Positions 1 through 64,000 of a stretch of DNA of 64,000 nt are shown piece by piece; within the stretch, counting starts at the first letter, position 1, and each line of letters begins with the position of its first letter. A model generated the notes under the pieces. That model searched no databases. It saw only the letters and a program-made list of their open reading frames with translations, and was not told where the DNA came from. The stretch is taken from contig OZ024744.1 in assembly GCA_964016885.1 (NCBI GenBank), positions 98,270,001 through 98,334,000 on the forward strand, written 5' to 3'. This DNA comes from Eledone cirrhosa. Lineage: Eukaryota. A program made the position numbers and the translations under genes.

Positions 1-3000
1 CGTGGGCTGGGTGCTTTTTGTTGTGACACCTACATAACCACTTTACAGTGTGGGCTGCGTGCTTTTTGCCATGTCTTTTATATGTCCACTTTACAGTGTG
101 GGCTGAGTGCTTTTTGTCATGTCTTTTATATGTCCACTTTACAGTTTGGGTTGTTGCTTTTTGCCTTGTCTTTTACACGTCCACTTTACAGTGTGGGCTG
201 GGTGCTTTTTGCCTTGTCTTTTATACGTCCACTTTACAGTGTGGGCTGGGTGCTTTTTGTTGTGTCTTTTACACATCCACTTTACAGTGTGGGCTGCGTC
301 CTTTTTGCCATGTCTTTTACATGTCCACTTTACAGTGTGCGCAGGGTGCTTTTTGGCGTGTCTTTTACACATCAACTTTACAGTGTGCGCTGGGTGCTTT
401 TTGTCGTGTCTTTTACATGTCCACTTTACAATGTGGGCTGGGTGCTTTTTGTCGTGTCTTTTACATGTCCACTTTACAGCATGGCTGGGTGCTTTTGTCA
501 TGTCTTTTATATGTCCACTTTACAGTGTGGGCTGGGTGCTTTTGTCATGTCTTTTATATGTCCACTTTACAGTGTGGGCTGGGTGCTTTTGTCATGTCTT
601 TTACATGTCAACTTTACAGTGTGGGCTGGGTGCTTTTGTCATGTCTTTTACATGTCCACTTTACAGTGTGGGCTGGGTGCTTTTGTCATGTCTTTTATAT
701 GTCCACTTTACAGTGTGGGCTGGGTGCTTTTTGTCGTGTCTTTTATATGTCCACTTTACAGCGTAGCTGGGTGCTTTTGTCATGTCTTTTATATGTCCAC
801 TTTCAGTGTGGGCTGGGTGCTTTTGTCATGTCTTTTACATGTCAACTTTACAGTGTGGGCTGGGTGCTTTTGTCATGTCTTTTACATATCCACTTTACAG
901 TGTGGGCTGGGTGCTTTTGTCAAGTCTTTTACATGTCCACTTTACAGCGTGGCTGGGTGCTTTTGTCGTGTCTTTTACATGTCCACTTTACAGTGTGGGC
1001 TGTGTGCTTTTTGCCTTGTCTTTTACATGTCCACTTTACAGTGTGGGCTGTGTACTTTTTGCCTTGTCTTTTACATGTCCACTTTACAGTATGGGCTGCG
1101 TGCTTTTTGCCATATCTTCTATATGTCCACTTTACAGTGTGGGCTGTGTGCTTTTTGTCATGTCTTTTACACGTCCACTTTACAGTGTGGGCTGGGTGCT
1201 TTTTGTCATGTCTTTTACACGTCCACTTTATAGTGTGAGCTGGGTGTCTTTTGTCGTGTCTTTTACACATCCACTTTACAGTGTGGGCTGGGTGTTTTTT
1301 GCCGTGTCCTTTACACGTCCACTTTACAGTGTGGGCTGGGTGCTTTTTGCCGTGTCTTTTATATGTCCCTTTACAGTGTGGGCTGAGTGCTTTTTGCCAT
1401 GTCTTTTATATGTCCACTTTACAGTTTGGGCTTGTTGCTTTTTGCCTTGTCTTTTACACGTCCACTTTACAGTGTGGGCTGGGTGCTTTTTGTTGTGTCT
1501 TTTACACATCAACTTTACAGTGTGGGCTGGGTGCTTCTGTCATGTCTTTTACATGTCCACTTTACAGTGTGGGCTGGGTGCTTTTGTCATGTCTTTTACA
1601 TGTCCACTTTACAGTGTGGGCTGGATGCTTTTGTCATGTCTTTTACATGTCCACTTTACAGTGTGGCTGGATGTCTTGTCATGTCTTTTACACATCCACT
1701 TTACAGTGTGGGCTGGGTGCTTTTTGCCTTGTCTTTTACACGTCCACTTTACAGTGTGGGCTGGGTGCTTTTGTCGTGTCTTTTACACATCCACTTTACA
1801 GTGTGGGCTGGGTGCTTTTGTCGTGTCTTTTACACATCCACTTTACAGTGTGGGCTGCGTGCTTTTTGTTGTGTCTTTTACACATCCACTTTACAGTGTG
1901 GGCTGGGTGCTTTTTGCCTTGTCTTTTACACGTCCACTTTACAGTGTGGGCTGGGTGCTTTTTGTTGTGTCTTTTACACATCCACTTTACAGTGTGGGCT
2001 GGGTGCTTTTTGTTGTGTCTTTTACACATCCACTTTACAGTGTGGGCTGGGTGCTTTTTGCCGTGTCTTTTACATGTCCACTTTACAGTGTGGCTGGATG
2101 TCTTGTCATGTCTTTTACACGTCCACTTTACAGTTTGGGCTTGTTGCTTTTTGCCTTGTCTTTTACACGTCCACTTTACAGTGTGGGCTGGGTGCTTTTT
2201 GTTGTGTCTTTTACACATCCACTTTACAGTGTGGGCTGCGTCCTTTTTGCCCTGTCTTTTACATGTCCACTTTACAGTGTGCGCTGGGTGCTTTTTGGCG
2301 TGTTTTTTACAAATCAACTTTACAGTGTGGGCTGGGTGCTTTTTGTCGTGTCTTTTACATGTCCACTTTACAGTGTGGGCTGGGTGCTTTTTGTCGTGTC
2401 TTTTACATGTCCACTTTACAGCATGGCTGGGTGCTTTTGTCATGTCTTTTATATGTCCACTTTACAGTGTGGGCTGGGTGCTTTTGTCATGTCTTTTATA
2501 TGTCAACTTTACAGTGTGGGCTGGGTGCTTTTGTCATGTCTTTTACATGTCCACTTTACAGTGTGGGCTGGGTGCTTTTGTCATGTCTTTTATATGTCCA
2601 CTTTACAGTGTGGGCTGGGTGCTTTTTGTCGTGTCTTTTATATGTCCACTTTACAGCGTAGCTGGGTGCTTTTGTCATGTCTTTTATATGTCCACTTTCA
2701 GTGTGGGCTGGGTGCTTTTGTCATGTCTTTTACATGTCAACTTTACAGTGTGGGCTGGGTGCTTTTGTCATGTCTTTCACATATCCACTTTACAGTGTGG
2801 GCTGGGTGCTTTTGTCAAGTCTTTTACATGTCCACTTTACAGCGTGGCTGGGTGCTTTTGTCGTGTCTTTTACATGTCCACTTTACAGTGTGGGCTGTGT
2901 GCTTTTTGCCTTGTCTTTTACATGTCCACTTTACAGTGTGGGCTGTGTACTTTTTGCCTTGTCTTTTACATGTCCACTTTACAGTATGGGCTGCGTGCTT

Positions 3001-6000
3001 TTTGCCATATCTTCTATATGTCCACTTTACAGTGTGGGCTGTGTGCTTTTTGTCATGTCTTTTACACGTCCACTTTACAGTGTGGGCTGGGTGCTTTTTG
3101 TCATGTCTTTTACACGTCCACTTTACAGTGTGAGCTGGGTGTCTTTTGTCGTGTCTTTTACACATCCACTTTACAGTGTGGGCTGGGTGTTTCTTGCCGT
3201 GTCCTTTACACGTCCACTTCACAGTGTGGGCTGAGTGCTTTTTGCCATATCTTCTATATGTCCACTTTACAGTGTGGGCTGTGTGCTTTTTGTCATGTCT
3301 TTTACACGTCCACTTTACAGTGTGGGCTGGGTGCTTTTTGTCATGTCTTTTACACGTCCACTTTACAGTGTGGGCTGAGTGCTTTTTGTCGTGTCTTTTA
3401 CATGTCCACTTTACAGTGTGGGCTCTGTGCTTTTTGTCATGTCTTTTACACGTTCCACTTTACAGTGTGGGCTGGGTGTTTTTCGTCGTGTCTTTTACAT
3501 GTCCACTTTACAGTGTGTCTGGGTGTTTTTTGTCGTGTCTTTTGTATGTCCACTTTACAGTGTGGGCTGGGTGTTTTTCGTCGTGTCTTTTACATGTCCA
3601 CTTTACAGTGTGGGCTGGGTGTTTTTTGTCGTGTCCTTTACATGTCCACTTTACAGTGTGGGCTGGGTGTTTTTTGTCGCGTCTTTTACACGTCCACTTT
3701 ACAGTGTGGGCTGGGTGCTTTTTGTTGTGTCTTTTACACATCAACTTTACAGTGTGGGCTGGGTGCTTTTGTCATGTCTTTTACATGTCCACTTTACAGT
3801 GTGGGCTGGGTGCTTTTGTCATGTCTTTTACATGTCCACTTTACAGTGTGGGCTGGATGCTTTTGTCATGTCTTTTACATGTCCACTTTACAGTGTGGCT
3901 GGATGTCTTGTCATGTCTTTTACACATCCACTTTACAGTGTGGGCTGGGTGCTTTTTGCCTTGTCTTTTACACGTCCACTTTACAGTGTGGGCTGGGTGC
4001 TTTTGTCGTGTCTTTTACACATCCACTTTACAGTGTGGGCTGGGTGCTTTTGTCGTGTCTTTTACACATCCACTTTACAGTGTCGGCTGGGTGCTTTTGT
4101 CGTGTCTTTTACACATCCACTTTACAGTGTGGGCTGGGTGCTTTTTGTTGTGTCTTTTACACATCCACTTTACAGTGTGGGCTGGGTGCTTTTTGCCTTG
4201 TCTTTTACACGTCCACTTTACAGTGTGGGCTGGGTGCTTTTTGTTGTGTCTTTTACACATCCACTTTACAGTGTGGGCTGGGTGCTTTTTGTTGTGTCTT
4301 TTACACATCCACTTTACAGTGTGGGCTGGGTGCTTTTTGCCGTGTCTTTTACATGTCCACTTTACAGTGTGGCTGGATGTCTTGTCATGTCTTTTACACG
4401 TCCACTTTACAGTTTGGGCTTGTTGCTTTTTGCCTTGTCTTTTACACGTCCACTTTACAGTGTGGGCTGGGTGCTTTTTGTTGTGTCTTTTACATGTCCA
4501 CTTTACAGTGTGCGCTGGGTGATTTTTGGCGTGTTTTTTACAAATCAACTTTACAGTGTGGGCTGGGTGCTTTTTGTCGTGTCTTTTACATGTCCACTTT
4601 ACAGTGTGGGCTGGGTGCTTTTTGTCGTGTCTTTTACATGTCCACTTTACAGCATGGCTGGGTGCTTTTGTCATGTCTTTTATATGTCCACTTTACAGTG
4701 TGGGCTGGGTGCTTTTGTCATGTCTTTTATATGTCAACTTTACAGTGTGGGCTGGGTGCTTTTGTCATGTCTTTTACATGTCCACTTTACAGTGTGGGCT
4801 GGGTGCTTTTGTCATGTCTTTTACATGTCCACTTTACAGTGTGGGCTGGGTGCTTTTTGTGTGTCTTTTATATGTCCACTTTACAGCGTAGCTGGGTGCT
4901 TTTGTCATGTCTTTTATATGTCCACTTTACAGTGTGGGCTGGGTGCTTTTGCAAGTCTTTTACATGTCCACTTAACAGCGTGGCTGGGTGCTTTTGTCGT
5001 GTCTTTTACACGTCAACTTTACAGTGTGGGCTGTGTGCTTTTTGCCTTGTCTTTTACATGTCCACTTTACAGTATGGGCTGCGTGCTTTTTGCCATATCT
5101 TTTATATGTCCACTTTACAGTGTGGGCTGTGTGCTTTTTGTCGTGTCTTTTACACGTCCACTTTACAGTGTGGGCTGGCTTTTTTTCCAGGTCTTTTATA
5201 TGTCCACTTTACAGTGTGGCTGGGTGCTTTTTGCTGTGTCTTTTACATGTCCACTTTACAGTGTGGGCTGGGTGCTTTTTGCCAGGTCTTTTATATGTCA
5301 ACTTTACAGTGTGGGCTGGGTGCTTTTGTCATGTCTTTTACACATCCACTTTACAGTGTGGGCTGCGTGCTTTTGTCATGTCTTTTACATGTCCACTTTA
5401 CAGTGTGGGCTGGGTGCTTTTGTCATGTCTTTTACACGTCCACTTTACAGTGTGGGCTGGGTGCTTTTTGTTGTGTCTTTTACACATCCACTTTACAGTG
5501 TGGGCTGGGTGCTTTTTGCCATGTCTTTTATATGTCCACTTTACAGCGTAGCTGGGTGCTTTTGTCATGTCTTTTATATGTCCACTTTACAGTGTGGGCT
5601 GTGTGCTTTTTGCCTTGTCTTTTACATGTCCACTTTACAGTGTGGGCTGTGTGCTTTTTGCCTTGTCTTTTACATGTCCACTTTACAGTATGGGCTGCGT
5701 GCTTTTTGCCATATCTTTTATATGTCCACTTTACAGTGTGGGCTGCGTGCTTTTTGTCGTGTCTTTTACACGTCCACTTTACAGTGTGGGCTGGGTGCTT
5801 TTTACCAGGTCTTTTATATGTCCACTTTACAGTGTGGGCTATGTGCTTTTTGTCATGTCTTTTACACGTTCCACCTTACAGTGTGGGCTGGGTGTTTTTC
5901 GTCGTGTCTTTTACATGTCCACTTTACAGTGTGGCTGGTTGCTTTTGTCATGTCTTTTACATGTCCACTTTACAGTGTGGGCTGGGTGCTTTTTGCCATG

Positions 6001-9000
6001 TCTTTTATATGTCCCCTTTACAGTGTGGGCTGGGTGCTTTTGTCATGTCTTTTATATGTCCACTTTACAGTGTGTCTGGGTGCTTTTGTCATGTCTTTTA
6101 TATGTCCACTTTACAGTGTGGGCTGGGTGCTTTTGTCATGTCTTTTACATGTCCACTTTACAGTGTGGGCTGAGTGCTTTTTGTCGTGTCTTTTACATGT
6201 CCACTTTACAGTTTGGGCTCTGTGCTTTTTGTCATGTCTTTTACACGTTCCACTTTACAGTGTGGGCTGGGTGTTTTTCGTCGTGTCTTTTACATGTCCA
6301 CTTTACAGTGTGTCTGGGTGTTTTTTGTCGTGTCTTTTGTATGTCCACTTTACAGTGTGGGCTGGGTGTTTTTCGTCGTGTCTTTTACATGTCCACTTTA
6401 CAGTGTGGGCTGGGTGTTTTTTGTCGTGTCCTTTACATGTCCACTTTACAGTGTGGGCTGGGTGTTTTTTGTCGCGTCTTTTACACGTCCACTTTACAGT
6501 GTGGGCTGCGTCCTTTTTGCCATGTCTTTTACATGTCCACTTTACAGTATGGGCTGGGTGCTTTTGTCAAGTCTTTTACATGTCCACTTTACAGCGTGGC
6601 TGGGTGCTTTTGTCGTGTCTTTTACACGTCCACTTTACAGTGTGGGCTGTGTCCTTTTTGCCTTGTCTTTTACATGTCCACTTTACAGTATGGGCTGCGT
6701 GCTTTTTGCCATATCTTTTATATGTCCACTTTACAGTGTGGGCTGTGTGCTTTTTGTCGTGTCTTTTACACGTCCACTTTACAGTGTGGGCTGGGTTTTT
6801 TTCCAGGTCTTTTATATGTCCACTTTACAGTGTGGGCTGGGTGTTTTTTGTCGCGTATTTTACACGTCCACTTTACAGTGTGGGCTGGGTGCTTTTTGTC
6901 ATGTCTTTTACACGTCCACTTTACAGTGTGGGCTGGGTGCTTTTGTCATGTCTTTTACATGTCCACTTTACAGTGTGGGCTGGGTGCTTTTGTCATGTCT
7001 TTTACACGTCCACTTTACAGTGTGGGCTGGGTGCTTTTTGTTGTGTCTTTTACACATCCACTTTACAGTGTGGGCTGCGTGCATTTTGCCGTGTCTTTTA
7101 CATGTCCACTTTACAGTGTGGGCTGGGTGCTTTTTGTCATGTCTTTTACACATCCACTTTACAGTTTGGGCTTGTTGCTTTTTGCCTTGTCTTTTACACG
7201 TCCACTTTACAGTGTCGGCTGGGTGCTTTTTGTTGTGTCTTTTACACATCCACTTTACAGTGTGGGCTGCGTCCTTTTTGCCATGTCTTTTACATGTCCA
7301 CTTTACAGCGTGGCTGGGTGCTTTTTGCCGTGTCTTTTACATGTCCACTTTACAGTGTGGGCTGGGTGCTTTTTGTTGTGTCTTTTACACATCCACTTTA
7401 CAGTGTGGGCTGCGTCCTTTTTGCCATGTCTTTTCCATGTCCACTTTACAGTGTGCGCTGGGTGCTTTTTGGCGTGTCTTTTACACATCAACTTTACAAT
7501 GTGGGCTGGGTGCTTTTTGTTGTGTCTTTTACATGTCCACTTTACAGCATGGCTGGGTGCTTTTGTCATGTCTTTTATATGTCCACTTTACAGTGTGGGC
7601 TGGGTGCTTTTGTCATGTCTTTTATATGTCCACTTTACAGTGTGGGCTGGGTGCTTTTGTCATGTCTTTTACATGTCAACTTTACAGTGTGGGCTGGGTG
7701 CTTTTGTCATGTCTTTTACATGTCCACTTTACAGTGTGGGCTGTGTGCTTTTGTCATGTCTTTTATATGTCCACTTTACAGTGTGGGCTGGGTGCTTTTT
7801 GTCGTGTCTTTTATATGTCCACTTTACAGCGTAGCTGGGTGCTTTTGTCATGTCTTTTATATGTCCACTTTACAGTGTGGGCTGGATGCTTTTGTCAAGT
7901 CTTTTACATGTCCACTTTACAGCGTGGCTGGGTGCTTTTGACGTGTCTTTTACACGTCCACTTTACAGTGTGGGCTGTGTGCTTTTTGCCTTGTCTTTTA
8001 CATGTCCACTTTACAGTGTGGGCTGGGTGCTTTTTGCCTTGTCTTTTACATGTCCACTTTACAGTATGGGCTGCGTGCTTTTTGCCAAATCTTTTATATG
8101 TCCACTTTATAGTGTGGGCTGTGTGCTTTTTGTCGTGTCTTTTACACGTCCACTTTACAGTGTAGGCTGGGTGCTTTTTACCAGGTCTTTTATATGTCCA
8201 CTTTACAGTGTGGGCTATGTGCTTTTTATCATGTCTTTTACACGTTCCACTTTACAGTGTGGGCTGGGTGTTTTTCGTCGTGTCTTTTACATGTCCACTT
8301 TACAGTGTAGCTGGATGCTTTTGTCATGTCTTTTACACGTCCACTTTACAGTGCGGGCTGGGTGCTTTTTGCCATGTCTTTTATATGTCCACTTTACAGT
8401 GTGGGCTCTGTGCTTTTTGTCATGTCTTTTACACGTTCCACTTTACAGTGTGGGCTGGGTGTTTTTCGTTGTGTCTTTTACATGTCCACTTTACAGTGTG
8501 TCTGAGTGTTTTTTGTCGTGTCTTTTGTATGTCCACTCTACAGTGTGGGCTGGGTGTTTTTCGTCGTGTCTTTTACATGTCCACTTTACAGTGTGTCTGG
8601 GTGTTTTTCGTCGTGTCTTTTACATGTCCACTTTACAGTGTGGGCTGGGTGTTTTTTGTCGCATCTTTTACACGTCCACTTTACAGTGTGGGCTGGGTGC
8701 TTTTTGTCATGTCTTTTACACGTCCACTTTACAGTGTGAGCTGGGTGTCTTTTGTCGTGTCTTTTACACATCCACTTTACAGTGTGGGCTGGGTGTTTTT
8801 TGCCGTGTCCTTTACACGTCCACTTTACAGTGTGGGCTGGGTGCTTTTTGCCGTGTCTTTTACACGTCCACTTTACAGTGTGGGCTGGGTGCTTTTTGCC
8901 GTGTCTTTTACAAGTCCACTTTACAGTGTGGGCTGGGTGCTTTTTGTCATGTCTTTTACACATCCAGTGTGGGCTGCGTGCTTTTTGTCATGTCTTTTAC

Positions 9001-12000
9001 ACGTCCACTTTACAGTGTGGGCTGGGTGCTTTTTGCCGTGTCTTTTACAAGTCCACTTTACAGTGTGGGCTGGGTGCTTTTTGTCATGTCTTTTACACAT
9101 CCAGTGTGGGCTGCGTGCTTTTTGCCGTGTCTTTTACACGTCCACTTTACAGTGTGGGCTGGGTGCTTTTTGCTGTGTCTTTTACACATCCACTTTACAG
9201 TGTGGGCTGCGTGCTTTTTGCCATGTCTTTTATATGTCCCTTTACAGTGTGGCCTGAGTGCTTTTTGCCATGTCTTTTATATGTCCACTTTACAGTGTGG
9301 GCTGGGTGCTTTTTGTCATGTCTTTTACATGTCCACTTTACAGTTTGGGCTTGTTGCTTTTTGCCTTGTCTTTTACATGTCCACTTTACAGTTTGAGCTT
9401 GTTGCTTTTTGCCTTGTCTTTTACACGTCCACTTTACAGTTTGGGCTTGTTGCTTTTTGCCTTGTCTTTTACACGTCCACTTTACAGTGTCGGCTGGGTG
9501 CTTTTTGTTGTGTCTTTTACACATTCACTTTACAGTGTGGGCTGCGTCCTTTTTGCCATGTCTTTTACATGTCCACTTTACAGTGTGCGCTGGGTGCTTT
9601 TTGGCGTGTCTTTTACACATCAACTTTACAGTGTGGGCTGGGTGCTTTTTGTCGTGTCTTTTACATGTCCACTTTACAGTGTGGGCTGGGTGTTTTTTGT
9701 TGTGTCTTTTACATGTCCACTTTACAGTGTGTCTGGGTGTTTTTTGTCGTGTCTTTTGTATTTCCACTTTACAGTGTGGGCTGGGTGTTTTTTGTCGCGT
9801 CTTTTACACGTCCACTTTACAGTGTGGGCTGGGTGTTTTTTGTCATGTCTTTTACACATCCACTTTACAGTGTGGGCTGGGTGTTTTTTGTCGCGTCTTT
9901 TACACGTCCACTTTACAGTGTGGGCTGGGTGCTTTTTGTCGTGTCTTTTACACGTCCACTTTACAGTGTGGGCTGGGTGCTTTTTGTCATGTCTTTTACA
10001 CGTCCACTTTACAGTGTGAGCTGGGTGTCTTTTGTCGTGTCTTTTACATATCCACTTTACAGTGTGGGCTGGGTGTTTTTTGCCGTGTCCTTTACACGTC
10101 CACTTTACAGTGTGGGCTGGGTGCTTTTTGCCTTGTCTTTTACATGTCCACTTTACAGTATGGGCTGCGTGCTTTTTGCCATATCTTTTATATGTCCACT
10201 TTACAGTGTGGGCTGTGTGCTTTTTGTCGTGTCTTTTACACGTCCACTTTACAGTGTGGGCTGGGTGCTTTTTGTCATGTCTTTTACACGTCCACTTTAC
10301 AGTGTGAGCTGGGTGTCTTTTGTCGTGTCTTTTACATATCCACTTTACAGTGTGGGCTGGGTGTTTTTTGCCGTGTCCTTTACACGTCCACTTTACAGTG
10401 TGGGCTGGGTGCTTTTTGCCGTGTCTTTTACACGTCCACTTTACAGTGTGGGCTGGGTGCTTTTTGTCATGTCTTTTACACATCCAGTGTGGGCTGCGTG
10501 CTTTTTGTCATGTCTTTTACACGTCCACTTTATAGTGTGGGCTGGGTTTTTTTCCAGGTCTTTTATATGTCCACTTTACAGTGTGGCTGGGTGCTTTTTG
10601 CCAGGTCTTTTATATGTCAACTTTACAGTGTGGTTTGGGTGCTTTTGTCATGTCTTTTACATGTCCACTTTACAGTGTGGGCTGGGTGCTTTTGTCATGT
10701 CTTTTACACGTCCACTTTACAGTGTGGGCTGTGTACTTTTTGTCGTGTCTTTTACATGTCCACTTTACAGTGTGGGCTGGGTGCTTTTTGCCATGTCTTT
10801 TATATGTCCACTTTACAGTGTGGGCTGGGTGCTTTTTGTCATGTCTTTTACATGTCCACTTTACAGTGTGGGCTGGGTGCTTTTTGCCTTGTCTTTTACA
10901 CATCCACTTTACAGTGTGAGCTGGGTGTCTTTTGTCGTGTCTTTTACACGTCCACTTTACAGTGTGGGCTTGTTGCTTTACAGTGTGCGCTGGGTGCTTT
11001 TTGTTGTGTCTTTTACACATCCACTTTACAGTGTGGGCTGCATCCTTTTTGCCATGTCTTTTACATGTCCACTTTACAGTGTGCGCTGGGTGCTTTTTGT
11101 TGTGTCTTTTACACATACACTTTACAGCATGGGCTGGGTGCTTTTTGGCGTGTCTTTTACACATCAACTTTACAGTGTGGGCTGCGTCCTTTTTGCCCTG
11201 TCTTTTACATGTCCACTTTACAGTGTGGGCTGGGTGTCTTTTGTCGTGTCTTTTACATGTCCACTTTACAGCATGGCTGGGTGCTTTTGTCATGTCTTTT
11301 ATATGTCCCTTTACAGTGTGGGCTGAGTGCTTTTTGCCATGTCTTTTATATGTCCCTTTACAGTGTGGGCTGAGTGCTTTTTGCCATGTCTTTTATATGT
11401 CCCCTTTACAGTGTGGGCTGAGTGCTTTTTGTCGTGTCTTTTACATGTCCACTTTACAGTGTGGGCTCTGTGCTTTTTGTCATGTCTTTTACACGTTCCA
11501 CTTTACAGTGTGGGCTGGGTGTTTTTCGTCGTGTCTTTTACATGTCCACTTTACAGTGTGTCTGGGTGTTTTTTGTCGTGTCTTTTGTATGTCCACTTTA
11601 CAGTGTGGGCTGGGTGTTTTTCGTCGTGTCTTTTACATGTCCACTTTACAGTGTGGGCTGGGTGTTTTTTGTCGTGTCCTTTACATGTCCACTTTACAGT
11701 GTGGGCTGGGTGTTTTTTGTCGCGTCTTTTACACGTCCACTTTACAGTGTGGGCTGCGTCCTTTTTGCCATGTCTTTTACATGTCCACTTTACAGTATGG
11801 GCTGGGTGCTTTTGTCAAGTCTTTTACATGTCCACTTTACAGCGTGGCTGGGTGCTTTTGTCGTGTCTTTTACACGTCCACTTTACAGTGTGGGCTGTGT
11901 CCTTTTTGCCTTGTCTTTTACATGTCCACTTTACAGTATGGGCTGCGTGCTTTTTGCCATATCTTTTATATGTCCACTTTACAGTGTGGGCTGTGTGCTT

Positions 12001-15000
12001 TTTGTCGTGTCTTTTACACGTCCACTTTACAGTGTGGGCTGGGTTTTTTTCCAGGTCTTTTATATGTCCACTTTACAGTGTGGGCTGGGTGTTTTTTGTC
12101 GCGTATTTTACACGTCCACTTTACAGTGTGGGCTGGGTGCTTTTTGTCATGTCTTTTACACGTCCACTTTACAGTGTGGGCTGGGTGCTTTTGTCATGTC
12201 TTTTACATGTCCACTTTACAGTGTGGGCTGGGTGCTTTTGTCATGTCTTTTACACGTCCACTTTACAGTGTGGGCTGGGTGCTTTTTGTTGTGTCTTTTA
12301 CACATCCACTTTACAGTGTGGGCTGCGTGCATTTTGCCGTGTCTTTTACATGTCCACTTTACAGTGTGGGCTGGGTGCTTTTTGTCATGTTTTTTACACA
12401 TCCACTTTACAGTTTGGGCTTGTTGCTTTTTGCCTTGTCTTTTACACGTCCACTTTACAGTGTCGGCTGGGTGCTTTTTGTTGTGTCTTTTACACATCCA
12501 CTTTACAGTGTGGGCTGCGTCCTTTTTGCCATGTCTTTTACATGTCCACTTTACAGCGTGGCTGGGTGCTTTTTGCCGTGTCTTTTACATGTCCACTTTA
12601 CAGTGTGGGCTGGGTGCTTTTTGTTGTGTCTTTTACACATCCACTTTACAGTGTGGGCTGCGTCCTTTTTGCCATGTCTTTTCCATGTCCACTTTACAGT
12701 GTGCGCTGGGTGCTTTTTGGCGTGTCTTTTACACATCAACTTTACAATGTGGGCTGGGTGCTTTTTGTTGTGTCTTTTACATGTCCACTTTACAGCATGG
12801 CTGGGTGCTTTTGTCATGTCTTTTATATGTCCACTTTACAGTGTGGGCTGGGTGCTTTTGTCATGTCTTTTATATGTCCACTTTACAGTGTGGGCTGGGT
12901 GCTTTTGTCATGTCTTTTACATGTCAACTTTACAGTGTGGGCTGGGTGCTTTTGTCATGTCTTTTACATGTCCACTTTACAGTGTGGGCTGTGTGCTTTT
13001 GTCATGTCTTTTATATGTCCACTTTACAGTGTGGGCTGGGTGCTTTTTGTCGTGTCTTTTATATGTCCACTTTACAGCGTAGCTGGGTGCTTTTGTCATG
13101 TCTTTTATATGTCCACTTTACAGTGTGGGCTGGATGCTTTTGTCAAGTCTTTTACATGTCCACTTTACAGCGTGGCTGGGTGCTTTTGACGTGTCTTTTA
13201 CACGTCCACTTTACAGTGTGGGCTGTGTGCTTTTTGCCTTGTCTTTTACATGTCCACTTTACAGTGTGGGCTGGGTGCTTTTTGCCTTGTCTTTTACATG
13301 TCCACTTTACAGTATGGGCTGCGTGCTTTTTGCCAAATCTTTTATATGTCCACTTTATAGTGTGGGCTGTGTGCTTTTTGTCGTGTCTTTTACACGTCCA
13401 CTTTACAGTGTAGGCTGGGTGCTTTTTACCAGGTCTTTTATATGTCCACTTTACAGTGTGGGCTATGTGCTTTTTATCATGTCTTTTACACGTTCCACTT
13501 TACAGTGTGGGCTGGGTGTTTTTCGTCGTGTCTTTTACATGTCCACTTTACAGTGTGGCTCGATGCTTTTGTCATGTCTTTTACACGTCCACTTTACAGT
13601 GCGGGCTGGGTGCTTTTTGCCATGTCTTTTATATGTCCACTTTACAGTGTGGGCTCTGTGCTTTTTGTCATGTCTTTTACACGTTCCACTTTACAGTGTG
13701 GGCTGGGTGTTTTTCGTTGTGTCTTTTACATGTCCACTTTACAGTGTGTCTGAGTGTTTTTTGTCGTGTCTTTTGTATGTCCACTCTACAGTGTGGGCTG
13801 GGTGTTTTTCGTCGTGTCTTTTACATGTCCACTTTACAGTGTGTCTGGGTGTTTTTCGTCGTGTCTTTTACATGTCCACTTTACAGTGTGGGCTGGGTGT
13901 TTTTTGTCGCATCTTTTACACGTCCACTTTACAGTGTGGGCTGGGTGCTTTTTGTCATGTCTTTTACACGTCCACTTTAAAGTGTGAGCTGGGTGTCTTT
14001 TGTCGTGTCTTTTACACATCCACTTTACAGTGTGGGCTGGGTGTTTTTTGCCGTGTCCTTTACACGTCCACTTTACAGTGTGGGCTGGGTGCTTTTTGCC
14101 GTGTCTTTTACACGTCCACTTTACAGTGTGGGCTGGGTGCTTTTTGCCGTGTCTTTTACAAGTCCACTTTACAGTGTGGGCTGGGTGCTTTTTGTCATGT
14201 CTTTTACACATCCAGTGTGGGCTGCGTGCTTTTTGTCATGTCTTTTACACGTCCACTTTACAGTGTGGGCTGGGTGCTTTTTGCCGTGTCTTTTACAAGT
14301 CCACTTTACAGTGTGGGCTGGGTGCTTTTTGTCATGTCTTTTACACATCCAGTGTGGGCTGCGTGCTTTTTGCCGTGTCTTTTACACGTCCACTTTACAG
14401 TGTGGGCTGGGTGCTTTTTGCCGTGTCTTTTACACATCCACTTTACAGTGTGGGCTGCGTGCTTTTTGCCATGTCTTTTATATGTCCCTTTACAGTGTGG
14501 CCTGAGTGCTTTTTGCCATGTCTTTTATATGTCCACTTTACAGTGTGGGCTGGGTGCTTTTTGTCATGTCTTTTACATGTCCACTTTACAGTTTGGGCTT
14601 GTTGCTTTTTGCCTTGTCTTTTACATGTCCACTTTACAGTTTGAGCTTGTTGCTTTTTGCCTTGTCTTTTACACGTCCACTTTACAGTTTGGGCTTGTTG
14701 CTTTTTGCCTTGTCTTTTACACGTCCACTTTACAGTGTCGGCTGGGTGCTTTTTGTTGTGTCTTTTACACATTCACTTTACAGTGTGGGCTGCGTCCTTT
14801 TTGCCATGTCTTTTACATGTCCACTTTACAGTGTGCGCTGGGTGCTTTTTGGCGTGTCTTTTACACATCAACTTTACAGTGTGGGCTGGGTGCTTTTTGT
14901 CGTGTCTTTTACATGTCCACTTTACAGTGTGGGCTGGGTGCTTTTTGCCTTGTCTTTTACACATCCACTTTACAGTGTGAGCTGGGTGTCTTTTGTCGTG

Positions 15001-18000
15001 TCTTTTACACGTCCACTTTACAGTGTGGGCTTGTTGCTTTACAGTGTGCGCTGGGTGCTTTTTGTTGTGTCTTTTACACATCCACTTTACAGTGTGGGCT
15101 GCATCCTTTTTGCCATGTCTTTTACATGTCCACTTTACAGTGTGCGCTGGGTGCTTTTTGTTGTGTCTTTTACACATCCACTTTACAGCATGGGCTGGGT
15201 GCTTTTTGGCGTGTCTTTTACACATCAACTTTACAGTGTGGGCTGCGTCCTTTTTGCCCTGTCTTTTACATGTCCACTTTACAGTGTGGGCTGGGTGTCT
15301 TTTGTCGTGTCTTTTACATGTCCACTTTACAGCATGGCTGGGTGCTTTTGTCATGTCTTTTATATGTCCCTTTACAGTGTGGGCTGAGTGCTTTTTGCCA
15401 TGTCTTTTATATGTCCCTTTACAGTGTGGGCTGAGTGCTTTTTGCCATGTCTTTTATATGTCCCCTTTACAGTGTGGGCTGAGTGCTTTTTGTCGTGTCT
15501 TTTACATGTCCACTTTACAGTGTGGGCTCTGTGCTTTTTGTCATGTCTTTTACACGTTCCACTTTACAGTGTGGGCTGGGTGTTTTTCGTCGTGTCTTTT
15601 ACATGTCCACTTTACAGTGTGTCTGGGTGTTTTTTGTCGTGTCTTTTGTATGTCCACTTTACAGTGTGGGCTGGGTGTTTTTCGTCGTGTCTTTTACATG
15701 TCCACTTTACAGTGTGGGCTGGGTGTTTTTTGTCGTGTCCTTTACATGTCCACTTTACAGTGTGGGCTGGGTGTTTTTTGTCGCGTCTTTTACACGTCCA
15801 CTTTACAGTGTGGGCTGCGTCCTTTTTGCCATGTCTTTTACATGTCCACTTTACAGTATGGGCTGGGTGCTTTTGTCAAGTCTTTTACATGTCCACTTTA
15901 CAGCGTGGCTGGGTGCTTTTGTCGTGTCTTTTACACGTCCACTTTACAGTGTGGGCTGTGTCCTTTTTGCCTTGTCTTTTACATGTCCACTTTACAGTAT
16001 GGGCTGCGTGCTTTTTGCCATATCTTTTATATGTCCACTTTACAGTGTGGGCTGTGTGCTTTTTGTCGTGTCTTTTACACGTCCACTTTACAGTGTGGGC
16101 TGGGTTTTTTTCCAGGTCTTTTATATGTCCACTTTACAGTGTGGGCTGGGTGTTTTTTGTCGCGTATTTTACACGTCCACTTTACAGTGTGGGCTGGGTG
16201 CTTTTTGTCATGTCTTTTACACGTCCACTTTACAGTGTGGGCTGGGTGCTTTTGTCATGTCTTTTACATGTCCACTTTACAGTGTGGGCTGGGTGCTTTT
16301 GTCATGTCTTTTACACGTCCACTTTACAGTGTGGGCTGGGTGCTTTTTGTTGTGTCTTTTATACATCCACTTTACAGTGTGGGCTGCGTGCATTTTGCCG
16401 TGTCTTTTACATGTCCACTTTACAGTGTGGGCTGGGTGCTTTTTGTCATGTCTTTTACACATCCACTTTACAGTTTGGGCTTGTTGCTTTTTGCCTTGTC
16501 TTTTACACGTCCACTTTACAGTGTCGGCTGGGTGCTTTTTGTTGTGTCTTTTACACATCCACTTTACAGTGTGGGCTGCGTCCTTTTTGCCATGTCTTTT
16601 ACATGTCCACTTTACAGCGTGGCTGGGTGCTTTTTGCCGTGTCTTTTACATGTCCACTTTACAGTGTGGGCTGGGTGCTTTTTGTTGTGTCTTTTACACA
16701 TCCACTTTACAGTGTGGGCTGCGTCCTTTTTGCCATGTCTTTTCCATGTCCACTTTACAGTGTGCGCTGGGTGCTTTTTGGCGTGTCTTTTACACATCAA
16801 CTTTACAATGTGGGCTGGGTGCTTTTTGTTGTGTCTTTTACATGTCCACTTTACAGCATGGCTGGGTGCTTTTGTCATGTCTTTTATATGTCCACTTTAC
16901 AGTGTGGGCTGGGTGCTTTTGTCATGTCTTTTATATGTCCACTTTACAGTGTGGGCTGGGTGCTTTTGTCATGTCTTTTACATGTCAACTTTACAGTGTG
17001 GGCTGGGTGCTTTTGTCATGTCTTTTACATGTCCACTTTACAGTGTGGGCTGTGTGCTTTTGTCATGTCTTTTATATGTCCACTTTACAGTGTGGGCTGG
17101 GTGCTTTTTGTCGTGTCTTTTATATGTCCACTTTACAGCGTAGCTGGGTGCTTTTGTCATGTCTTTTATATGTCCACTTTACAGTGTGGGCTGGATGCTT
17201 TTGTCAAGTCTTTTACATGTCCACTTTACAGCGTGGCTGGGTGCTTTTGACGTGTCTTTTACACGTCCACTTTACAGTGTGGGCTGTGTGCTTTTTGCCT
17301 TGTGTTTTACATGTCCACTTTACAGTGTGGGCTGGGTGCTTTTTGCCTTGTCTTTTACATGTCCACTTTACAGTATGGGCTGCGTGCTTTTTGCCAAATC
17401 TTTTATATGTCCACTTTATAGTGTGGGCTGTGTGCTTTTTGTCGTGTCTTTTACACGTCCACTTTACAGTGTAGGCTGGGTGCTTTTTACCAGGTCTTTT
17501 ATATGTCCACTTTACAGTGTGGGCTATGTGCTTTTTATCATGTCTTTTACACGTTCCACTTTACAGTGTGGGCTGGGTGTTTTTCATCGTGTCTTTTACA
17601 TGTCCACTTTACAGTGTGGCTGGATGCTTTTGTCATGTCTTTTACACGTCCACTTTACAGTGCGGGCTGGGTGCTTTTTGCCATGTCTTTTATATGTCCA
17701 CTTTACAGTGTGGGCTCTGTGCTTTTTGTCATGTCTTTTACACGTTCCACTTTACAGTGTGGGCTGGGTGTTTTTCGTTGTGTCTTTTACATGTCCACTT
17801 TACAGTGTGTCTGAGTGTTTTTTGTCGTGTCTTTTGTATGTCCACTCTACAGTGTGGGCTGGGTGTTTTTCGTCGTGTCTTTTACATGTCCACTTTACAG
17901 TGTGTCTGGGTGTTTTTCGTCGTGTCTTTTACATGTCCACTTTACAGTGTGGGCTGGGTGTTTTTTGTCGCATCTTTTACACGTCCACTTTACAGTGTGG

Positions 18001-21000
18001 GCTGGGTGCTTTTTGTCATGTCTTTTACACGTCCACTTTAAAGTGTGAGCTGGGTGTCTTTTGTCGTGTCTTTTACACATCCACTTTACAGTGTGGGCTG
18101 GGTGTTTTTTGCCGTGTCCTTTACACGTCCACTTTACAGTGTGGGCTGGGTGCTTTTTGCCGTGTCTTTTACACGTCCACTTTACAGTGTGGGCTGGGTG
18201 CTTTTTGCCGTGTCTTTTACAAGTCCACTTTACAGTGTGGGCTGGGTGCTTTTTGTCATGTCTTTTACACATCCAGTGTGGGCTGCGTGCTTTTTGTCAT
18301 GTCTTTTACACGTCCACTTTACAGTGTGGGCTGGGTGCTTTTTGCCGTGTCTTTTACAAGTCCACTTTACAGTGTGGGCTGGGTGCTTTTTGTCATGTCT
18401 TTTACACATCCAGTGTGGGCTGCGTGCTTTTTGCCGTGTCTTTTACACGTCCACTTTACAGTGTGGGCTGGGTGCTTTTTGCCGTGTCTTTTACACATCC
18501 ACTTTACAGTGTGGGCTGCGTGCTTTTTGCCATGTCTTTTATATGTCCCTTTACAGTGTGGCCTGAGTGCTTTTTGCCATGTCTTTTATATGTCCACTTT
18601 ACAGTGTGGGCTGGGTGCTTTTTGTCATGTCTTTTACATGTCCACTTTACAGTTTGGGCTTGTTGCTTTTTGCCTTGTCTTTTACATGTCCACTTTACAG
18701 TTTGAGCTTGTTGCTTTTTGCCTTGTCTTTTACACGTCCACTTTACAGTTTGGGCTTGTTGCTTTTTGCCTTGTCTTTTACACGTCCACTTTACAGTGTC
18801 GGCTGGGTGCTTTTTGTTGTGTCTTTTACACATTCACTTTACAGTGTGGGCTGCGTCCTTTTTGCCATGTCTTTTACATGTCCACTTTACAGTGTGCGCT
18901 GGGTGCTTTTTGGCGTGTCTTTTACACATCAACTTTACAGTGTGGGCTGGGTGCTTTTTGTCGTGTCTTTTACATGTCCACTTTACAGTGTGGGCTGGGT
19001 GTTTTTTGTTGTGTCTTTTACATGTCCACTTTACAGTGTGTCTGGGTGTTTTTTGTCGTGTCTTTTGTATGTCCACTTTACAGTGTGGGCTGGGTGTTTT
19101 TTGTCGCGTCTTTTACACGTCCACTTTACAGTGTGGGCTGGGTGTTTTTTGTCATGTCTTTTACACATCCACTTTACAGTGTGGGCCGGGTGTTTTTTGT
19201 CGCGTCTTTTACACGTCCACTTTACAGTGTGGGCTGGGTGCTTTTTGTCGTGTCTTTTACACGTCCACTTTACAGTGTGGGCTGGGTGCTTTTTGTCATG
19301 TCTTTTACACGTCCACTTTACAGTGTGAGCTGGGTGTCTTTTGTCGTGTCTTTTACATATCCACTTTACAGTGTGGGCTGGGTGTTTTTTGCCGTGTCCT
19401 TTACACGTCCACTTTACAGTGTGGGCTGGGTGCTTTTTGCCTTGTCTTTTACATGTCCACTTTACAGTATGGGCTGCGTGCTTTTTGCCATATCTTTTAT
19501 ATGTCCACTTTACAGTGTGGGCTGTGTGCTTTTTGTCGTGTCTTTTACACGTCCACTTTACAGTGTGGGCTGGGTGCTTTTTGTCATGTCTTTTACACGT
19601 CCACTTTACAGTGTGAGCTGGGTGTCTTTTGTCGTGTCTTTTACATATCCACTTTACAGTGTGGGCTGGGTGTTTTTTGCCGTGTCCTTTACACGTCCAC
19701 TTTACAGTGTGGGCTGGGTGCTTTTTGCCGTGTCTTTTACACGTCCACTTTACAGTGTGGGCTGGGTGCTTTTTGTCATGTCTTTTACACATCCAGTGTG
19801 GGCTGCGTGCTTTTTGTCATGTCTTTTACACGTCCACTTTATAGTGTGGGCTGGGTTTTTTTCCAGGTCTTTTATATGTCCACTTTACAGTGTGGCTGGG
19901 TGCTTTTTGCCAGGTCTTTTATATGTCAACTTTACAGTGTGGTTTGGGTGCTTTTGTCATGTCTTTTACATGTCCACTTTACAGTGTGGGCTGGGTGCTT
20001 TTGTCATGTCTTTTACACGTCCACTTTACAGTGTGGGCTGTGTGCTTTTTGTCGTGTCTTTTACATGTCCACTTTACAGTGTGGGCTGGGTGCTTTTTGC
20101 CATGTCTTTTATATGTCCACTTTACAGTGTGGGCTGGGTGCTTTTTGTCATGTCTTTTACATGTCCACTTTACAGTGTGGGCTGGGTGCTTTTTGCCTTG
20201 TCTTTTACACATCCACTTTACAGTGTGAGCTGGGTGTCTTTTGTCGTGTCTTTTACACGTCCACTTTACAGTGTGGGCTTGTTGCTTTACAGTGTGCGCT
20301 GGGTGCTTTTTGTTGTGTCTTTTACACATCCACTTTACAGTGCGGGCTGCATCCTTTTTGCCATGTCTTTTACATGTCCACTTTACAGTGTGCGCTGGGT
20401 GCTTTTTGTTGTGTCTTTTACACATCCACTTTACAGCATGGGCTGGGTGCTTTTTGGCGTGTCTTTTACACATCAACTTTACAGTGTGGGCTGCGTCCTT
20501 TTTGCCCTGTCTTTTACATGTCCACTTTACAGTGTGGGCTGGGTGTCTTTTGTCGTGTCTTTTACATGTCCACTTTACAGCATGGCTGGGTGCTTTTGTC
20601 ATGTCTTTTATATGTCCCTTTACAGTGTGGGCTGAGTGCTTTTTGCCATGTCTTTTATATGTCCCTTTACAGTGTGGGCTGAGTGCTTTTTGCCATGTCT
20701 TTTATATGTCAACTTTACAGTGTGGGCTGGGTGTTTTTGTCATGTCTTTTATATGTCCCCTTTACAGTGTGGGCTGGGTGCTTTTTGTCGTGTCTTTTAC
20801 ACGTCCACTTTACAGTGTGGGCTGGGTGCTTTTTGCCAGGTCTTTTATATGTCCACTTTACAGTGTGGCTGGGTGCTTTTTGCCGTGTCTTTTACATGTC
20901 CACTTTACAGTGTGGGCTGGGTGCTTTTTGCCATGTCTTTTATATGTCCACTTTACAGTGTGGGCTGGGTGCTTTTTGCCATGTCTTTTACACATCAACT

Positions 21001-22435
21001 TTACAGTGTGGGCTGGGTGCTTTTTGTCGTGTCTTTTACACATCAACTTTACAGTGTGGGCTGGGTGCTTTTTGTCGTGTCTTTTACATGTCCACTTTAC
21101 AGTGTGGGCTGGGTGCTTTTTGTCGTGTCTTTTACACATCAACTTTACAGTGTGGGCTGGGTGTTTTTTGTTGTGTCTTTTACATGTCCACTTTACAGTG
21201 TGGGCTGGGTGCTTTTGTCATGTCTTTTATATGTCCACTTTAGTGTGGGCTGGCTGCTTTTGTCATGTCTTTTACATGTCCACTTTACAGTGTGGGCTGG
21301 GTGCTTTTGTCATGTCTTTTACATGTCCACTTTACAGTGTGGGCTGGGTGCTTTTTGTCGTGTCTTTTATATGTCCACTTTTCAGCGTAGCCGGGTGCTT
21401 TTCTCATGTCTTTTACATGTCCACTTTACAGCGTGGCTGGGTGCTTTTGTCGTGTCTTTTACACATCCAATTTACAGTGTGGGCTGTGTGCTTTTTGCCT
21501 TGTCTTTTACATGTCCACTTTACAGTATGGGCTGCGTGCTTTTTGCCATATCTTTTATATGTCCTCTTTACAGTGTGGGCTGTGTGCTTTTTGTCGTGTC
21601 TTTTACACGTCCACTTTACAGTGTGGGCTGGGTGCTTTTTGCCAGGTCTTTTATATGTCCACTTTACAGTGTGGCTGGGTGCTTTTTGCCGTGTCTTTTA
21701 CATGTCCACTTTACAGTGTGGGCTGGGTGCTTTTTGCCATGTCTTTTACACGTTCCACTTTACAATGTGGGCTGGGTGTTTTTCGTCGTGTCTTTTACAT
21801 GTCCACTTTACAGTGTGGCTGGATGCTTTTGTCATGTCTTTTACATGTCCACTTTACAGTGTGGGCTGGGTGCTTTTTGCCATGTCTTTTATATGTCCAC
21901 TTTACAGTGTGGGCTGGGTGTTTTTCGTCGTGTCTTTTACATGTCCACTTTACAGTGTGTCTGGGTGTTTTTTGTCGTGTCTTTTGTATGTCCACTTTAC
22001 AGTGTGGGCTGGGTGTTTTTTGTCGTGTCTTTTACACTTCCACTTTAGAGTGTGGGCTGTGTGCTTTTTGTCATGTCTTTTACACGTTCCACTTTACAGT
22101 GTGGGCTGGGTGTTTTTCGTCGTGTCTTTTACATGTCCACTTTACAGTGTGGGCTGGGTGTTTTTTGTCGTGTCATTTGTATGTCCACTTTACAGTGTGG
22201 GCTGGGTGCTTTTTGCCGTGTCTTTTACATGTCCACTTTACAGTGTGGGCTGGGTGCTTTTTGCCGTGTCTTTTACATGTCCACTTTACAGTGTGGGCTG
22301 GGTGTTTTTTGTCGTGTCTTTTACACGTCCACTTTACAGTGTGGGCTGGGTGCTTTTTGCCGTGTCTTTTACACGTCCACTTTTCAGCGTGGTTGGGTGC
22401 TTTTTGCCGCGTCTTTTACACATCCAATGTGGGCT
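1..22435. repeat. Tandem satellite, 48-bp monomer (47-bp variants common), ~470 copies, with higher-order structure
   Basis: Consensus cagtgtgggctgggtgctttttgtcgtgtcttttacatgtccacttta repeats continuously to ~22435. Near-identical ORF translations recur at offsets 5248 and 4061 (6174/11422/15483) and 9309 (7850/17159). Confidence 0.98.
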
Positions 22436-23004
22436 AGAGGGTGGAGCATCTGTACATATCTACAGCTTGTGCTCGTGGGATGTCGGGTCTTCTGTATTAC
22501 TGCATATCATCAGAGATCCCAATCCTGTGTCATCACCTGTGAGAGGTGCAATTGGTCAAGGTCAGCTTTTATCACCTCATCCCAAGTCTTCCTGGCTCTC
22601 CTCACTCCAAGGCTTTCATCGCCTTTGAGTGCTTTGCACTTTTTTATGCAGCTGTCATGCTTCATACGCAACACATGTCCATACCAACACAATCTCCTCT
22701 CCTGCACACAACATTTGATTCCTCTTATGCCTAGTTTCTCTCTCAGTTCATTTATACTTCGCCATTCACATATATTATTATTACACATCCATCGGAGCAT
22801 GCAGGCTTCATTTCTTTCCAATCTATGCAAGTCTTCTGCACACAGCACCCAAGTCTCACTACCATAAATGCATGCATCATACAGTCTGCCTTTAATTTTG
22901 AGGGAAAAGCCTTTCGCAGCCAGCAGTGGTAGTAGCTCCCTAAACTTCCTCCATCCCGTTCTTACTCTGGCTACTGTACTTTCAGAACACCCACCTCTGC
23001 TGCT
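22436..23004 (-). mobile_element. 5'-truncated RTE-clade LINE (ORF C-terminus) whose 3' region runs directly into the 48-bp satellite
   Basis: Minus ORF 22510-22848 reads ...ERRLCWYGHVLRMK...RKTWDEVIKADL, a typical RTE C-terminus. Upstream bases encode RVRTGWRKFRELLPLL. The spacer 22436-22500 is colinear with 28105-28175 of another copy. Confidence 0.9.
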
Positions 23005-23257
23005 GATTCACTATAGATTTGATAATAGATCTATTAGAATGCAGCCATTAACATTTCATTGTGGTGGTTTATCTGAAATAAGGATGACACTTCAGTTTAA
23101 GAAGTTGAACTACTAGAATCAAATACCCAATATGCTTAGATTCATTTTGGTTGGGAAGATACCATAGCAATTAGGAACTTAGCCACATCAGGATATACCT
23201 AGCCTCAGCCACACCTTGGGCATGATGAGAGTGTCCTAAATAAAAATATCATCAAGT

Positions 23258-23647
23258 ACTCAATCCACACTGCAAAGTGGTCATGTAGGTGTCACAACAA
23301 AAGGTGCCCAGTCCACACTGTAAAGTGATCATGTTGGTGACACAACAAAAAGTGCCCACCCCTACAATGTAAAGTGGTCATGTTGGTGACAACAAAAAGT
23401 GCCCTGCTCACACTGTAAAGTGGTTATGTAGGTAATGACAAAAAGTGCACACGCCACACTGTAAAGAGGTTGTGTTGGTGTCATGATTAAAAGCACCCAG
23501 TCCACACTGTAAATGTGGTTGGCATAAGGAAGGGCATCTAGCCTTAGAAACCAAGCCAAAATTTGATCTGACATGTCTCACAATGGGAAACTCATCTAAC
23601 CCATGCTAACATGGAAAAATGGATGTTAAATAGGGATGATGATGATT
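23258..23647 (+). mobile_element. SINE/LINE 3' module with ~5-6 diverged 48-bp units and an RTE-type (GAT)n tail
   Basis: Repeated ccacactgtaaagtgg...aaaagtgccc units, then gtggttggcataaggaagggcatc, then ccatgctaacatggaaaaatggatgttaaa and gatgatgat. Confidence 0.85.
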
Positions 23648-24117
23648 CCTGAAAAAAAAAAATTCCCTTGATTTGTTTTCCTACTCTTAATTCTATTGAA
23701 GTACATTCACAGTGACCTAATCAAACACTATCAGCTAATGAACTACGGACTTTGTGCCATGTCATTTTACCCCTATTTAAAGATATGGTTCTATATTTTA
23801 TATTGTATGGTTATTACATTTAGTGTTCTGGTATCGTTTTAACATTTTGGTGAGGAAAGGTAAACCAGATATGCTCAAATATAAGCCAATCCCACTATTT
23901 TATGTCTGAGAAATGTGTAAAAATCCAAACCTTATTTGATTAGAATTTAAAGTTGGTGAAAATCGTCAAAATATTGACCTCAGTACATTATTTTATCAAC
24001 CCCTGGCAAAGTTGACCTCAGTGAGATTTGAAACGAGAATGATATAATAATTGTTTCTACTTTTGGCACAAGGCCAGCAATTACCCAGTGCATTACTGGT
24101 ACTTTATTGATATAATA

Positions 24118-24415
24118 ATGAAAATTATTGTGTACAGTGCTCAGATGCACTACAAATCCTCAAAGATGCATGTATAGTATATAGAATAATGTACAAATGT
24201 CAGGAAAGTGAACAGTGTATGAGTCATGATATACATGTGTGCGTGTGTATGGAGGGGGAGTATCAGGTGTAGTGTTGGCGAATCTCAGGAAGCATGGACG
24301 TTTTAAAGGATGCAGTGTCTCGGCAGCTAACAACTGATGCAGGTAGTTTGTCCCATGCTTCAGCAACTCTGAGTGTGAAAAATCTGTTTCCGAAAGTCAT
24401 GGGAGCTGTGTTGTT
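24118..24415 (-). mobile_element. CR1-clade LINE 3' fragment
   Basis: Minus strand encodes FFTLRVAEAWDKLPASVVSCRDTASFKTSM, matching the CR1 ORF2 terminal motif FFTxRVxxxWNxLP. A short 3' UTR follows. Confidence 0.75.
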
Positions 24416-24742
24416 TTAAAAAGCTGTAACTAAATACCACAAAACTTTTTGTCCGATGTTCAAATAATTCTGCCAATCTGCCACCCTAACGTACTTTAAT
24501 AATAGAAATGGTTGAATCTCTACAAGACGCTACAATTACTACCTGTTCTGCTACTTTAACTCATGTACCATTTGGAACTGCATTAGTAAGATATTCTTGA
24601 AATTACAAAAATTAAAGCCTTTACTCTAATACTACAAATTTTCAAAACAATCTGTGCACTAGTAAAGATACTATAAACATTTGGATTAACAAACCTGTTT
24701 TTATATATTTTCTGCTACATCATTACAGGATGTTAAGAGATA

Positions 24743-24926
24743 ATTATTTCTACTTTAGGCACAAGGCCAGCAATTACCCAGTGCATTACTGGTACTTTAT
24801 TTTATCGACCCCGTAAGGATGAAAGGCAAAGTCAACCTCGGCGGGATTTGAACTCAGATCGTAAAGGGACGTAACTATGCTGGAAAGCATGGCGTCCGAC
24901 CCTCTACCGATACTGCCAATCCACCG
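24743..24926 (-). mobile_element. tRNA-derived SINE, near full length (gcctttcatccttacggggtcgataaa core family)
   Basis: Near-exact reverse complement of 46088-46280. A-box-like tggcagtatcgg and B-box gagttcaaatcc are present. Confidence 0.9.
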
Positions 24927-25239
24927 TTTTTACACCAATCTCTCTACCAGTAAAGGTACAATAAATATTTGAATTAATAAACCTGTTTTTAGATATTTTC
25001 AACTAAACCATAACAGGGTGTTAAGAGATAATACTGCAAATTCTCACAACAATCTGTCCACCAGTAAAAATACTATAAACATTTGAATTAACAAACCTAT
25101 TTTTAGATATTTTCTCATAAATTATTAAAGGATATTAAGTGTTAAATATCTTCACTGTCAGTAAATTAGTCTCATCTAAATTTACTTTTAGCTTCAGTTA
25201 TTCATATTTCAAACATTTAAATAATTTTAGTTGCATAAA

Positions 25240-26610
25240 AGTGTATGAATCTTAGATGGTTAAACTAGGAGCTAGAGTATTTGATGGTTTACTGTTGTAT
25301 AAAGGGGTATAAACTTTAGATGATCAAACTGGGAGCTAGAGTATTTGATGGTTTACTGTTGTATAAAGGGGTATAAACCTTAGATGATCAAACTGGGAGC
25401 TAGAGTATCTGATGGTTTACTGTTGTATAAAGGGGTGTGAATCTTAGATGATCAAACTGGGAGCTAGAGTATTTGATGGTTTACTGTTGTATAAAGGGGT
25501 ATAAACCTTAGATGATCAAACTGGGAGCTAGAGTATTTGATGGTTTACTGTTGTATAAAGGGGTATAAACCTTAGATGATCAAACTGGGAGCTAGAGTAT
25601 TTGATGGTTTACTGTTGTATAAAGGGGTGTAAACCTTAGATGATCAAACTGGGAGCTAGAGTATCTGATGGTTTACTGTTGTATAAAGGGGTGTGAACCT
25701 TAGATGATCAAACTGGGAGCTAGAGTATTTGATGGTTTACTGTTGTATAAAGGGGTATAAACCTTAGATGATCAAACTGGGAGCTAGAGTATCTGATGGT
25801 TTACTGTTGTATAAAGGGGTATAAACCTTAGATGATCAAACTGGGAGCTAGAGTATTTGATGGTTTACTGTTGTATAAAGGGGTGTGAACCTTAGATGAT
25901 CAAACTGGGAGCTAGAGTATTTGATGGTTTACTGTTGTATAAAGGGGTATAAACCTTAGATGATCAAACTGGGAGCTAGAGTATTTGATGGTTTACTGTT
26001 GTATAAAGGGGTATAAACCTTAGATGATCAAACTGGGAGCTAGAGTATTTGATGGTTTACTGTTGTATAAAGGGGTATAAACCTTAGATGATCAAACTGG
26101 GAGCTAGAGTATCTGATGGTTTACTGTTGTATAAAGGGGTGTGAACCTTAGATGATCAAACTGGGAGCTAGAGTATTTGATGGTTTACTGTTGTATAAAG
26201 GGGTATAAACCTTAGATGATCAAACTGGGAGCTAGAGTATTTGATGGTTTACTGTTGTATAAAGGGGTGTGAACCTTAGATGATCAAACTGGGAGCTAGA
26301 GTATCTGATGGTTTACTGTTGTATAAAGGGGTGTGAACCTTAGATGATCAAACTGGGAGCTAGAGTATTTGATGGTTTACTGTTGTATAAAGGGGTATGA
26401 ACCTTAGATCAAACTTGGAGCTAGAGTATTTGATGGTTTACTGTTGCATAAAGGGGTATGAACCTTAGATCAAACTTGGAGCTAGAGTATTTGATGGTTT
26501 ACTGTTGCATAAAGGGGTATGAACCTTAGATCAAACTTGGAGCTAGAGTATTTGATGGTTTACTGTTGCATAAAGGGGTGTGAACCTTAGATGATCAATC
26601 TTGCAGCTAG
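25240..26610. repeat. 64-bp minisatellite, ~21 copies (three 61-bp variants near the right end)
   Basis: Unit tagatgatcaaactgggagctagagtatttgatggtttactgttgtataaaggggtataaacct recurs at 25381, 25445 and onward. It is followed by a SINE-type tail at 26610-26750. Confidence 0.95.
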
Positions 26611-27359
26611 TTGAGAAGGGTCTCTAGTCATATAAAACCAAGCCAAGAATGGAGCATATGTGCAAGACATGGCCACCTAACCTGTCTAGCCTCAGAACAT
26701 GACAACTGTCTAACCTATGCAAGCATAGAAAATAGATGTTAAATGGTGATATATAAATATATATATATAAAGCAAGACATCCAATAAGCACCTATTAACC
26801 TTACCGTTTCTGGTAGAGTATCTGTTACATTGTTACCCTACCATCTAACACTCTCTCCATGTCACCATTATGACTTTCATTCACACTCATCCCTTCCTCC
26901 ATTGCTCTTCATTAACTATTCTCATCATCACTGTAGCCCACCCACCTCTACTCTTTCAAACATTACATTTGCTATACCTGTCATATATCCATGACACCCT
27001 GCTTGTCATCTACCACAACTTCCTCCTCCTATTCTTAGGACAACCCCTTCACACCACCCCTACCATATGTATGCCACTATTAAATACACTCCATAATAGG
27101 GGTGACTACTGGTAGCAATGTCAGAGTAGAATAGTTCTTGAATAATCTTCCTTCCTCCCTTGCTTATTAATTTTTCAAATTATTTACTAACCTCCACCCA
27201 CTTATTAAATTTTGCTAATCTATTTCTAGCGAAATTTTATTTTAAGTGGTAATATTCCTGGGACTATTTTATTTATACATTACTAGAAATCCCATATGTT
27301 ATAAAATAAATAGGATGGTTTGGGGTCTCAATATGTAAATTAAACTAAATTCAAATACA

Positions 27360-27505
27360 TGGCTGAATACAATAAATGTAATATCAGTTTTTTGAATATT
27401 AATAATAACATTCGATTCATTTGCAATTATGCAAACAAGCCTCATTTTTAAAGCCATGTCAGTAGAATGAACCCTTCATTCTTGCTCTTGTGTTGGCATA
27501 TAAAC
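27360..27505 (-). mobile_element. Dispersed repeat homologous to 39140-39283 (probable Penelope-type terminal-repeat fragment lacking the ribozyme)
   Basis: ggctgaatacaataaatgtaat...gcaattatgcaaac...ccatgtcagta...ttggcat is shared with 39142-39280. Confidence 0.6.
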
Positions 27506-27960
27506 TAAATTCTGGTTTTTTAAAAAAATCAACAGACAACCTAAAAAAATTACCAATTTTTCACCACCACCACCACCACCCTATTATTTGTGACCTGAGA
27601 GTAGTACTTTTCAATCAAGTCAACAACAGATAACCTTCCTAGTACTGCCAGCATGATAAAGTACACCCAATACACCCTGTAAAATGACTGTTGTTAAAGA
27701 AAGGGCATCCAGCAATAAAAATGACACCAAAACCAGAAAACATGTAAGTAGGACATGGCCCCTCGATTCACTTGAGGACGGTAGCACTGACCACCATATA
27801 TACTTAAATATAAACCAAGGAATATGTTACCCCAAAAAATAAAATGGGGTTTGGGGTCAGCTTATATACACCATCTAAACATGTGTTGATTAGCTGCCTT
27901 GACTTATACACAAGATTTGGATTTTTGCCTATTTCTCAGACTTAAAATAGGGTGGGCGAG

Positions 27961-28532
27961 GTCAGAGCACTCAAAGTCGATGGAAGCCTTGGAGTGGGAG
28001 ACCCAAGAAGACCTGGGATGAGGTGATAAAAGCTGACCTTGCTCAATTGCACCACTCAAGGCGATGACACAGGACCGTGACTTCTGACGACACGCACTGA
28101 TAGAGAGGACCCAACTTCCCACAGGTACAAACTGAAGCTGAAGCATATATACAGTATGTCCCCACCTCGTCCCACTGTAAAGTGGGCGTGGAGGTGTCAC
28201 AACAAAAAGCACCCAGTCCACACTGTATTGTGGCCATCTAGGTGTCACAGTAAAAAAAAATCACCCAGTACTCACTGTAAATGAGGTTGGTGTTAGGAAG
28301 GACATCACCCAGTCCATTCTGTAAATGAGGTTGGTGTTAGGAAGGGCATCACCCAGTCCACACTGTAAATGAGGTTGGTGTTAGGAAGGGCATCCAGCTG
28401 TAGAAATCAAGCCAAAACCAGTTCTGTATGAGCAAGACATGGTCACTTGACCTGGCATTTCCCACAACAGGAAAACCCATCTAAACCATGCTAGCGTGGA
28501 AGAATGGACGTAAAACGGTGATGATGATGATT
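27961..28532 (+). mobile_element. RTE 3' end plus module with two 48-bp units, three 44-bp units and a (GAT)n tail
   Basis: Encodes a decayed ...KTWDEVIKADLAQLH.... It is followed by cccactgtaaagtggg...aaaaagcacccagtccacactg, 3x cacccagtccacactgtaaatgaggttggtgttaggaagggcat, and the tail ccatgctagcgtggaagaatggacgtaaaacggtgatgatg. Confidence 0.88.
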
Positions 28533-28672
28533 GAGTAAGTACTGACTTGGCTTGTGACAGCCCACCTAACCCTTGACAACATGGAAGAACATACGTGAAG
28601 TAATGATGATATAGAGAGAGATTAAAAACAAAACTTATTCCAAATAAATGATTACAACAGTAATAAAGAGTA

Positions 28673-28864
28673 TTAACCATTTAGAATTTAAACCGGCCGT
28701 ATCTGCTCACCTCAATCTGTTCAAACCGGCTACTCATACTTATGTTAAGGTATTGTTCTCAAAATAATTATCAAAATCTCATAGATTTGATATTATGTGA
28801 AGTAAAGTGTTTACTGTGAAAATATAATAGTAAATATAGAGTAATGTAAATGCTGAAGGGTTAA
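28673..28864. mobile_element. piggyBac-type MITE (TTAA-flanked)
   Basis: ttaa-ccatttagaattta ... taaatgctgaaggg-ttaa; same family as 33645-33868. Confidence 0.75.
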
Positions 28865-29672
28865 TGTGGTTGGTGATGAGAAGGGTATCTAGCCATAGAG
28901 GACTCAACTGTGTCAATGAAATGACAACCTCCTTAGTGTTGGTGATCTATATAATAAACATGCCCAGTACACTCTGTAGGGTGGCTGGCGATCAGAAAGA
29001 CACCCAGCTATAGAAAATCTGCATCTGCCAAACACAGAATCAGGAGGACTCTACAGCTGTGTCAAAGGCATGACAGCTTCTCTAGTGTTTGTGCCATGAT
29101 GTAAGGCCATTGATAAAGTGCGTAAAAGTACGTAAGGGAAATCGGGGGGGGGGGGGGGGGGGGGCTGGCTCTTCTGAGCACATGGTAAAGTGCAGGATCA
29201 TACGTAAATACGTAAGCAAGATGTTGGTGCCTGGTCTGCATGATGATGATGATGATGATGATATAGAGAGATTAAAATCACAGCAATAGCTCCCCCCCCA
29301 CCCCCACCCCAGAAGCATAAATAGGGAAAATACCACCCCTGCCTATGGACCTAATAATTTATATAAATGGTTTAATGATCCAGCCATCATAGTGTTTCCC
29401 ACCCATGATAATCAGAAACAGATCATATATCTGAAGAAGTTTCTTTTTTCACTCTCCAACAAAAGTTTATCTGACTTTAATGGAAAGTGCTCCTAGTCGA
29501 AGTGGCACCCCTGCTTCAGGTACTATTCATGGCACATACCATGCTTACCATACGCCTCTAATTTATTCCAAATATAAAAACCACTTCTAATAAAATCAGA
29601 AATAATAATAATAACAGTATAAAAAGAAATATTAAAGTTTCTCCAGGACTATCTTATATATTACTGTCACTG

Positions 29673-29805
29673 GACAGAGTCCTCAAACACTCCTTCCAGC
29701 GGGTCCTGTCAGAAGTAACTGTCTCCAATTGATCTGGCTGGATCCCCAAGCATGACCAGCCAAGCTCATGGATGTTATCCAACTATATTGCTCGGGGGTC
29801 TCATC
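29673..29805 (-). mobile_element. Tailless RTE-like C-terminal fragment flanked by a 14-bp direct repeat
   Basis: Encodes LDNIHELGWSCLGIQPDQLETVTSDRTRWKECL. tattactgtcactg occurs at 29659-29672 and 29806-29819. Confidence 0.6.
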
Positions 29806-29840
29806 TATTACTGTCACTGTTAAGAGGCATCCTTTACATA

Positions 29841-30202
29841 ACCACTAGACCTTCTAGAAATAGTAGTTAAATCTACATTAACAATATAGTTCTGGTTATA
29901 CTAAAATAAACAGTATGGTCATGGTTGGAACGTCTACATGACCACTAGACATAGTCAAATCTCTATTGACAATATAGTCCTGGTTATACTAAAATAAACA
30001 GTATGGTCATGGTTGGAACGTCTACATGACCACTAGACATAGTTAAATCTCCATTGACAATATAGTCCTGGTTATACTAAAATAAACTGTATGGTCATGG
30101 TAGGAACGTCTACATGACCACTAGACATAGTTAAATCTCTATTAATAATTTAGGTATTGTTATACAAAATAAACTGTATAGTCACGGTTGGAACGTCTAC
30201 AT
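29841..30202. repeat. 88-bp tandem repeat, ~4 copies
   Basis: accactagacatag... recurs at 29941, 30029 and 30117. Confidence 0.9.
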
Positions 30203-31870
30203 CACAGGTTCTCAACCCATTTAGGCCTTTTGTCCCTTGAAATCACGAAATGCACCCCCTAACCTATTTTTCCATTTTTCAATATACTACTGATTTTGAT
30301 ATCAGTAGATTACTAAAAAAATTGATTAACAATATTCAGGCAGCTGAGAGTATAAATACATTCCTTGAAAGGAAATATATAAATTTCAAAAAAAAAAGGA
30401 ACATAAATGTTCTTTTTTATGAATAAGGACCAGTTGAATTTGTTATATTCCCAGCAGGCGATACCAGGTATTTTGAACATTTATACAAGAGCAACTCTGT
30501 CTATTCCAAGAGTGCCCTTATCTGGAAGAAAGTGGCAATTATATCATTTCAAAGCTTTCCAATTTTCCCTTTAATGAAATGGACAGAATAAATGTTGATA
30601 TCTAACTTGATGTCCCCTCTGCTTTGTGAGCTTAGAGACCACGGAAGAGGGTTTTCATGACCACGCGGGAGGGTATATTTATTAGTAAATGGTAAAATAT
30701 ATACAACAAATGAGTTAGTGAATTGTAGTAGATGGTTTCCAGTCCAGTCAGACTGCAAGTACAAATAAAAAAATTGTTAGTTTGCTTTGTAACAATAGCA
30801 TATCCAAGTTTTCGTTTAAATCAACTTACTTTAACTTTGACTCATTTCAATTGGACCCTTGAGCTTCATGGAGTCTAGCTAACTCTTTGACGTGAGGCTG
30901 ATCTTTTTTCGTAAGATGTAGCCAGAGATCCCCACGTGTAATTACATTGTAGCGGTTGCGAGCCTTACTGAGCAGTCTGGAAACAGCACCAAACCTCCTC
31001 TCGACTAAGTATGAGCTTGGAAAAGGCAGAGCAAATCTCTTAGCCTCTGCATGTAGGTGTAGAAATCAACGCTGAATTTCCTCTTGCATCCCAAAAATGG
31101 GTTCACCTATTTTGAGAAATCTAATTTTGATCATGTCATCTGCTTGAAGTTCAATGAATTCTTCCTGAAATTTAACGTCCAAATCGTCGATGTTAGCTAT
31201 GAAAGGATCTATCCACATTGGGATGTCCATCGGCAAAAGGTCAACAAACCGTTCTCATGTTGTCTTGTAGCACACGGAGGTGAGCGGTATAAATTTGGAG
31301 TTGGTCATCGCTTACAATGTTTTGAACATTGGCGACACTAGGAAAATTATAGAATTCCCGTCAACAAAGATTCCTTTCAATGACATTCAATTTGACCAGG
31401 AATGTTTTCACAGCATTCCTTGCTTTAAGCAAGGTGATCTTCTTCCCCTGCAAAGCCAAAATGACACTATTGCATTTGTCGAAGATGTCAGCGAGGTAGT
31501 CTTGCCTCACATCAAGGGTTTCCTTGTACAGTTCTGTGTTGCGTCCTCGCAGAAACTCAATGATAGAGTCAAAGAAGTGAGTAAAGCACTTGCCCTTTGA
31601 AAGCCACCTCACTTCAGTATGAAGGAGCAACTTGATGAATTCTTCGTCATTATCTTGGCACAGTTGCTGGGAAATTCGTTCATTGAGGGAATGCCGTTTG
31701 ATAAAATTGATGACATCAATGGCCACCTGCAAGGACTTGCTCAGCCAAGGACTTTCGCAGCCAAGTGTTGTTGATGAATATGACAATGAACAGCAAATAC
31801 AGATAGATTTTCTCTCTTCAGAAGAGTGATGAAGCTCTTATGTTGGCCGACCATTGCTTCTGCGTCGTCC
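30203..31870 (-). mobile_element. hAT (Buster/Charlie-like) transposon remnant with decayed transposase
   Basis: Minus-strand motifs DDAEAMVG...HCHIHQQHLAAK, LLLHTEVRWLSKG and FPSSYLVERRFGAV...RGDL...HEAQGSN* (stop ~30847). A TIR-like cacaggttctcaac at 30203 is preceded by the 8-bp nnnTAnnn site gtctacat. The 5' half is missing. Confidence 0.88.
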
Positions 31871-32050
31871 GATGTTTATATTACCTGATTATGTGTTGTA
31901 TGTGGTCCTAGATGTTTGTATTACCTCCTTATGTGTTGCATGTGGTCCTAGATGTATGTATTACCTGCTTATGTGTTGTATGTGGTCTTAGATGCGTGTA
32001 TTACCTGCTTATGTGTTGTATGTGGTCCTAGATGTGTGTGCTACCCGCTT
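31871..32050. repeat. 40-bp minisatellite, ~4.5 copies, truncating the hAT transposase
   Basis: gatgtttgtattacctgcttatgtgttgtatgtggtccta at 31871, 31911, 31951 and 31991. Confidence 0.9.
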
Positions 32051-33227
32051 CTGTGTTTTCTTTCTTTTTTTTTTTATTTGTAATATTTATACAATAGGGA
32101 ATAAAATAGATCTACATTCTAACTGGCTGCGCTCAAAGTGTCCTTTGACCCAGATGACTGTGGGTTTTTTCATTTTTAAGATCTCAATTACCGGTTAATG
32201 TCTAGACACGCCTGCACACCAGCGGTCAGACTATAGTTATGCAGTCTGCAAGCTCATTCAAATGCATTCACACTGGCTGTCTCAAAGACATACAAATATG
32301 GCTTATAAAACTTACCAAAGTAAAGAGTCTTCCAGAGCCCCCTCGCCTTATGGCAGCTTCAGAAACAAAAAAAAAAAAAAAAAAATCCGATATGGTAATA
32401 TTATAAAAGTTCAATCAGACGGGAGGATGTTAATCTCTTTGTTAGTGTCTGTGTGTGTTTCGATTAATCTTGAAAACAATCAAGAATTTAATAGGATTTA
32501 GTAAAATAACTGTCAATGTAAAGCTAATGTTTTCAACATATCTTAAGTAAATGTTCTTATATAAAATTATAATGAAAGGTTTCACTCTTGATATGAAACC
32601 ACACCTGGTTCTACAATACAAAACTGTTTTAAATTATTTATATTTATTTAAAACTCATCCATCATAATTCTACGTAAGAACTTTTGTTAAGTTATGTTCC
32701 ATACACCAGCTTAATAATGAGAAAGTTAAGATATATTACTAAATACCTCAAAATCTTTGATTAATTTCTAAATTATAGGGAGTATCTTACACTAGAAATA
32801 CAGTAATGAAAGGTTTAGATTCAGATATGAACACTTTAAAATTGGAAGTTTTATATAATAGATGCAGGATCAGCCTGAAGTAGGTTGATGTCAAAAGGGT
32901 TGATGTAGTAAAACAGGTAATGACCCCCTTCAGTCACAAATGAGATTTGCACCAGCCCAAGCAAGGTGTTTTTGAGGAAGACCCACAGTTGCCCATGCAT
33001 GTCAGTCTCCCGTCTTCATACCACTGATGATGTCCTATCAAAGAAATAGCCATGTCACAAGATATTGGATGTTTCAGAAAAATATCCAAGTCCTTTTAAC
33101 ATCTTGCAATGATCTAGCAAAAAATATCTAAAAATGTATTTGTTAATTCAAATGTTTATACTATCATTACTACTGAACATGTCATTGTGAAAGTTTGCAG
33201 TAAACTAAAGTAAAGAGTTTAATTTTT

Positions 33228-33482
33228 AATGTGATACAGTCGTAGTGCTGTTTTGTACTTTTCAAGAATGTCTTGTTAATGTGGTTTCCTGTGGTACAGG
33301 ATGTTAAGAGTTAATGTGATACAGTCATACTACTGTTTTGTACTTTTCAAGAATGTCTTGTTAATGTGGTTTCATGTGGTACAGGATGTTAAGAGTTAAT
33401 ATGATAGTCATAGTACTGTTTTGTACTTTTCAACAATGTCTTGCTAATGTGGTTTAATGTGGTACAGGATGTTAAGAGTTAA
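33228..33482. repeat. 85-bp tandem repeat, 3 copies
   Basis: aatgtgatacagtc...ggtacaggatgttaagagtt at 33228, 33313 and 33398. Confidence 0.88.
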
Positions 33483-33644
33483 TTTATTTTGTAAGACATG
33501 CAAGCTCAAAGAACAGAATCAGTTTTCTATCAAGAACAAAATTGAAAAATAAAATAAGATCAAGAGGTTTAACTTCTAAGTCGTACATTCTATATCTTAG
33601 TTTAAAATGTCTTTAGTTTTTAAAATGGAAAATAGTAAGATGGT

Positions 33645-33868
33645 TTAACCCTGTAGCATTTAAACCGGCCATATCAGGCCAGAATTCTTTCACCACTTTC
33701 TGTTCAAATTGGCCGTAACTGGTCACTCATACTGACATTAAGGTATTATTCTCAAATAAATAATATCAAAATCTCATAGATTCAATATTATATGAAGTAA
33801 AGCTTTTACCACACACACACACGCAAATAAAAAGTATATATAGAGCAATGTAAATGCTAAAGGGTTAA
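33645..33868. mobile_element. piggyBac-type MITE
   Basis: TTAA + ccctgtagcattta ... taaatgctaaaggg + TTAA (CCC/GGG termini, TTAA TSD). Further copies at 34489-34686 and 45358-45562. Confidence 0.82.
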
Positions 33869-34282
33869 TACAATATATTGTCAAAGATCTACCAACAATA
33901 AACAAGATCTTTCACTACATGGAGTCTATGAAAAGATTCAACAAAAACTTAGCTGCCCTTGTTTTCCCCTTTTTTCATCTTATTCATACTTCTTTTGCCT
34001 TTCATTTGCTTTCCCCATTTTTTATCCCTCTATCTTGTTTTTGTTTCTTAGCTGTAAGGGGTAAAAGATACCTCTCCTCGTCTGTCATGCCTTACTACCT
34101 CTATACAGACGTTTAAATGGATTAAACATCAAATAAATAAATATGATGACTTCTAATACATTTTGAAAAAGTATTCTAAAGTTATAAAGCTCCAAACATG
34201 CAGATTGACAAAGGATGCACAAAATTGCATCAACTTAAAAAAGTAAAACATTTTACTTTCAAATGACGAAATCAACATATTT

Positions 34283-34480
34283 TTCGGTGGAGCGTTGGGC
34301 AACATGCTATATGGCATAGAATTACGGCCCTTTACAATCTGAGTTCAAATCCTACTGAGGTTAGCTTTACCTTTCATCCTTACGGGGTCGATAAAATAAA
34401 GTACCAGTAATGCACTTGGTCAATTTAATCAACTTTCCCTTTCCCCAAAATTGTTGGCCTTGTGCCTAAATAAGAAACTA
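34283..34480 (+). mobile_element. tRNA-derived SINE (same family as 46088-46280)
   Basis: gagttcaaatcc B box plus cctttcatccttacggggtcgataaaataaagtaccag core. Confidence 0.85.
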
Positions 34481-35665
34481 ATATATTTTTAACACTTTAG
34501 CATTTAAACTGGCCACACCTGGCCAGAATTCTCTCACTTCTTTCTTTTCAAACCAGCCATAACTGGCCACTAATACTAATGTTAAGGTAATGTTCTCAAA
34601 ATAAATATCAAAATCTCATAGCTTCAATAATCATGTGAGATAAAGCCTTTACCACAAAAATACAATAGTATATGGTAAAGGGTTAAATAATGAATTACAG
34701 ATCTAGAGATTTTAATGACATCAGGGATTTTTCAGAAAAGAAACAAAACTATCAATGCTTGGTCATTTACAGGATATCATCTTAAGTTTCTGAAGTAAAC
34801 CAGATATCTATGAATCAAGATTATTTTACCACAATTAATTAACAAAAAAAAAAATATCAAATTCCTTTAAAAAAAATATATAAAAAATAGGACAACTAAA
34901 AAAATGATTGTATTATTTTAATCTTCATATAATACCCAGTGACATATTTGTGTAGTAATATCACCTTCAAAATCTATTCTTTAAAAAAAAAATTATCTAG
35001 ACTTGGAATCAAATTAGCAAGAAAATCATGGAAAACCAAAATGTACAGAAAATTAAGATTAAGTACTGTATATTTCATGAAACGGATAAATAAAGATATA
35101 TATACACCTAAGGCATACATAAAAGCTATATAAACAACTGAGAAACTATATCATGAAAAAACATCTTTAACAATATATTTGCTTATCATTACAATTAACG
35201 TTATTTTTTAACAAATAATCCTTGAAACCATTTCATAGTGGTTTGGTGATTAGTAACACACCAAATTATGATTAAACAAAGGTAGAGAGATAGCTCTGCT
35301 TAACTATAAGCATTAAACAGAAATTATAACTAAAATACAACGATAGAGAAAAGAAACTTATTCCATAATATATAATTGTAAACATAAATTTAATAGTACT
35401 AAACTAAAACTATGTATATTTATTATAATTTACACAAAACTTTAAGTTAATTAAACTCAGCATTACAACAGATTTTTATAGCATGTATAGAGCTAGAGAG
35501 TAAAGTGATGGACGCTGATAGACGCTGAGAATTATATAAACATATATACTTATATACATACAATAGAAATGATTTAAATTTTTATTTCTTGGACACAGAC
35601 AATGATAATAGAGTGAAAGGAAGAAAGTGCTGGTTATATAGCACAAAACAACCTTTGTAATATCA

Positions 35666-36283
35666 TCAGTTACAACAACCAGTGGACTGAGATTCTTTCT
35701 TCTTGTTCAAGTCAACTGTATTTCCATGGGAGGGCTTTACTTCAGCACATTTATCTTCAAGGTCTTTTAATCGCTTCACAGCAGCTGTGAATGCAACTTC
35801 AACATTAGTCGAATCTTTTGCGCTGGTCTCAAAATAAGGGACATGACCATTTTTCTCACACCATTCACAGGCGGTATTATAAGAAACCTGCCGTTGTCCA
35901 ACGTCAATTTTGTTGCCAATTACTACAAAAGGAAATGTGCTTTCATCATTAATATCAGCATAATAGAGAAATTCTTTCTTCCACATTGAAACGTTTTCAA
36001 AGCTTTTTACATTATCAACAGCATATGTCAGCAGACAACAATCAGCACCACGATAAAATGGTGTCCGTAAGCTTTTAAATCTTTCTTGACCAGCAGTATC
36101 CCAAATTTGCATGGTGTAACTTTCTGAACCAATTGAGATCTCTTTATTTAGAAATTCTACGCCAATAGTATGGAATGACTGAGTATCAAATTTGTTGCTC
36201 ACAAAACGGTTCATCAAGGAACTTTTACCAACACCTCCATCTCCAAGCAAAACTACTTTCAATAGTTTTGATTTAGATCCCAT
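35666..36283 (-). CDS. RAB9: Ras-related protein Rab-9, 205 aa, single coding exon
   Basis: Intact motifs: MGSKSKLLKVVLLGDGGVGKSS (G1), FHTIGVEF (Rab9 effector loop), WDTAGQERFKSLRTPFYRG, GNKID, ETSAK and a C-terminal CCN prenylation motif. The ATG at 36283 is immediately preceded by ttttcag (acceptor-like), so the ORF-track extension to 36391 is most likely intronic. Confidence 0.97.
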   Translation of the reverse strand: MGSKSKLLKVVLLGDGGVGKSSLMNRFVSNKFDTQSFHTIGVEFLNKEISIGSESYTMQIWDTAGQERFKSLRTPFYRGADCCLLTYAVDNVKSFENVSMWKKEFLYYADINDESTFPFVVIGNKIDVGQRQVSYNTACEWCEKNGHVPYFETSAKDSTNVEVAFTAAVKRLKDLEDKCAEVKPSHGNTVDLNKKKESQSTGCCN

Positions 36284-39282
36284 CTGAAAATATAAAACAA
36301 AAATATGTATTAACTTAGTTGTAAGTGTGTGTATGTGTATGTTTTTGTGTGTGTGACTTGCTTCACTTATAAAATAAAGGGAAAACTGCAATCAACATTA
36401 ATTTTTACAATTTAATATTTAAGAAACAGGATGAAAATTAGCTTCAAATAAAGCTAAAAAAAGGTTGATATTTAAGAAAAAAAGACTGTTTGTTTGTAAT
36501 ACAAATTGCAGCAAAACATTTAAAATAAGACTAAAGAAATGAGTTTCCATAGTACTATTTGTTACAACTCAAGAGGTAATACAGTGAGCTATCTGTGGGG
36601 TTCAAGACATTTGCTGGAACTGGGCCACTGACAATGAAGTTCTTATTGGTGGCTCATCAACCTGATGTATCAGGTGATATCTGTGAGGGTGCCTAGTTGT
36701 TTCAACACCTTAGCCTCACCATCACCCGGCCTTACTGAGGTGTCAGGTGATGTCTGTGAAGGTGCTTGGCTGTTCCAGGCCGTAGCCTCGCCATCACCCA
36801 GTCGTACTGAGGTGTCAGAAAAATATCATGAAAATATCATGTAGCTAGATGGGAAGCTAGAGGGCAGGTTTATAGGGCACATAGAGAAGATGAAAGCATG
36901 AGGTTTACCAATGTTCAATGATGTGAAGATCAGAGGTGTGAAGTGTTCTGGATTGTAAGATAATTATTGTAAGACATTATTGAGGAAAAGTTTTTCAGGA
37001 ATGACTAGTGCACTTACTCAGATGAAAGAGGCATGAAAATGTTATTACGAGAGGTTATTAAATGTGAAAAGAAGTGTGACATGCCCCCACCCACCCCTCC
37101 AGTATACTCAACAGAAGGGCCAGCTATTGAAGTTGACAGATATATATATGGTTAAAGGGGGTCATCGAGGATATGTAGAAAGGAAAATCTGCTGAGTCAT
37201 CTGGGATAGTCACAAGGAGGTGCTGAAAATATCTTCTGCTACAAGGGCAAAGAGGATGTTCTAGAAAGGAGCAATTCATCTCATCTCATCTCAGTCAATC
37301 TCCTGATTGTACTAGAGAAATTAACTCAGGCCAGAAATTTTGCTCCACCTTTGGTGGTGTTAAGAGCCATCCATAACAAGTAGGGGGTACATTCTGTCCA
37401 GCTGATTTTCAATCCTCCATATGAGTGTTCATGTCTCACAGCCATATAACAAGTAAGATTCAACCGTTGATAAAAGGTGTCTGGTTTTAATATTCTTCTT
37501 CAAGTGGGACTTCCAGATCTTTGATAATTTATGACATATTTTCTATATTATTGCCTTTCTTTTGTTGATATATTTTTTTTCTGAGCTAGCTATCCAAGTT
37601 CAAATGATATTTGAAATTGTTAACAACTTAGTTGCTGTCCAGATGTTTAGTTTATGATCACTGAGTCTGTATGATTTAATTATATAAACTATTTTTCTAG
37701 TATTGATGAATAGACCAGCTTCCTCAGTTTCCTTCTCTGCTCTTTCTAGTAGCTCTTGTCCTTGATGTACATCTTCTCACAGCAAAGCAATGCCATTAGC
37801 ATACATTATGACAAGAACAATATAAGGAGTTAGCTCTAAGGTAACATTTCTGGTGGCAGCAATTTTGACATTGATCAGTAACCCTAAGCTTTTTTAAAAA
37901 TAAAGTATGTGGATGTTTTCTGAATGGGTTGATCATATGTGGGTTGCATTTAGTTAATGTTGGGATTCCATCAACTCCATGAAAGCTACTCTCAAGATAG
38001 AATCCAATTTAATTACTAATTTTTGTTGAATCATTTGTCCCTTCTCCTTCCCCATCATACTGACATCAAAAGGATATTAGTGTTGAAACTTTATAAAATA
38101 GATGAAATGGCAAAAATAATCATTATGTAATGTAGTTGTGAAACAAAAACTATATTCTAAATAACACTTAAAACATTTTAAATATCAAAATATAAAAACT
38201 TCATAAATATATACTATACTCATGAGAATTTCAAAACCTTGCCATCATAATTTGTTAATTAGCTGCCTCAACTTATACACAAGTTTTGGATTTTTGCCCA
38301 TTTCTCAGACTTAAAATAGGGGAGTTGGATTATATTCAAGAACTAGCAGAATAGCAGTTGTGTATACCATTTATGTCAATACTTCAGTGCTGCTTCGAAA
38401 ACTATACTTTTACAAAATCATCGGCTTTTTCCAAAAGGGGGTTCCGGCCCCCAGGGGTCCCCTACTCAATATGTGCCAATTCTGAGAGTTCACATTCATC
38501 TGTAGGATAAACGTAGCCCATGTGACAAGTTTTGTGAAAATCGGTTGCGAACTCCAGAAGTTATGGCGTTTTGTTGCATTGCACTGCAGTGCTTCAGTCG
38601 ACTCCAAGGAAGTGGTTAAAGGGGGTTATCTGCCGGGAGGCCCTATATTTGGAAAGTCAACCCAACCACATCCGACCACTTCAAATTTATATAGTAGATA
38701 TACGGTATATAAGAATGTATGTCTGTATGAATATGGCTGAGATTTCATATAGGGACACATCATTTCAAGGAAAAGGCCATAGCCTATATGAATTTCAAAA
38801 AACAGTAGAAATATGTTACTTTTAGATCCTAACAAAAATCTAAGAATATTGCATTGTGCCAAACCCTGCAATAGATATTGGATTAGAAAAATGATTGATT
38901 TCAAGTAATTATATAAATTATTAGTACAGTACATTGAGATAAAAGGTTTGTTCCTAGAACATAAATCTACAAGAGTTTAATTTTATTTTAAGGTGTGTGA
39001 GTGCGTATGTGTGTGCGTGCACGCATATTTATGAAGCTCAAATTGAACAATCTTCAGAATTGCTTGTTGCTTGGATACAACAATTCTGAGTCAATGAATA
39101 TTTTTAGAGCAACTAACTAACAAATGGTTTATCACTCTACACGGCTGAATACAATAAATGTAATCTGAGTTTTTCGAATATTAATATTTGATTCGTTTGC
39201 AATTATGCAAACAGCCTCTTTTATAAACCATGTCAGTAAAATGACCCCGTCGTTCTTGTCCTTGTATTGGCATGTAAACAGA

Positions 39283-39329
39283 ACTGCAGACACTAATGTT
39301 TCTATGTGATTACCCTTCATCAGTGCAGT
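39283..39329 (-). ncRNA. Minimal type-I hammerhead ribozyme motif (stem II degenerate)
   Basis: Minus strand reads actgca-CTGATGA-agggtaatcacata-GAAA-cattagtg-TC-tgcagt: perfect 6-bp stem I, intact core, near-palindromic stem III and a GUC cleavage triplet. Confidence 0.7.
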
Positions 39330-40284
39330 ATACAGCTTACCTGCCAACTGTCAGAGCTTGTGAAAATATATGATATTTTCTAAAATATACAGTGACTGAT
39401 CAGCTTGATTTGCATATTATGTTACACTTTACGAAGATGGCGTTAACATTATATATACTTGCAGATAAACCATAGGGCTTGAAAAAAAACGCCTGCAACT
39501 TATCTACTAAACTTTGTTCTGGGCTTGAAATTTACAGTATGCACTAAAACACTTACACACACCAACAAATGATTGAGTATATCTAATCATGTCACTATAC
39601 TGTCTATATAAATATGAATGTAAAGAAACACAGGTTGATGAAATCACTTACAAAAACTAACATTTATGGAGAATTTGATTTTGATACAAAACAAGGGCAA
39701 CTGCAAGGAATATAACACCAGTTATTACAATTATATCTGTCTATGTTTTTTGCCTGTAAATGGACAAATTTCTTGGCAGAAGCATTGAAAACATTCATTG
39801 TACTTCCGGTAGAAAAAAAAATGTAACTAAAAACTAAACCATGAACAATAAAGGTGAAAGATCAAACTATGAGACTGGTTTTAATTTGTGTATTATTGAA
39901 TAGAATAAAGGGGATGGAAATTATGATGTTGATACAGAGTTAGTAAGGGGCAGGTGGAAACCAAACAAAAAGCATCCAAGAAAATGCCCCACCCACCCCC
40001 AAAAAAAGAAAAAGGCTAAACTGTCTCTTCTTATGAAGATTTATAAAGTTGAGCAAGTGATTTACGCATGCCTGAATAAATCTGCTGTCACTTGCAGAGG
40101 TATCAGAACAAAAGTTCATATATAGCTTACAGCTATTCATGGACAGAAGTAAATATTATATTACTGAAATGTTCTACATTTCAAATAAGAAGTATATAAG
40201 ATTCCTGAACTACTGATCTTATGAACCAGTAGTGTTATGATAACCTAGGAAACCATTCTGTGGTTATAAATGTATTATTTTTCA

Positions 40285-40640
40285 TCATGATTTAACGTCC
40301 ATCTTCCCTGCAAGCAAGGGTTTGGTCTTTGAAGATCTTCAGACCTTCATCTCACATACATACATTCCTGTTCTCCACCAGTCTGTTTATCATGGCACCA
40401 GCACTAAGGAAGTTGCTATGCTTTTGACACAGCTGAAGAGTGTTTCCAACCCTTTGTTTGGCAGGTGGATGCCTTCCTATCACCAACCACTTTACAGGGT
40501 GTATTGGGTGTGTTTATTGTGGTACCAACACTACAGAAGTTGCCATATCTTTGACACAACTGAAGTCCTCCTGACCTTTTGTTTGGCAGGTTTTCTACAG
40601 TTTGGTACCTTTCCTATCACCAACCACTTTACAGAGTGTA
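40285..40640 (-). mobile_element. SINE 3' module with internal duplication and RTE-type tail
   Basis: tttaacgtccatcttccctgcaagc tail, then 2x ttcctatcaccaaccactttacag units. Confidence 0.7.
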
Positions 40641-41266
40641 TTAGATTAATTAAAATCAATTTGTAAATATTTATTTCATTCTAACACAGTTTCATGAATT
40701 TATAAATACAAGCCTTCTGCATCTGCAAAACAAATATAGGCAGTATACAACATTGTTAGACAATTAGTTGGCCTGTTTATTCCAGTCATAGGTTATTGTT
40801 ATGATATCTATGGTTCTGAAAGTCTACTAGACTTTATAAGTAATAGTTGGGATTGTTTCATCAGAATATGCCATTAAAAAACACTAATTTTCTGTTGTTA
40901 GATGTGACAAAGCACTGTACGAGGAAGCAAGAGGGTGTGAGTGCCATTCAATTCTGTGTTCAAATCCCATTGATGTCAATTTTGCCTGCCATCCTTCTGG
41001 AGTCAGAGACAGAAGAGGGTTGGAAGAAAGGGAGAGAATTAGCCACAGACAAGAAAAGGCTGTGGTTGAGAATGGAACTGTGTGACATTAATTTAATGTA
41101 ATTAATCAAAATTGCAGCAACCATTAAGAAGGCAGAGGTGATGGTAAAATGGGACAAAATGAAAAACAAACAAATCTAGTCATTAGCTACTTGTGATACA
41201 ACACATCTAAACTATGCCATCATGGAACATGGATGTTAAACGATGATGATGATGATAATAATAATG

Positions 41267-42887
41267 CTTTCTTTATTAACCACAAGGGTTTCCACAATGT
41301 AGACATTAAGGACAATACAGGACGGTACAAATGGGCATTTCTGCATATAAAAAAACCCCCAAAACAGAGGATGTAATAAAAGAACAATGAAAAATTCCCC
41401 AATAGGGGGGAGACTTCCGAGGGCCATCGTGGAGAAAGCCCATTAAAAAAAGCCACAGTGACCCTGACCATCAGGGCAATTGTCCTCTCCCAGTTTTCCA
41501 CCTTCAATTTACAGGCATATACTCAGAGTAGGTCCACTCACTCGGGCCATTCTTGCTTCTCTCACCCATCTTTCAACAAAAAGCTGGGAAGAGAGCACCT
41601 CCCTCACTACCCTGATTTTCCTTTTCAAATGAAATTGGAAAAAGTTAATCAGAACATCACCGAAGTGGTAAGTGCTCGTCTTCAGCCCTTTCAGACCTGT
41701 CCACCATACTATCTCTTTCGCCATGGCCACCAGACAGATAAAGACTGCCTGCCCTTCCCAGCTAAAGGAAGAGGGCGGGCCAATCCTCACGATGGACTCA
41801 GCTGATAGCTGGATCCGTCCTACACGTGTTCGACATAAACCCACAAGTCAGCAATACTCGGACACTGGACGAGTGCATGCAGGACGGTTTCGTCGCCCTG
41901 CGCGCATCTCAGACATGCCCGGCTCACGGCACCTCCATGCCTGTAGAGTTTATTTTGAACTGGCAAAGCTCCTCGGTAGCACTGCCAGGCCAGGGATTTC
42001 TGGAAGTTGTCCATAGGCTCTGGCCCGAAAGTTCTTCCAAAGAGATTGGCTAGTTGATTTTTGTCGACGCCTAGAGTTTCCCCAAGTATGTCGTCGCTCT
42101 TCCCCTCCACTAATCCCCTATAGAAAGCCAAGGTGGAGTTTCCACCGATCACATTGCCCGATTGGTCGAGGGCTGTGAGCGCCTGAAGACATTCCAGTCT
42201 CCAAGCGCTCCCACTTGGTCTTCGCTTGACCCAGGACTGCAGCTCCATCAAGGAGATGAGCTGGGGAAAGACGTGTCTAGCAAACGGCGACCACACCTGA
42301 TCACCGTCGAGGAAGAGGTGGAGATGTCCTAGCCTGAGCGCGTGTCTGCGCATCATCAGCCACGGCATGCCCAGCCCTCCACGTAGCGAGTGTCGACAGC
42401 AGTTGGACCGCCTGACCATCGGAGCGCGTCCCTTCCACAAAAAGCGAAACAAAAAACGCTCCAGCGCAGTCAGGTGAGGCTTAGGACAAGGTACGACGGT
42501 CAGGCGGTAGTAGATGACGGACGCGATGTACGCGTTAGCCACCTCCGCTCGACCTTTCAGGGATAGCTTCCTCTCCGCCCATTTCTGGGTGAGAGAAGCC
42601 ACCCTGCTCGTCATCTCGTCCCAGTTTTTGTCCGCCTGGACGTCCGGACCAAACCAGACCCCTAGCAATTTAACCGGTCCGTCCATCCGTCTAGCGCCCG
42701 ACGACGCCGTTGGACGGCATGGACCTGCCTCTCCAGGTGCCGAGCTGCAGGCCCACCAACTTTTCCTGGTTGATCATTGCTCCTGTCACCGCTTCGTATT
42801 CTCTTAGCTCTTAGTGTAGTGCCGATCGCCTTGATGTGTTTGGCGTTCGACACCACTACGGTGACATCATCCGCATATGCTGACACG
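41267..42887 (-). mobile_element. 5'-truncated Tx1/L1-clade LINE with 19-bp TSD
   Basis: Motifs SAYADDVTV (RT), KLLGVWFG, LSLKGRAEVAN, GGLGMP and zinc knuckle CLRC...ETVLHALVQCP, with a frameshift and stop. aataaa lies near the 3' end. gatgatgataataataatg occurs at 41248-41266 and 42888-42906. Confidence 0.92.
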
Positions 42888-43135
42888 GATGATGATAATA
42901 ATAATGAAAACGAATGTTTTATGAAGCATTTAGTAAGATTATGTTTTGGAAGTATGTTAGCTTATTTTAAGCTGCTACAACACAGGTTTAACTATAAAAT
43001 AGTCAAACAAGTTGGGTATATAAACCTTCTAGGGATAGAAAAAAAGGGGGCAGAGTACCCACAGGTGACTGTGTCCCCCCCCCCCCATTTCTAAGGGGTT
43101 ATATGCCCAACTTGTTCAACTATTACATATTTTCA

Positions 43136-43172
<37 letters not shown>

Positions 43173-43175
<3 letters not shown>

Positions 43176-43271
43176 CGTGTCCCAAAAAATGTATACACTT
43201 TGATTACCTGCACGGGCAGTATTTATTAGGGTGCTGTTGAAGTGTGTATACATTTTTTGGGGACAGCCTGT
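43173..43271. mobile_element. Small Tc1/mariner-type MITE in a TA run
   Basis: Inverted termini gtgtcccaaaaaatgtatacac and gtgtatacattttttggggacagcctg, flanked by TA. Confidence 0.7.
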
Positions 43272-43709
43272 ATATACTAAGTCCCCACAACTGGTGCAGC
43301 CAGTCGTTGGGGTGCCACTCTAGATGTTTGACAGTGTGTCCATCATGGCATTTCAGTGGGCCTTAAAAATTCTTCATGGTGCCCATCTGTCTCATTTGCC
43401 AGAAGAAATTGAATGTATTCAGACCTGGAGAGGGATGGCTTTCACCAAGTTTAAAATGTCCAAGTCATGCCACCATATGTAACAACAGCACCCCTATGAT
43501 TCCATCAGGAGTTATGTGTCCATTGCATGGCATGGCGTGAACATACAGCACTGGTTCTTTTAACACTGTCAGCATAAAGACACGGAGAGAAGCACACACG
43601 CACAAGAAATGGAGAGAAGTACACACGCACACACACAAGAAATGGAGAGAAGTACACACGCACACACACAAGAAATGGAGAGAAGCACGCACACACACAC
43701 ACACCCATA

Positions 43710-43875
43710 TATACAATGCACTTTCACATAATTTCTGTCTACCAAATACTTTCCACTCATCCTAGGTCTTTGGTAGAAGACATTTACCAAAGATGTCACA
43801 ATGCCACACAATGGGATTGAACTTGGAATCACAGAGTTGTGAAGTGAACTTTTTAATCATGCAATCATGCCTGCA
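43710..43875 (-). mobile_element. Diverged tRNA-derived CORE-like SINE head (also + strand at ~49275-49440)
   Basis: Reverse complement gives gttcaatcccattgtgtggca...aaatgtcttctacc...tttggtagacagaaa, similar to ccactgtatagcaccttgggca...gcctcgggctgac at 49.3 kb. Confidence 0.55.
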
Positions 43876-43959
43876 TACATCTGTGTGTGTGTGTGTGTGT
43901 GTGTGTACACACATGCATGCATATATATGTAGCAGTAGGCTTCACATGTAGCAGCTGTG

Positions 43960-44840
43960 CTGGGACAGCAAGCAGCAAACGGCCACAGGAAACAAGTACC
44001 ACCAAACTCTGGGAGGGCTCTGTAGAAACAGTAGACAGCTTCTGCTACCTAGGTGACCGAATTGTTCGGAAAGTACAATAACTAGGGTAAGAATGGGACT
44101 GCCACTGCTAGCTGCAAAAGGCTTTTCCCACAAAATGAAAGGCAGACTGTATGATGCATGTATACGAACAGCAATGTTACATGGAAGTGAGACCTGGGCG
44201 TTGTCTGTAGAAGACTTGCGTAGATTAGAAAGAAAGAGAAGCCTGCATGCTCCGGTGGATGTGTAATAGTAATATATGTGAATGGCAAAGCATAAATGAA
44301 TTGAGAGAGAGACTGAGATTAAGAGGAATCAAATGCTGTGTGCAGGAGAGGCGGTTGCGTTGGTATGGAGATGTGATGCGTATGAAGGATGACTGCTGCA
44401 TAAAAAGGTGCAGAGCACTAGAAGTTGATGGAAACCGCAGAGTGGAGAGACTCAAGAAGACCTGGGATGAGGTGATAACAGCCGATTACAGCTCTCAAAT
44501 CCATGACATACGACCGTGACCTCTGGCGTCATGCAGTAATACAGAAGACCCGACCCCCCCACTGCAAAGTAGTCATGGAGGTGCCTTGGCAAAAAAGGAC
44601 CCAGCCCACACTGTAAAGTGGATGTGTAGGCGCCACGGAAAAAAGCACCCAGCACTCACTGTAAATGAGGTTGGTGTTAGGAAGGGCATCCAGCTGTAGA
44701 AATCAAGCCAGAATCAGTCCCCATATGAGCAAGACAAGGTCAGCCGACCGGACACTGCCCACAACAGGACACCCTGTCTAACCCATACTAGCGTGGAAGA
44801 ACGGACGTAAAACGGTGATGATGATGATGATGATGATGAT
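43960..44840 (+). mobile_element. RTE LINE 3' part plus module with two 48-bp units and (GAT)n tail
   Basis: ETVDSFCYLGD, YDACIRTAMLHGSETW, ERRLRWYGDVMRM and KKTWDEVI. Then ccagcccacactgtaaagtggatgtgtagg...aaaaagcacccagc, gttggtgttaggaagggcatccagctgtagaaa and the tail. Confidence 0.9.
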
Positions 44841-45025
44841 AGTAATAATAATAATAATAATAATAGTAATAATAATAAATACGAAGACTAAAATCCAAAG
44901 ATGCCGTTAAGGGGGAAAGCAGCGATTCTTTGCTTTAATCTGTTATTTTAATAAATATATATATATAAGCATGAAGTCAGTGACTCCTAGTGAGTACTGA
45001 CATGGTCTGTGGCAACCCGTCCAGC

Positions 45026-45212
45026 CCTGTGGTTTGGCAGTATCGGTAGAGCGTCAGACATCATGTTTTGCAGCATAGTTATGGCCTTTTGCGTTCTGAG
45101 TTCAAATCCGCCGAGGTTAACTTTGCCTTTCATCCTTACGAGGTTGATAAAATAAAGTACCAGTGGTGCACTGGGGTAATCGCTGGCCTTGTGCCAAAAG
45201 TAGAAACACTAT
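45026..45212 (+). mobile_element. tRNA-derived SINE
   Basis: tggcagtatcggtagag...gagttcaaatcc...ctttgcctttcatcctt...gctggccttgtgccaaaagtagaaac. Confidence 0.85.
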
Positions 45213-46087
45213 TAGAGAAAACAAAGGAGCTGAATTGCACCAAACATAAATCACCATCATCACTATCACAATAATCATCATGACCATATGACCGTGTAGA
45301 CATTAGCTAGCATCATTGTAAAGTCTACATACAAAGGAATCAAAAGAAAGGAGTGTATTAACCCTTTAATGTTCAAACCGGCCAGAATTCTCTACCTTTT
45401 TCTGTTGAAACTGTCTGTAACTGGTCACTCAAACTGATGTTAAGGTATTGTTCTCAAAATAAATTCTTTCAAAATCTCATAGATTCAATATTATGTGAGA
45501 TAAAGCATTTATCATGAAAATATAATAGTATATATAGAGTAATGTGAATGTTAAAGGGTTAACAAACCTACTAAAAATGCAAACGATGTATATGATTAAT
45601 CCTTTAAATACCAGTCTGAGCACAACTGTCCCAGGTTCTATGAATAACACCCATATTAAGAGTTTCCTATTTAAATTAAAATTCTCCAACCCAGCCAAAA
45701 CCTGCCCCGGTTCAATGAAAGAAAACCATCCATTTCAAATAATTTCTATATAAATTTATATCTTCTAATATGATTTTATACAAGTAATTATATTAGGAAC
45801 GAAATAATTAATCATTTGAGTAAATCCTTCAAAATTTGGCATTAATTAATTGAAAGAGTATATTTCATTATAAATAGTCATTAAAGGGTTAATAATGAAA
45901 TAATAATTTTAGTATGTCTCTTCAAATTCCTCACTAATTAAAATACAATGTATTTCAATGAAAATATGGTAATGAAAAGGTTAAAAATAACTCTGAACTT
46001 TTTATATTAAGAATGTACCAGATTCTCTGGTGATTTTTTTAGAATGTTACACTGCATGAAACAGATATTCATAACATCATTATTGTA

Positions 46088-46280
46088 GGGCGGTGGATTG
46101 GCAGTATCGGTAGAGGGTCGGACGCCATGCTTTGAAGCATAGAGTTACGGCCCTTTACGATCTGAGTTCAAATCCCGCCGAGGTTGACTTTGCCTTTCAT
46201 CCTTACGGGGTCGATAAAATAAAGTACCAGTAATGCACTGGGTAATTGCTGGCCTTGTGTCTAAAGTAGAAACCATTATT
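46088..46280 (+). mobile_element. tRNA-derived SINE, full length (core resembles the Meta/MESC-type SINE domain)
   Basis: A box tggcagtatcgg, B box gagttcaaatccc, core gactttgcctttcatccttacggggtcgataaaataaagtaccag and an (att)n tail. A diverged copy follows at ~46290-46510. Confidence 0.9.
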
Positions 46281-48439
46281 GTTGGTTAGAAGGGCAATGG
46301 CTTGGCAGTATCAATAGAATGTCAGCAAATGCTTTGCAGTATTTAGTTATAACTTTCTGAGTTGTGAGTTCAAATGCTAGTGAGGTAAGAGTTGAACACA
46401 TTTTATCCTTCCAGGTCAATGAAATAAAGCAACAGTTAAGTACTGCAGTCAATATAATTGACTTTTTCCCCTTTTACTCAAACTGCTGATCTTGCACTAA
46501 TTAATGTTAAAAAGAATTATTACAGGCTATAATTTCTTGAAACTTGGTGATATTATAGAAATGTGTCCTAATAACAAGGGTTTGATACAAGAATCTTTCA
46601 AAAACGTTTTGTTTTGTTTTTTTTTCATTTGGAGGCAAAAATCTTAAAAATTTCTCACATTTTTTTGCCAATTTTTAAGAAAGTCATTAAAAAAAACCTG
46701 AATTTTTTTTTCTGCTAATAACTCTTTGTAAATAAAGAGTACATTGCAAATTTACAAACAGTACTGGTAAACATGATAGCAGTTCATGCCTTGCTTGTCA
46801 ATGTAAGGGAAAATATTGCATGAAACAATGGTGAACATTTTTTTTCAAATCTTGGGCTGAACCTAAACAGGTACACCAGGATGGAGAACAAAGGGAAAAG
46901 GAAAATGCCCTTAAAATCCTGATGGAGTCGTAGGGACACTGTCCTGTCATGTGTCTTAGGTTTTTTTAAACCCGGTGGAAACTATCCCTCTCCTGGTCTG
47001 AACACAGCTGATTTTTTTCCAGAGAGTGACAAAAAGTGATAAAGAGTAAGGATTACCCTAGTACTGGATTGGCATTTTATTAATCACCTTGGAAAGATGA
47101 AAGGAAAGGTTGAGCTCAGTGGGATTTGAACAAATCATGAGGCATGACAATCATGACTCCTGGAAGCCCAAGTCTAAATCTGATTTTTTGTTTCAAGACA
47201 AACAACACAACTGTTGTTCCCAGATGCATTTTCACATTTGAATGCAATACACATCCTTAACCCTTCTGATATAAAACTACCTCTGGTTCTATGATACAAA
47301 ACTGTTTTATATAGCCAAGAGAAGCTATAAAATAGCTTATAAAATAGGGTGAAGACCTTTAAAAGACAGAAAAAGAAGTTGTCATCAGCCACTATTAGCG
47401 ATTGAACTTCATGTCTGGGAGAAAAGGGTTTTTATTCCTTATAGCAACCAACAGCAACTTCCTTTTCCATCTTTTAAGGGTTTCACCCTATTCTATAAGC
47501 TTTTTTATAGCATCTCTGCACCTGAGCACATCATCCTTAACCAAATTGTTTATTTTCAAGTGTTTATATTTATTTGAAAACCTTCCACCATAACTTTATG
47601 TAAGGTTCTTTGTTTAGCTAATGTTCTAAACACCAAATTCATAATAAGAAAATTAGTTATATCCCATAATCACTCAACATTTTTTATTATTTTGAAATTT
47701 TTGGAAAATCATTGACAGTGCCTTTCATTAGAAATATGATAACGAAAAAATTTAGACAGCTTTAGGTCTGCACAATCCAACCCTTTTGTTTGTGGAATCA
47801 ACCAACTCAATACTCCAATGAGTTCATTACATAATTTCTTTATATAGTTGTGGTAAGTCTTCTTTCTTACCAGCTTGTGGGAGGGTGCGGGGTTGATAAC
47901 ATAAATGGCATAGGAGCTGGACAGAACATACCTAAACTTCTTGTTTGTCTACGGCTATCAACAATATTGGAAGTAATCATTTTTATCATTGCCACTTATG
48001 CAGCTATTGTAAATTTTCATAGCAGTAGAATAAAACATTTCAACACTTTTAATGTTTACAGGTATCATACTTAAGTACTTGAACTCATATATGTTGCAGT
48101 TATGCCAAAGTCCCTCCTGTGATGGTGTAAACACAAGGCAGACAATTGAAAAGGTGGATTGGCATGATCAAGTTAGATCTCGAGTTAATATTTGGTCCTT
48201 GTATCTCTGCCGTGGAAATCATGACTGGCTGACAATGTGGTCACCAGCCTCTGTTGATGCTGTGGATGCATTGGTTGGAACTGGTTCAGCTCAGCCTGGA
48301 TGAATTTCAACACAAGTACAAGTGTTCCAACACATTTAACAAACAACTTTCCAGTTCATAATCTTCATGGATACACTAAACATGCAGAACAAAGGGAGGA
48401 AATGGCATCAAAACCGGCATGTTTAGGATCAATTAGCTG

Positions 48440-48680
48440 ATATTTATACACGACATTGTGCTACTTAGCTCATCAGAAATTGATCTCCGATATACACTGG
48501 ATAGGTTCGTTGCTAAGTGTGGCACTGTAGGAATGAAAATCAGAGCTGTAAAGACTATGACATTTGTTCTCTCAAGAAAGCCTGTGAAATGCAGTCTGCA
48601 AGTGAGTGGATTTACACTGAAGCACATGAAGAAGTTGAAGTATCGCAAAGCTGTTTTCACAAGTGATATGAAGGAGGTTC
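48440..48680 (+). mobile_element. Decayed RTE-like reverse transcriptase fragment
   Basis: DIVLLSSSEIDLRYTLDRFVAKCGTVGMKIRAVKT...LKY resembles the RT segment that follows YADD. Confidence 0.6.
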
Positions 48681-51140
48681 ATGACATCCAATTTTGGCAT
48701 AGTTTCTATAGCTAAATGCCCTTTCTTTTACCAACCACTTTACAGTGTATAGTGGGTGCATTTTATTGTAGCACCAATACCAGGAAGGTTGTCATTTGTC
48801 TTTGGCATGACTGATGAGTCCTCACAACCCCCTTTTTGTATGGTTTCTGTAGGTGGTTGCTCTTCTTAACATCAACCACTTTACATAAAGTATTTTTGTG
48901 GCCCAAACACTTGAGAGGTTATCGTGTCATGAATGAACTGAGGAGTTCTCTCTCCCCTATGGTGTAACCAGTTGAATACCAACCACTGCACAAAGTATGC
49001 TGTATGTATTCTATATTGACTCCATCACTAAAGAGACTGCCTGCCATGTTCTAAGGCAGGCATGTTTGAGAGTGAGAATAGAAGGGGAAGAAGAGGGTTA
49101 AGGGGGAACAGAGATGTATAACAAGTGTGGTGGGGTGAAACCAACTGATGTGAATGAACCTATGCAAGCATGGAAAAAGTGACATAAAAATGATGATAAT
49201 GACGATGAAAAAGGAGGAAGTAATGAAAGGATACAATGATAATGAGAATAGCAATAATGAGTAATGTTGGCATAGTCATGGTTGAGTGATTTAGAAGTTC
49301 ACTTCTGAAGTATGTAGTTTCAGGTTTACATCCACTGTATAGCACCTTGGGCATGTATTTTTTTTTTATTACAGCCTCGGGCTGACAATGCTTTGTGAGT
49401 GAGTTTAGTTTAGTAGATCAGAAGAGAAAGCCCATCATTTGTATGTGTGTGAGTGTATATGACTTTGCACCAGGAAGGACATCCAGTCTTAGAAATTTGC
49501 CATGGACAAAGCATAATAAAGCAGGTTGCTGGACTGACTATGAATTGGCCAAAATGTTATATCCCACCACTATATGGTTACATCACATAGGATACAATAA
49601 ATAGGTGTGGGGGAGGAGAAAATATAGGGACATTGGGAGAGATTATTTCATTGTGCACCTGTCATATGAAGTTTAGCCACGATCCCACTACACCTCTTGT
49701 ACATCCACTGTACACATTGGGTACATTGTATGTCGTTTTAAATAATAATTATTGTTATTAATAATCCCCTTCTTTATGATTGAAAAGCAAGGCTTTGGCA
49801 AATCAATGCTGTTCAGACAATCCTTAGCAACTTCCTCTGTGCTTTGTCCCATGTAATATGTATTTTCTCTCAGCTCACCTTCAACTGTCCTACACCAGGT
49901 GTTCTTTGGTCATCCAAGCTTTCATTTTCAGCAGGTGATGTCCACCTTAATGCTACGTTTGGTATTCTCAGTATCTGACCTGGTCACATGAGTCACCAAT
50001 ATTGTATTTCAAGGACCACTGCACTATTACAACCAGTTTTGAGGCACAGCTCCTCATTTGACACTTCATCAGGTCCAGAAGATCTGACAGGTTTTCCTCA
50101 GACACCCACTGTGAAATGCCTGACCTAGTCACAATAGCCACCAATATTTTATTTCAAGTCCACATTATTACAGCCAGTTTTGTGGTACATCTCATTTGAC
50201 ACTTCATAAGTCCAGAAGATCTGACAGGTTTTCCTCAGACACCCCTTGTGAAATGTCTGACCTAGTCACATGAGCCACCAATATTTTATTTCAAGGATCA
50301 CAAAATACATGGTACATTGTAAATGCTGTATGTAAAGTGGAGGTGTGACTTATACAATCTATAAAATATGCATAAATGTATAACAAAACTGGTGCTATTG
50401 GTGACTGTAGGGTAAATGTATGGTAGACAGAATATAAAAGGGGAGGAAGAAGTTTTGTTGACAGTGAAGGGTAGAATATAGAAAGCATATGTAAAGAGTG
50501 TGACACTGATGGGTGGTGAGACACGAGAACAATGTGAAGGTTGTAGAGGAATGAGTTGGGTCTGATGTCATTGCAAAGGCCAAAATACAAATGAAATAAG
50601 AAAGCAGATGTTTATTAACTCTTTCATTAACATATTTCTAATGAAAAACCTCTACCAATGATTTTTCAAACTATCATCATTTAATGTTCACTTTCCTTGC
50701 TAGCAAGGATTGGATGGGTCTTAAAAGACCATGTGAGTATCGAGGTGGGTCTACTGAGTGCTCAGACACACCATGGCTACTAACCTTCTAGTCATTTGAA
50801 AATAAAGAATTTGGAGAGATTTAGTAATATAACTAAATTTCTAATTATTAAGCTGGTGTTTGAATCAAAGGTTCTTACATAAAATTATGATGGAAGGTTT
50901 TTAAATAAATATAAACACTTTAAAATAAAGATGCTGGCGTGTGAAAAAAAAAAATGGACTTTTTTGCAAGGCCAACTGGCCTGTCCCTTCACATAATGGT
51001 GCCATCCAGTTATACACTGTAAATGTGGTTGGCATCCAACTGTAAAAATCTTGGCTAAATTTACAGCCCCATCTGAACAAGGTACAGCATGGCCAATTCT
51101 GGCCAGACTTGTCTAACCCATGGAAAATGGACGTTAAACA

Positions 51141-51180
<40 letters not shown>

Positions 51181-51489
51181 CTCGGCTTAAATTCGAGTAT
51201 ATATACAGTAATTGTTTCTCACAAAAAAACAAATATAAGACATGGTAATAAACAGTAACAAGTGAATAATATGGTTAATAATAATAATAATGTACATAAG
51301 ATTTACTATTTGCTAAAACATAAGCTACATAAATTACAGACCAAATCAGAGATAAACTACAAGGACTGAACAACTCACTCTCAATTTAAAGCATATTTGA
51401 CTACAGATCAAAACGAAATTAAGATGTGTTGGATACTTGCACAATTTCAAACATGTTATAACTCTTGTATATTATAGGATATTTTAACC

Positions 51490-51890
51490 ATAGAACAGCA
51501 ATGTTGCACAGCAGGGAGACCTGGGCACTGTGTGCTGAGGACTTGCGAAGATTGGAAAGAAATGAAGCCCCCATGCTTCGCTGGATGAGCAATAGCAATA
51601 TACGTGAATGGCAAAGTATAAATACACTGTGTGAGAAATTAGGCTTAAAAGGGATCAGTTGTTGCATGCAGGAGAAGAGATTGCGTTGGTATGGACATGT
51701 GATACGTTTGAAGGATGGCAGCTGTATAAAAAAGTGCAGAGCGCTCAAAGTTGATGGTAGCTGTGGAGTGGGCAGGCCTAGAAGACTTGGGATGACGTAA
51801 TAAAAGCTGACCTTGCACAATTGCACCTCACCAAGGCAATGACACAGGACTGCGACCTCTGGCACTATGCAATATTACAGAAGACCCACT
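51490..51890 (+). mobile_element. RTE LINE C-terminal fragment (same family as 22.5 kb and 44.2 kb, lacking the 3' module)
   Basis: ETWALCAEDLRRLERNEAPMLRWM...EKRLRWYGHVIR...GRPR. Confidence 0.88.
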
Positions 51891-52021
51891 CTTTATTATT
51901 CTCGAGCTGAGGCTTATACCTACTAGGCAACACCTTCCTCAACCTTCTCCCCTCCCATACACCTCCTTTTGCAGTAACCATCCCTCCCTTATTACCTGCG
52001 TCTGCAATCTCCCCAGTTGGT

Positions 52022-52208
52022 GTTGGTGGTTCACCATTGGATAGAACTGTTTATTCTGAAAAGCACTCATCATCTTTGGTGTAAGATTCTTTTGGTGGTG
52101 TGTGAACAGAGTTAAATATTATTTAATTGGCAGGAGACCGGAAAGTTGAAAATAAAAACTTAAAACGAATTTCAACTTTTCTGCCATCTGTCACTTTATT
52201 TAATAGTA
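52022..52208 (-). repeat. Left arm of a ~190-bp inverted repeat pair (right arm 55947-56182)
   Basis: Its reverse complement matches ctattgaataaagtgacaga...tatccaatggtgaaccaccaac at 55951-56182, apart from small insertions in the right copy. Confidence 0.9.
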
Positions 52209-52282
52209 TATAAATATATGTGTGTATGTGTATGTATATGTATGTGTGTATTTATGTATATGTATGAATGTACATATATATG

Positions 52283-52323
<41 letters not shown>

Positions 52324-52742
52324 AAACATAAATTATCGAGATTCGCATTTCGGCACACAAAATAACGAAAAACAACCTCCAGTTGTGTATATTTTTGCAA
52401 GAATGCAAAAACATCACAAATCGAATAGAGATCTCAACAGAAGGGTTAAAATTAACATAAGCTATTCATCAGTCAATAGAATCAACTAAAAAATCAAGAA
52501 AATTAACTGGTCAATAGCTAGAGTCTGGAGATAAATACAAACAAATTATCGAGATTCGCATTTCGGCCCACGAAATAACGAAAAATAACCTCCGAGATGT
52601 GAGGCAAGTGCTCAATGATTCAGATGAACCAGAGCTATAACAAACGTTAAAGGCCAAACACACTGAGACGATGGTTAAACAATCATTCGCATAGCCAAAA
52701 AAACGATCAAGTAATTCGGGTATTGAAAATTTACCCGGACCC

Positions 52743-54021
52743 CAGGGTGTGGACGATATTTGTTCGCAATTTTCAACTGCTAATTTTATGCAAATTTTTG
52801 TTACTTATGTTGTCACTCTTGTCTTCATAAAAACAGTGACTATATTTCCATTATTTATTTTCAGAATAATTGATTATGAATAATTTTGAACCTCCAAATT
52901 TGTGGAAGAGACACAGAGTTCTTCTTGGAATCTGCGCCAGGAGGACAAATAAGGAAATTTCAGACTTTCTCAGCGTCAGCAAGGAATTGGAAGATTCAGG
53001 ATTCGACTACGAAGCAACATCAGAGAGGAAAACACATGATCGACGATCTGACGCCTTCAGAACACGCGAGTTTGTCGCTGAAGTTCAGGATATCATCAAC
53101 AATGAACCTAGCAAGTCTATGCGTGCCATTGCAAGGGAGAAAGACGTCGATGAAAAGCTCATTAGGCTGGTGGTACATGAAGACATTCGCTGTTTCGTAC
53201 AAGATGAGGAAAGGGCAATTTCTGTCAAAGGCGATGCAAGAAAAGCGACTGAAGCACGCAGAGAAGCTGATCAACAAGTTGAAACACCCACTGGAGCTAG
53301 ACATGCTGTGGTTTTTCTCCGACGAGAAAAACTTCTGCCAAGACCAGAAGATCAACTCCCAGAACGGCAGGTGACTCGCTGTCTCATCCAAAGACGTGCC
53401 CAGAGTCATGCAGACAGTTTCCAGTGACAACATTGGTCTTAGGTGTCGTCAGCTGTCAAGGTGACGTCATGCCACCTCACTTCTTCCCTGAGGGCCTCAA
53501 GCTGAACACCGATAGCTACATCCGCGTTCTGAGCGAGGTAGTAAAGCCCTGGATCGACCAGGTAGCTGCAGGTAGGCCGTATGTGTGGCAGCAAGACTCA
53601 GCACCCTGCCATACCAGCCGAAAGACCCAAGCCTGGCTGTCAGAGAACTTCGTCGACCACACTTCACCAGACATCTGGCCTCCCAGCTCGCCTGACTGCA
53701 ACCCCCTCGACTTCTTTGTGTGGGGCGCAGTGGAACGAGACACCAACAGATCTAGCTCCAATAAGAAAGACGATCTGAAGGCCAGGATCACAAGTGCCTT
53801 TAGGGGCCTAAGTCGGGGGACAGTGATGAAGGCCTGTAGCCGGTTCCGAGGCTGCCTTGAGGCCGTCATCAAAGCCAATGGCGGGTTTATCGAGTGAGAT
53901 CGAAAGAACAAGTCATGAAGACAAACTGACCCAAGTTTGATAAATATATCTTAAAAAATGAAACTACTGTGTTATTTTTTCCTAGACAGTAATCTTGCGA
54001 ACAAATGTTGTCCGCACCCTG
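52743..54021 (+). mobile_element. Tc1/mariner DD37D (maT) transposon, full length but inactivated
   Basis: TIRs cagggtgtggacgatatttgttcgcaa and ttgcgaacaaatgttgtccgcaccctg. The right end is followed by TA. Confidence 0.93.
52876..53897 (+). pseudogene. DD37D transposase pseudogene
   Basis: WFFSDEKNF, WQQDSAPCH and WPPSSPDCNPLD, with 37 residues counted between the second and third D. The frame is split over three ORFs by frameshifts and a TGA at 53372-53374. Confidence 0.92.
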
Positions 54022-54473
54022 TATATATATATATATATATATATTTGTACCATTATGTATGTTTGTTGTGTGTGTGCGTGAATGTGCTTGTCGACACCTG
54101 GAATATATATTAAGAGAAACTTCACAATAAGGGGAATCACCCCAACACTTGAATCTGTTGGTGGAACCCTTTCTGCCTTTGTCACCCTTATTTCAGCCTT
54201 AAAGAATTAGCTTCTAAAGAATTTCCCTTTTCTTTAAACCAATGAACCCCACCCATCCTGTGGACACCTGTCTTACAGGCATTGTTAGTCTAAGTGATAA
54301 ACTAGGATTGGTATTCCAAACTTGAATTTGTTTACAGTGTTCTTTCTGGCAATGTTAATATTATAGCTTTTAATGAACTCCCTTTTCTTTCAACCAATGA
54401 CCTCCACCCATCCCAATCCTCTCATACCACCAGAAAAGAAAAGATATAAATACCACCACCTACTTGGACAGCC

Positions 54474-54524
54474 AGCTTCCTGATGATTTCTCACGAATGA
54501 AACAGTTCTAGTCCTGTAGAAGCT
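54474..54524 (+). ncRNA. Type-I hammerhead ribozyme motif in a Penelope-like terminal repeat
   Basis: agcttc-CTGATGA-tttc(tcac)gaat-GAAA-cag(ttctagtc)ctg-TA-gaagct. Stems I and III pair perfectly, stem II pairs 3 of 4. Predicted cleavage is after A54518. Confidence 0.82.
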
Positions 54525-54654
54525 CTTCTATATCAAAACATTTATACTCTGCAATGTATTGAGTACCTTACTTATTCTGGTTACCTCTGATTCAACCCGG
54601 AATAACTTACCTTTTAGCACTCCTAGTGCCCCTCATAACCATCACCGAGAAACT

Positions 54655-54920
54655 ATGCTGACCAAACTCGACCCTGATGTCTCCATGAAGAACATCCCGA
54701 TCCCTTCAAGGAAACTTTACCTATAAACACTCATCAGACGTACAGACGAGTTCACCAAGCGAATTAGATGGAGAGCCTTCTTCCTCGACAATCCTGACGT
54801 AGCATCTACCAATGATGAGAAGTTTGGTTTCAAAACGAATAAGGCACCACCCACCAACAGCCTACTTGAACCATTTGAGGAAGACCTCTTCAAGATGATC
54901 AAGGATATCAAATTTCGTAG
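54655..54920 (+). mobile_element. Penelope-like element ORF N-terminus (decayed, 3'-truncated)
   Basis: MLTKLDPDVSMKNIPIPSRKLYL*TLIRRTDEFTKRIRWRAFF...FGFKTNKAPP...LEPFEEDLFKMIKDIKFR matches the SMKNIP..KRMRWKAFF..GFK..PP..FE.DL pattern of Penelope-like RTs. It lies 130 bp downstream of the hammerhead. Confidence 0.78.
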
Positions 54921-54924
54921 AGTC

Positions 54925-55840
54925 GTGTAGGTGTCACGACAAAAAAAACACACAGTCCACGCTGTAATGTGGCCGTGTAGGCAACACGGTAAAAACCTCC
55001 CAGTCCCACACTGTAAATGTGGTTGGTGTTAGGAAGGGCATCCAGCTGTAGAAAACCCGCCAGACAGTCCACGCTGTAATGTGGCCGTGTAGGCAACACG
55101 GTAAAAACCTCCCAGTTCCACACTGTAAATGTGGTTGGTGTTAGGAAGGGCATCCAGCTGTAGAAAACCCGCCAGACAGTCCACGCTGTAATGTGGCCAT
55201 GTAGGTAACACGGTAAAAACCTCCCAGTTCCACACTGTAAATGTGGTTGGTGTTAGGAAGGGCATCCAGCTGTAGAAAACCCGCCACACAGTCCACGCTG
55301 TAATGTGGCCGTGTAGGTAACACGGTAAAAACCTCCCAGTTCCACACTGTAAATGTGGTTGGTGTTAGGAAGGGCATCCAGCTGTAGAAAACCCGCCAGA
55401 CAGTCCACGCTGTAATGTGGCCGTGTAGGTAACACGGTAAAAACCTCCCAGTTCCACACTGTAAATGTGGTTGGTGTTAGGAAGGGCATCCAGCTGTAGA
55501 AAACCCGCCAGACAGTCCACGCTGCAATGTGGCCGTGTAGGTAACACGGTAAAAACCTCCCAGTTCCACACTGTAAATGTGGTTGGTGTTAGGAAGGGCA
55601 TCCAGCCGTAGAAAACCCGCCAGACAGTCCACACTGTAATGTGGCCGTGTAGGTAACACGGTAAAAACCTCCCAGCCCCACACTGTAAATGTGGTTGGTG
55701 TTAGGAAGGGCATCCAGCCGTAGAAAACCCGCCAGACAGTCCTATGCGAGCAAGACAACCACTCTTGCCTCAAGTGGGAAAACTCCCGTCCAAACCCATG
55801 CAAGCGTGGAATATGGACGTTAAACGATGATGATGATGAT
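54925..55840 (+). repeat. 112-bp tandem array (7 copies) inside a SINE 3' module, ending in the RTE-type (GAT)n tail
   Basis: gttaggaagggcatccag at 55028, 55140 ... 55700. The unit contains ccacactgtaaatgtgg. Tail: ccatgcaagcgtggaatatggacgttaaacgatgatg. Confidence 0.95.
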
Positions 55841-55847
55841 ATCATTT

Positions 55848-55953
55848 TAGTATATATATATGCAAGCAGGGAAAAGCGGACGTAAAATGATGATATATAT
55901 ATATATCATCATTTTACGTCCACTTTTCCCTGCTTGCATATATATATATACTA
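55848..55953. repeat. Near-perfect ~105-bp palindrome of two tail-to-tail RTE 3' ends
   Basis: tgcaagcagggaaaagcggacgtaaaatgatga(ta)n-tcatcattttacgtccacttttccctgcttgca, with symmetric TA flanks. Confidence 0.92.
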
Positions 55954-56213
55954 TTGAATAAAGTGACAGAAGGCAGAAAAGTTGAAATTCGTTTTAAGTT
56001 TTTATTTTCAACTTTCCGGTCTGTCTCCTGCCAATTAAATAATATTTATCTCTGTTCACACACCACCAAAAGAATCTTACACCAAAGATGATTGAGTTAC
56101 ATTACATTGAGTGCTTTTCCTACTATTGCATCATGGTTAACTATACAGAATAAACAGTTCTATCCAATGGTGAACCACCAACTTCAATGAAAATATATAT
56201 ATATGTATATCTA

Positions 56214-56470
56214 TCATCATCATCATCATTTTACGTCCGCTTTTCCGTCTAACCTATGCTAGCGTGGAAGATAGACGTTAAACGATGATGATGATGATTT
56301 TCCCTGCTTGCAAGTGTGGGAAGGGTTCTATTCAGCACAGCATCTCTTCACTTGTCACAGTCCTTCGCCATCTCCTCTGTGAGCTACAGCGATCTGAGGT
56401 CTGCTCTCACCACCTCCACCCATGTTTTTTTAGGCCTTCCTCTACTGTGTCTTCCTTCTACTGGGATTTC
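56214..56470 (-). mobile_element. RTE LINE 3' end with short UTR and a nested opposite-strand tail insertion
   Basis: Encodes RGRPKKTWVEVVRADLRSL and runs directly into gcaagcagggaaaa...gcggacgtaaaatgatgatg. A ~55-bp + strand tail is inserted between two ttttcc copies. Confidence 0.75.
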
Positions 56471-56476
56471 TTGGCA

Positions 56477-56522
<46 letters not shown>

Positions 56523-56806
56523 AAGGCACATGGCCTAATGATTAGGATGTTTGCTGTACCATCATAATGTCATCAGTTCAATTCCTGGACAGGCTGCTGT
56601 GTTGTGTTCTTGAGCAAAACACTTTATTTCACATTGCTCCAGTATACTCAGTTGAGAGTGAGTAGCAGCAGTACCTGGGAAGTTAAACATGCAATAGACC
56701 AGTGTCCTCTCCAGGGAGAGTCTTGTACACTCAATCATTTAATGCCAGGGAAACTGGGGGTAAGCACCAGCCTGATGAGCATTCGTCTTAGAACAAACTT
56801 TAACTT
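56523..56806 (+). mobile_element. tRNA-derived SINE with CORE/V-domain-like body
   Basis: Head tggcctaatgattagg...gttcaattcc, then gttgtgttcttgagcaaaacacttt, gcaatagaccagtgtcctctccaggg...gaaactggg...cctgatgagc and a ctttaactt tail. Confidence 0.65.
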
Positions 56807-56819
56807 AATATATATATAT

Positions 56820-58000
56820 ATGGAGGGGACAGAAAGCACTACCAGATAGCAAGAAGGGAGGCCAGGCATCAAGTATATCTAGCAAGGGGAGAGGCAGAAA
56901 AGAAGAAGTTTGCACATGGTCTGCTTTGAGAAGTGTTCAGGCTTGCAAGACATTATGCTAGAGAAAATCATGATGTGAGTGGAGAAAAATATGTCTGAAA
57001 TGATAGCGTAGCACTTACTCGTCTGATGATGAAAAGAAATAGGCATGGAAGACCTATGAGAAACTGAGGAAAATGAATGGGACAGCAGTATAATAGATAA
57101 AGCAATTAAAGACATGAAGGTAGGGAAAGCAGCTGGACCATCCAGAATAGACACTGAGATGCTAACAGCATCTGGCATGGTAGGATATGAGCTAGTCAGA
57201 TGCATAGTTAATCAAGTAGTACAGGATAGTGTCATACCCAATGACTGGTATAGCAGTTTCGTTGTAAATTACCACAAGGGCAAAAGAGGTGCACTACAGA
57301 GAAGTAACTACAGAGGTATCAAGTTGATGGACCAGGTAATGAAAGTTGCCAAAAGAGTTATAGCACAACTAATTAGGGACAGAATCAAATTAGATGAGAT
57401 GCAGTTTGGATTTATTCCAGGCAGGGGTACTACTGATGCCCTCTTTCTGGCAAGACAACTACAGGACAGGTATTTAGCTAAGAGTGAGTTACTGTACCTA
57501 ACATTTGTAGATCTGGAGAAAGCCTTTGACAGGGTCCCATGCTCTATTATCTGGTGGGCACTTAGGAAGCTAGGTGTAGATGAAGGACGTGTGAGGGCCT
57601 TGCAAGTCATGTATAATGGTGCAACCAGCAAAGTGAGAGTTGGAAATGAGTACAGTGATGAATTTGAAGTGTAGGCGGAGGTCCACCAGGGATCAGTCCT
57701 CAGTCTACTTCTGTTTATCATTGTACCTCAGGCCATCCCAAGGAGTTTAAAACTGGTGCTCCATGGGAGCTCCTTTAATGATGACCTCATAGCTGAGTCT
57801 GTAGGAGAATTAGAAGCAAAATTTCAATCATGGAAGAAGAACCTAGAGCTAAATGGCTTAGAGCTAAAAGTAAATTTAACAAAGATGAAAGTCTTAAGTC
57901 GGAAAGAAAACAAGAAAGTGCCTTTGCTTGTCCGAAAGGGCTGGGTAGAAATTCCATAGGGTGCACATAATGTAAAGTATGGATACACATCATCTTGCAA
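56820..58000 (+). mobile_element. RTE-clade reverse transcriptase fragment (pseudogenised)
   Basis: GKAAGP, IPNDW, NYRGIKL, QFGFIPGRGTTDA, FVDLEKAFDRVP and HQGSVLS, with stops and frameshifts. Confidence 0.93.
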
Positions 58001-58689
58001 CATCCTAATTAGAACATTTAATGGTATTGCTCTCACCAGAGGATTTCTGAAAGCCATTGGTACAAAAATTTTTAAAACTAAACATTTTTTAAATCTGAAA
58101 ATTATTCACAGTAGAAAAGACACTGAATTTTAACTGGGGTCTGACCAACCACTTCCTCTTTGCACCGGTCTCCGTTGAGACCTCTGGTGTCCTTGGTCCC
58201 CACACTGCTGATTTCCTCTGTAAAGTCAGATGGATTGTTATTGAGTTTTACCCCATGTCAGCCCTGATTAAAAAGACAAACTCTTTCTTTTTCCAAGATA
58301 TCATCATCATCATTTTACATTCATTTTCCTTGTGAATATGGGTTGGATGGTCTGAGACAAGACATGATCAGATAACCACATTTGTTCATACATTCCATAC
58401 TTTTGTATAGTTCGTACAACTACAGGACAGGTATTTAGCTAGCATTTGTAGATCTGGAGAAAGCCTTTGACAGGGTCCCATGTGGGTGTCCTCCACAACA
58501 CCAACCACATTTACAGAGTGTACTTGGTGTATTTTATTTCCCACCACATTTAGTGTTGTCATGCCTGTAATGGTATCTGAGTGAGTTACTGTTTCTTCAC
58601 AATCCTAATTCCTTCCTTTTCAAAGCTGGCCAGAGGATTTAACAGATTTGGCTGTTGTGTCTAGCAGATAACATATAGTTACATCCCCT

Positions 58690-59025
58690 TATGTTCTGAG
58701 TTCAAATCCCACCAAGGTTAGCTTTGTCTTTCACCCTTACAAGGTTGTAAAAATGAAGTACCAGTAATGCACTTGAGTCAATTTAATCAACTTTACCCTC
58801 TCCCCAAATTGCTGGCCTTGAGCCTAAATCAGAAACCCTTATTAGTATCGGTAGAGGATTGGACGCCATGCTTTCTAGCATAGAGTTACACCCCTTTGCA
58901 GTCTGCATTCAAATGCTGCCGAGGTTAACTTTGCCTTTCATCCTTACGGGGGTCGATAAAATAAAGTACCAGTAATGCACTGGGGTAATTGCTGGCCTTG
59001 TGCCAAAAGTAGAAACAATTATTAT
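58690..59025 (+). mobile_element. Two tandem tRNA-SINE copies (same family as 46088)
   Basis: Two gttcaaat/ttcaaat B-box plus ctttg(t/c)ctttca..cctt...gtaccagtaatgcac cores. Confidence 0.82.
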
Positions 59026-59711
59026 TCTTTTTAATATTTCATCGTCATCATCACCACCATTTAACATCCATTTTTCCATGCTGGCATGGGTTAGACAAGT
59101 TATCCTGTAGTAAGCAATGCCAGGTCAAGCGACCATGTCCTTTTTAATATTTCATCATCATCATCATAATCACAATTTAATGTCCATTTTCCCACGTTGA
59201 CATGGGTTAGACCAGTTATCCTATAGTAAGCAATGCCAGGTCAGGTGACCATGTCTTGCTTATGTCTATAATAAAATCGTTTCACTTTTTTAAACATAAT
59301 ATTATAGCTTCATTTTTTTTATGTCCACTTCTCCTGTTGCCAACAAGAATCAGAATCCAATAGTGGGTAAACTAACAGGTTGTTCTATAAACACAGAAAA
59401 GGGATCCCACATTATTTCCCAAAGTTGATTAAGATATTTATTTCAAATTACTCCATTTAGATATTATGAAAGATATTCATATATTAGACATCATTCATTA
59501 AACTTAAACATTTGCTTTTGCTTTTGTTTTTCAGTTTTGCTGGCAACATCTTTGCTAATATGAAGTGGAGCAATGCCAGCCACCAGGTAAAGATTAATTT
59601 TTTTATTGATTATTAATGAAGAGATTTGGGAGATAACAGATTGCTGGTTTTATGGAGTTTATGAAGTGAGGTTAGTATGCCAAGATAAAATGTTCTGGCC
59701 CAGAAAGAAGA

Positions 59712-60240
59712 CATCATCATCACCATTTAACATCTATTTTTCCATGCTTGCACAGGTTAGATGGCTGTCACATGCTAAGGCCAAGTCAGTTAGGTGACCA
59801 TATCCTGCCCATACACGTTGTTTTAGCTTGATTTCTATGGCTGGGTGTTCTTCCTAACACTAAGCATGTAGTAGGAGCATGGTTTTCAAAGCTGGATACC
59901 CCTTTTAATGTCAACCACTTTACAGCGTGTACTGAGAACATGGTTTCTAAGGCTGAATGCCCTTCCCAACACCAACCACTTTATAGCATGTACTAGAAGT
60001 CTGGTTTCTATGGCTGGATGCCCTTCCTAATACCAACCACCTTACAGCATGTACTAGGAGCACTGTTTCTATGGCTGGATGCCCTTCCTAATACCAACCA
60101 CTTTACAGCATGTGCTGAAAGCATGGTTTCTAAAGTTGGATGCCCTTCCTAATACCAACCGCTGTACAGTGTGTACTAGGAACATAGTTTCTATGGCTGA
60201 ATGCTCATCCTAACACCAACCACTTTATAGCATGTACTGA
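59712..60240 (-). repeat. SINE 3' module with a 61-bp tandem array (~6 copies)
   Basis: Tail catcatcatcaccatttaacatc...ccatgcttgc, then ggtttctatggctggatgcccttcctaataccaaccactttacagcatgtactaggagcat repeated with period 61. Confidence 0.88.
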
Positions 60241-60471
60241 GAATATTTTATCGTGACTCCAGCACTACAAACTTACAGGGTGAACTGGGTGCTTATCATG
60301 GCAGCAACCCTACAACCGCTCAAGGTGGACGGGATGTTTTTGTAGTGGCTCCAGCTTTCAAAGCCAATGTGCTATTTGACTACCATGGCTAGTCACCAAC
60401 AATAGTTTTTAAATGATCACAGCTTAAAACAGTCATAGTAAGATTTATATCTTTGTTAATCATATGCAACC

Positions 60472-60503
<32 letters not shown>

Positions 60504-60989
60504 CTCTACTTGGAATTAGTAATACAATACAATCAACTTAAAAAATTAAAACCACCACCATCATCATGTTTTCCTTTAACCATCCATACGAGCAGAGTAT
60601 ATTACATTTTAATAAGTGTATATATGTTTGTGATAGAGTGTTTATTCTATAGCAATCATAGAAAGAAGCACTACTACACCATACAGGATATTTTTTATCG
60701 AACCTCATCATCATCACCATCTAATCAAAAATCAGTTACATAGTATCCAAAAGGAGATGCAAGGAGACATTACTCAGTTATTTTATTTCAAATTACTCAA
60801 ATATATTTGTAGGATAAAATTACATAAAATAATAAAAGAATTTAAAATTTCGTCAAACATACAGAAAAAAATAGCAGTATTGGAAAGGACTATACATACC
60901 ATAAATGAGAGGAAAAGTAGGGTACAGAGCAAGGACTATTAAGCAAAGGAAGAAAGAAAGGGGGAAGGGGAGAGGGTGACAGACTCTAC

Positions 60990-61160
60990 ACCCAAGTCAG
61001 AGCAGTGTTTCAGTTGCGCCCTGCAGACAATATGATGGCAATGGCATTTCCGTGGACAATGGCCAGCGACACCCACCTCCACTTCGTGGGGCTCCTTCCT
61101 CAGATAGGTTGCTTGTCATTCCAATTTTACAGAGGAGGTCAGTGGGTGTTGAATTGATTC
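60990..61160 (-). mobile_element. Possible CRE-like (restriction-like endonuclease) non-LTR retrotransposon C-terminus
   Basis: With frameshifts it reads DLLCKIG.QATYLRKEPHEVE/WVSLAIVHGNAIAIILSAGRN*, resembling the ...EPRE..L.QR.S.A..RGNA terminal motif. Confidence 0.45.
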
Positions 61161-62199
61161 CTTCCTAACTTTTTGTCTATCATTCTTTCTATTTCTATTT
61201 TGATTACATACTGCCCCATGTTTCATGAATGCTAATACAAACTCAATAAGCTTTTGTAACATTTTCTATGCCAGCTAAGAAGAATACAGAATTTTTTCAT
61301 TCCATATAAATTTTTTGTTTTTTCAAATGTACTAAAAATGTACAAAAAAAAAAAAAAAAATGTACAGAATAAAGAATTTTTCATGACAAAACATTATTTC
61401 AGCTACAGGTGGATGTTTATGCTTTCAATATCATATCTTGGAAGCCATATTTGATCCATACAAACACATGTCAGTTTCTCTGTATACAAAACATGTATAC
61501 AGACTTTAACCCACTCTTTCTGTTTGTGAATGGAATGTGGAGTGACATGCCTGCTTTTCTACAAAAGGATGGTAGGTACAAACAACTTTTCTGCCTCCCT
61601 CTTAATAAGAAATAATTATTATTTGTCCCCTAAAAAATTTAAAGAAAATACTGGGTAACTTGCATCCCTCTTTTATTTCACATTACAGAAACAAAGACAA
61701 TGTTATGTCCATTTATCATTAGACCCTTGTCCCCCACCAGCAAGGGTTCCTTCTGATAATCAAGATGAAGCAGAGCAGTGGTAAGACTTTATTTAGTTCT
61801 GGCAACCAAACAGCCTCTCTAAATAAAATGTAACCAGTCCATGCTGTAAAACAGGAGTCTCAAGCACATGACCGACAAACTACTTTTCAATGGCCTGCAG
61901 CATAACGATTTTCGTGATTAAGGAACATTTGAATTAGAAAATTTGACTCCCCTACATTTTGTACTAATTCACATATCCTACTTACTATCATATGTATATT
62001 GTACTAATTCACATATCCTACTTACTATCATATGTATATTTATTTTGATAAAAAAAAAAAAAAAAAGAAAAATAGAAATAACATCCAGCAGTAAAAACCA
62101 TGATAAAAAAGAAAAAAAAAAAGGAAGATAGAGAGATGTGAACTCTAGACACAATAAGTACACATCATTCATCTAGAAGATCAGTAACTAAATAAACTA

Positions 62200-62950
62200 T
62201 AGAAAGCTTGCCAAATAAAGGGTCGGGAGGACCCTTTCAGGACATGATAACCTCTCTAGTGATGGTGATCTACACAATAAACACATCCAGTACATGATGT
62301 AAAGTGGTTGGTGATAGGAAGGGCATCCAGCTGCAGATACTTGCTAAACAAAGGGTTGGGAGGACCCTTCAGTTGTGTCAAGGGCATGACAACCTTCCAA
62401 ATGCTGGTGATCTACACAATAAAAGCACCCAGTATATGTAGAGTGGTTGGTGATAGGAAGGGTATCCAGCTGCAAAAGCTTGCTAAACAAAGGGTTGTAT
62501 CAATAACATGACACCCTCCCTAGAGTTGGTGATCTACATAATAAAAGCACCAGTATATGTTGTAAAGTGGTTGGTGTTAGGAGGGGCATCCAGTCATAGA
62601 AAGCTTGCTAAACAAAGGGTTGGGAGGACCCTTCAGTTGTGGCAAGGGCGTGACAACCTTCCAACTGCTGCTGATCTACACAATAAAGGCACCAAGTATA
62701 TGTAGAGAGAGTGGTTGGTGATAGGAAGGGTATCCAGCTGTAGATTGTGGGTCGTGTCAGAGATATGACAACCTCTCTAGTGCTGGTGTCATGATAAAAT
62801 GGACTCAATAGAACGTGGAACTGTATATAAACAAGATTCGAACCCATCCAGCCTGTCTGTTAGGTCAGTGCTCTCTCTTCAGTACTGACTTGGTCTGTGA
62901 AGACCCATCCAGCCCTTGCTAGCAGCGATAGTGGATATTAAATGATGTTG
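62200..62950 (+). repeat. SINE 3' module with ~125-138-bp diverged tandem units (~4.5 copies) and tail
   Basis: aaagggtt/c at 62217, 62351, 62489 and 62614. Each unit contains aaagcacccag...gtggttggtgataggaagggcatccag. Confidence 0.82.
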
Positions 62951-62999
62951 AAGATGAAAGAAGCCTACGAAATTGTCAGAAGCCTGACTAAACATAGTT

Positions 63000-63500
63000 C
63001 ACCGATTGTTACCTGGATTAAGTATTAGGTAGTAACGAGAACATAATTGCTTGAACAGGGAACTGTTGCTTCTACATCTCAATGTAAAAAGCAGATTGTA
63101 TGAAGTATGTGTAAGAAATGTGAATGTTCTAAGTAGTGATTACATATGAATAAAACTCAGAAGGGGCTACAAGGAGTAACTGGATGAGCATGATGCATTG
63201 AATATATTGTATAAAGCTGCATGAATGAAATGCATAAGTAAGAGAGAAAGTGATTGGTCATAAAAGATTTCAAATGATGTGTTTAGAGGAGGAGTTGTGA
63301 ACTAAATACACTGTACAAACATGTGATGTTAATAGACAATGAGTTCCGTGTGAAAAAAGTGTTTATGGTGAATGACACCCACAGTTGAAGAGGGTCAATT
63401 AGAGGAAATGGAGAAGAAATCATGAGGTTAGAACTTAAGAGGTTGAACTTGAAAAAGTTCATAGGAAATCTGAGATGAATGGTGCTAGAGTGTAGAGCAA
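63000..63500 (+). mobile_element. Highly decayed RTE C-terminal fragment
   Basis: Nucleotide similarity to 44080-44520 (gcagattgtatgaagtatgtgtaagaa; aaacatgtgatg; gaagaaatcatgagg). Confidence 0.45.
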
Positions 63501-64000
63501 ACCTGAGAACGTGGTTGTTGATATTTGTTCATAAATCAATTATTTCTTCAAAAGAAAATGAAATCCATAGCCAGTGAGAGAAAAACGTTAGTGCAGTCCA
63601 TCAGAAATGCAAATATCCTAATGTCAGCAGTAGATGCATTACCGTGAAGCTCCATTAAAGAACACGAAGGAAAAACACTTAGTTTAGTTTCTACGAGATT
63701 ATGGCTTAATAATTAAATCTTAACATACAGAAGACATTCTTGAAACATACAAAACAGTACAATGACTGCATCACATTAAATATTAACGTTTTTACTATAA
63801 TACTACACATTTTCACAATCTATCTGCTAGTAAAGATACTATAGACATTTGAATTAACAAACCACATTAACTAGTCTTTCTTAAAAAGTACAAAACACTA
63901 TCATCGTATCACATTAAAAATAAGTATTTACTTTTACACTACAAATTCTCAAACCCTCTGTCCACCAGTAAAGATACTATAAACATTTGAATCAACAAAT

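What the first reader, a model, noticed from the sequence alone, without database searches (positions are those of the whole stretch)
1..23004. A >22-kb satellite expanded inside the 3' region of one RTE retroelement copy
Seen: the array's right end runs without a gap into a minus-strand RTE ORF terminus. Two other copies of this RTE (27961-28532, 43960-44840) have the same ORF end followed by just two units of the same 48-bp motif (aaaaagcacccagcccacactgtaaagtgg), then a SINE-like segment and a (GAT)n tail; the 28-kb copy also shares the ~65-bp spacer. Inference: the satellite arose in place by amplification from 2 to ~470 units within the element. Progenitor, intermediate (23.3 kb, 5-6 units) and end state all sit in one window. 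TE-derived satellites are known in general, but I do not recognise this family.
Basis: partly seen in the sequence, partly recalled or inferred. Interest (0 to 1): 0.85.

Follow-up and report, generated by a model that had tools for sequence, protein, structure and literature searches.

The report
Giant satellites grown inside LINE tails
An 83-kb block of about 1,740 copies of a 48-letter repeat lies between the two ends of one jumping-gene copy, and a 600-kb block elsewhere has the same two ends, so these satellite DNAs likely grew in place from the one or two repeats that ordinary copies carry, a known route seen here at unusual size.

Summary
Observation confirmed and extended. The array runs 60.3 kb past the window: 82.7 kb, about 1,740 units, no gaps. 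One end joins a 5'-truncated LINE ORF. The other ends in the family's 3' tail and (GAT)n, with a candidate 8-bp target duplication (0 of 123 null junctions match, but this family rarely shows one). The 'SINE-like segment' is the LINE's own 3' UTR.

Genome-wide, 41 of 44 arrays of 10 or more units whose 3' end was read carry tail sequence there. One array of about 600 kb also has ORF and tail. Arrays are homogenised locus by locus (105 of 105 pairs), so they expanded independently after insertion.

Correction: the 23-, 28- and 44-kb window copies are cousins from other subfamilies. The array's own subfamily mostly carries one unit.

This is the route known from Ogre 3'-UTR satellites and reptile SINE satellites, here in an RTE-type LINE. 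The scan noted a diverged 48-bp array 4.8 Mb away. No function is shown, and length was not checked with long reads.

The parts
1..22420 (-). Right-hand 22.4 kb of an 82.7-kb array of the 48-bp A-type unit; the array continues 60,324 bp left of the window to G000:C28:98,209,676, followed by the element tail and (GAT)8 (about 98,209,508-98,209,675)
   Evidence: block structure
22421..22480 (-). Spacer between ORF end and first unit (start of the 3' UTR)
   Evidence: same spacer in other genomic copies
22481..23009 (-). 5'-truncated, degenerate 3' end of the LINE's single ORF (72% amino-acid identity to residues 857-1040 of a near-intact 1041-aa copy)
23007..23014 (-). Candidate target-site duplication ATAGTGAA, 5' copy; the second copy follows the (GAT)n tail 83.5 kb away. 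Three bases overlap the element start and two overlap the tail
   Evidence: 0 of 123 null junctions reach 8 nt; weak family control
23264..23647 (+). Separate 5'-truncated copy: 5.4 B-type units plus tail, no ORF match; a cousin, not an intermediate of this array
27963..28532 (+). Cousin copy: ORF end, spacer, two B-type units, 44-bp x3.1 duplication, B tail, (GAT)n
43951..44840 (+). Cousin copy: ORF end, no spacer, two units, B tail, (GAT)8
54922..55840 (+). 5'-truncated copy of the same 3' UTR with a 112-bp unit repeated 7.1 times, then tail

Best explanation
The 82.7-kb array lies between the ORF end and the 3' tail of an RTE-type LINE copy and likely grew there, long after insertion, from the single 48-bp unit of that copy's 3' UTR. 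Step 1 (inferred from anatomy): a 5'-truncated copy of about 0.8 kb inserted by target-primed reverse transcription. Step 2 (seed shown, event inferred): the UTR unit is bounded by a ~20-bp imperfect direct repeat and holds a short hairpin, so slippage or unequal exchange would duplicate it. Step 3 (pattern shown, mechanism inferred): repeated out-of-register recombination or template switching copied multi-kilobase blocks and built the array. The same likely happened independently at dozens of loci, up to about 600 kb. The product is most likely neutral satellite DNA.
For: Both element ends flank the array in the right order and orientation. Candidate 8-bp TSD, 0 of 123 null junctions. Of 29 other copies picked by ORF similarity, 24 have 1-3 units, 3 have 7, 14 and 29 or more, and 2 lost the 3' end. 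All 6 near-intact young copies share a two-unit UTR. 15 of 15 A-type arrays and 26 of 29 B-type arrays with the 3' end read have tail sequence there (18 full or nearly full, 8 partial). C28:46,966,160-47,565,840 (about 12,500 units) has ORF plus spacer at one end and the A tail at the other. C1:50,628,945-50,766,100 has a spacer fragment and a full tail. Between-array distance exceeds within-array distance in 105 of 105 pairs; a variant in 73-90% of units at nine sampled stretches of the 600-kb array is in 0.2% of units here. Blocks of 1.5-7 kb at 99.4-99.8% identity cover 83% of the array, longest exact duplicate 5,598 bp, whereas the ORF part is 84-91% identical to other copies. A duplicated locus has 54 units on C20 and 676 on C28.
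Against: The TSD has only three bases that are pure flank. In 19 short copies, 4 show 6 nt or more against 24 of 342 shuffled pairs, and 1 shows 8 nt against 14 of 342, so TSDs are rarely recognisable in this family; only 3 of 14 other arrays show 6 nt or more. The test that ORF and tail come from one subfamily was inconclusive: 3 A, 1 B, 1 other of 5 diagnostic columns, no body-tail correlation, tree unresolved. 3 of 29 B-type arrays have no tail. A diverged 48-bp array of 66 kb or more at C28:103.07-103.14 Mb has no tail at its 3' end. 10 of 15 A-type arrays start inside a unit with no ORF or spacer. Only about 113 of 600 kb of the largest array was read. The arrays were the best hits of two searches that scored 37 of 3,427 and 38 of 3,462 candidates, not a random sample.
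Confidence: 0.85

Rival explanations
1. The ORF end and the tail belong to two different copies, joined by ectopic recombination or gene conversion through their units; the array is a chimera.
For: Weak TSD control; body-tail concordance inconclusive; internal inversion in one other array, C28:101.5 Mb.
Against: 8-bp match at the exact junctions, 0 of 123 in the null; unit type and tail type are both A; one orientation over 82.7 kb; the same order repeats at the 600-kb and 137-kb arrays.
Confidence: 0.07
2. A pre-existing satellite was captured by the LINE, or multi-unit arrays were retrotransposed from a long-array master, so length was largely present at insertion.
For: 17 of 21 arrays of 10 or more units scored have no spacer or ORF 5' of the units; a 112-bp duplication recurs on another chromosome, so short duplications can likely travel through RNA; one tailless diverged array exists.
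Against: 20 of 33 bystander copies with 1-3 units also lack the spacer (Fisher p = 0.14), so truncation in the unit region is normal. Private variants run through each array. Reverse transcription starts at the tail and would have to cross 83 or 600 kb before reaching the ORF (established TPRT mechanism, recalled). Young intact copies have two units.
Confidence: 0.05
3. The anatomy is real but the assembly inflated or shuffled the array, so the near-identical blocks and the length are partly artefacts.
For: Exact duplicate of 5,598 bp and 83% coverage by near-identical blocks; no long-read run was available.
Against: 271 distinct unit sequences among 1,650; blocks have varied breakpoints and offsets of 3.7-54 kb; no N; short-read contigs match the ORF-flank junction 22977-23293 with no difference in two runs of one sample, possibly the source sample.
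Confidence: 0.1

Closest known systems
Satellites from tandem repeats in the 3' UTR of Ogre LTR retrotransposons (Lathyrus sativus FabTR families, pea PisTR-A; PMC7004042: abstract, one Results section and Discussion read)
   Same: Short arrays in a retrotransposon 3' UTR, dispersed with the element, occasionally expand in place to satellite length.
   Different: Host here is a non-LTR LINE. The seed in this subfamily is one unit with a short direct repeat. Both element ends are read on single loci of 83 and about 600 kb. Ogre expansions are mainly pericentromeric; position here is unknown.
SINE-derived satellites (sSat) of squamate reptiles (PMC10702118: abstract, snake section and Discussion read)
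   Same: Tandem units from part of a non-LTR retroposon, with the element terminus still attached; many loci; locus-specific subvariants.
   Different: sSat usually keep one terminus, reach about 1,000 units and are homogeneous between loci. Here the host is an autonomous LINE family, arrays reach about 12,500 units, and each locus has its own variant.
LINE 3'-end-derived satellites: cetacean common satellite (L1), chicken HinfI (CR1), Drosophila 18HT (HeT-A/TART) (as listed in review PMC9659126, passages and table seen; primary papers not read)
   Same: Monomer derives from the 3' region of a non-LTR retrotransposon.
   Different: In the passages seen these rest on monomer similarity; here the array is still inside the element and a range from 1 to about 12,500 units exists in one genome.
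RTE-2_OV of Octopus vulgaris (PMC9115989: passages and one section read)
   Same: Single ORF of about 1,100 aa with endonuclease, RT and a zinc-binding domain; microsatellite 3' end.
   Different: Its microsatellite starts at the ORF end; this family has about 300 bp of spacer, units and tail first, and a 1041-aa ORF. Sequences were not compared.

Membership tests
RTE-clade LINE | Single ORF with AP endonuclease and reverse transcriptase | tested here: met
   1041-aa ORF in a near-intact relative: Exo_endo_phos, RVT_1, PHD; window fragment 72% identical to its C-terminus
RTE-clade LINE | Short 3' UTR ending in a microsatellite tail; frequent 5' truncation | tested here: met
   (GAT)n tails and truncated copies
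RTE-clade LINE | RT phylogeny groups with named RTE elements | not testable with these tools
RTE-clade LINE | Target-site duplication | tested here: inconclusive
   8 nt here, 0 of 123 null; little excess in 19 control copies
Satellite DNA | Long head-to-tail array, locally homogenised | tested here: met
   82.7 kb, 87% matches; 105 of 105 pairs
Satellite DNA | Heterochromatic or centromeric location | not testable with these tools
   No chromatin or cytogenetic data
Ogre-type satellites born in a retrotransposon 3' UTR | Array at a fixed position and orientation downstream of the coding region, with a range of lengths | tested here: met
Ogre-type satellites born in a retrotransposon 3' UTR | Host is a Ty3/gypsy LTR element | tested here: not met
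   Host is an APE-RT LINE: it works like them but is not one
SINE-derived satellite | Unit or tail belongs to a tRNA-headed SINE | tested here: inconclusive
   The segment is the UTR of 6 of 6 near-intact LINEs; 86 of 121 core hits end in the LINE tail, and the 14 of the other 35 that were printed are internal duplications or truncated tails; no systematic search for a SINE head
RTE-2_OV | Microsatellite begins at the ORF end | tested here: not met
   PMC9115989 section

The most novel reading that the evidence does not exclude
The 48-bp unit is a working RNA hairpin of the LINE tail at which the element's reverse transcriptase pauses, slips and falls off. The LINE would then itself make and scatter satellite seeds, and chromosome position would decide which seeds grow to hundreds of kilobases, possibly as centromeric or heterochromatic blocks.
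Probability: 0.15. Interest if true: 0.72.

Novelty: new variant of a known kind. Interest (0 to 1): 0.45.

Why it matters
Birth of satellite DNA from a mobile element is usually inferred from monomer similarity. Here single loci keep both ends of the parent insertion around 83, about 137 and about 600 kb of array, and one genome holds a range from one unit to about 12,500. Many equivalent seeds at different chromosomal places, each datable by its own ORF and tail, are the natural experiment that PMC7004042 (Discussion) asks for: which genomic settings let an array grow. The route itself is established, and nothing here shows a function.

Tried and rejected
Rfam on window 21500-64000: no match. 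Pfam and NCBIfam on the window ORF fragment: none; the Atlas gave only endonuclease-RT-like or unnamed clusters. Short-read contigs could not give array length or an empty site; no long-read run and no RNA holder listed. ORF-versus-tail concordance and a tree of 30 copies were unresolved. Unit counts were noisy and were replaced, which can undercount degenerate units by one. Edit distances along the array carry a phase offset and are not used. A self-BLAST of the array returned nothing and was replaced by a diagonal scan. The idea that long arrays are enriched for 5' ends inside the units was not supported (p = 0.14). Whole-UTR folding is no more stable than shuffles (z -0.5 to -0.9). Ends not reached: C25:18.86-18.93 Mb (both), C25:24.46 Mb (3'), C1:399.6, C4:91.48, C28:101.44 and C28:103.07 Mb (5'). 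No genome-wide copy count was possible. Literature searches listed no description of this family; Repbase, Dfam, subscription journals and supplements were not seen, so it may be catalogued there.

Full report
Observation. Tandem Repeats Finder gives a 48-bp array at 2-22420 with 470.7 copies. On the minus strand it is preceded by a ~60-bp spacer and a degenerate ORF end up to about 23009. The window lies at G000:C28:98,270,001-98,334,000 of a 3.0-Gb assembly. That the animal is an octopus is my recollection from its repeats and genome size, echoed by earlier scan notes; no call names it.

The far end. Ten neighbouring stretches show that the array continues 60,324 bp to the left: 82,745 bp, 1740.5 units, no N, one orientation. 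It ends in a ~170-bp tail and (GAT)8, 89% identical to the tail of a one-unit copy. The 8-mer ATAGTGAA stands at both junctions, and 0 of 123 other 3' junctions match this 5' junction as well. Only three of the eight bases are pure flank. Among 19 short copies, 4 show 6 nt or more against 24 of 342 shuffled pairs (in three of them the 5' junction was the end of my reference). The TSD is therefore suggestive, not proof.

The element. Near-intact relatives exist. One has a 1041-aa ORF with AP endonuclease, RT and PHD domains. Six such copies are 95.7-99% identical at the 3' end and share a two-unit UTR and the B tail. The anatomy fits the RTE clade, but no named reference could be placed in a tree.

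The seed. Among 29 copies chosen only by ORF similarity (the best 29 after the window's own, of 40 scored from 11,556 candidates), unit counts are 0 (2 copies, 3' end lost), 1 (13), 2 (6), 3 (5), 7, 14 and 29 or more. There are at least two unit and tail types. The array is type A, and 10 of 12 tail-A copies have one unit between two imperfect ~20-bp direct repeats. The window copies at 23.3, 28 and 44 kb have B-type tails and other unit variants, so they are cousins, not stages of this array. Each unit can form a 7-bp hairpin: 79.9% of cells pair across 44 distinct units, against 13-62% for slid partners, with 19 double changes (0 of 500 shuffles). The structure was chosen from these sequences, and CpG decay can mimic some double changes, so this is weak support. 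The same UTR has also produced 44-, 61- and 112-bp periods in this window.

Other arrays. Two searches with array DNA gave 14 other A-type and 28 other B-type loci; three more B-type arrays came from the ORF search and the left flank. All 15 A-type arrays end in the A tail. Of 29 B-type arrays whose 3' end was read, 18 have a full or nearly full tail, 8 part of one and 3 none; for 2 more the 3' end was not reached. The largest, C28:46,966,160-47,565,840, has ORF plus spacer at one end and the tail at the other; about 113 of its 600 kb were read and all of it was array in one orientation. C1:50,628,945-50,766,100 starts in a spacer fragment and ends in a full tail, with about half read. Of the 15 A-type arrays, 4 have ORF or spacer attached, 1 is ambiguous and 10 begin inside a unit. 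Short bystander copies do so too (20 of 33, against 17 of 21 long ones; p = 0.14).

How it grew. Twelve sampled units per array (fewer where the array is short) show between-array distance above the mean within-array distance in 105 of 105 A-type pairs. A variant present in 73-90% of units across the 600-kb array is in 0.2% of units here. Each array therefore amplified local mutations after insertion. In this array, blocks of 1.5-7 kb at 99.4-99.8% identity cover 83%, at offsets of 3.7-54 kb without a regular higher-order period, while the ORF part is only 84-91% identical to other copies. Growth by repeated out-of-register copying long after insertion is the simplest reading; whether by unequal crossover, template switching or circle re-integration cannot be told. 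One locus is present twice with the same tail and 3' flank at 92-96% identity, with 54 units on C20 and 676 on C28.

Limits. ORF-tail concordance was inconclusive. Short-read contigs confirm only the ORF-flank junction and may come from the source sample. Array length is unverified by long reads. The loci are best hits, not a random sample.

Known kinds. Satellites from 3'-UTR repeats of Ogre elements (PMC7004042), SINE-derived satellites of reptiles (PMC10702118; lead from note e1-9515023) and LINE-3'-derived satellites listed in a review (PMC9659126, passages) establish the route; PMC12628747 (passages) reviews the mechanisms. An Octopus vulgaris repeat annotation (PMC13282606; first part and term search) does not use the word satellite in its main text. 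RTE-2_OV differs in its 3' end (PMC9115989). PMC4758252 and PMC5786205 (passages) added nothing on this tail. Eight searches listed no description of this family; repeat databases and supplements were not seen.

Verdict. It is a new variant of a known kind. Interest 0.45.

Noticed in passing
G000:C28:46,966,160-47,565,840 (L111-L123, L084-L092, L101-L102): About 600-kb array of the same unit with ORF at one end and tail at the other; a different large tandem array follows at about 47.73-48.0 Mb (L107-L109), so the region may be heterochromatic.
   Followed up: partly
L147 (C20:10.02 Mb) and L144/L157-L159 (C28:126.65-126.69 Mb): Two loci share the tail and at least 1.2 kb of 3' flank at 92-96% identity but have 54 and 676 units; only the C20 copy has the ORF. 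Segmental duplication or 3' transduction followed by expansion.
   Followed up: partly
L183-L188: Young subfamily with long ORFs (about 970-1,120 aa open frames; APE, RT, PHD in the one scanned), 95.7-99% identical, with a fixed two-unit 3' UTR; possibly recently active.
   Followed up: partly
window 28260-28394, 54952-55742, 59863-60243, 62263-62744: Tandem duplications with periods 44, 112, 61 and 139 bp that contain parts of the same UTR; the 112-bp form recurs in L137.
   Followed up: partly
L038 (about 68.0-64.7 kb left of the window): A 70-unit B-type array with spacer remnants and tail, on the opposite strand, about 4 kb from the tail of the 82.7-kb array.
   Followed up: yes
L149 and L171: Arrays whose 5' side holds an inverted piece of the element (tail in L149, spacer in L171), like twin-priming inversions.
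   Followed up: no
L209-L211 (C28:101.50-101.51 Mb): About 3.7-kb internal inversion inside a B-type array of 73 kb or more.
   Followed up: no
window 51513-51887: A third copy of the LINE ORF end with no units or tail.
   Followed up: yes
window 25230-26610; L039 region about 72.7-70.7 kb left of the window: A 64-bp x21.7 minisatellite (96% matches) and a 157-bp x12.4 array (99%) whose unit looks like LINE coding sequence.
   Followed up: no
L131-L135, L202 (C28:103.07-103.14 Mb): Diverged 48-bp array of 66 kb or more without a tail at its 3' end, followed by a 24-bp x195 array.
   Followed up: partly

What the first reader, a model, noticed from the sequence alone, without database searches (positions are those of the whole stretch)
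23258..62950. One retroelement 3' module acts as a tandem-repeat factory with many unit sizes
Seen: arrays overlapping the same aaagcacccag..cactgtaaagtggttggtgttaggaagggcatccag segment have periods of 48 (1-22435; 23258-23510), 44 (28262-28395), 112 (54925-55740), 61 (59820-60240) and ~130 bp (62200-62800). Wherever the 3' side is visible, they lie just upstream of the RTE-type tail. Inference: independent amplifications with different breakpoints imply an intrinsic mechanism, such as RT slippage or template jumping during target-primed reverse transcription, or hairpin-promoted replication slippage.
Basis: partly seen in the sequence, partly recalled or inferred. Interest (0 to 1): 0.75.

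Follow-up and report, generated by a model that had tools for sequence, protein, structure and literature searches.

The report
Retrotransposon tail seeds many tandem repeats
In what is likely an octopus genome, one short piece near the end of a jumping gene is repeated head-to-tail in five unit sizes, from two copies up to a block of over 22 kb that is still joined to the gene's remains; short repeats were likely spread by the jumping gene and then likely grown in place by ordinary DNA duplication, which is a known route to satellite DNA.

Summary
All six arrays are real and all draw on one ~90-bp module in the 3' UTR of an RTE-like LINE and its non-coding derivatives; 10 of 16 module loci in the window are tandem. 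They are not six independent amplifications. The 48-bp unit sits at five loci and the ~137-bp unit at four, and a 61-type junction also occurs in a related organism, so these were likely spread ready-made. The 22-kb block is that 48-bp UTR repeat grown to at least 470 copies, still attached to the LINE ORF end, with 4-5 kb internal duplications at 99.8% identity. Smaller arrays show nested shared variants. Both point to stepwise DNA-level growth rather than one slippage event during reverse transcription. DNA hairpins are no stronger than in shuffles. Eleven unrelated arrays lie in the same 41 kb. Enrichment in the module is about 6-fold (P about 0.001) but fades to P 0.04-0.15 once family-level units are left out. 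This is a good new example of retrotransposon-derived satellites (squamate sSats, Ogre 3'-UTR satellites). The scan noted a 48-bp RTE-tail satellite before, elsewhere in this genome.

The parts
1..22420 (-). 48-bp satellite, at least 470 units, open at the window start; the expanded 3'-UTR repeat of the adjoining LINE copy; holds block duplications at shifts 4061, 5248 and 9309 bp
   Evidence: 289 full 48-bp monomers are on average 7% from the array majority and 10.7% from each other
22510..23007 (-). 3' end of an RTE-like LINE ORF (165 codons stop to stop), upstream of the 48-bp satellite in element orientation
   Evidence: 43% identity over 98% of its length to 1070-1093 aa endonuclease-RT-PHD proteins, 58-59% to two shorter ones
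23255..23650 (+). 48-bp x5.4 array, then module and RTE-type tail
27960..28530 (+). LINE ORF end (27962-28095), 48-bp x2.4 (28163-28281), 44-bp x3.1 (28260-28394), tail with (TGA)n
28862..29110 (+). two units of the ~137-bp family
40386..40644 (-). two units of the ~137-bp family, followed by a tail
44020..44830 (+). unexpanded sibling LINE 3' end: ORF end, 48-bp x2.3 (44556-44665), module core (44624-44711), tail, (TGA)n; used as reference
48695..49030 (-). two to three decayed units of the ~137-bp family
54923..55840 (+). 5'-truncated copy with 112-bp x7.1 array (one 48-type unit plus module core per unit), 7-bp direct repeat ACAGTCC at the unit border, tail
59712..60312 (-). 61-bp x6.2 array (59863-60243), tail at 59717-59813; a weak 45-bp pair lies upstream
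62160..62950 (+). ~137-bp family array of about 4 units with alternating unit types, distant tail variant
26610..26750 (+). truncated single module plus tail, abutting an unrelated 64-bp array
27640..27760 (+). single module copy, not tandem
51004..51178 (+). single, partly deleted module plus tail, not tandem
58481..58538 (-). single module fragment, not tandem (two weaker fragments lie at 49471-49498 and 61796-61850)

Best explanation
The arrays are all built from one ~90-bp segment in the 3' UTR of an RTE-like LINE and its non-coding derivatives; a few founding duplications were likely fixed in source elements and spread by retrotransposition as 2-3-unit seeds, and single copies then likely grew in place by repeated DNA-level duplication (unequal exchange or replication slippage). 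Shown: shared module; 48-bp units right behind the ORF end at three LINE copies and at two truncated copies; ~137-bp units at four loci; stepwise growth (kb-scale block duplications, nested variants). Inferred: that seeds travelled inside the RNA, that growth was at the DNA level, and that founding breakpoints were helped by short internal direct repeats (7 bp exact at the 112-bp border, 3 bp at the 44- and 61-bp borders; weak two-half self-similarity of the module). The 44- and 112-bp units are likely local events; this is untested outside the window.
For: Same 48-type unit at 0-22k, 23k, 28k, 44k and inside the 112-bp unit, directly after the ORF end in the three copies that keep ORF sequence. 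~137-bp unit at 4 loci on both strands; an internal-unit insertion is shared by the 28.9k and 62k loci and a terminal-unit ending by the 29k, 40k and 62k loci. In the 22-kb array, 6124-11435 recurs 9309 bp on and 10736-14985 recurs 4061 bp on, at 99.8-99.9% identity against about 89% between random monomers. Shared variants exceed a star-tree null: 139-bp units 2+4 share 5 changes (26 of 5000 permutations), 61-bp units 1+5 share 4 (125 of 5000), 112-bp array 3 shared patterns (97 of 5000). 112-bp units differ by 1.8% in the core against 9% to the nearest other locus. In reads, all 6 go-back joints among the 15 listed (of 512) lie in 44592-44702 and none in the 530-bp ORF part; 48-bp go-backs are in 3 of 4 runs, and a 60-bp junction with 21 of 25 letters like the 61-bp array's (my comparison by eye) is in organism B at contig depth 373 against 18-53 for its other listed contigs.
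Against: The 44-bp units differ from each other (7.8%) as much as from the sibling locus at 44k (7.3%) and share no minority variants, which fits creation at insertion equally well. The 48-bp array at 23k does not beat the null (298 of 5000). The tree of nine ~137-bp units has no starred fork. Nested variants show several steps but not where they happened: some could have occurred in the source lineage. Module self-similarity is borderline (50 of 1000 shuffles), and 3-bp border repeats are within chance; non-module arrays show border repeats of 2-12 bp too. The joint list is a best-supported subset, and run X1 may be the source of the assembly. The 99.9% blocks could in part be an assembly artefact.
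Confidence: 0.65

Rival explanations
1. Reverse-transcriptase slippage or template jumping at this segment during target-primed reverse transcription makes the duplications, each at insertion; a weaker form has it make only the founding two-unit seeds.
For: Go-back joints concentrate in ~110 bp just upstream of the tail, with implied periods of 45, 47, 48, 53, 60, 61 and 74 bp among the listed rows. The 44-bp array is star-like and as old as its locus by core divergence. A weak 8-pair RNA stem is kept across 10 copies with one-sided changes. The tail itself is duplicated at 59027-59255.
Against: Multi-step variant patterns in 3 of 4 small arrays tested; kb-scale duplications and 22 kb length; 48- and ~137-bp units recur with the same borders at unlinked loci; the RNA stem has 0 of 8 pairs with compensatory changes.
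Confidence: 0.15
2. Nothing is special about the module: it is very abundant in a genome region where any sequence duplicates readily, and its arrays stand out because a few old duplications were multiplied by transposition.
For: 11 arrays of period 30 or more unrelated to the module in 41.6 kb; another repeat family (element E) overlaps arrays in 5 of 6 hits; with 48-, ~137- and 61-bp units left out as family-level, 2 of 13 arrays against 0.70 expected, P 0.15; the module bin has the highest summed contig depth in all three contig runs; the control SINE has two head-to-tail neighbour pairs among 11 hits.
Against: 5 of 16 against 0.86 (P 0.001), or 3 of 14 against 0.74 (P 0.035); none of 11 hits of the control SINE, 4 of element B, 3 of element D, 1 of SINE C or 4 ORF fragments overlaps a TRF array; no go-back joint in ORF or tail among those listed.
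Confidence: 0.15
3. A DNA hairpin in the module stalls replication and promotes slippage.
For: Small 4-6 bp stems can be drawn in several copies.
Against: z-scores from -0.73 to +1.58 for 8 of 8 module copies and -1.24 to +0.98 for 7 of 7 array pieces; no common fold.
Confidence: 0.04

Closest known systems
SINE-derived satellites (sSat) of squamate reptiles, Vassetzky et al. 2023, PMC10702118 (parts 1, 3 and 4 of 5 read)
   Same: Tandem units cut from part of a dispersed retroelement, several unit variants per family (70-290 nt), a terminal unit that runs on into the element's end, short loci heterogeneous and long loci uniform, alternating di- and trimer patterns, unequal recombination proposed.
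   Different: Here the parent is shown to include a protein-coding LINE 3' end, units are as short as 44-48 bp, seeds appear to be carried by the mobile element itself, and the host is a mollusc (likely octopod).
Satellites from 3'-UTR repeats of autonomous retrotransposons: PisTR-A from Ogre in pea, common cetacean satellite from L1, chicken HinfI from CR1, HeT-A derived satellite (as summarised in the review PMC9659126; passages and table seen; primary papers not read)
   Same: A short array resident in the 3' UTR of a dispersed element is amplified and homogenised into a long array.
   Different: Non-LTR, RTE-like parent; several unit sizes from one segment; the long array is still attached to its parent ORF within one window.
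TE-derived minisatellites in human (7276 loci, 2663 from Alu, as cited in PMC9659126; passage seen) and the SVA VNTR (recalled, no call)
   Same: Locus-specific minisatellites arising inside abundant retroelements; a tandem repeat carried inside a mobile RNA.
   Different: Here one copy reached satellite size (over 22 kb).
Tandem-like SINE arrays in bivalves, PMC11481361 (passages seen)
   Same: Mollusc SINEs in direct arrays of up to 15 units, attributed to unequal recombination.
   Different: Those are mostly whole-element multimers; these units are internal pieces.
RTE-2_OV of Octopus vulgaris, PMC9115989 (passages seen)
   Same: Single ORF of about 1100 aa with endonuclease, RT and a zinc finger, like the full-length relatives P0003 and P0004; repeat-rich 3' UTR.
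   Different: Its 3' UTR is described as microsatellite; no sequence comparison was possible, so identity with this family is untested.

Membership tests
RTE-clade LINE | single ORF with apurinic endonuclease and reverse transcriptase | tested here: met
   Only ORF fragments are in the window; full-length relatives P0003 and P0004 (43% identity, E 1e-33 to 1e-29) are 1070-1093 aa with Exo_endo_phos, RVT_1 and PHD (the endonuclease hit of P0004 is below the Pfam cut-off)
RTE-clade LINE | 3' end in a short tandem repeat rather than poly(A) | tested here: met
   (TGA)n at 44816-44840 and GAT repeats at the other tails
RTE-clade LINE | placement in the RTE clade on an RT tree | not tested
   no named reference RTs were on hand; the RTE label rests on architecture and on recalled C-terminal motifs
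SINE-derived satellite (sSat) | unit is a part of the element, shorter than it | tested here: met
   44-139 bp units all map to one profile
SINE-derived satellite (sSat) | terminal unit continues into the element's end | tested here: met
   tails follow the arrays at 23k, 28k, 55k, 60k; the 22-kb array continues into the ORF on its 5' side
SINE-derived satellite (sSat) | at least four middle monomers | tested here: met
   met by the 22-kb, 112-bp and 61-bp arrays; not by the 44-bp, ~137-bp and short 48-bp arrays
SINE-derived satellite (sSat) | parent is a tRNA-headed SINE | tested here: inconclusive
   three loci are LINE ends; the others are truncated; Rfam gave 0 matches at gathering score in 22400-64000
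SINE-derived satellite (sSat) | subtelomeric location of long arrays | not testable with these tools
   no whole genome held
Satellite from a retrotransposon 3'-UTR repeat (Ogre/PisTR-A type) | unit present as a short array in the 3' UTR of dispersed copies | tested here: met
   2.3-2.4 units behind the ORF end at 28k and 44k
Satellite from a retrotransposon 3'-UTR repeat (Ogre/PisTR-A type) | same unit amplified and homogenised in a long array | tested here: met
   at least 470 units with an array-specific variant of the unit, 7% from majority
Ceph-domain or bipartite RTE-derived SINE (PMC5786205, parts 1-3 of 5 read) | middle part derived from an RTE 5' UTR | tested here: inconclusive
   exact text search for a 9- and a 12-letter module motif found nothing in the one supplement held; figure alignments cannot be searched; here the module lies 3' of the ORF

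The most novel reading that the evidence does not exclude
The module is a true cis-acting duplication hotspot: an old, weakly two-part segment just upstream of the RT recognition tail at which reverse transcription or repair re-primes, so that an RTE-like family keeps minting new unit sizes and scatters them genome-wide as seeds, one of which becomes a multi-locus 48-bp satellite. Octopod genomes would then show the whole path from a two-unit seed to a satellite with kb-scale higher-order repeats, with the parent LINE still attached, and the birth rate of satellites could be measured per retroelement base.
Probability: 0.2. Interest if true: 0.55.

Novelty: new member of a known kind. Interest (0 to 1): 0.3.

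Why it matters
Birth of satellite DNA from mobile elements is established, but cases with seed, intermediate and satellite-size arrays of one unit side by side, the largest still joined to its parent ORF, are handy test material for the library model of satellite origin. I found no paper describing this octopod repeat: searches for octopus+satellite+SINE+RTE, octopus+satellite DNA+tandem repeats+transposable elements, satellite+RTE+UTR and a module motif gave nothing on it by title or abstract start, and a 2026 Octopus vulgaris repeat annotation has no occurrence of 'satellite' as a word start in its main text (its supplementary repeat library was not seen and may hold the family). No function is suggested by anything here. 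It matters mostly for repeat annotation and for satellite evolution; it would matter more if the module proved to be a mechanistic hotspot.

Tried and rejected
No whole genome is held, so the genome-wide TRF test could not be run. A 28-letter module pattern found 0 matches in viral, metagenome and prokaryote collections, so no outside loci with flanks were available. Earlier findings by sequence and by nearby place: nothing. No RNA holder listed; not used as evidence. DNA hairpin model rejected. Conserved RNA structure: one 8-pair stem, no compensatory change; not taken as evidence. Cryptic-dimer idea: borderline only (50 of 1000). Tree of nine ~137-bp units (two of the eleven aligned pieces, the truncated L62u0 and the decayed L48u1, left out): unresolved. 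Long ORFs over the arrays are by-products of stop-free repeats. Pfam found nothing on the 165-aa ORF end itself; the Atlas hit (0.96, endonuclease-RT family) had a recognition value under the tool's bar. Identification of the module as a Meta or Ceph domain was not achieved (one MetaSINE supplement could not be searched). A search for papers on VNTR growth after insertion returned 0. Whether the 112- and 44-bp junctions recur at other loci remains open. The weak 45-bp pair at 60248-60339 and TRF rows under about 75% match were left out of the enrichment count.
Full report
Observation. A profile built from 11 module copies hits all of them. Profile and BLAST searches together give 16 module loci in the window, two of them weak fragments; 10 of the 16 hold two or more module pieces in tandem. 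The 22-kb and 61-bp arrays are on the minus strand. The 48-bp unit covers only the 5' half of the quoted segment.

What the module is. On the minus strand the 22-kb array is preceded by a 165-codon ORF end (22510-23007) whose longer relatives are single-ORF endonuclease-RT-PHD proteins of 1070-1093 aa. The copy at 44020-44830 is an unexpanded sibling: ORF end, 2.3 units of 48 bp, module core, about 110 bp of tail, (TGA)n; the copy at 27960-28530 has the same order. The module is therefore part of the 3' UTR of an RTE-like LINE. The clade label rests on architecture and recalled motifs; no tree was made. In contig runs the module bin has the highest summed depth, and hundreds of contigs leave the reference on either side of the core, so many non-coding families share it (depth is not a copy number). 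The host is likely an octopod: one relative is an Octopus bimaculoides protein (57% over 42% of the query), and earlier notes on this genome say the same; run labels are coded.

The arrays are not independent. 48-type units stand at five loci (22-kb array, 23k, 28k, 44k, and inside each 112-bp unit), directly behind the ORF end in the three copies that keep ORF sequence; a fourth ORF fragment at 51.5k ends before the UTR. The ~137-bp unit is at four loci on both strands (28.9k, 40.4k, 48.7k, 62.2k), with an insertion shared by internal units at 28.9k and 62k and a terminal ending shared by three loci. In reads laid on 44020-44815, go-back joints that add up to 48 bp are in 3 of 4 runs, a return of the core onto itself is in 4 of 4 runs (10, 5 and 7 contigs; 10 read starts), and organism B has a 60-bp junction that matches the 61-bp array's junction in 21 of 25 letters by eye, at contig depth 373 against 18-53 for its other listed contigs. 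So at least two and probably three of the five unit sizes are family-level or old. Only the 44- and 112-bp units are single-locus within the window; outside it this is untested.

How they grew. One slippage event at insertion predicts identical units that later gather private changes. The 22-kb array instead holds 4.2-5.3 kb blocks repeated at 99.8-99.9% identity while random monomers are about 89% alike. In the small arrays, units 2+4 of the 139-bp array share 5 changes, units 1+5 of the 61-bp array share 4, and the 112-bp array has three shared patterns, two of them in adjacent units. Against a permutation null these give 26, 125 and 97 of 5000; the 48-bp array at 23k gives 298 of 5000 and is not significant. 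The 112-bp units differ by 1.8% in the core against 9% to the nearest other locus. The 44-bp array is the exception: three units, no shared minority variants, 7.8% apart against 7.3% to its sibling locus, so it could date from insertion. Several steps do not prove that all steps were at the present locus, but 22 kb cannot have arrived as one ordinary LINE insertion (established knowledge: relatives encode about 1100 aa, a 3-4 kb element).

Why this segment. The 112-bp unit is bounded by an exact 7-bp direct repeat (chance about 6e-4), the 44- and 61-bp units by 3 bp (within chance); non-module arrays show 2-12 bp. The module's two halves resemble each other weakly (score 21 against 14.8 +/- 3.2; 50 of 1000 shuffles), at a spacing that would give 44-48 bp units; this is a lead only. 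DNA folding is unremarkable in 15 of 15 folds. An 8-pair RNA stem is predicted across 10 copies with no compensatory change.

Is it enriched? Of 16 distinct arrays with period 30 or more in 22.4-64 kb (counting each module junction type once), 5 involve the module against 0.86 expected (P about 0.001); without the 48- and ~137-bp types 3 of 14 against 0.74 (P 0.035); without the 61-bp type too 2 of 13 against 0.70 (P 0.15). The window was picked for this pattern, so these values flatter it. No TRF array overlaps 11 hits of a control SINE, 4 of element B, 3 of element D, 1 of SINE C or 4 ORF fragments, but the control SINE has two head-to-tail neighbour pairs, and element E overlaps arrays in 5 of 6 hits. 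In reads, 6 of the 15 listed joints (of 512) go back, all within 44592-44702, and 8 of the 12 listed rows with inserted letters (of 376) go back within 44592-44704, with implied periods 45-74 bp; none lies in the ORF part or the tail. These lists are the best-supported rows only, the reference itself has 2.3 units there, and X1 may be the source sample. The module is thus probably a modest hotspot in a region where tandem duplication is common anyway; earlier unchecked notes describe giant minisatellites from non-mobile sequence and from other LINE parts in this genome.

Mechanism, committed. Most likely (0.65): a few founding duplications in source elements, spread as 2-3-unit seeds by retrotransposition, then stepwise DNA-level growth at single loci, up to satellite size. 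Rivals: RT slippage or template jumping at insertion (0.15), no module specificity (0.15), hairpin slippage (0.04).

Comparison with what is known. It works like the SINE-derived satellites of squamates (PMC10702118, parts 1, 3, 4 of 5 read): several unit sizes from one family, terminal unit running into the element end, alternating monomers, unequal recombination proposed. It meets the two defining features of satellites born from 3'-UTR repeats of autonomous retrotransposons (Ogre/PisTR-A, L1/cetacean, CR1/chicken; review PMC9659126, passages). It is not filed as an sSat proper because the parent shown is a LINE end. Bivalve SINE arrays are a mollusc precedent (PMC11481361, passages). Of the octopus papers I saw passages of PMC9115989 and PMC12988792, part 1 of 3 plus passages of PMC13282606, and passages of PMC4758252 and PMC4824008; none of these passages describes this repeat, but repeat libraries in supplements and Repbase were not seen. 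The scan itself noted a 30-kb 48-bp array traced to an RTE 3' UTR 4.8 Mb away (e1-9585604); if that note holds, the 48-bp seed reached satellite size at least twice. That note also gave me the Ogre lead, which I checked only in the review.

Verdict. Observation confirmed, interpretation partly supported. New member of a known kind; interest 0.3. The bold reading, a true cis-acting hotspot that keeps minting unit sizes, has probability about 0.2 and would merit 0.55.

Noticed in passing
window 35666-36283, minus strand: Intact single-exon small GTPase ORF of about 205 aa (Pfam Ras E 4e-55); Rab9-like by recalled motifs.
   Followed up: partly
window 25230-26750: A young 64-bp x21.7 array (96% matches) ends exactly where a truncated module and tail begin; the unit itself did not match the module.
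   Followed up: partly
window 24560-25141, 33093-33483, 63732-64000: A second repeat family (element E) is also tandem-prone, with 114-, 85- and 138-bp arrays over its copies.
   Followed up: partly
window 6124-20600: Block duplications of 4.2-5.3 kb at 99.8-99.9% identity inside the 48-bp satellite (shifts 4061 and 9309): very recent expansion or assembly artefact.
   Followed up: partly
window 59027-59255: The RTE-type tail alone is duplicated head-to-tail (116 bp, 86%); a second, different tail also follows the first at about 28540-28610.
   Followed up: no
window 54700-54922: The 112-bp locus is joined at its 5' end to a coding fragment that resembles a Penelope-like element (recalled motif, untested).
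   Followed up: no
window 41820-42900 minus; 52870-53897; 31361-31837 minus; 57060-57960: Decayed mobile elements: a zf-RVT LINE fragment, a DDE_3 (Tc1/mariner-like) transposase, a hAT-like fragment (recalled), and an RVT_1 fragment.
   Followed up: partly
window 46085-46445 and 58670-59015: Two head-to-tail neighbour pairs of the control SINE, the partners of unlike quality.
   Followed up: no
window 29864-30202, 31871-32057, 36662-36818, 49975-50295, 61959-62040: Further minisatellites (88, 40, 72, 137, 40 bp) unrelated to the module.
   Followed up: no
window 44484-44654 (reads): A contig of run X1 at depth 140 skips 169 bp from the ORF end to the module: an internally deleted variant of the family without the 48-bp units.
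   Followed up: no
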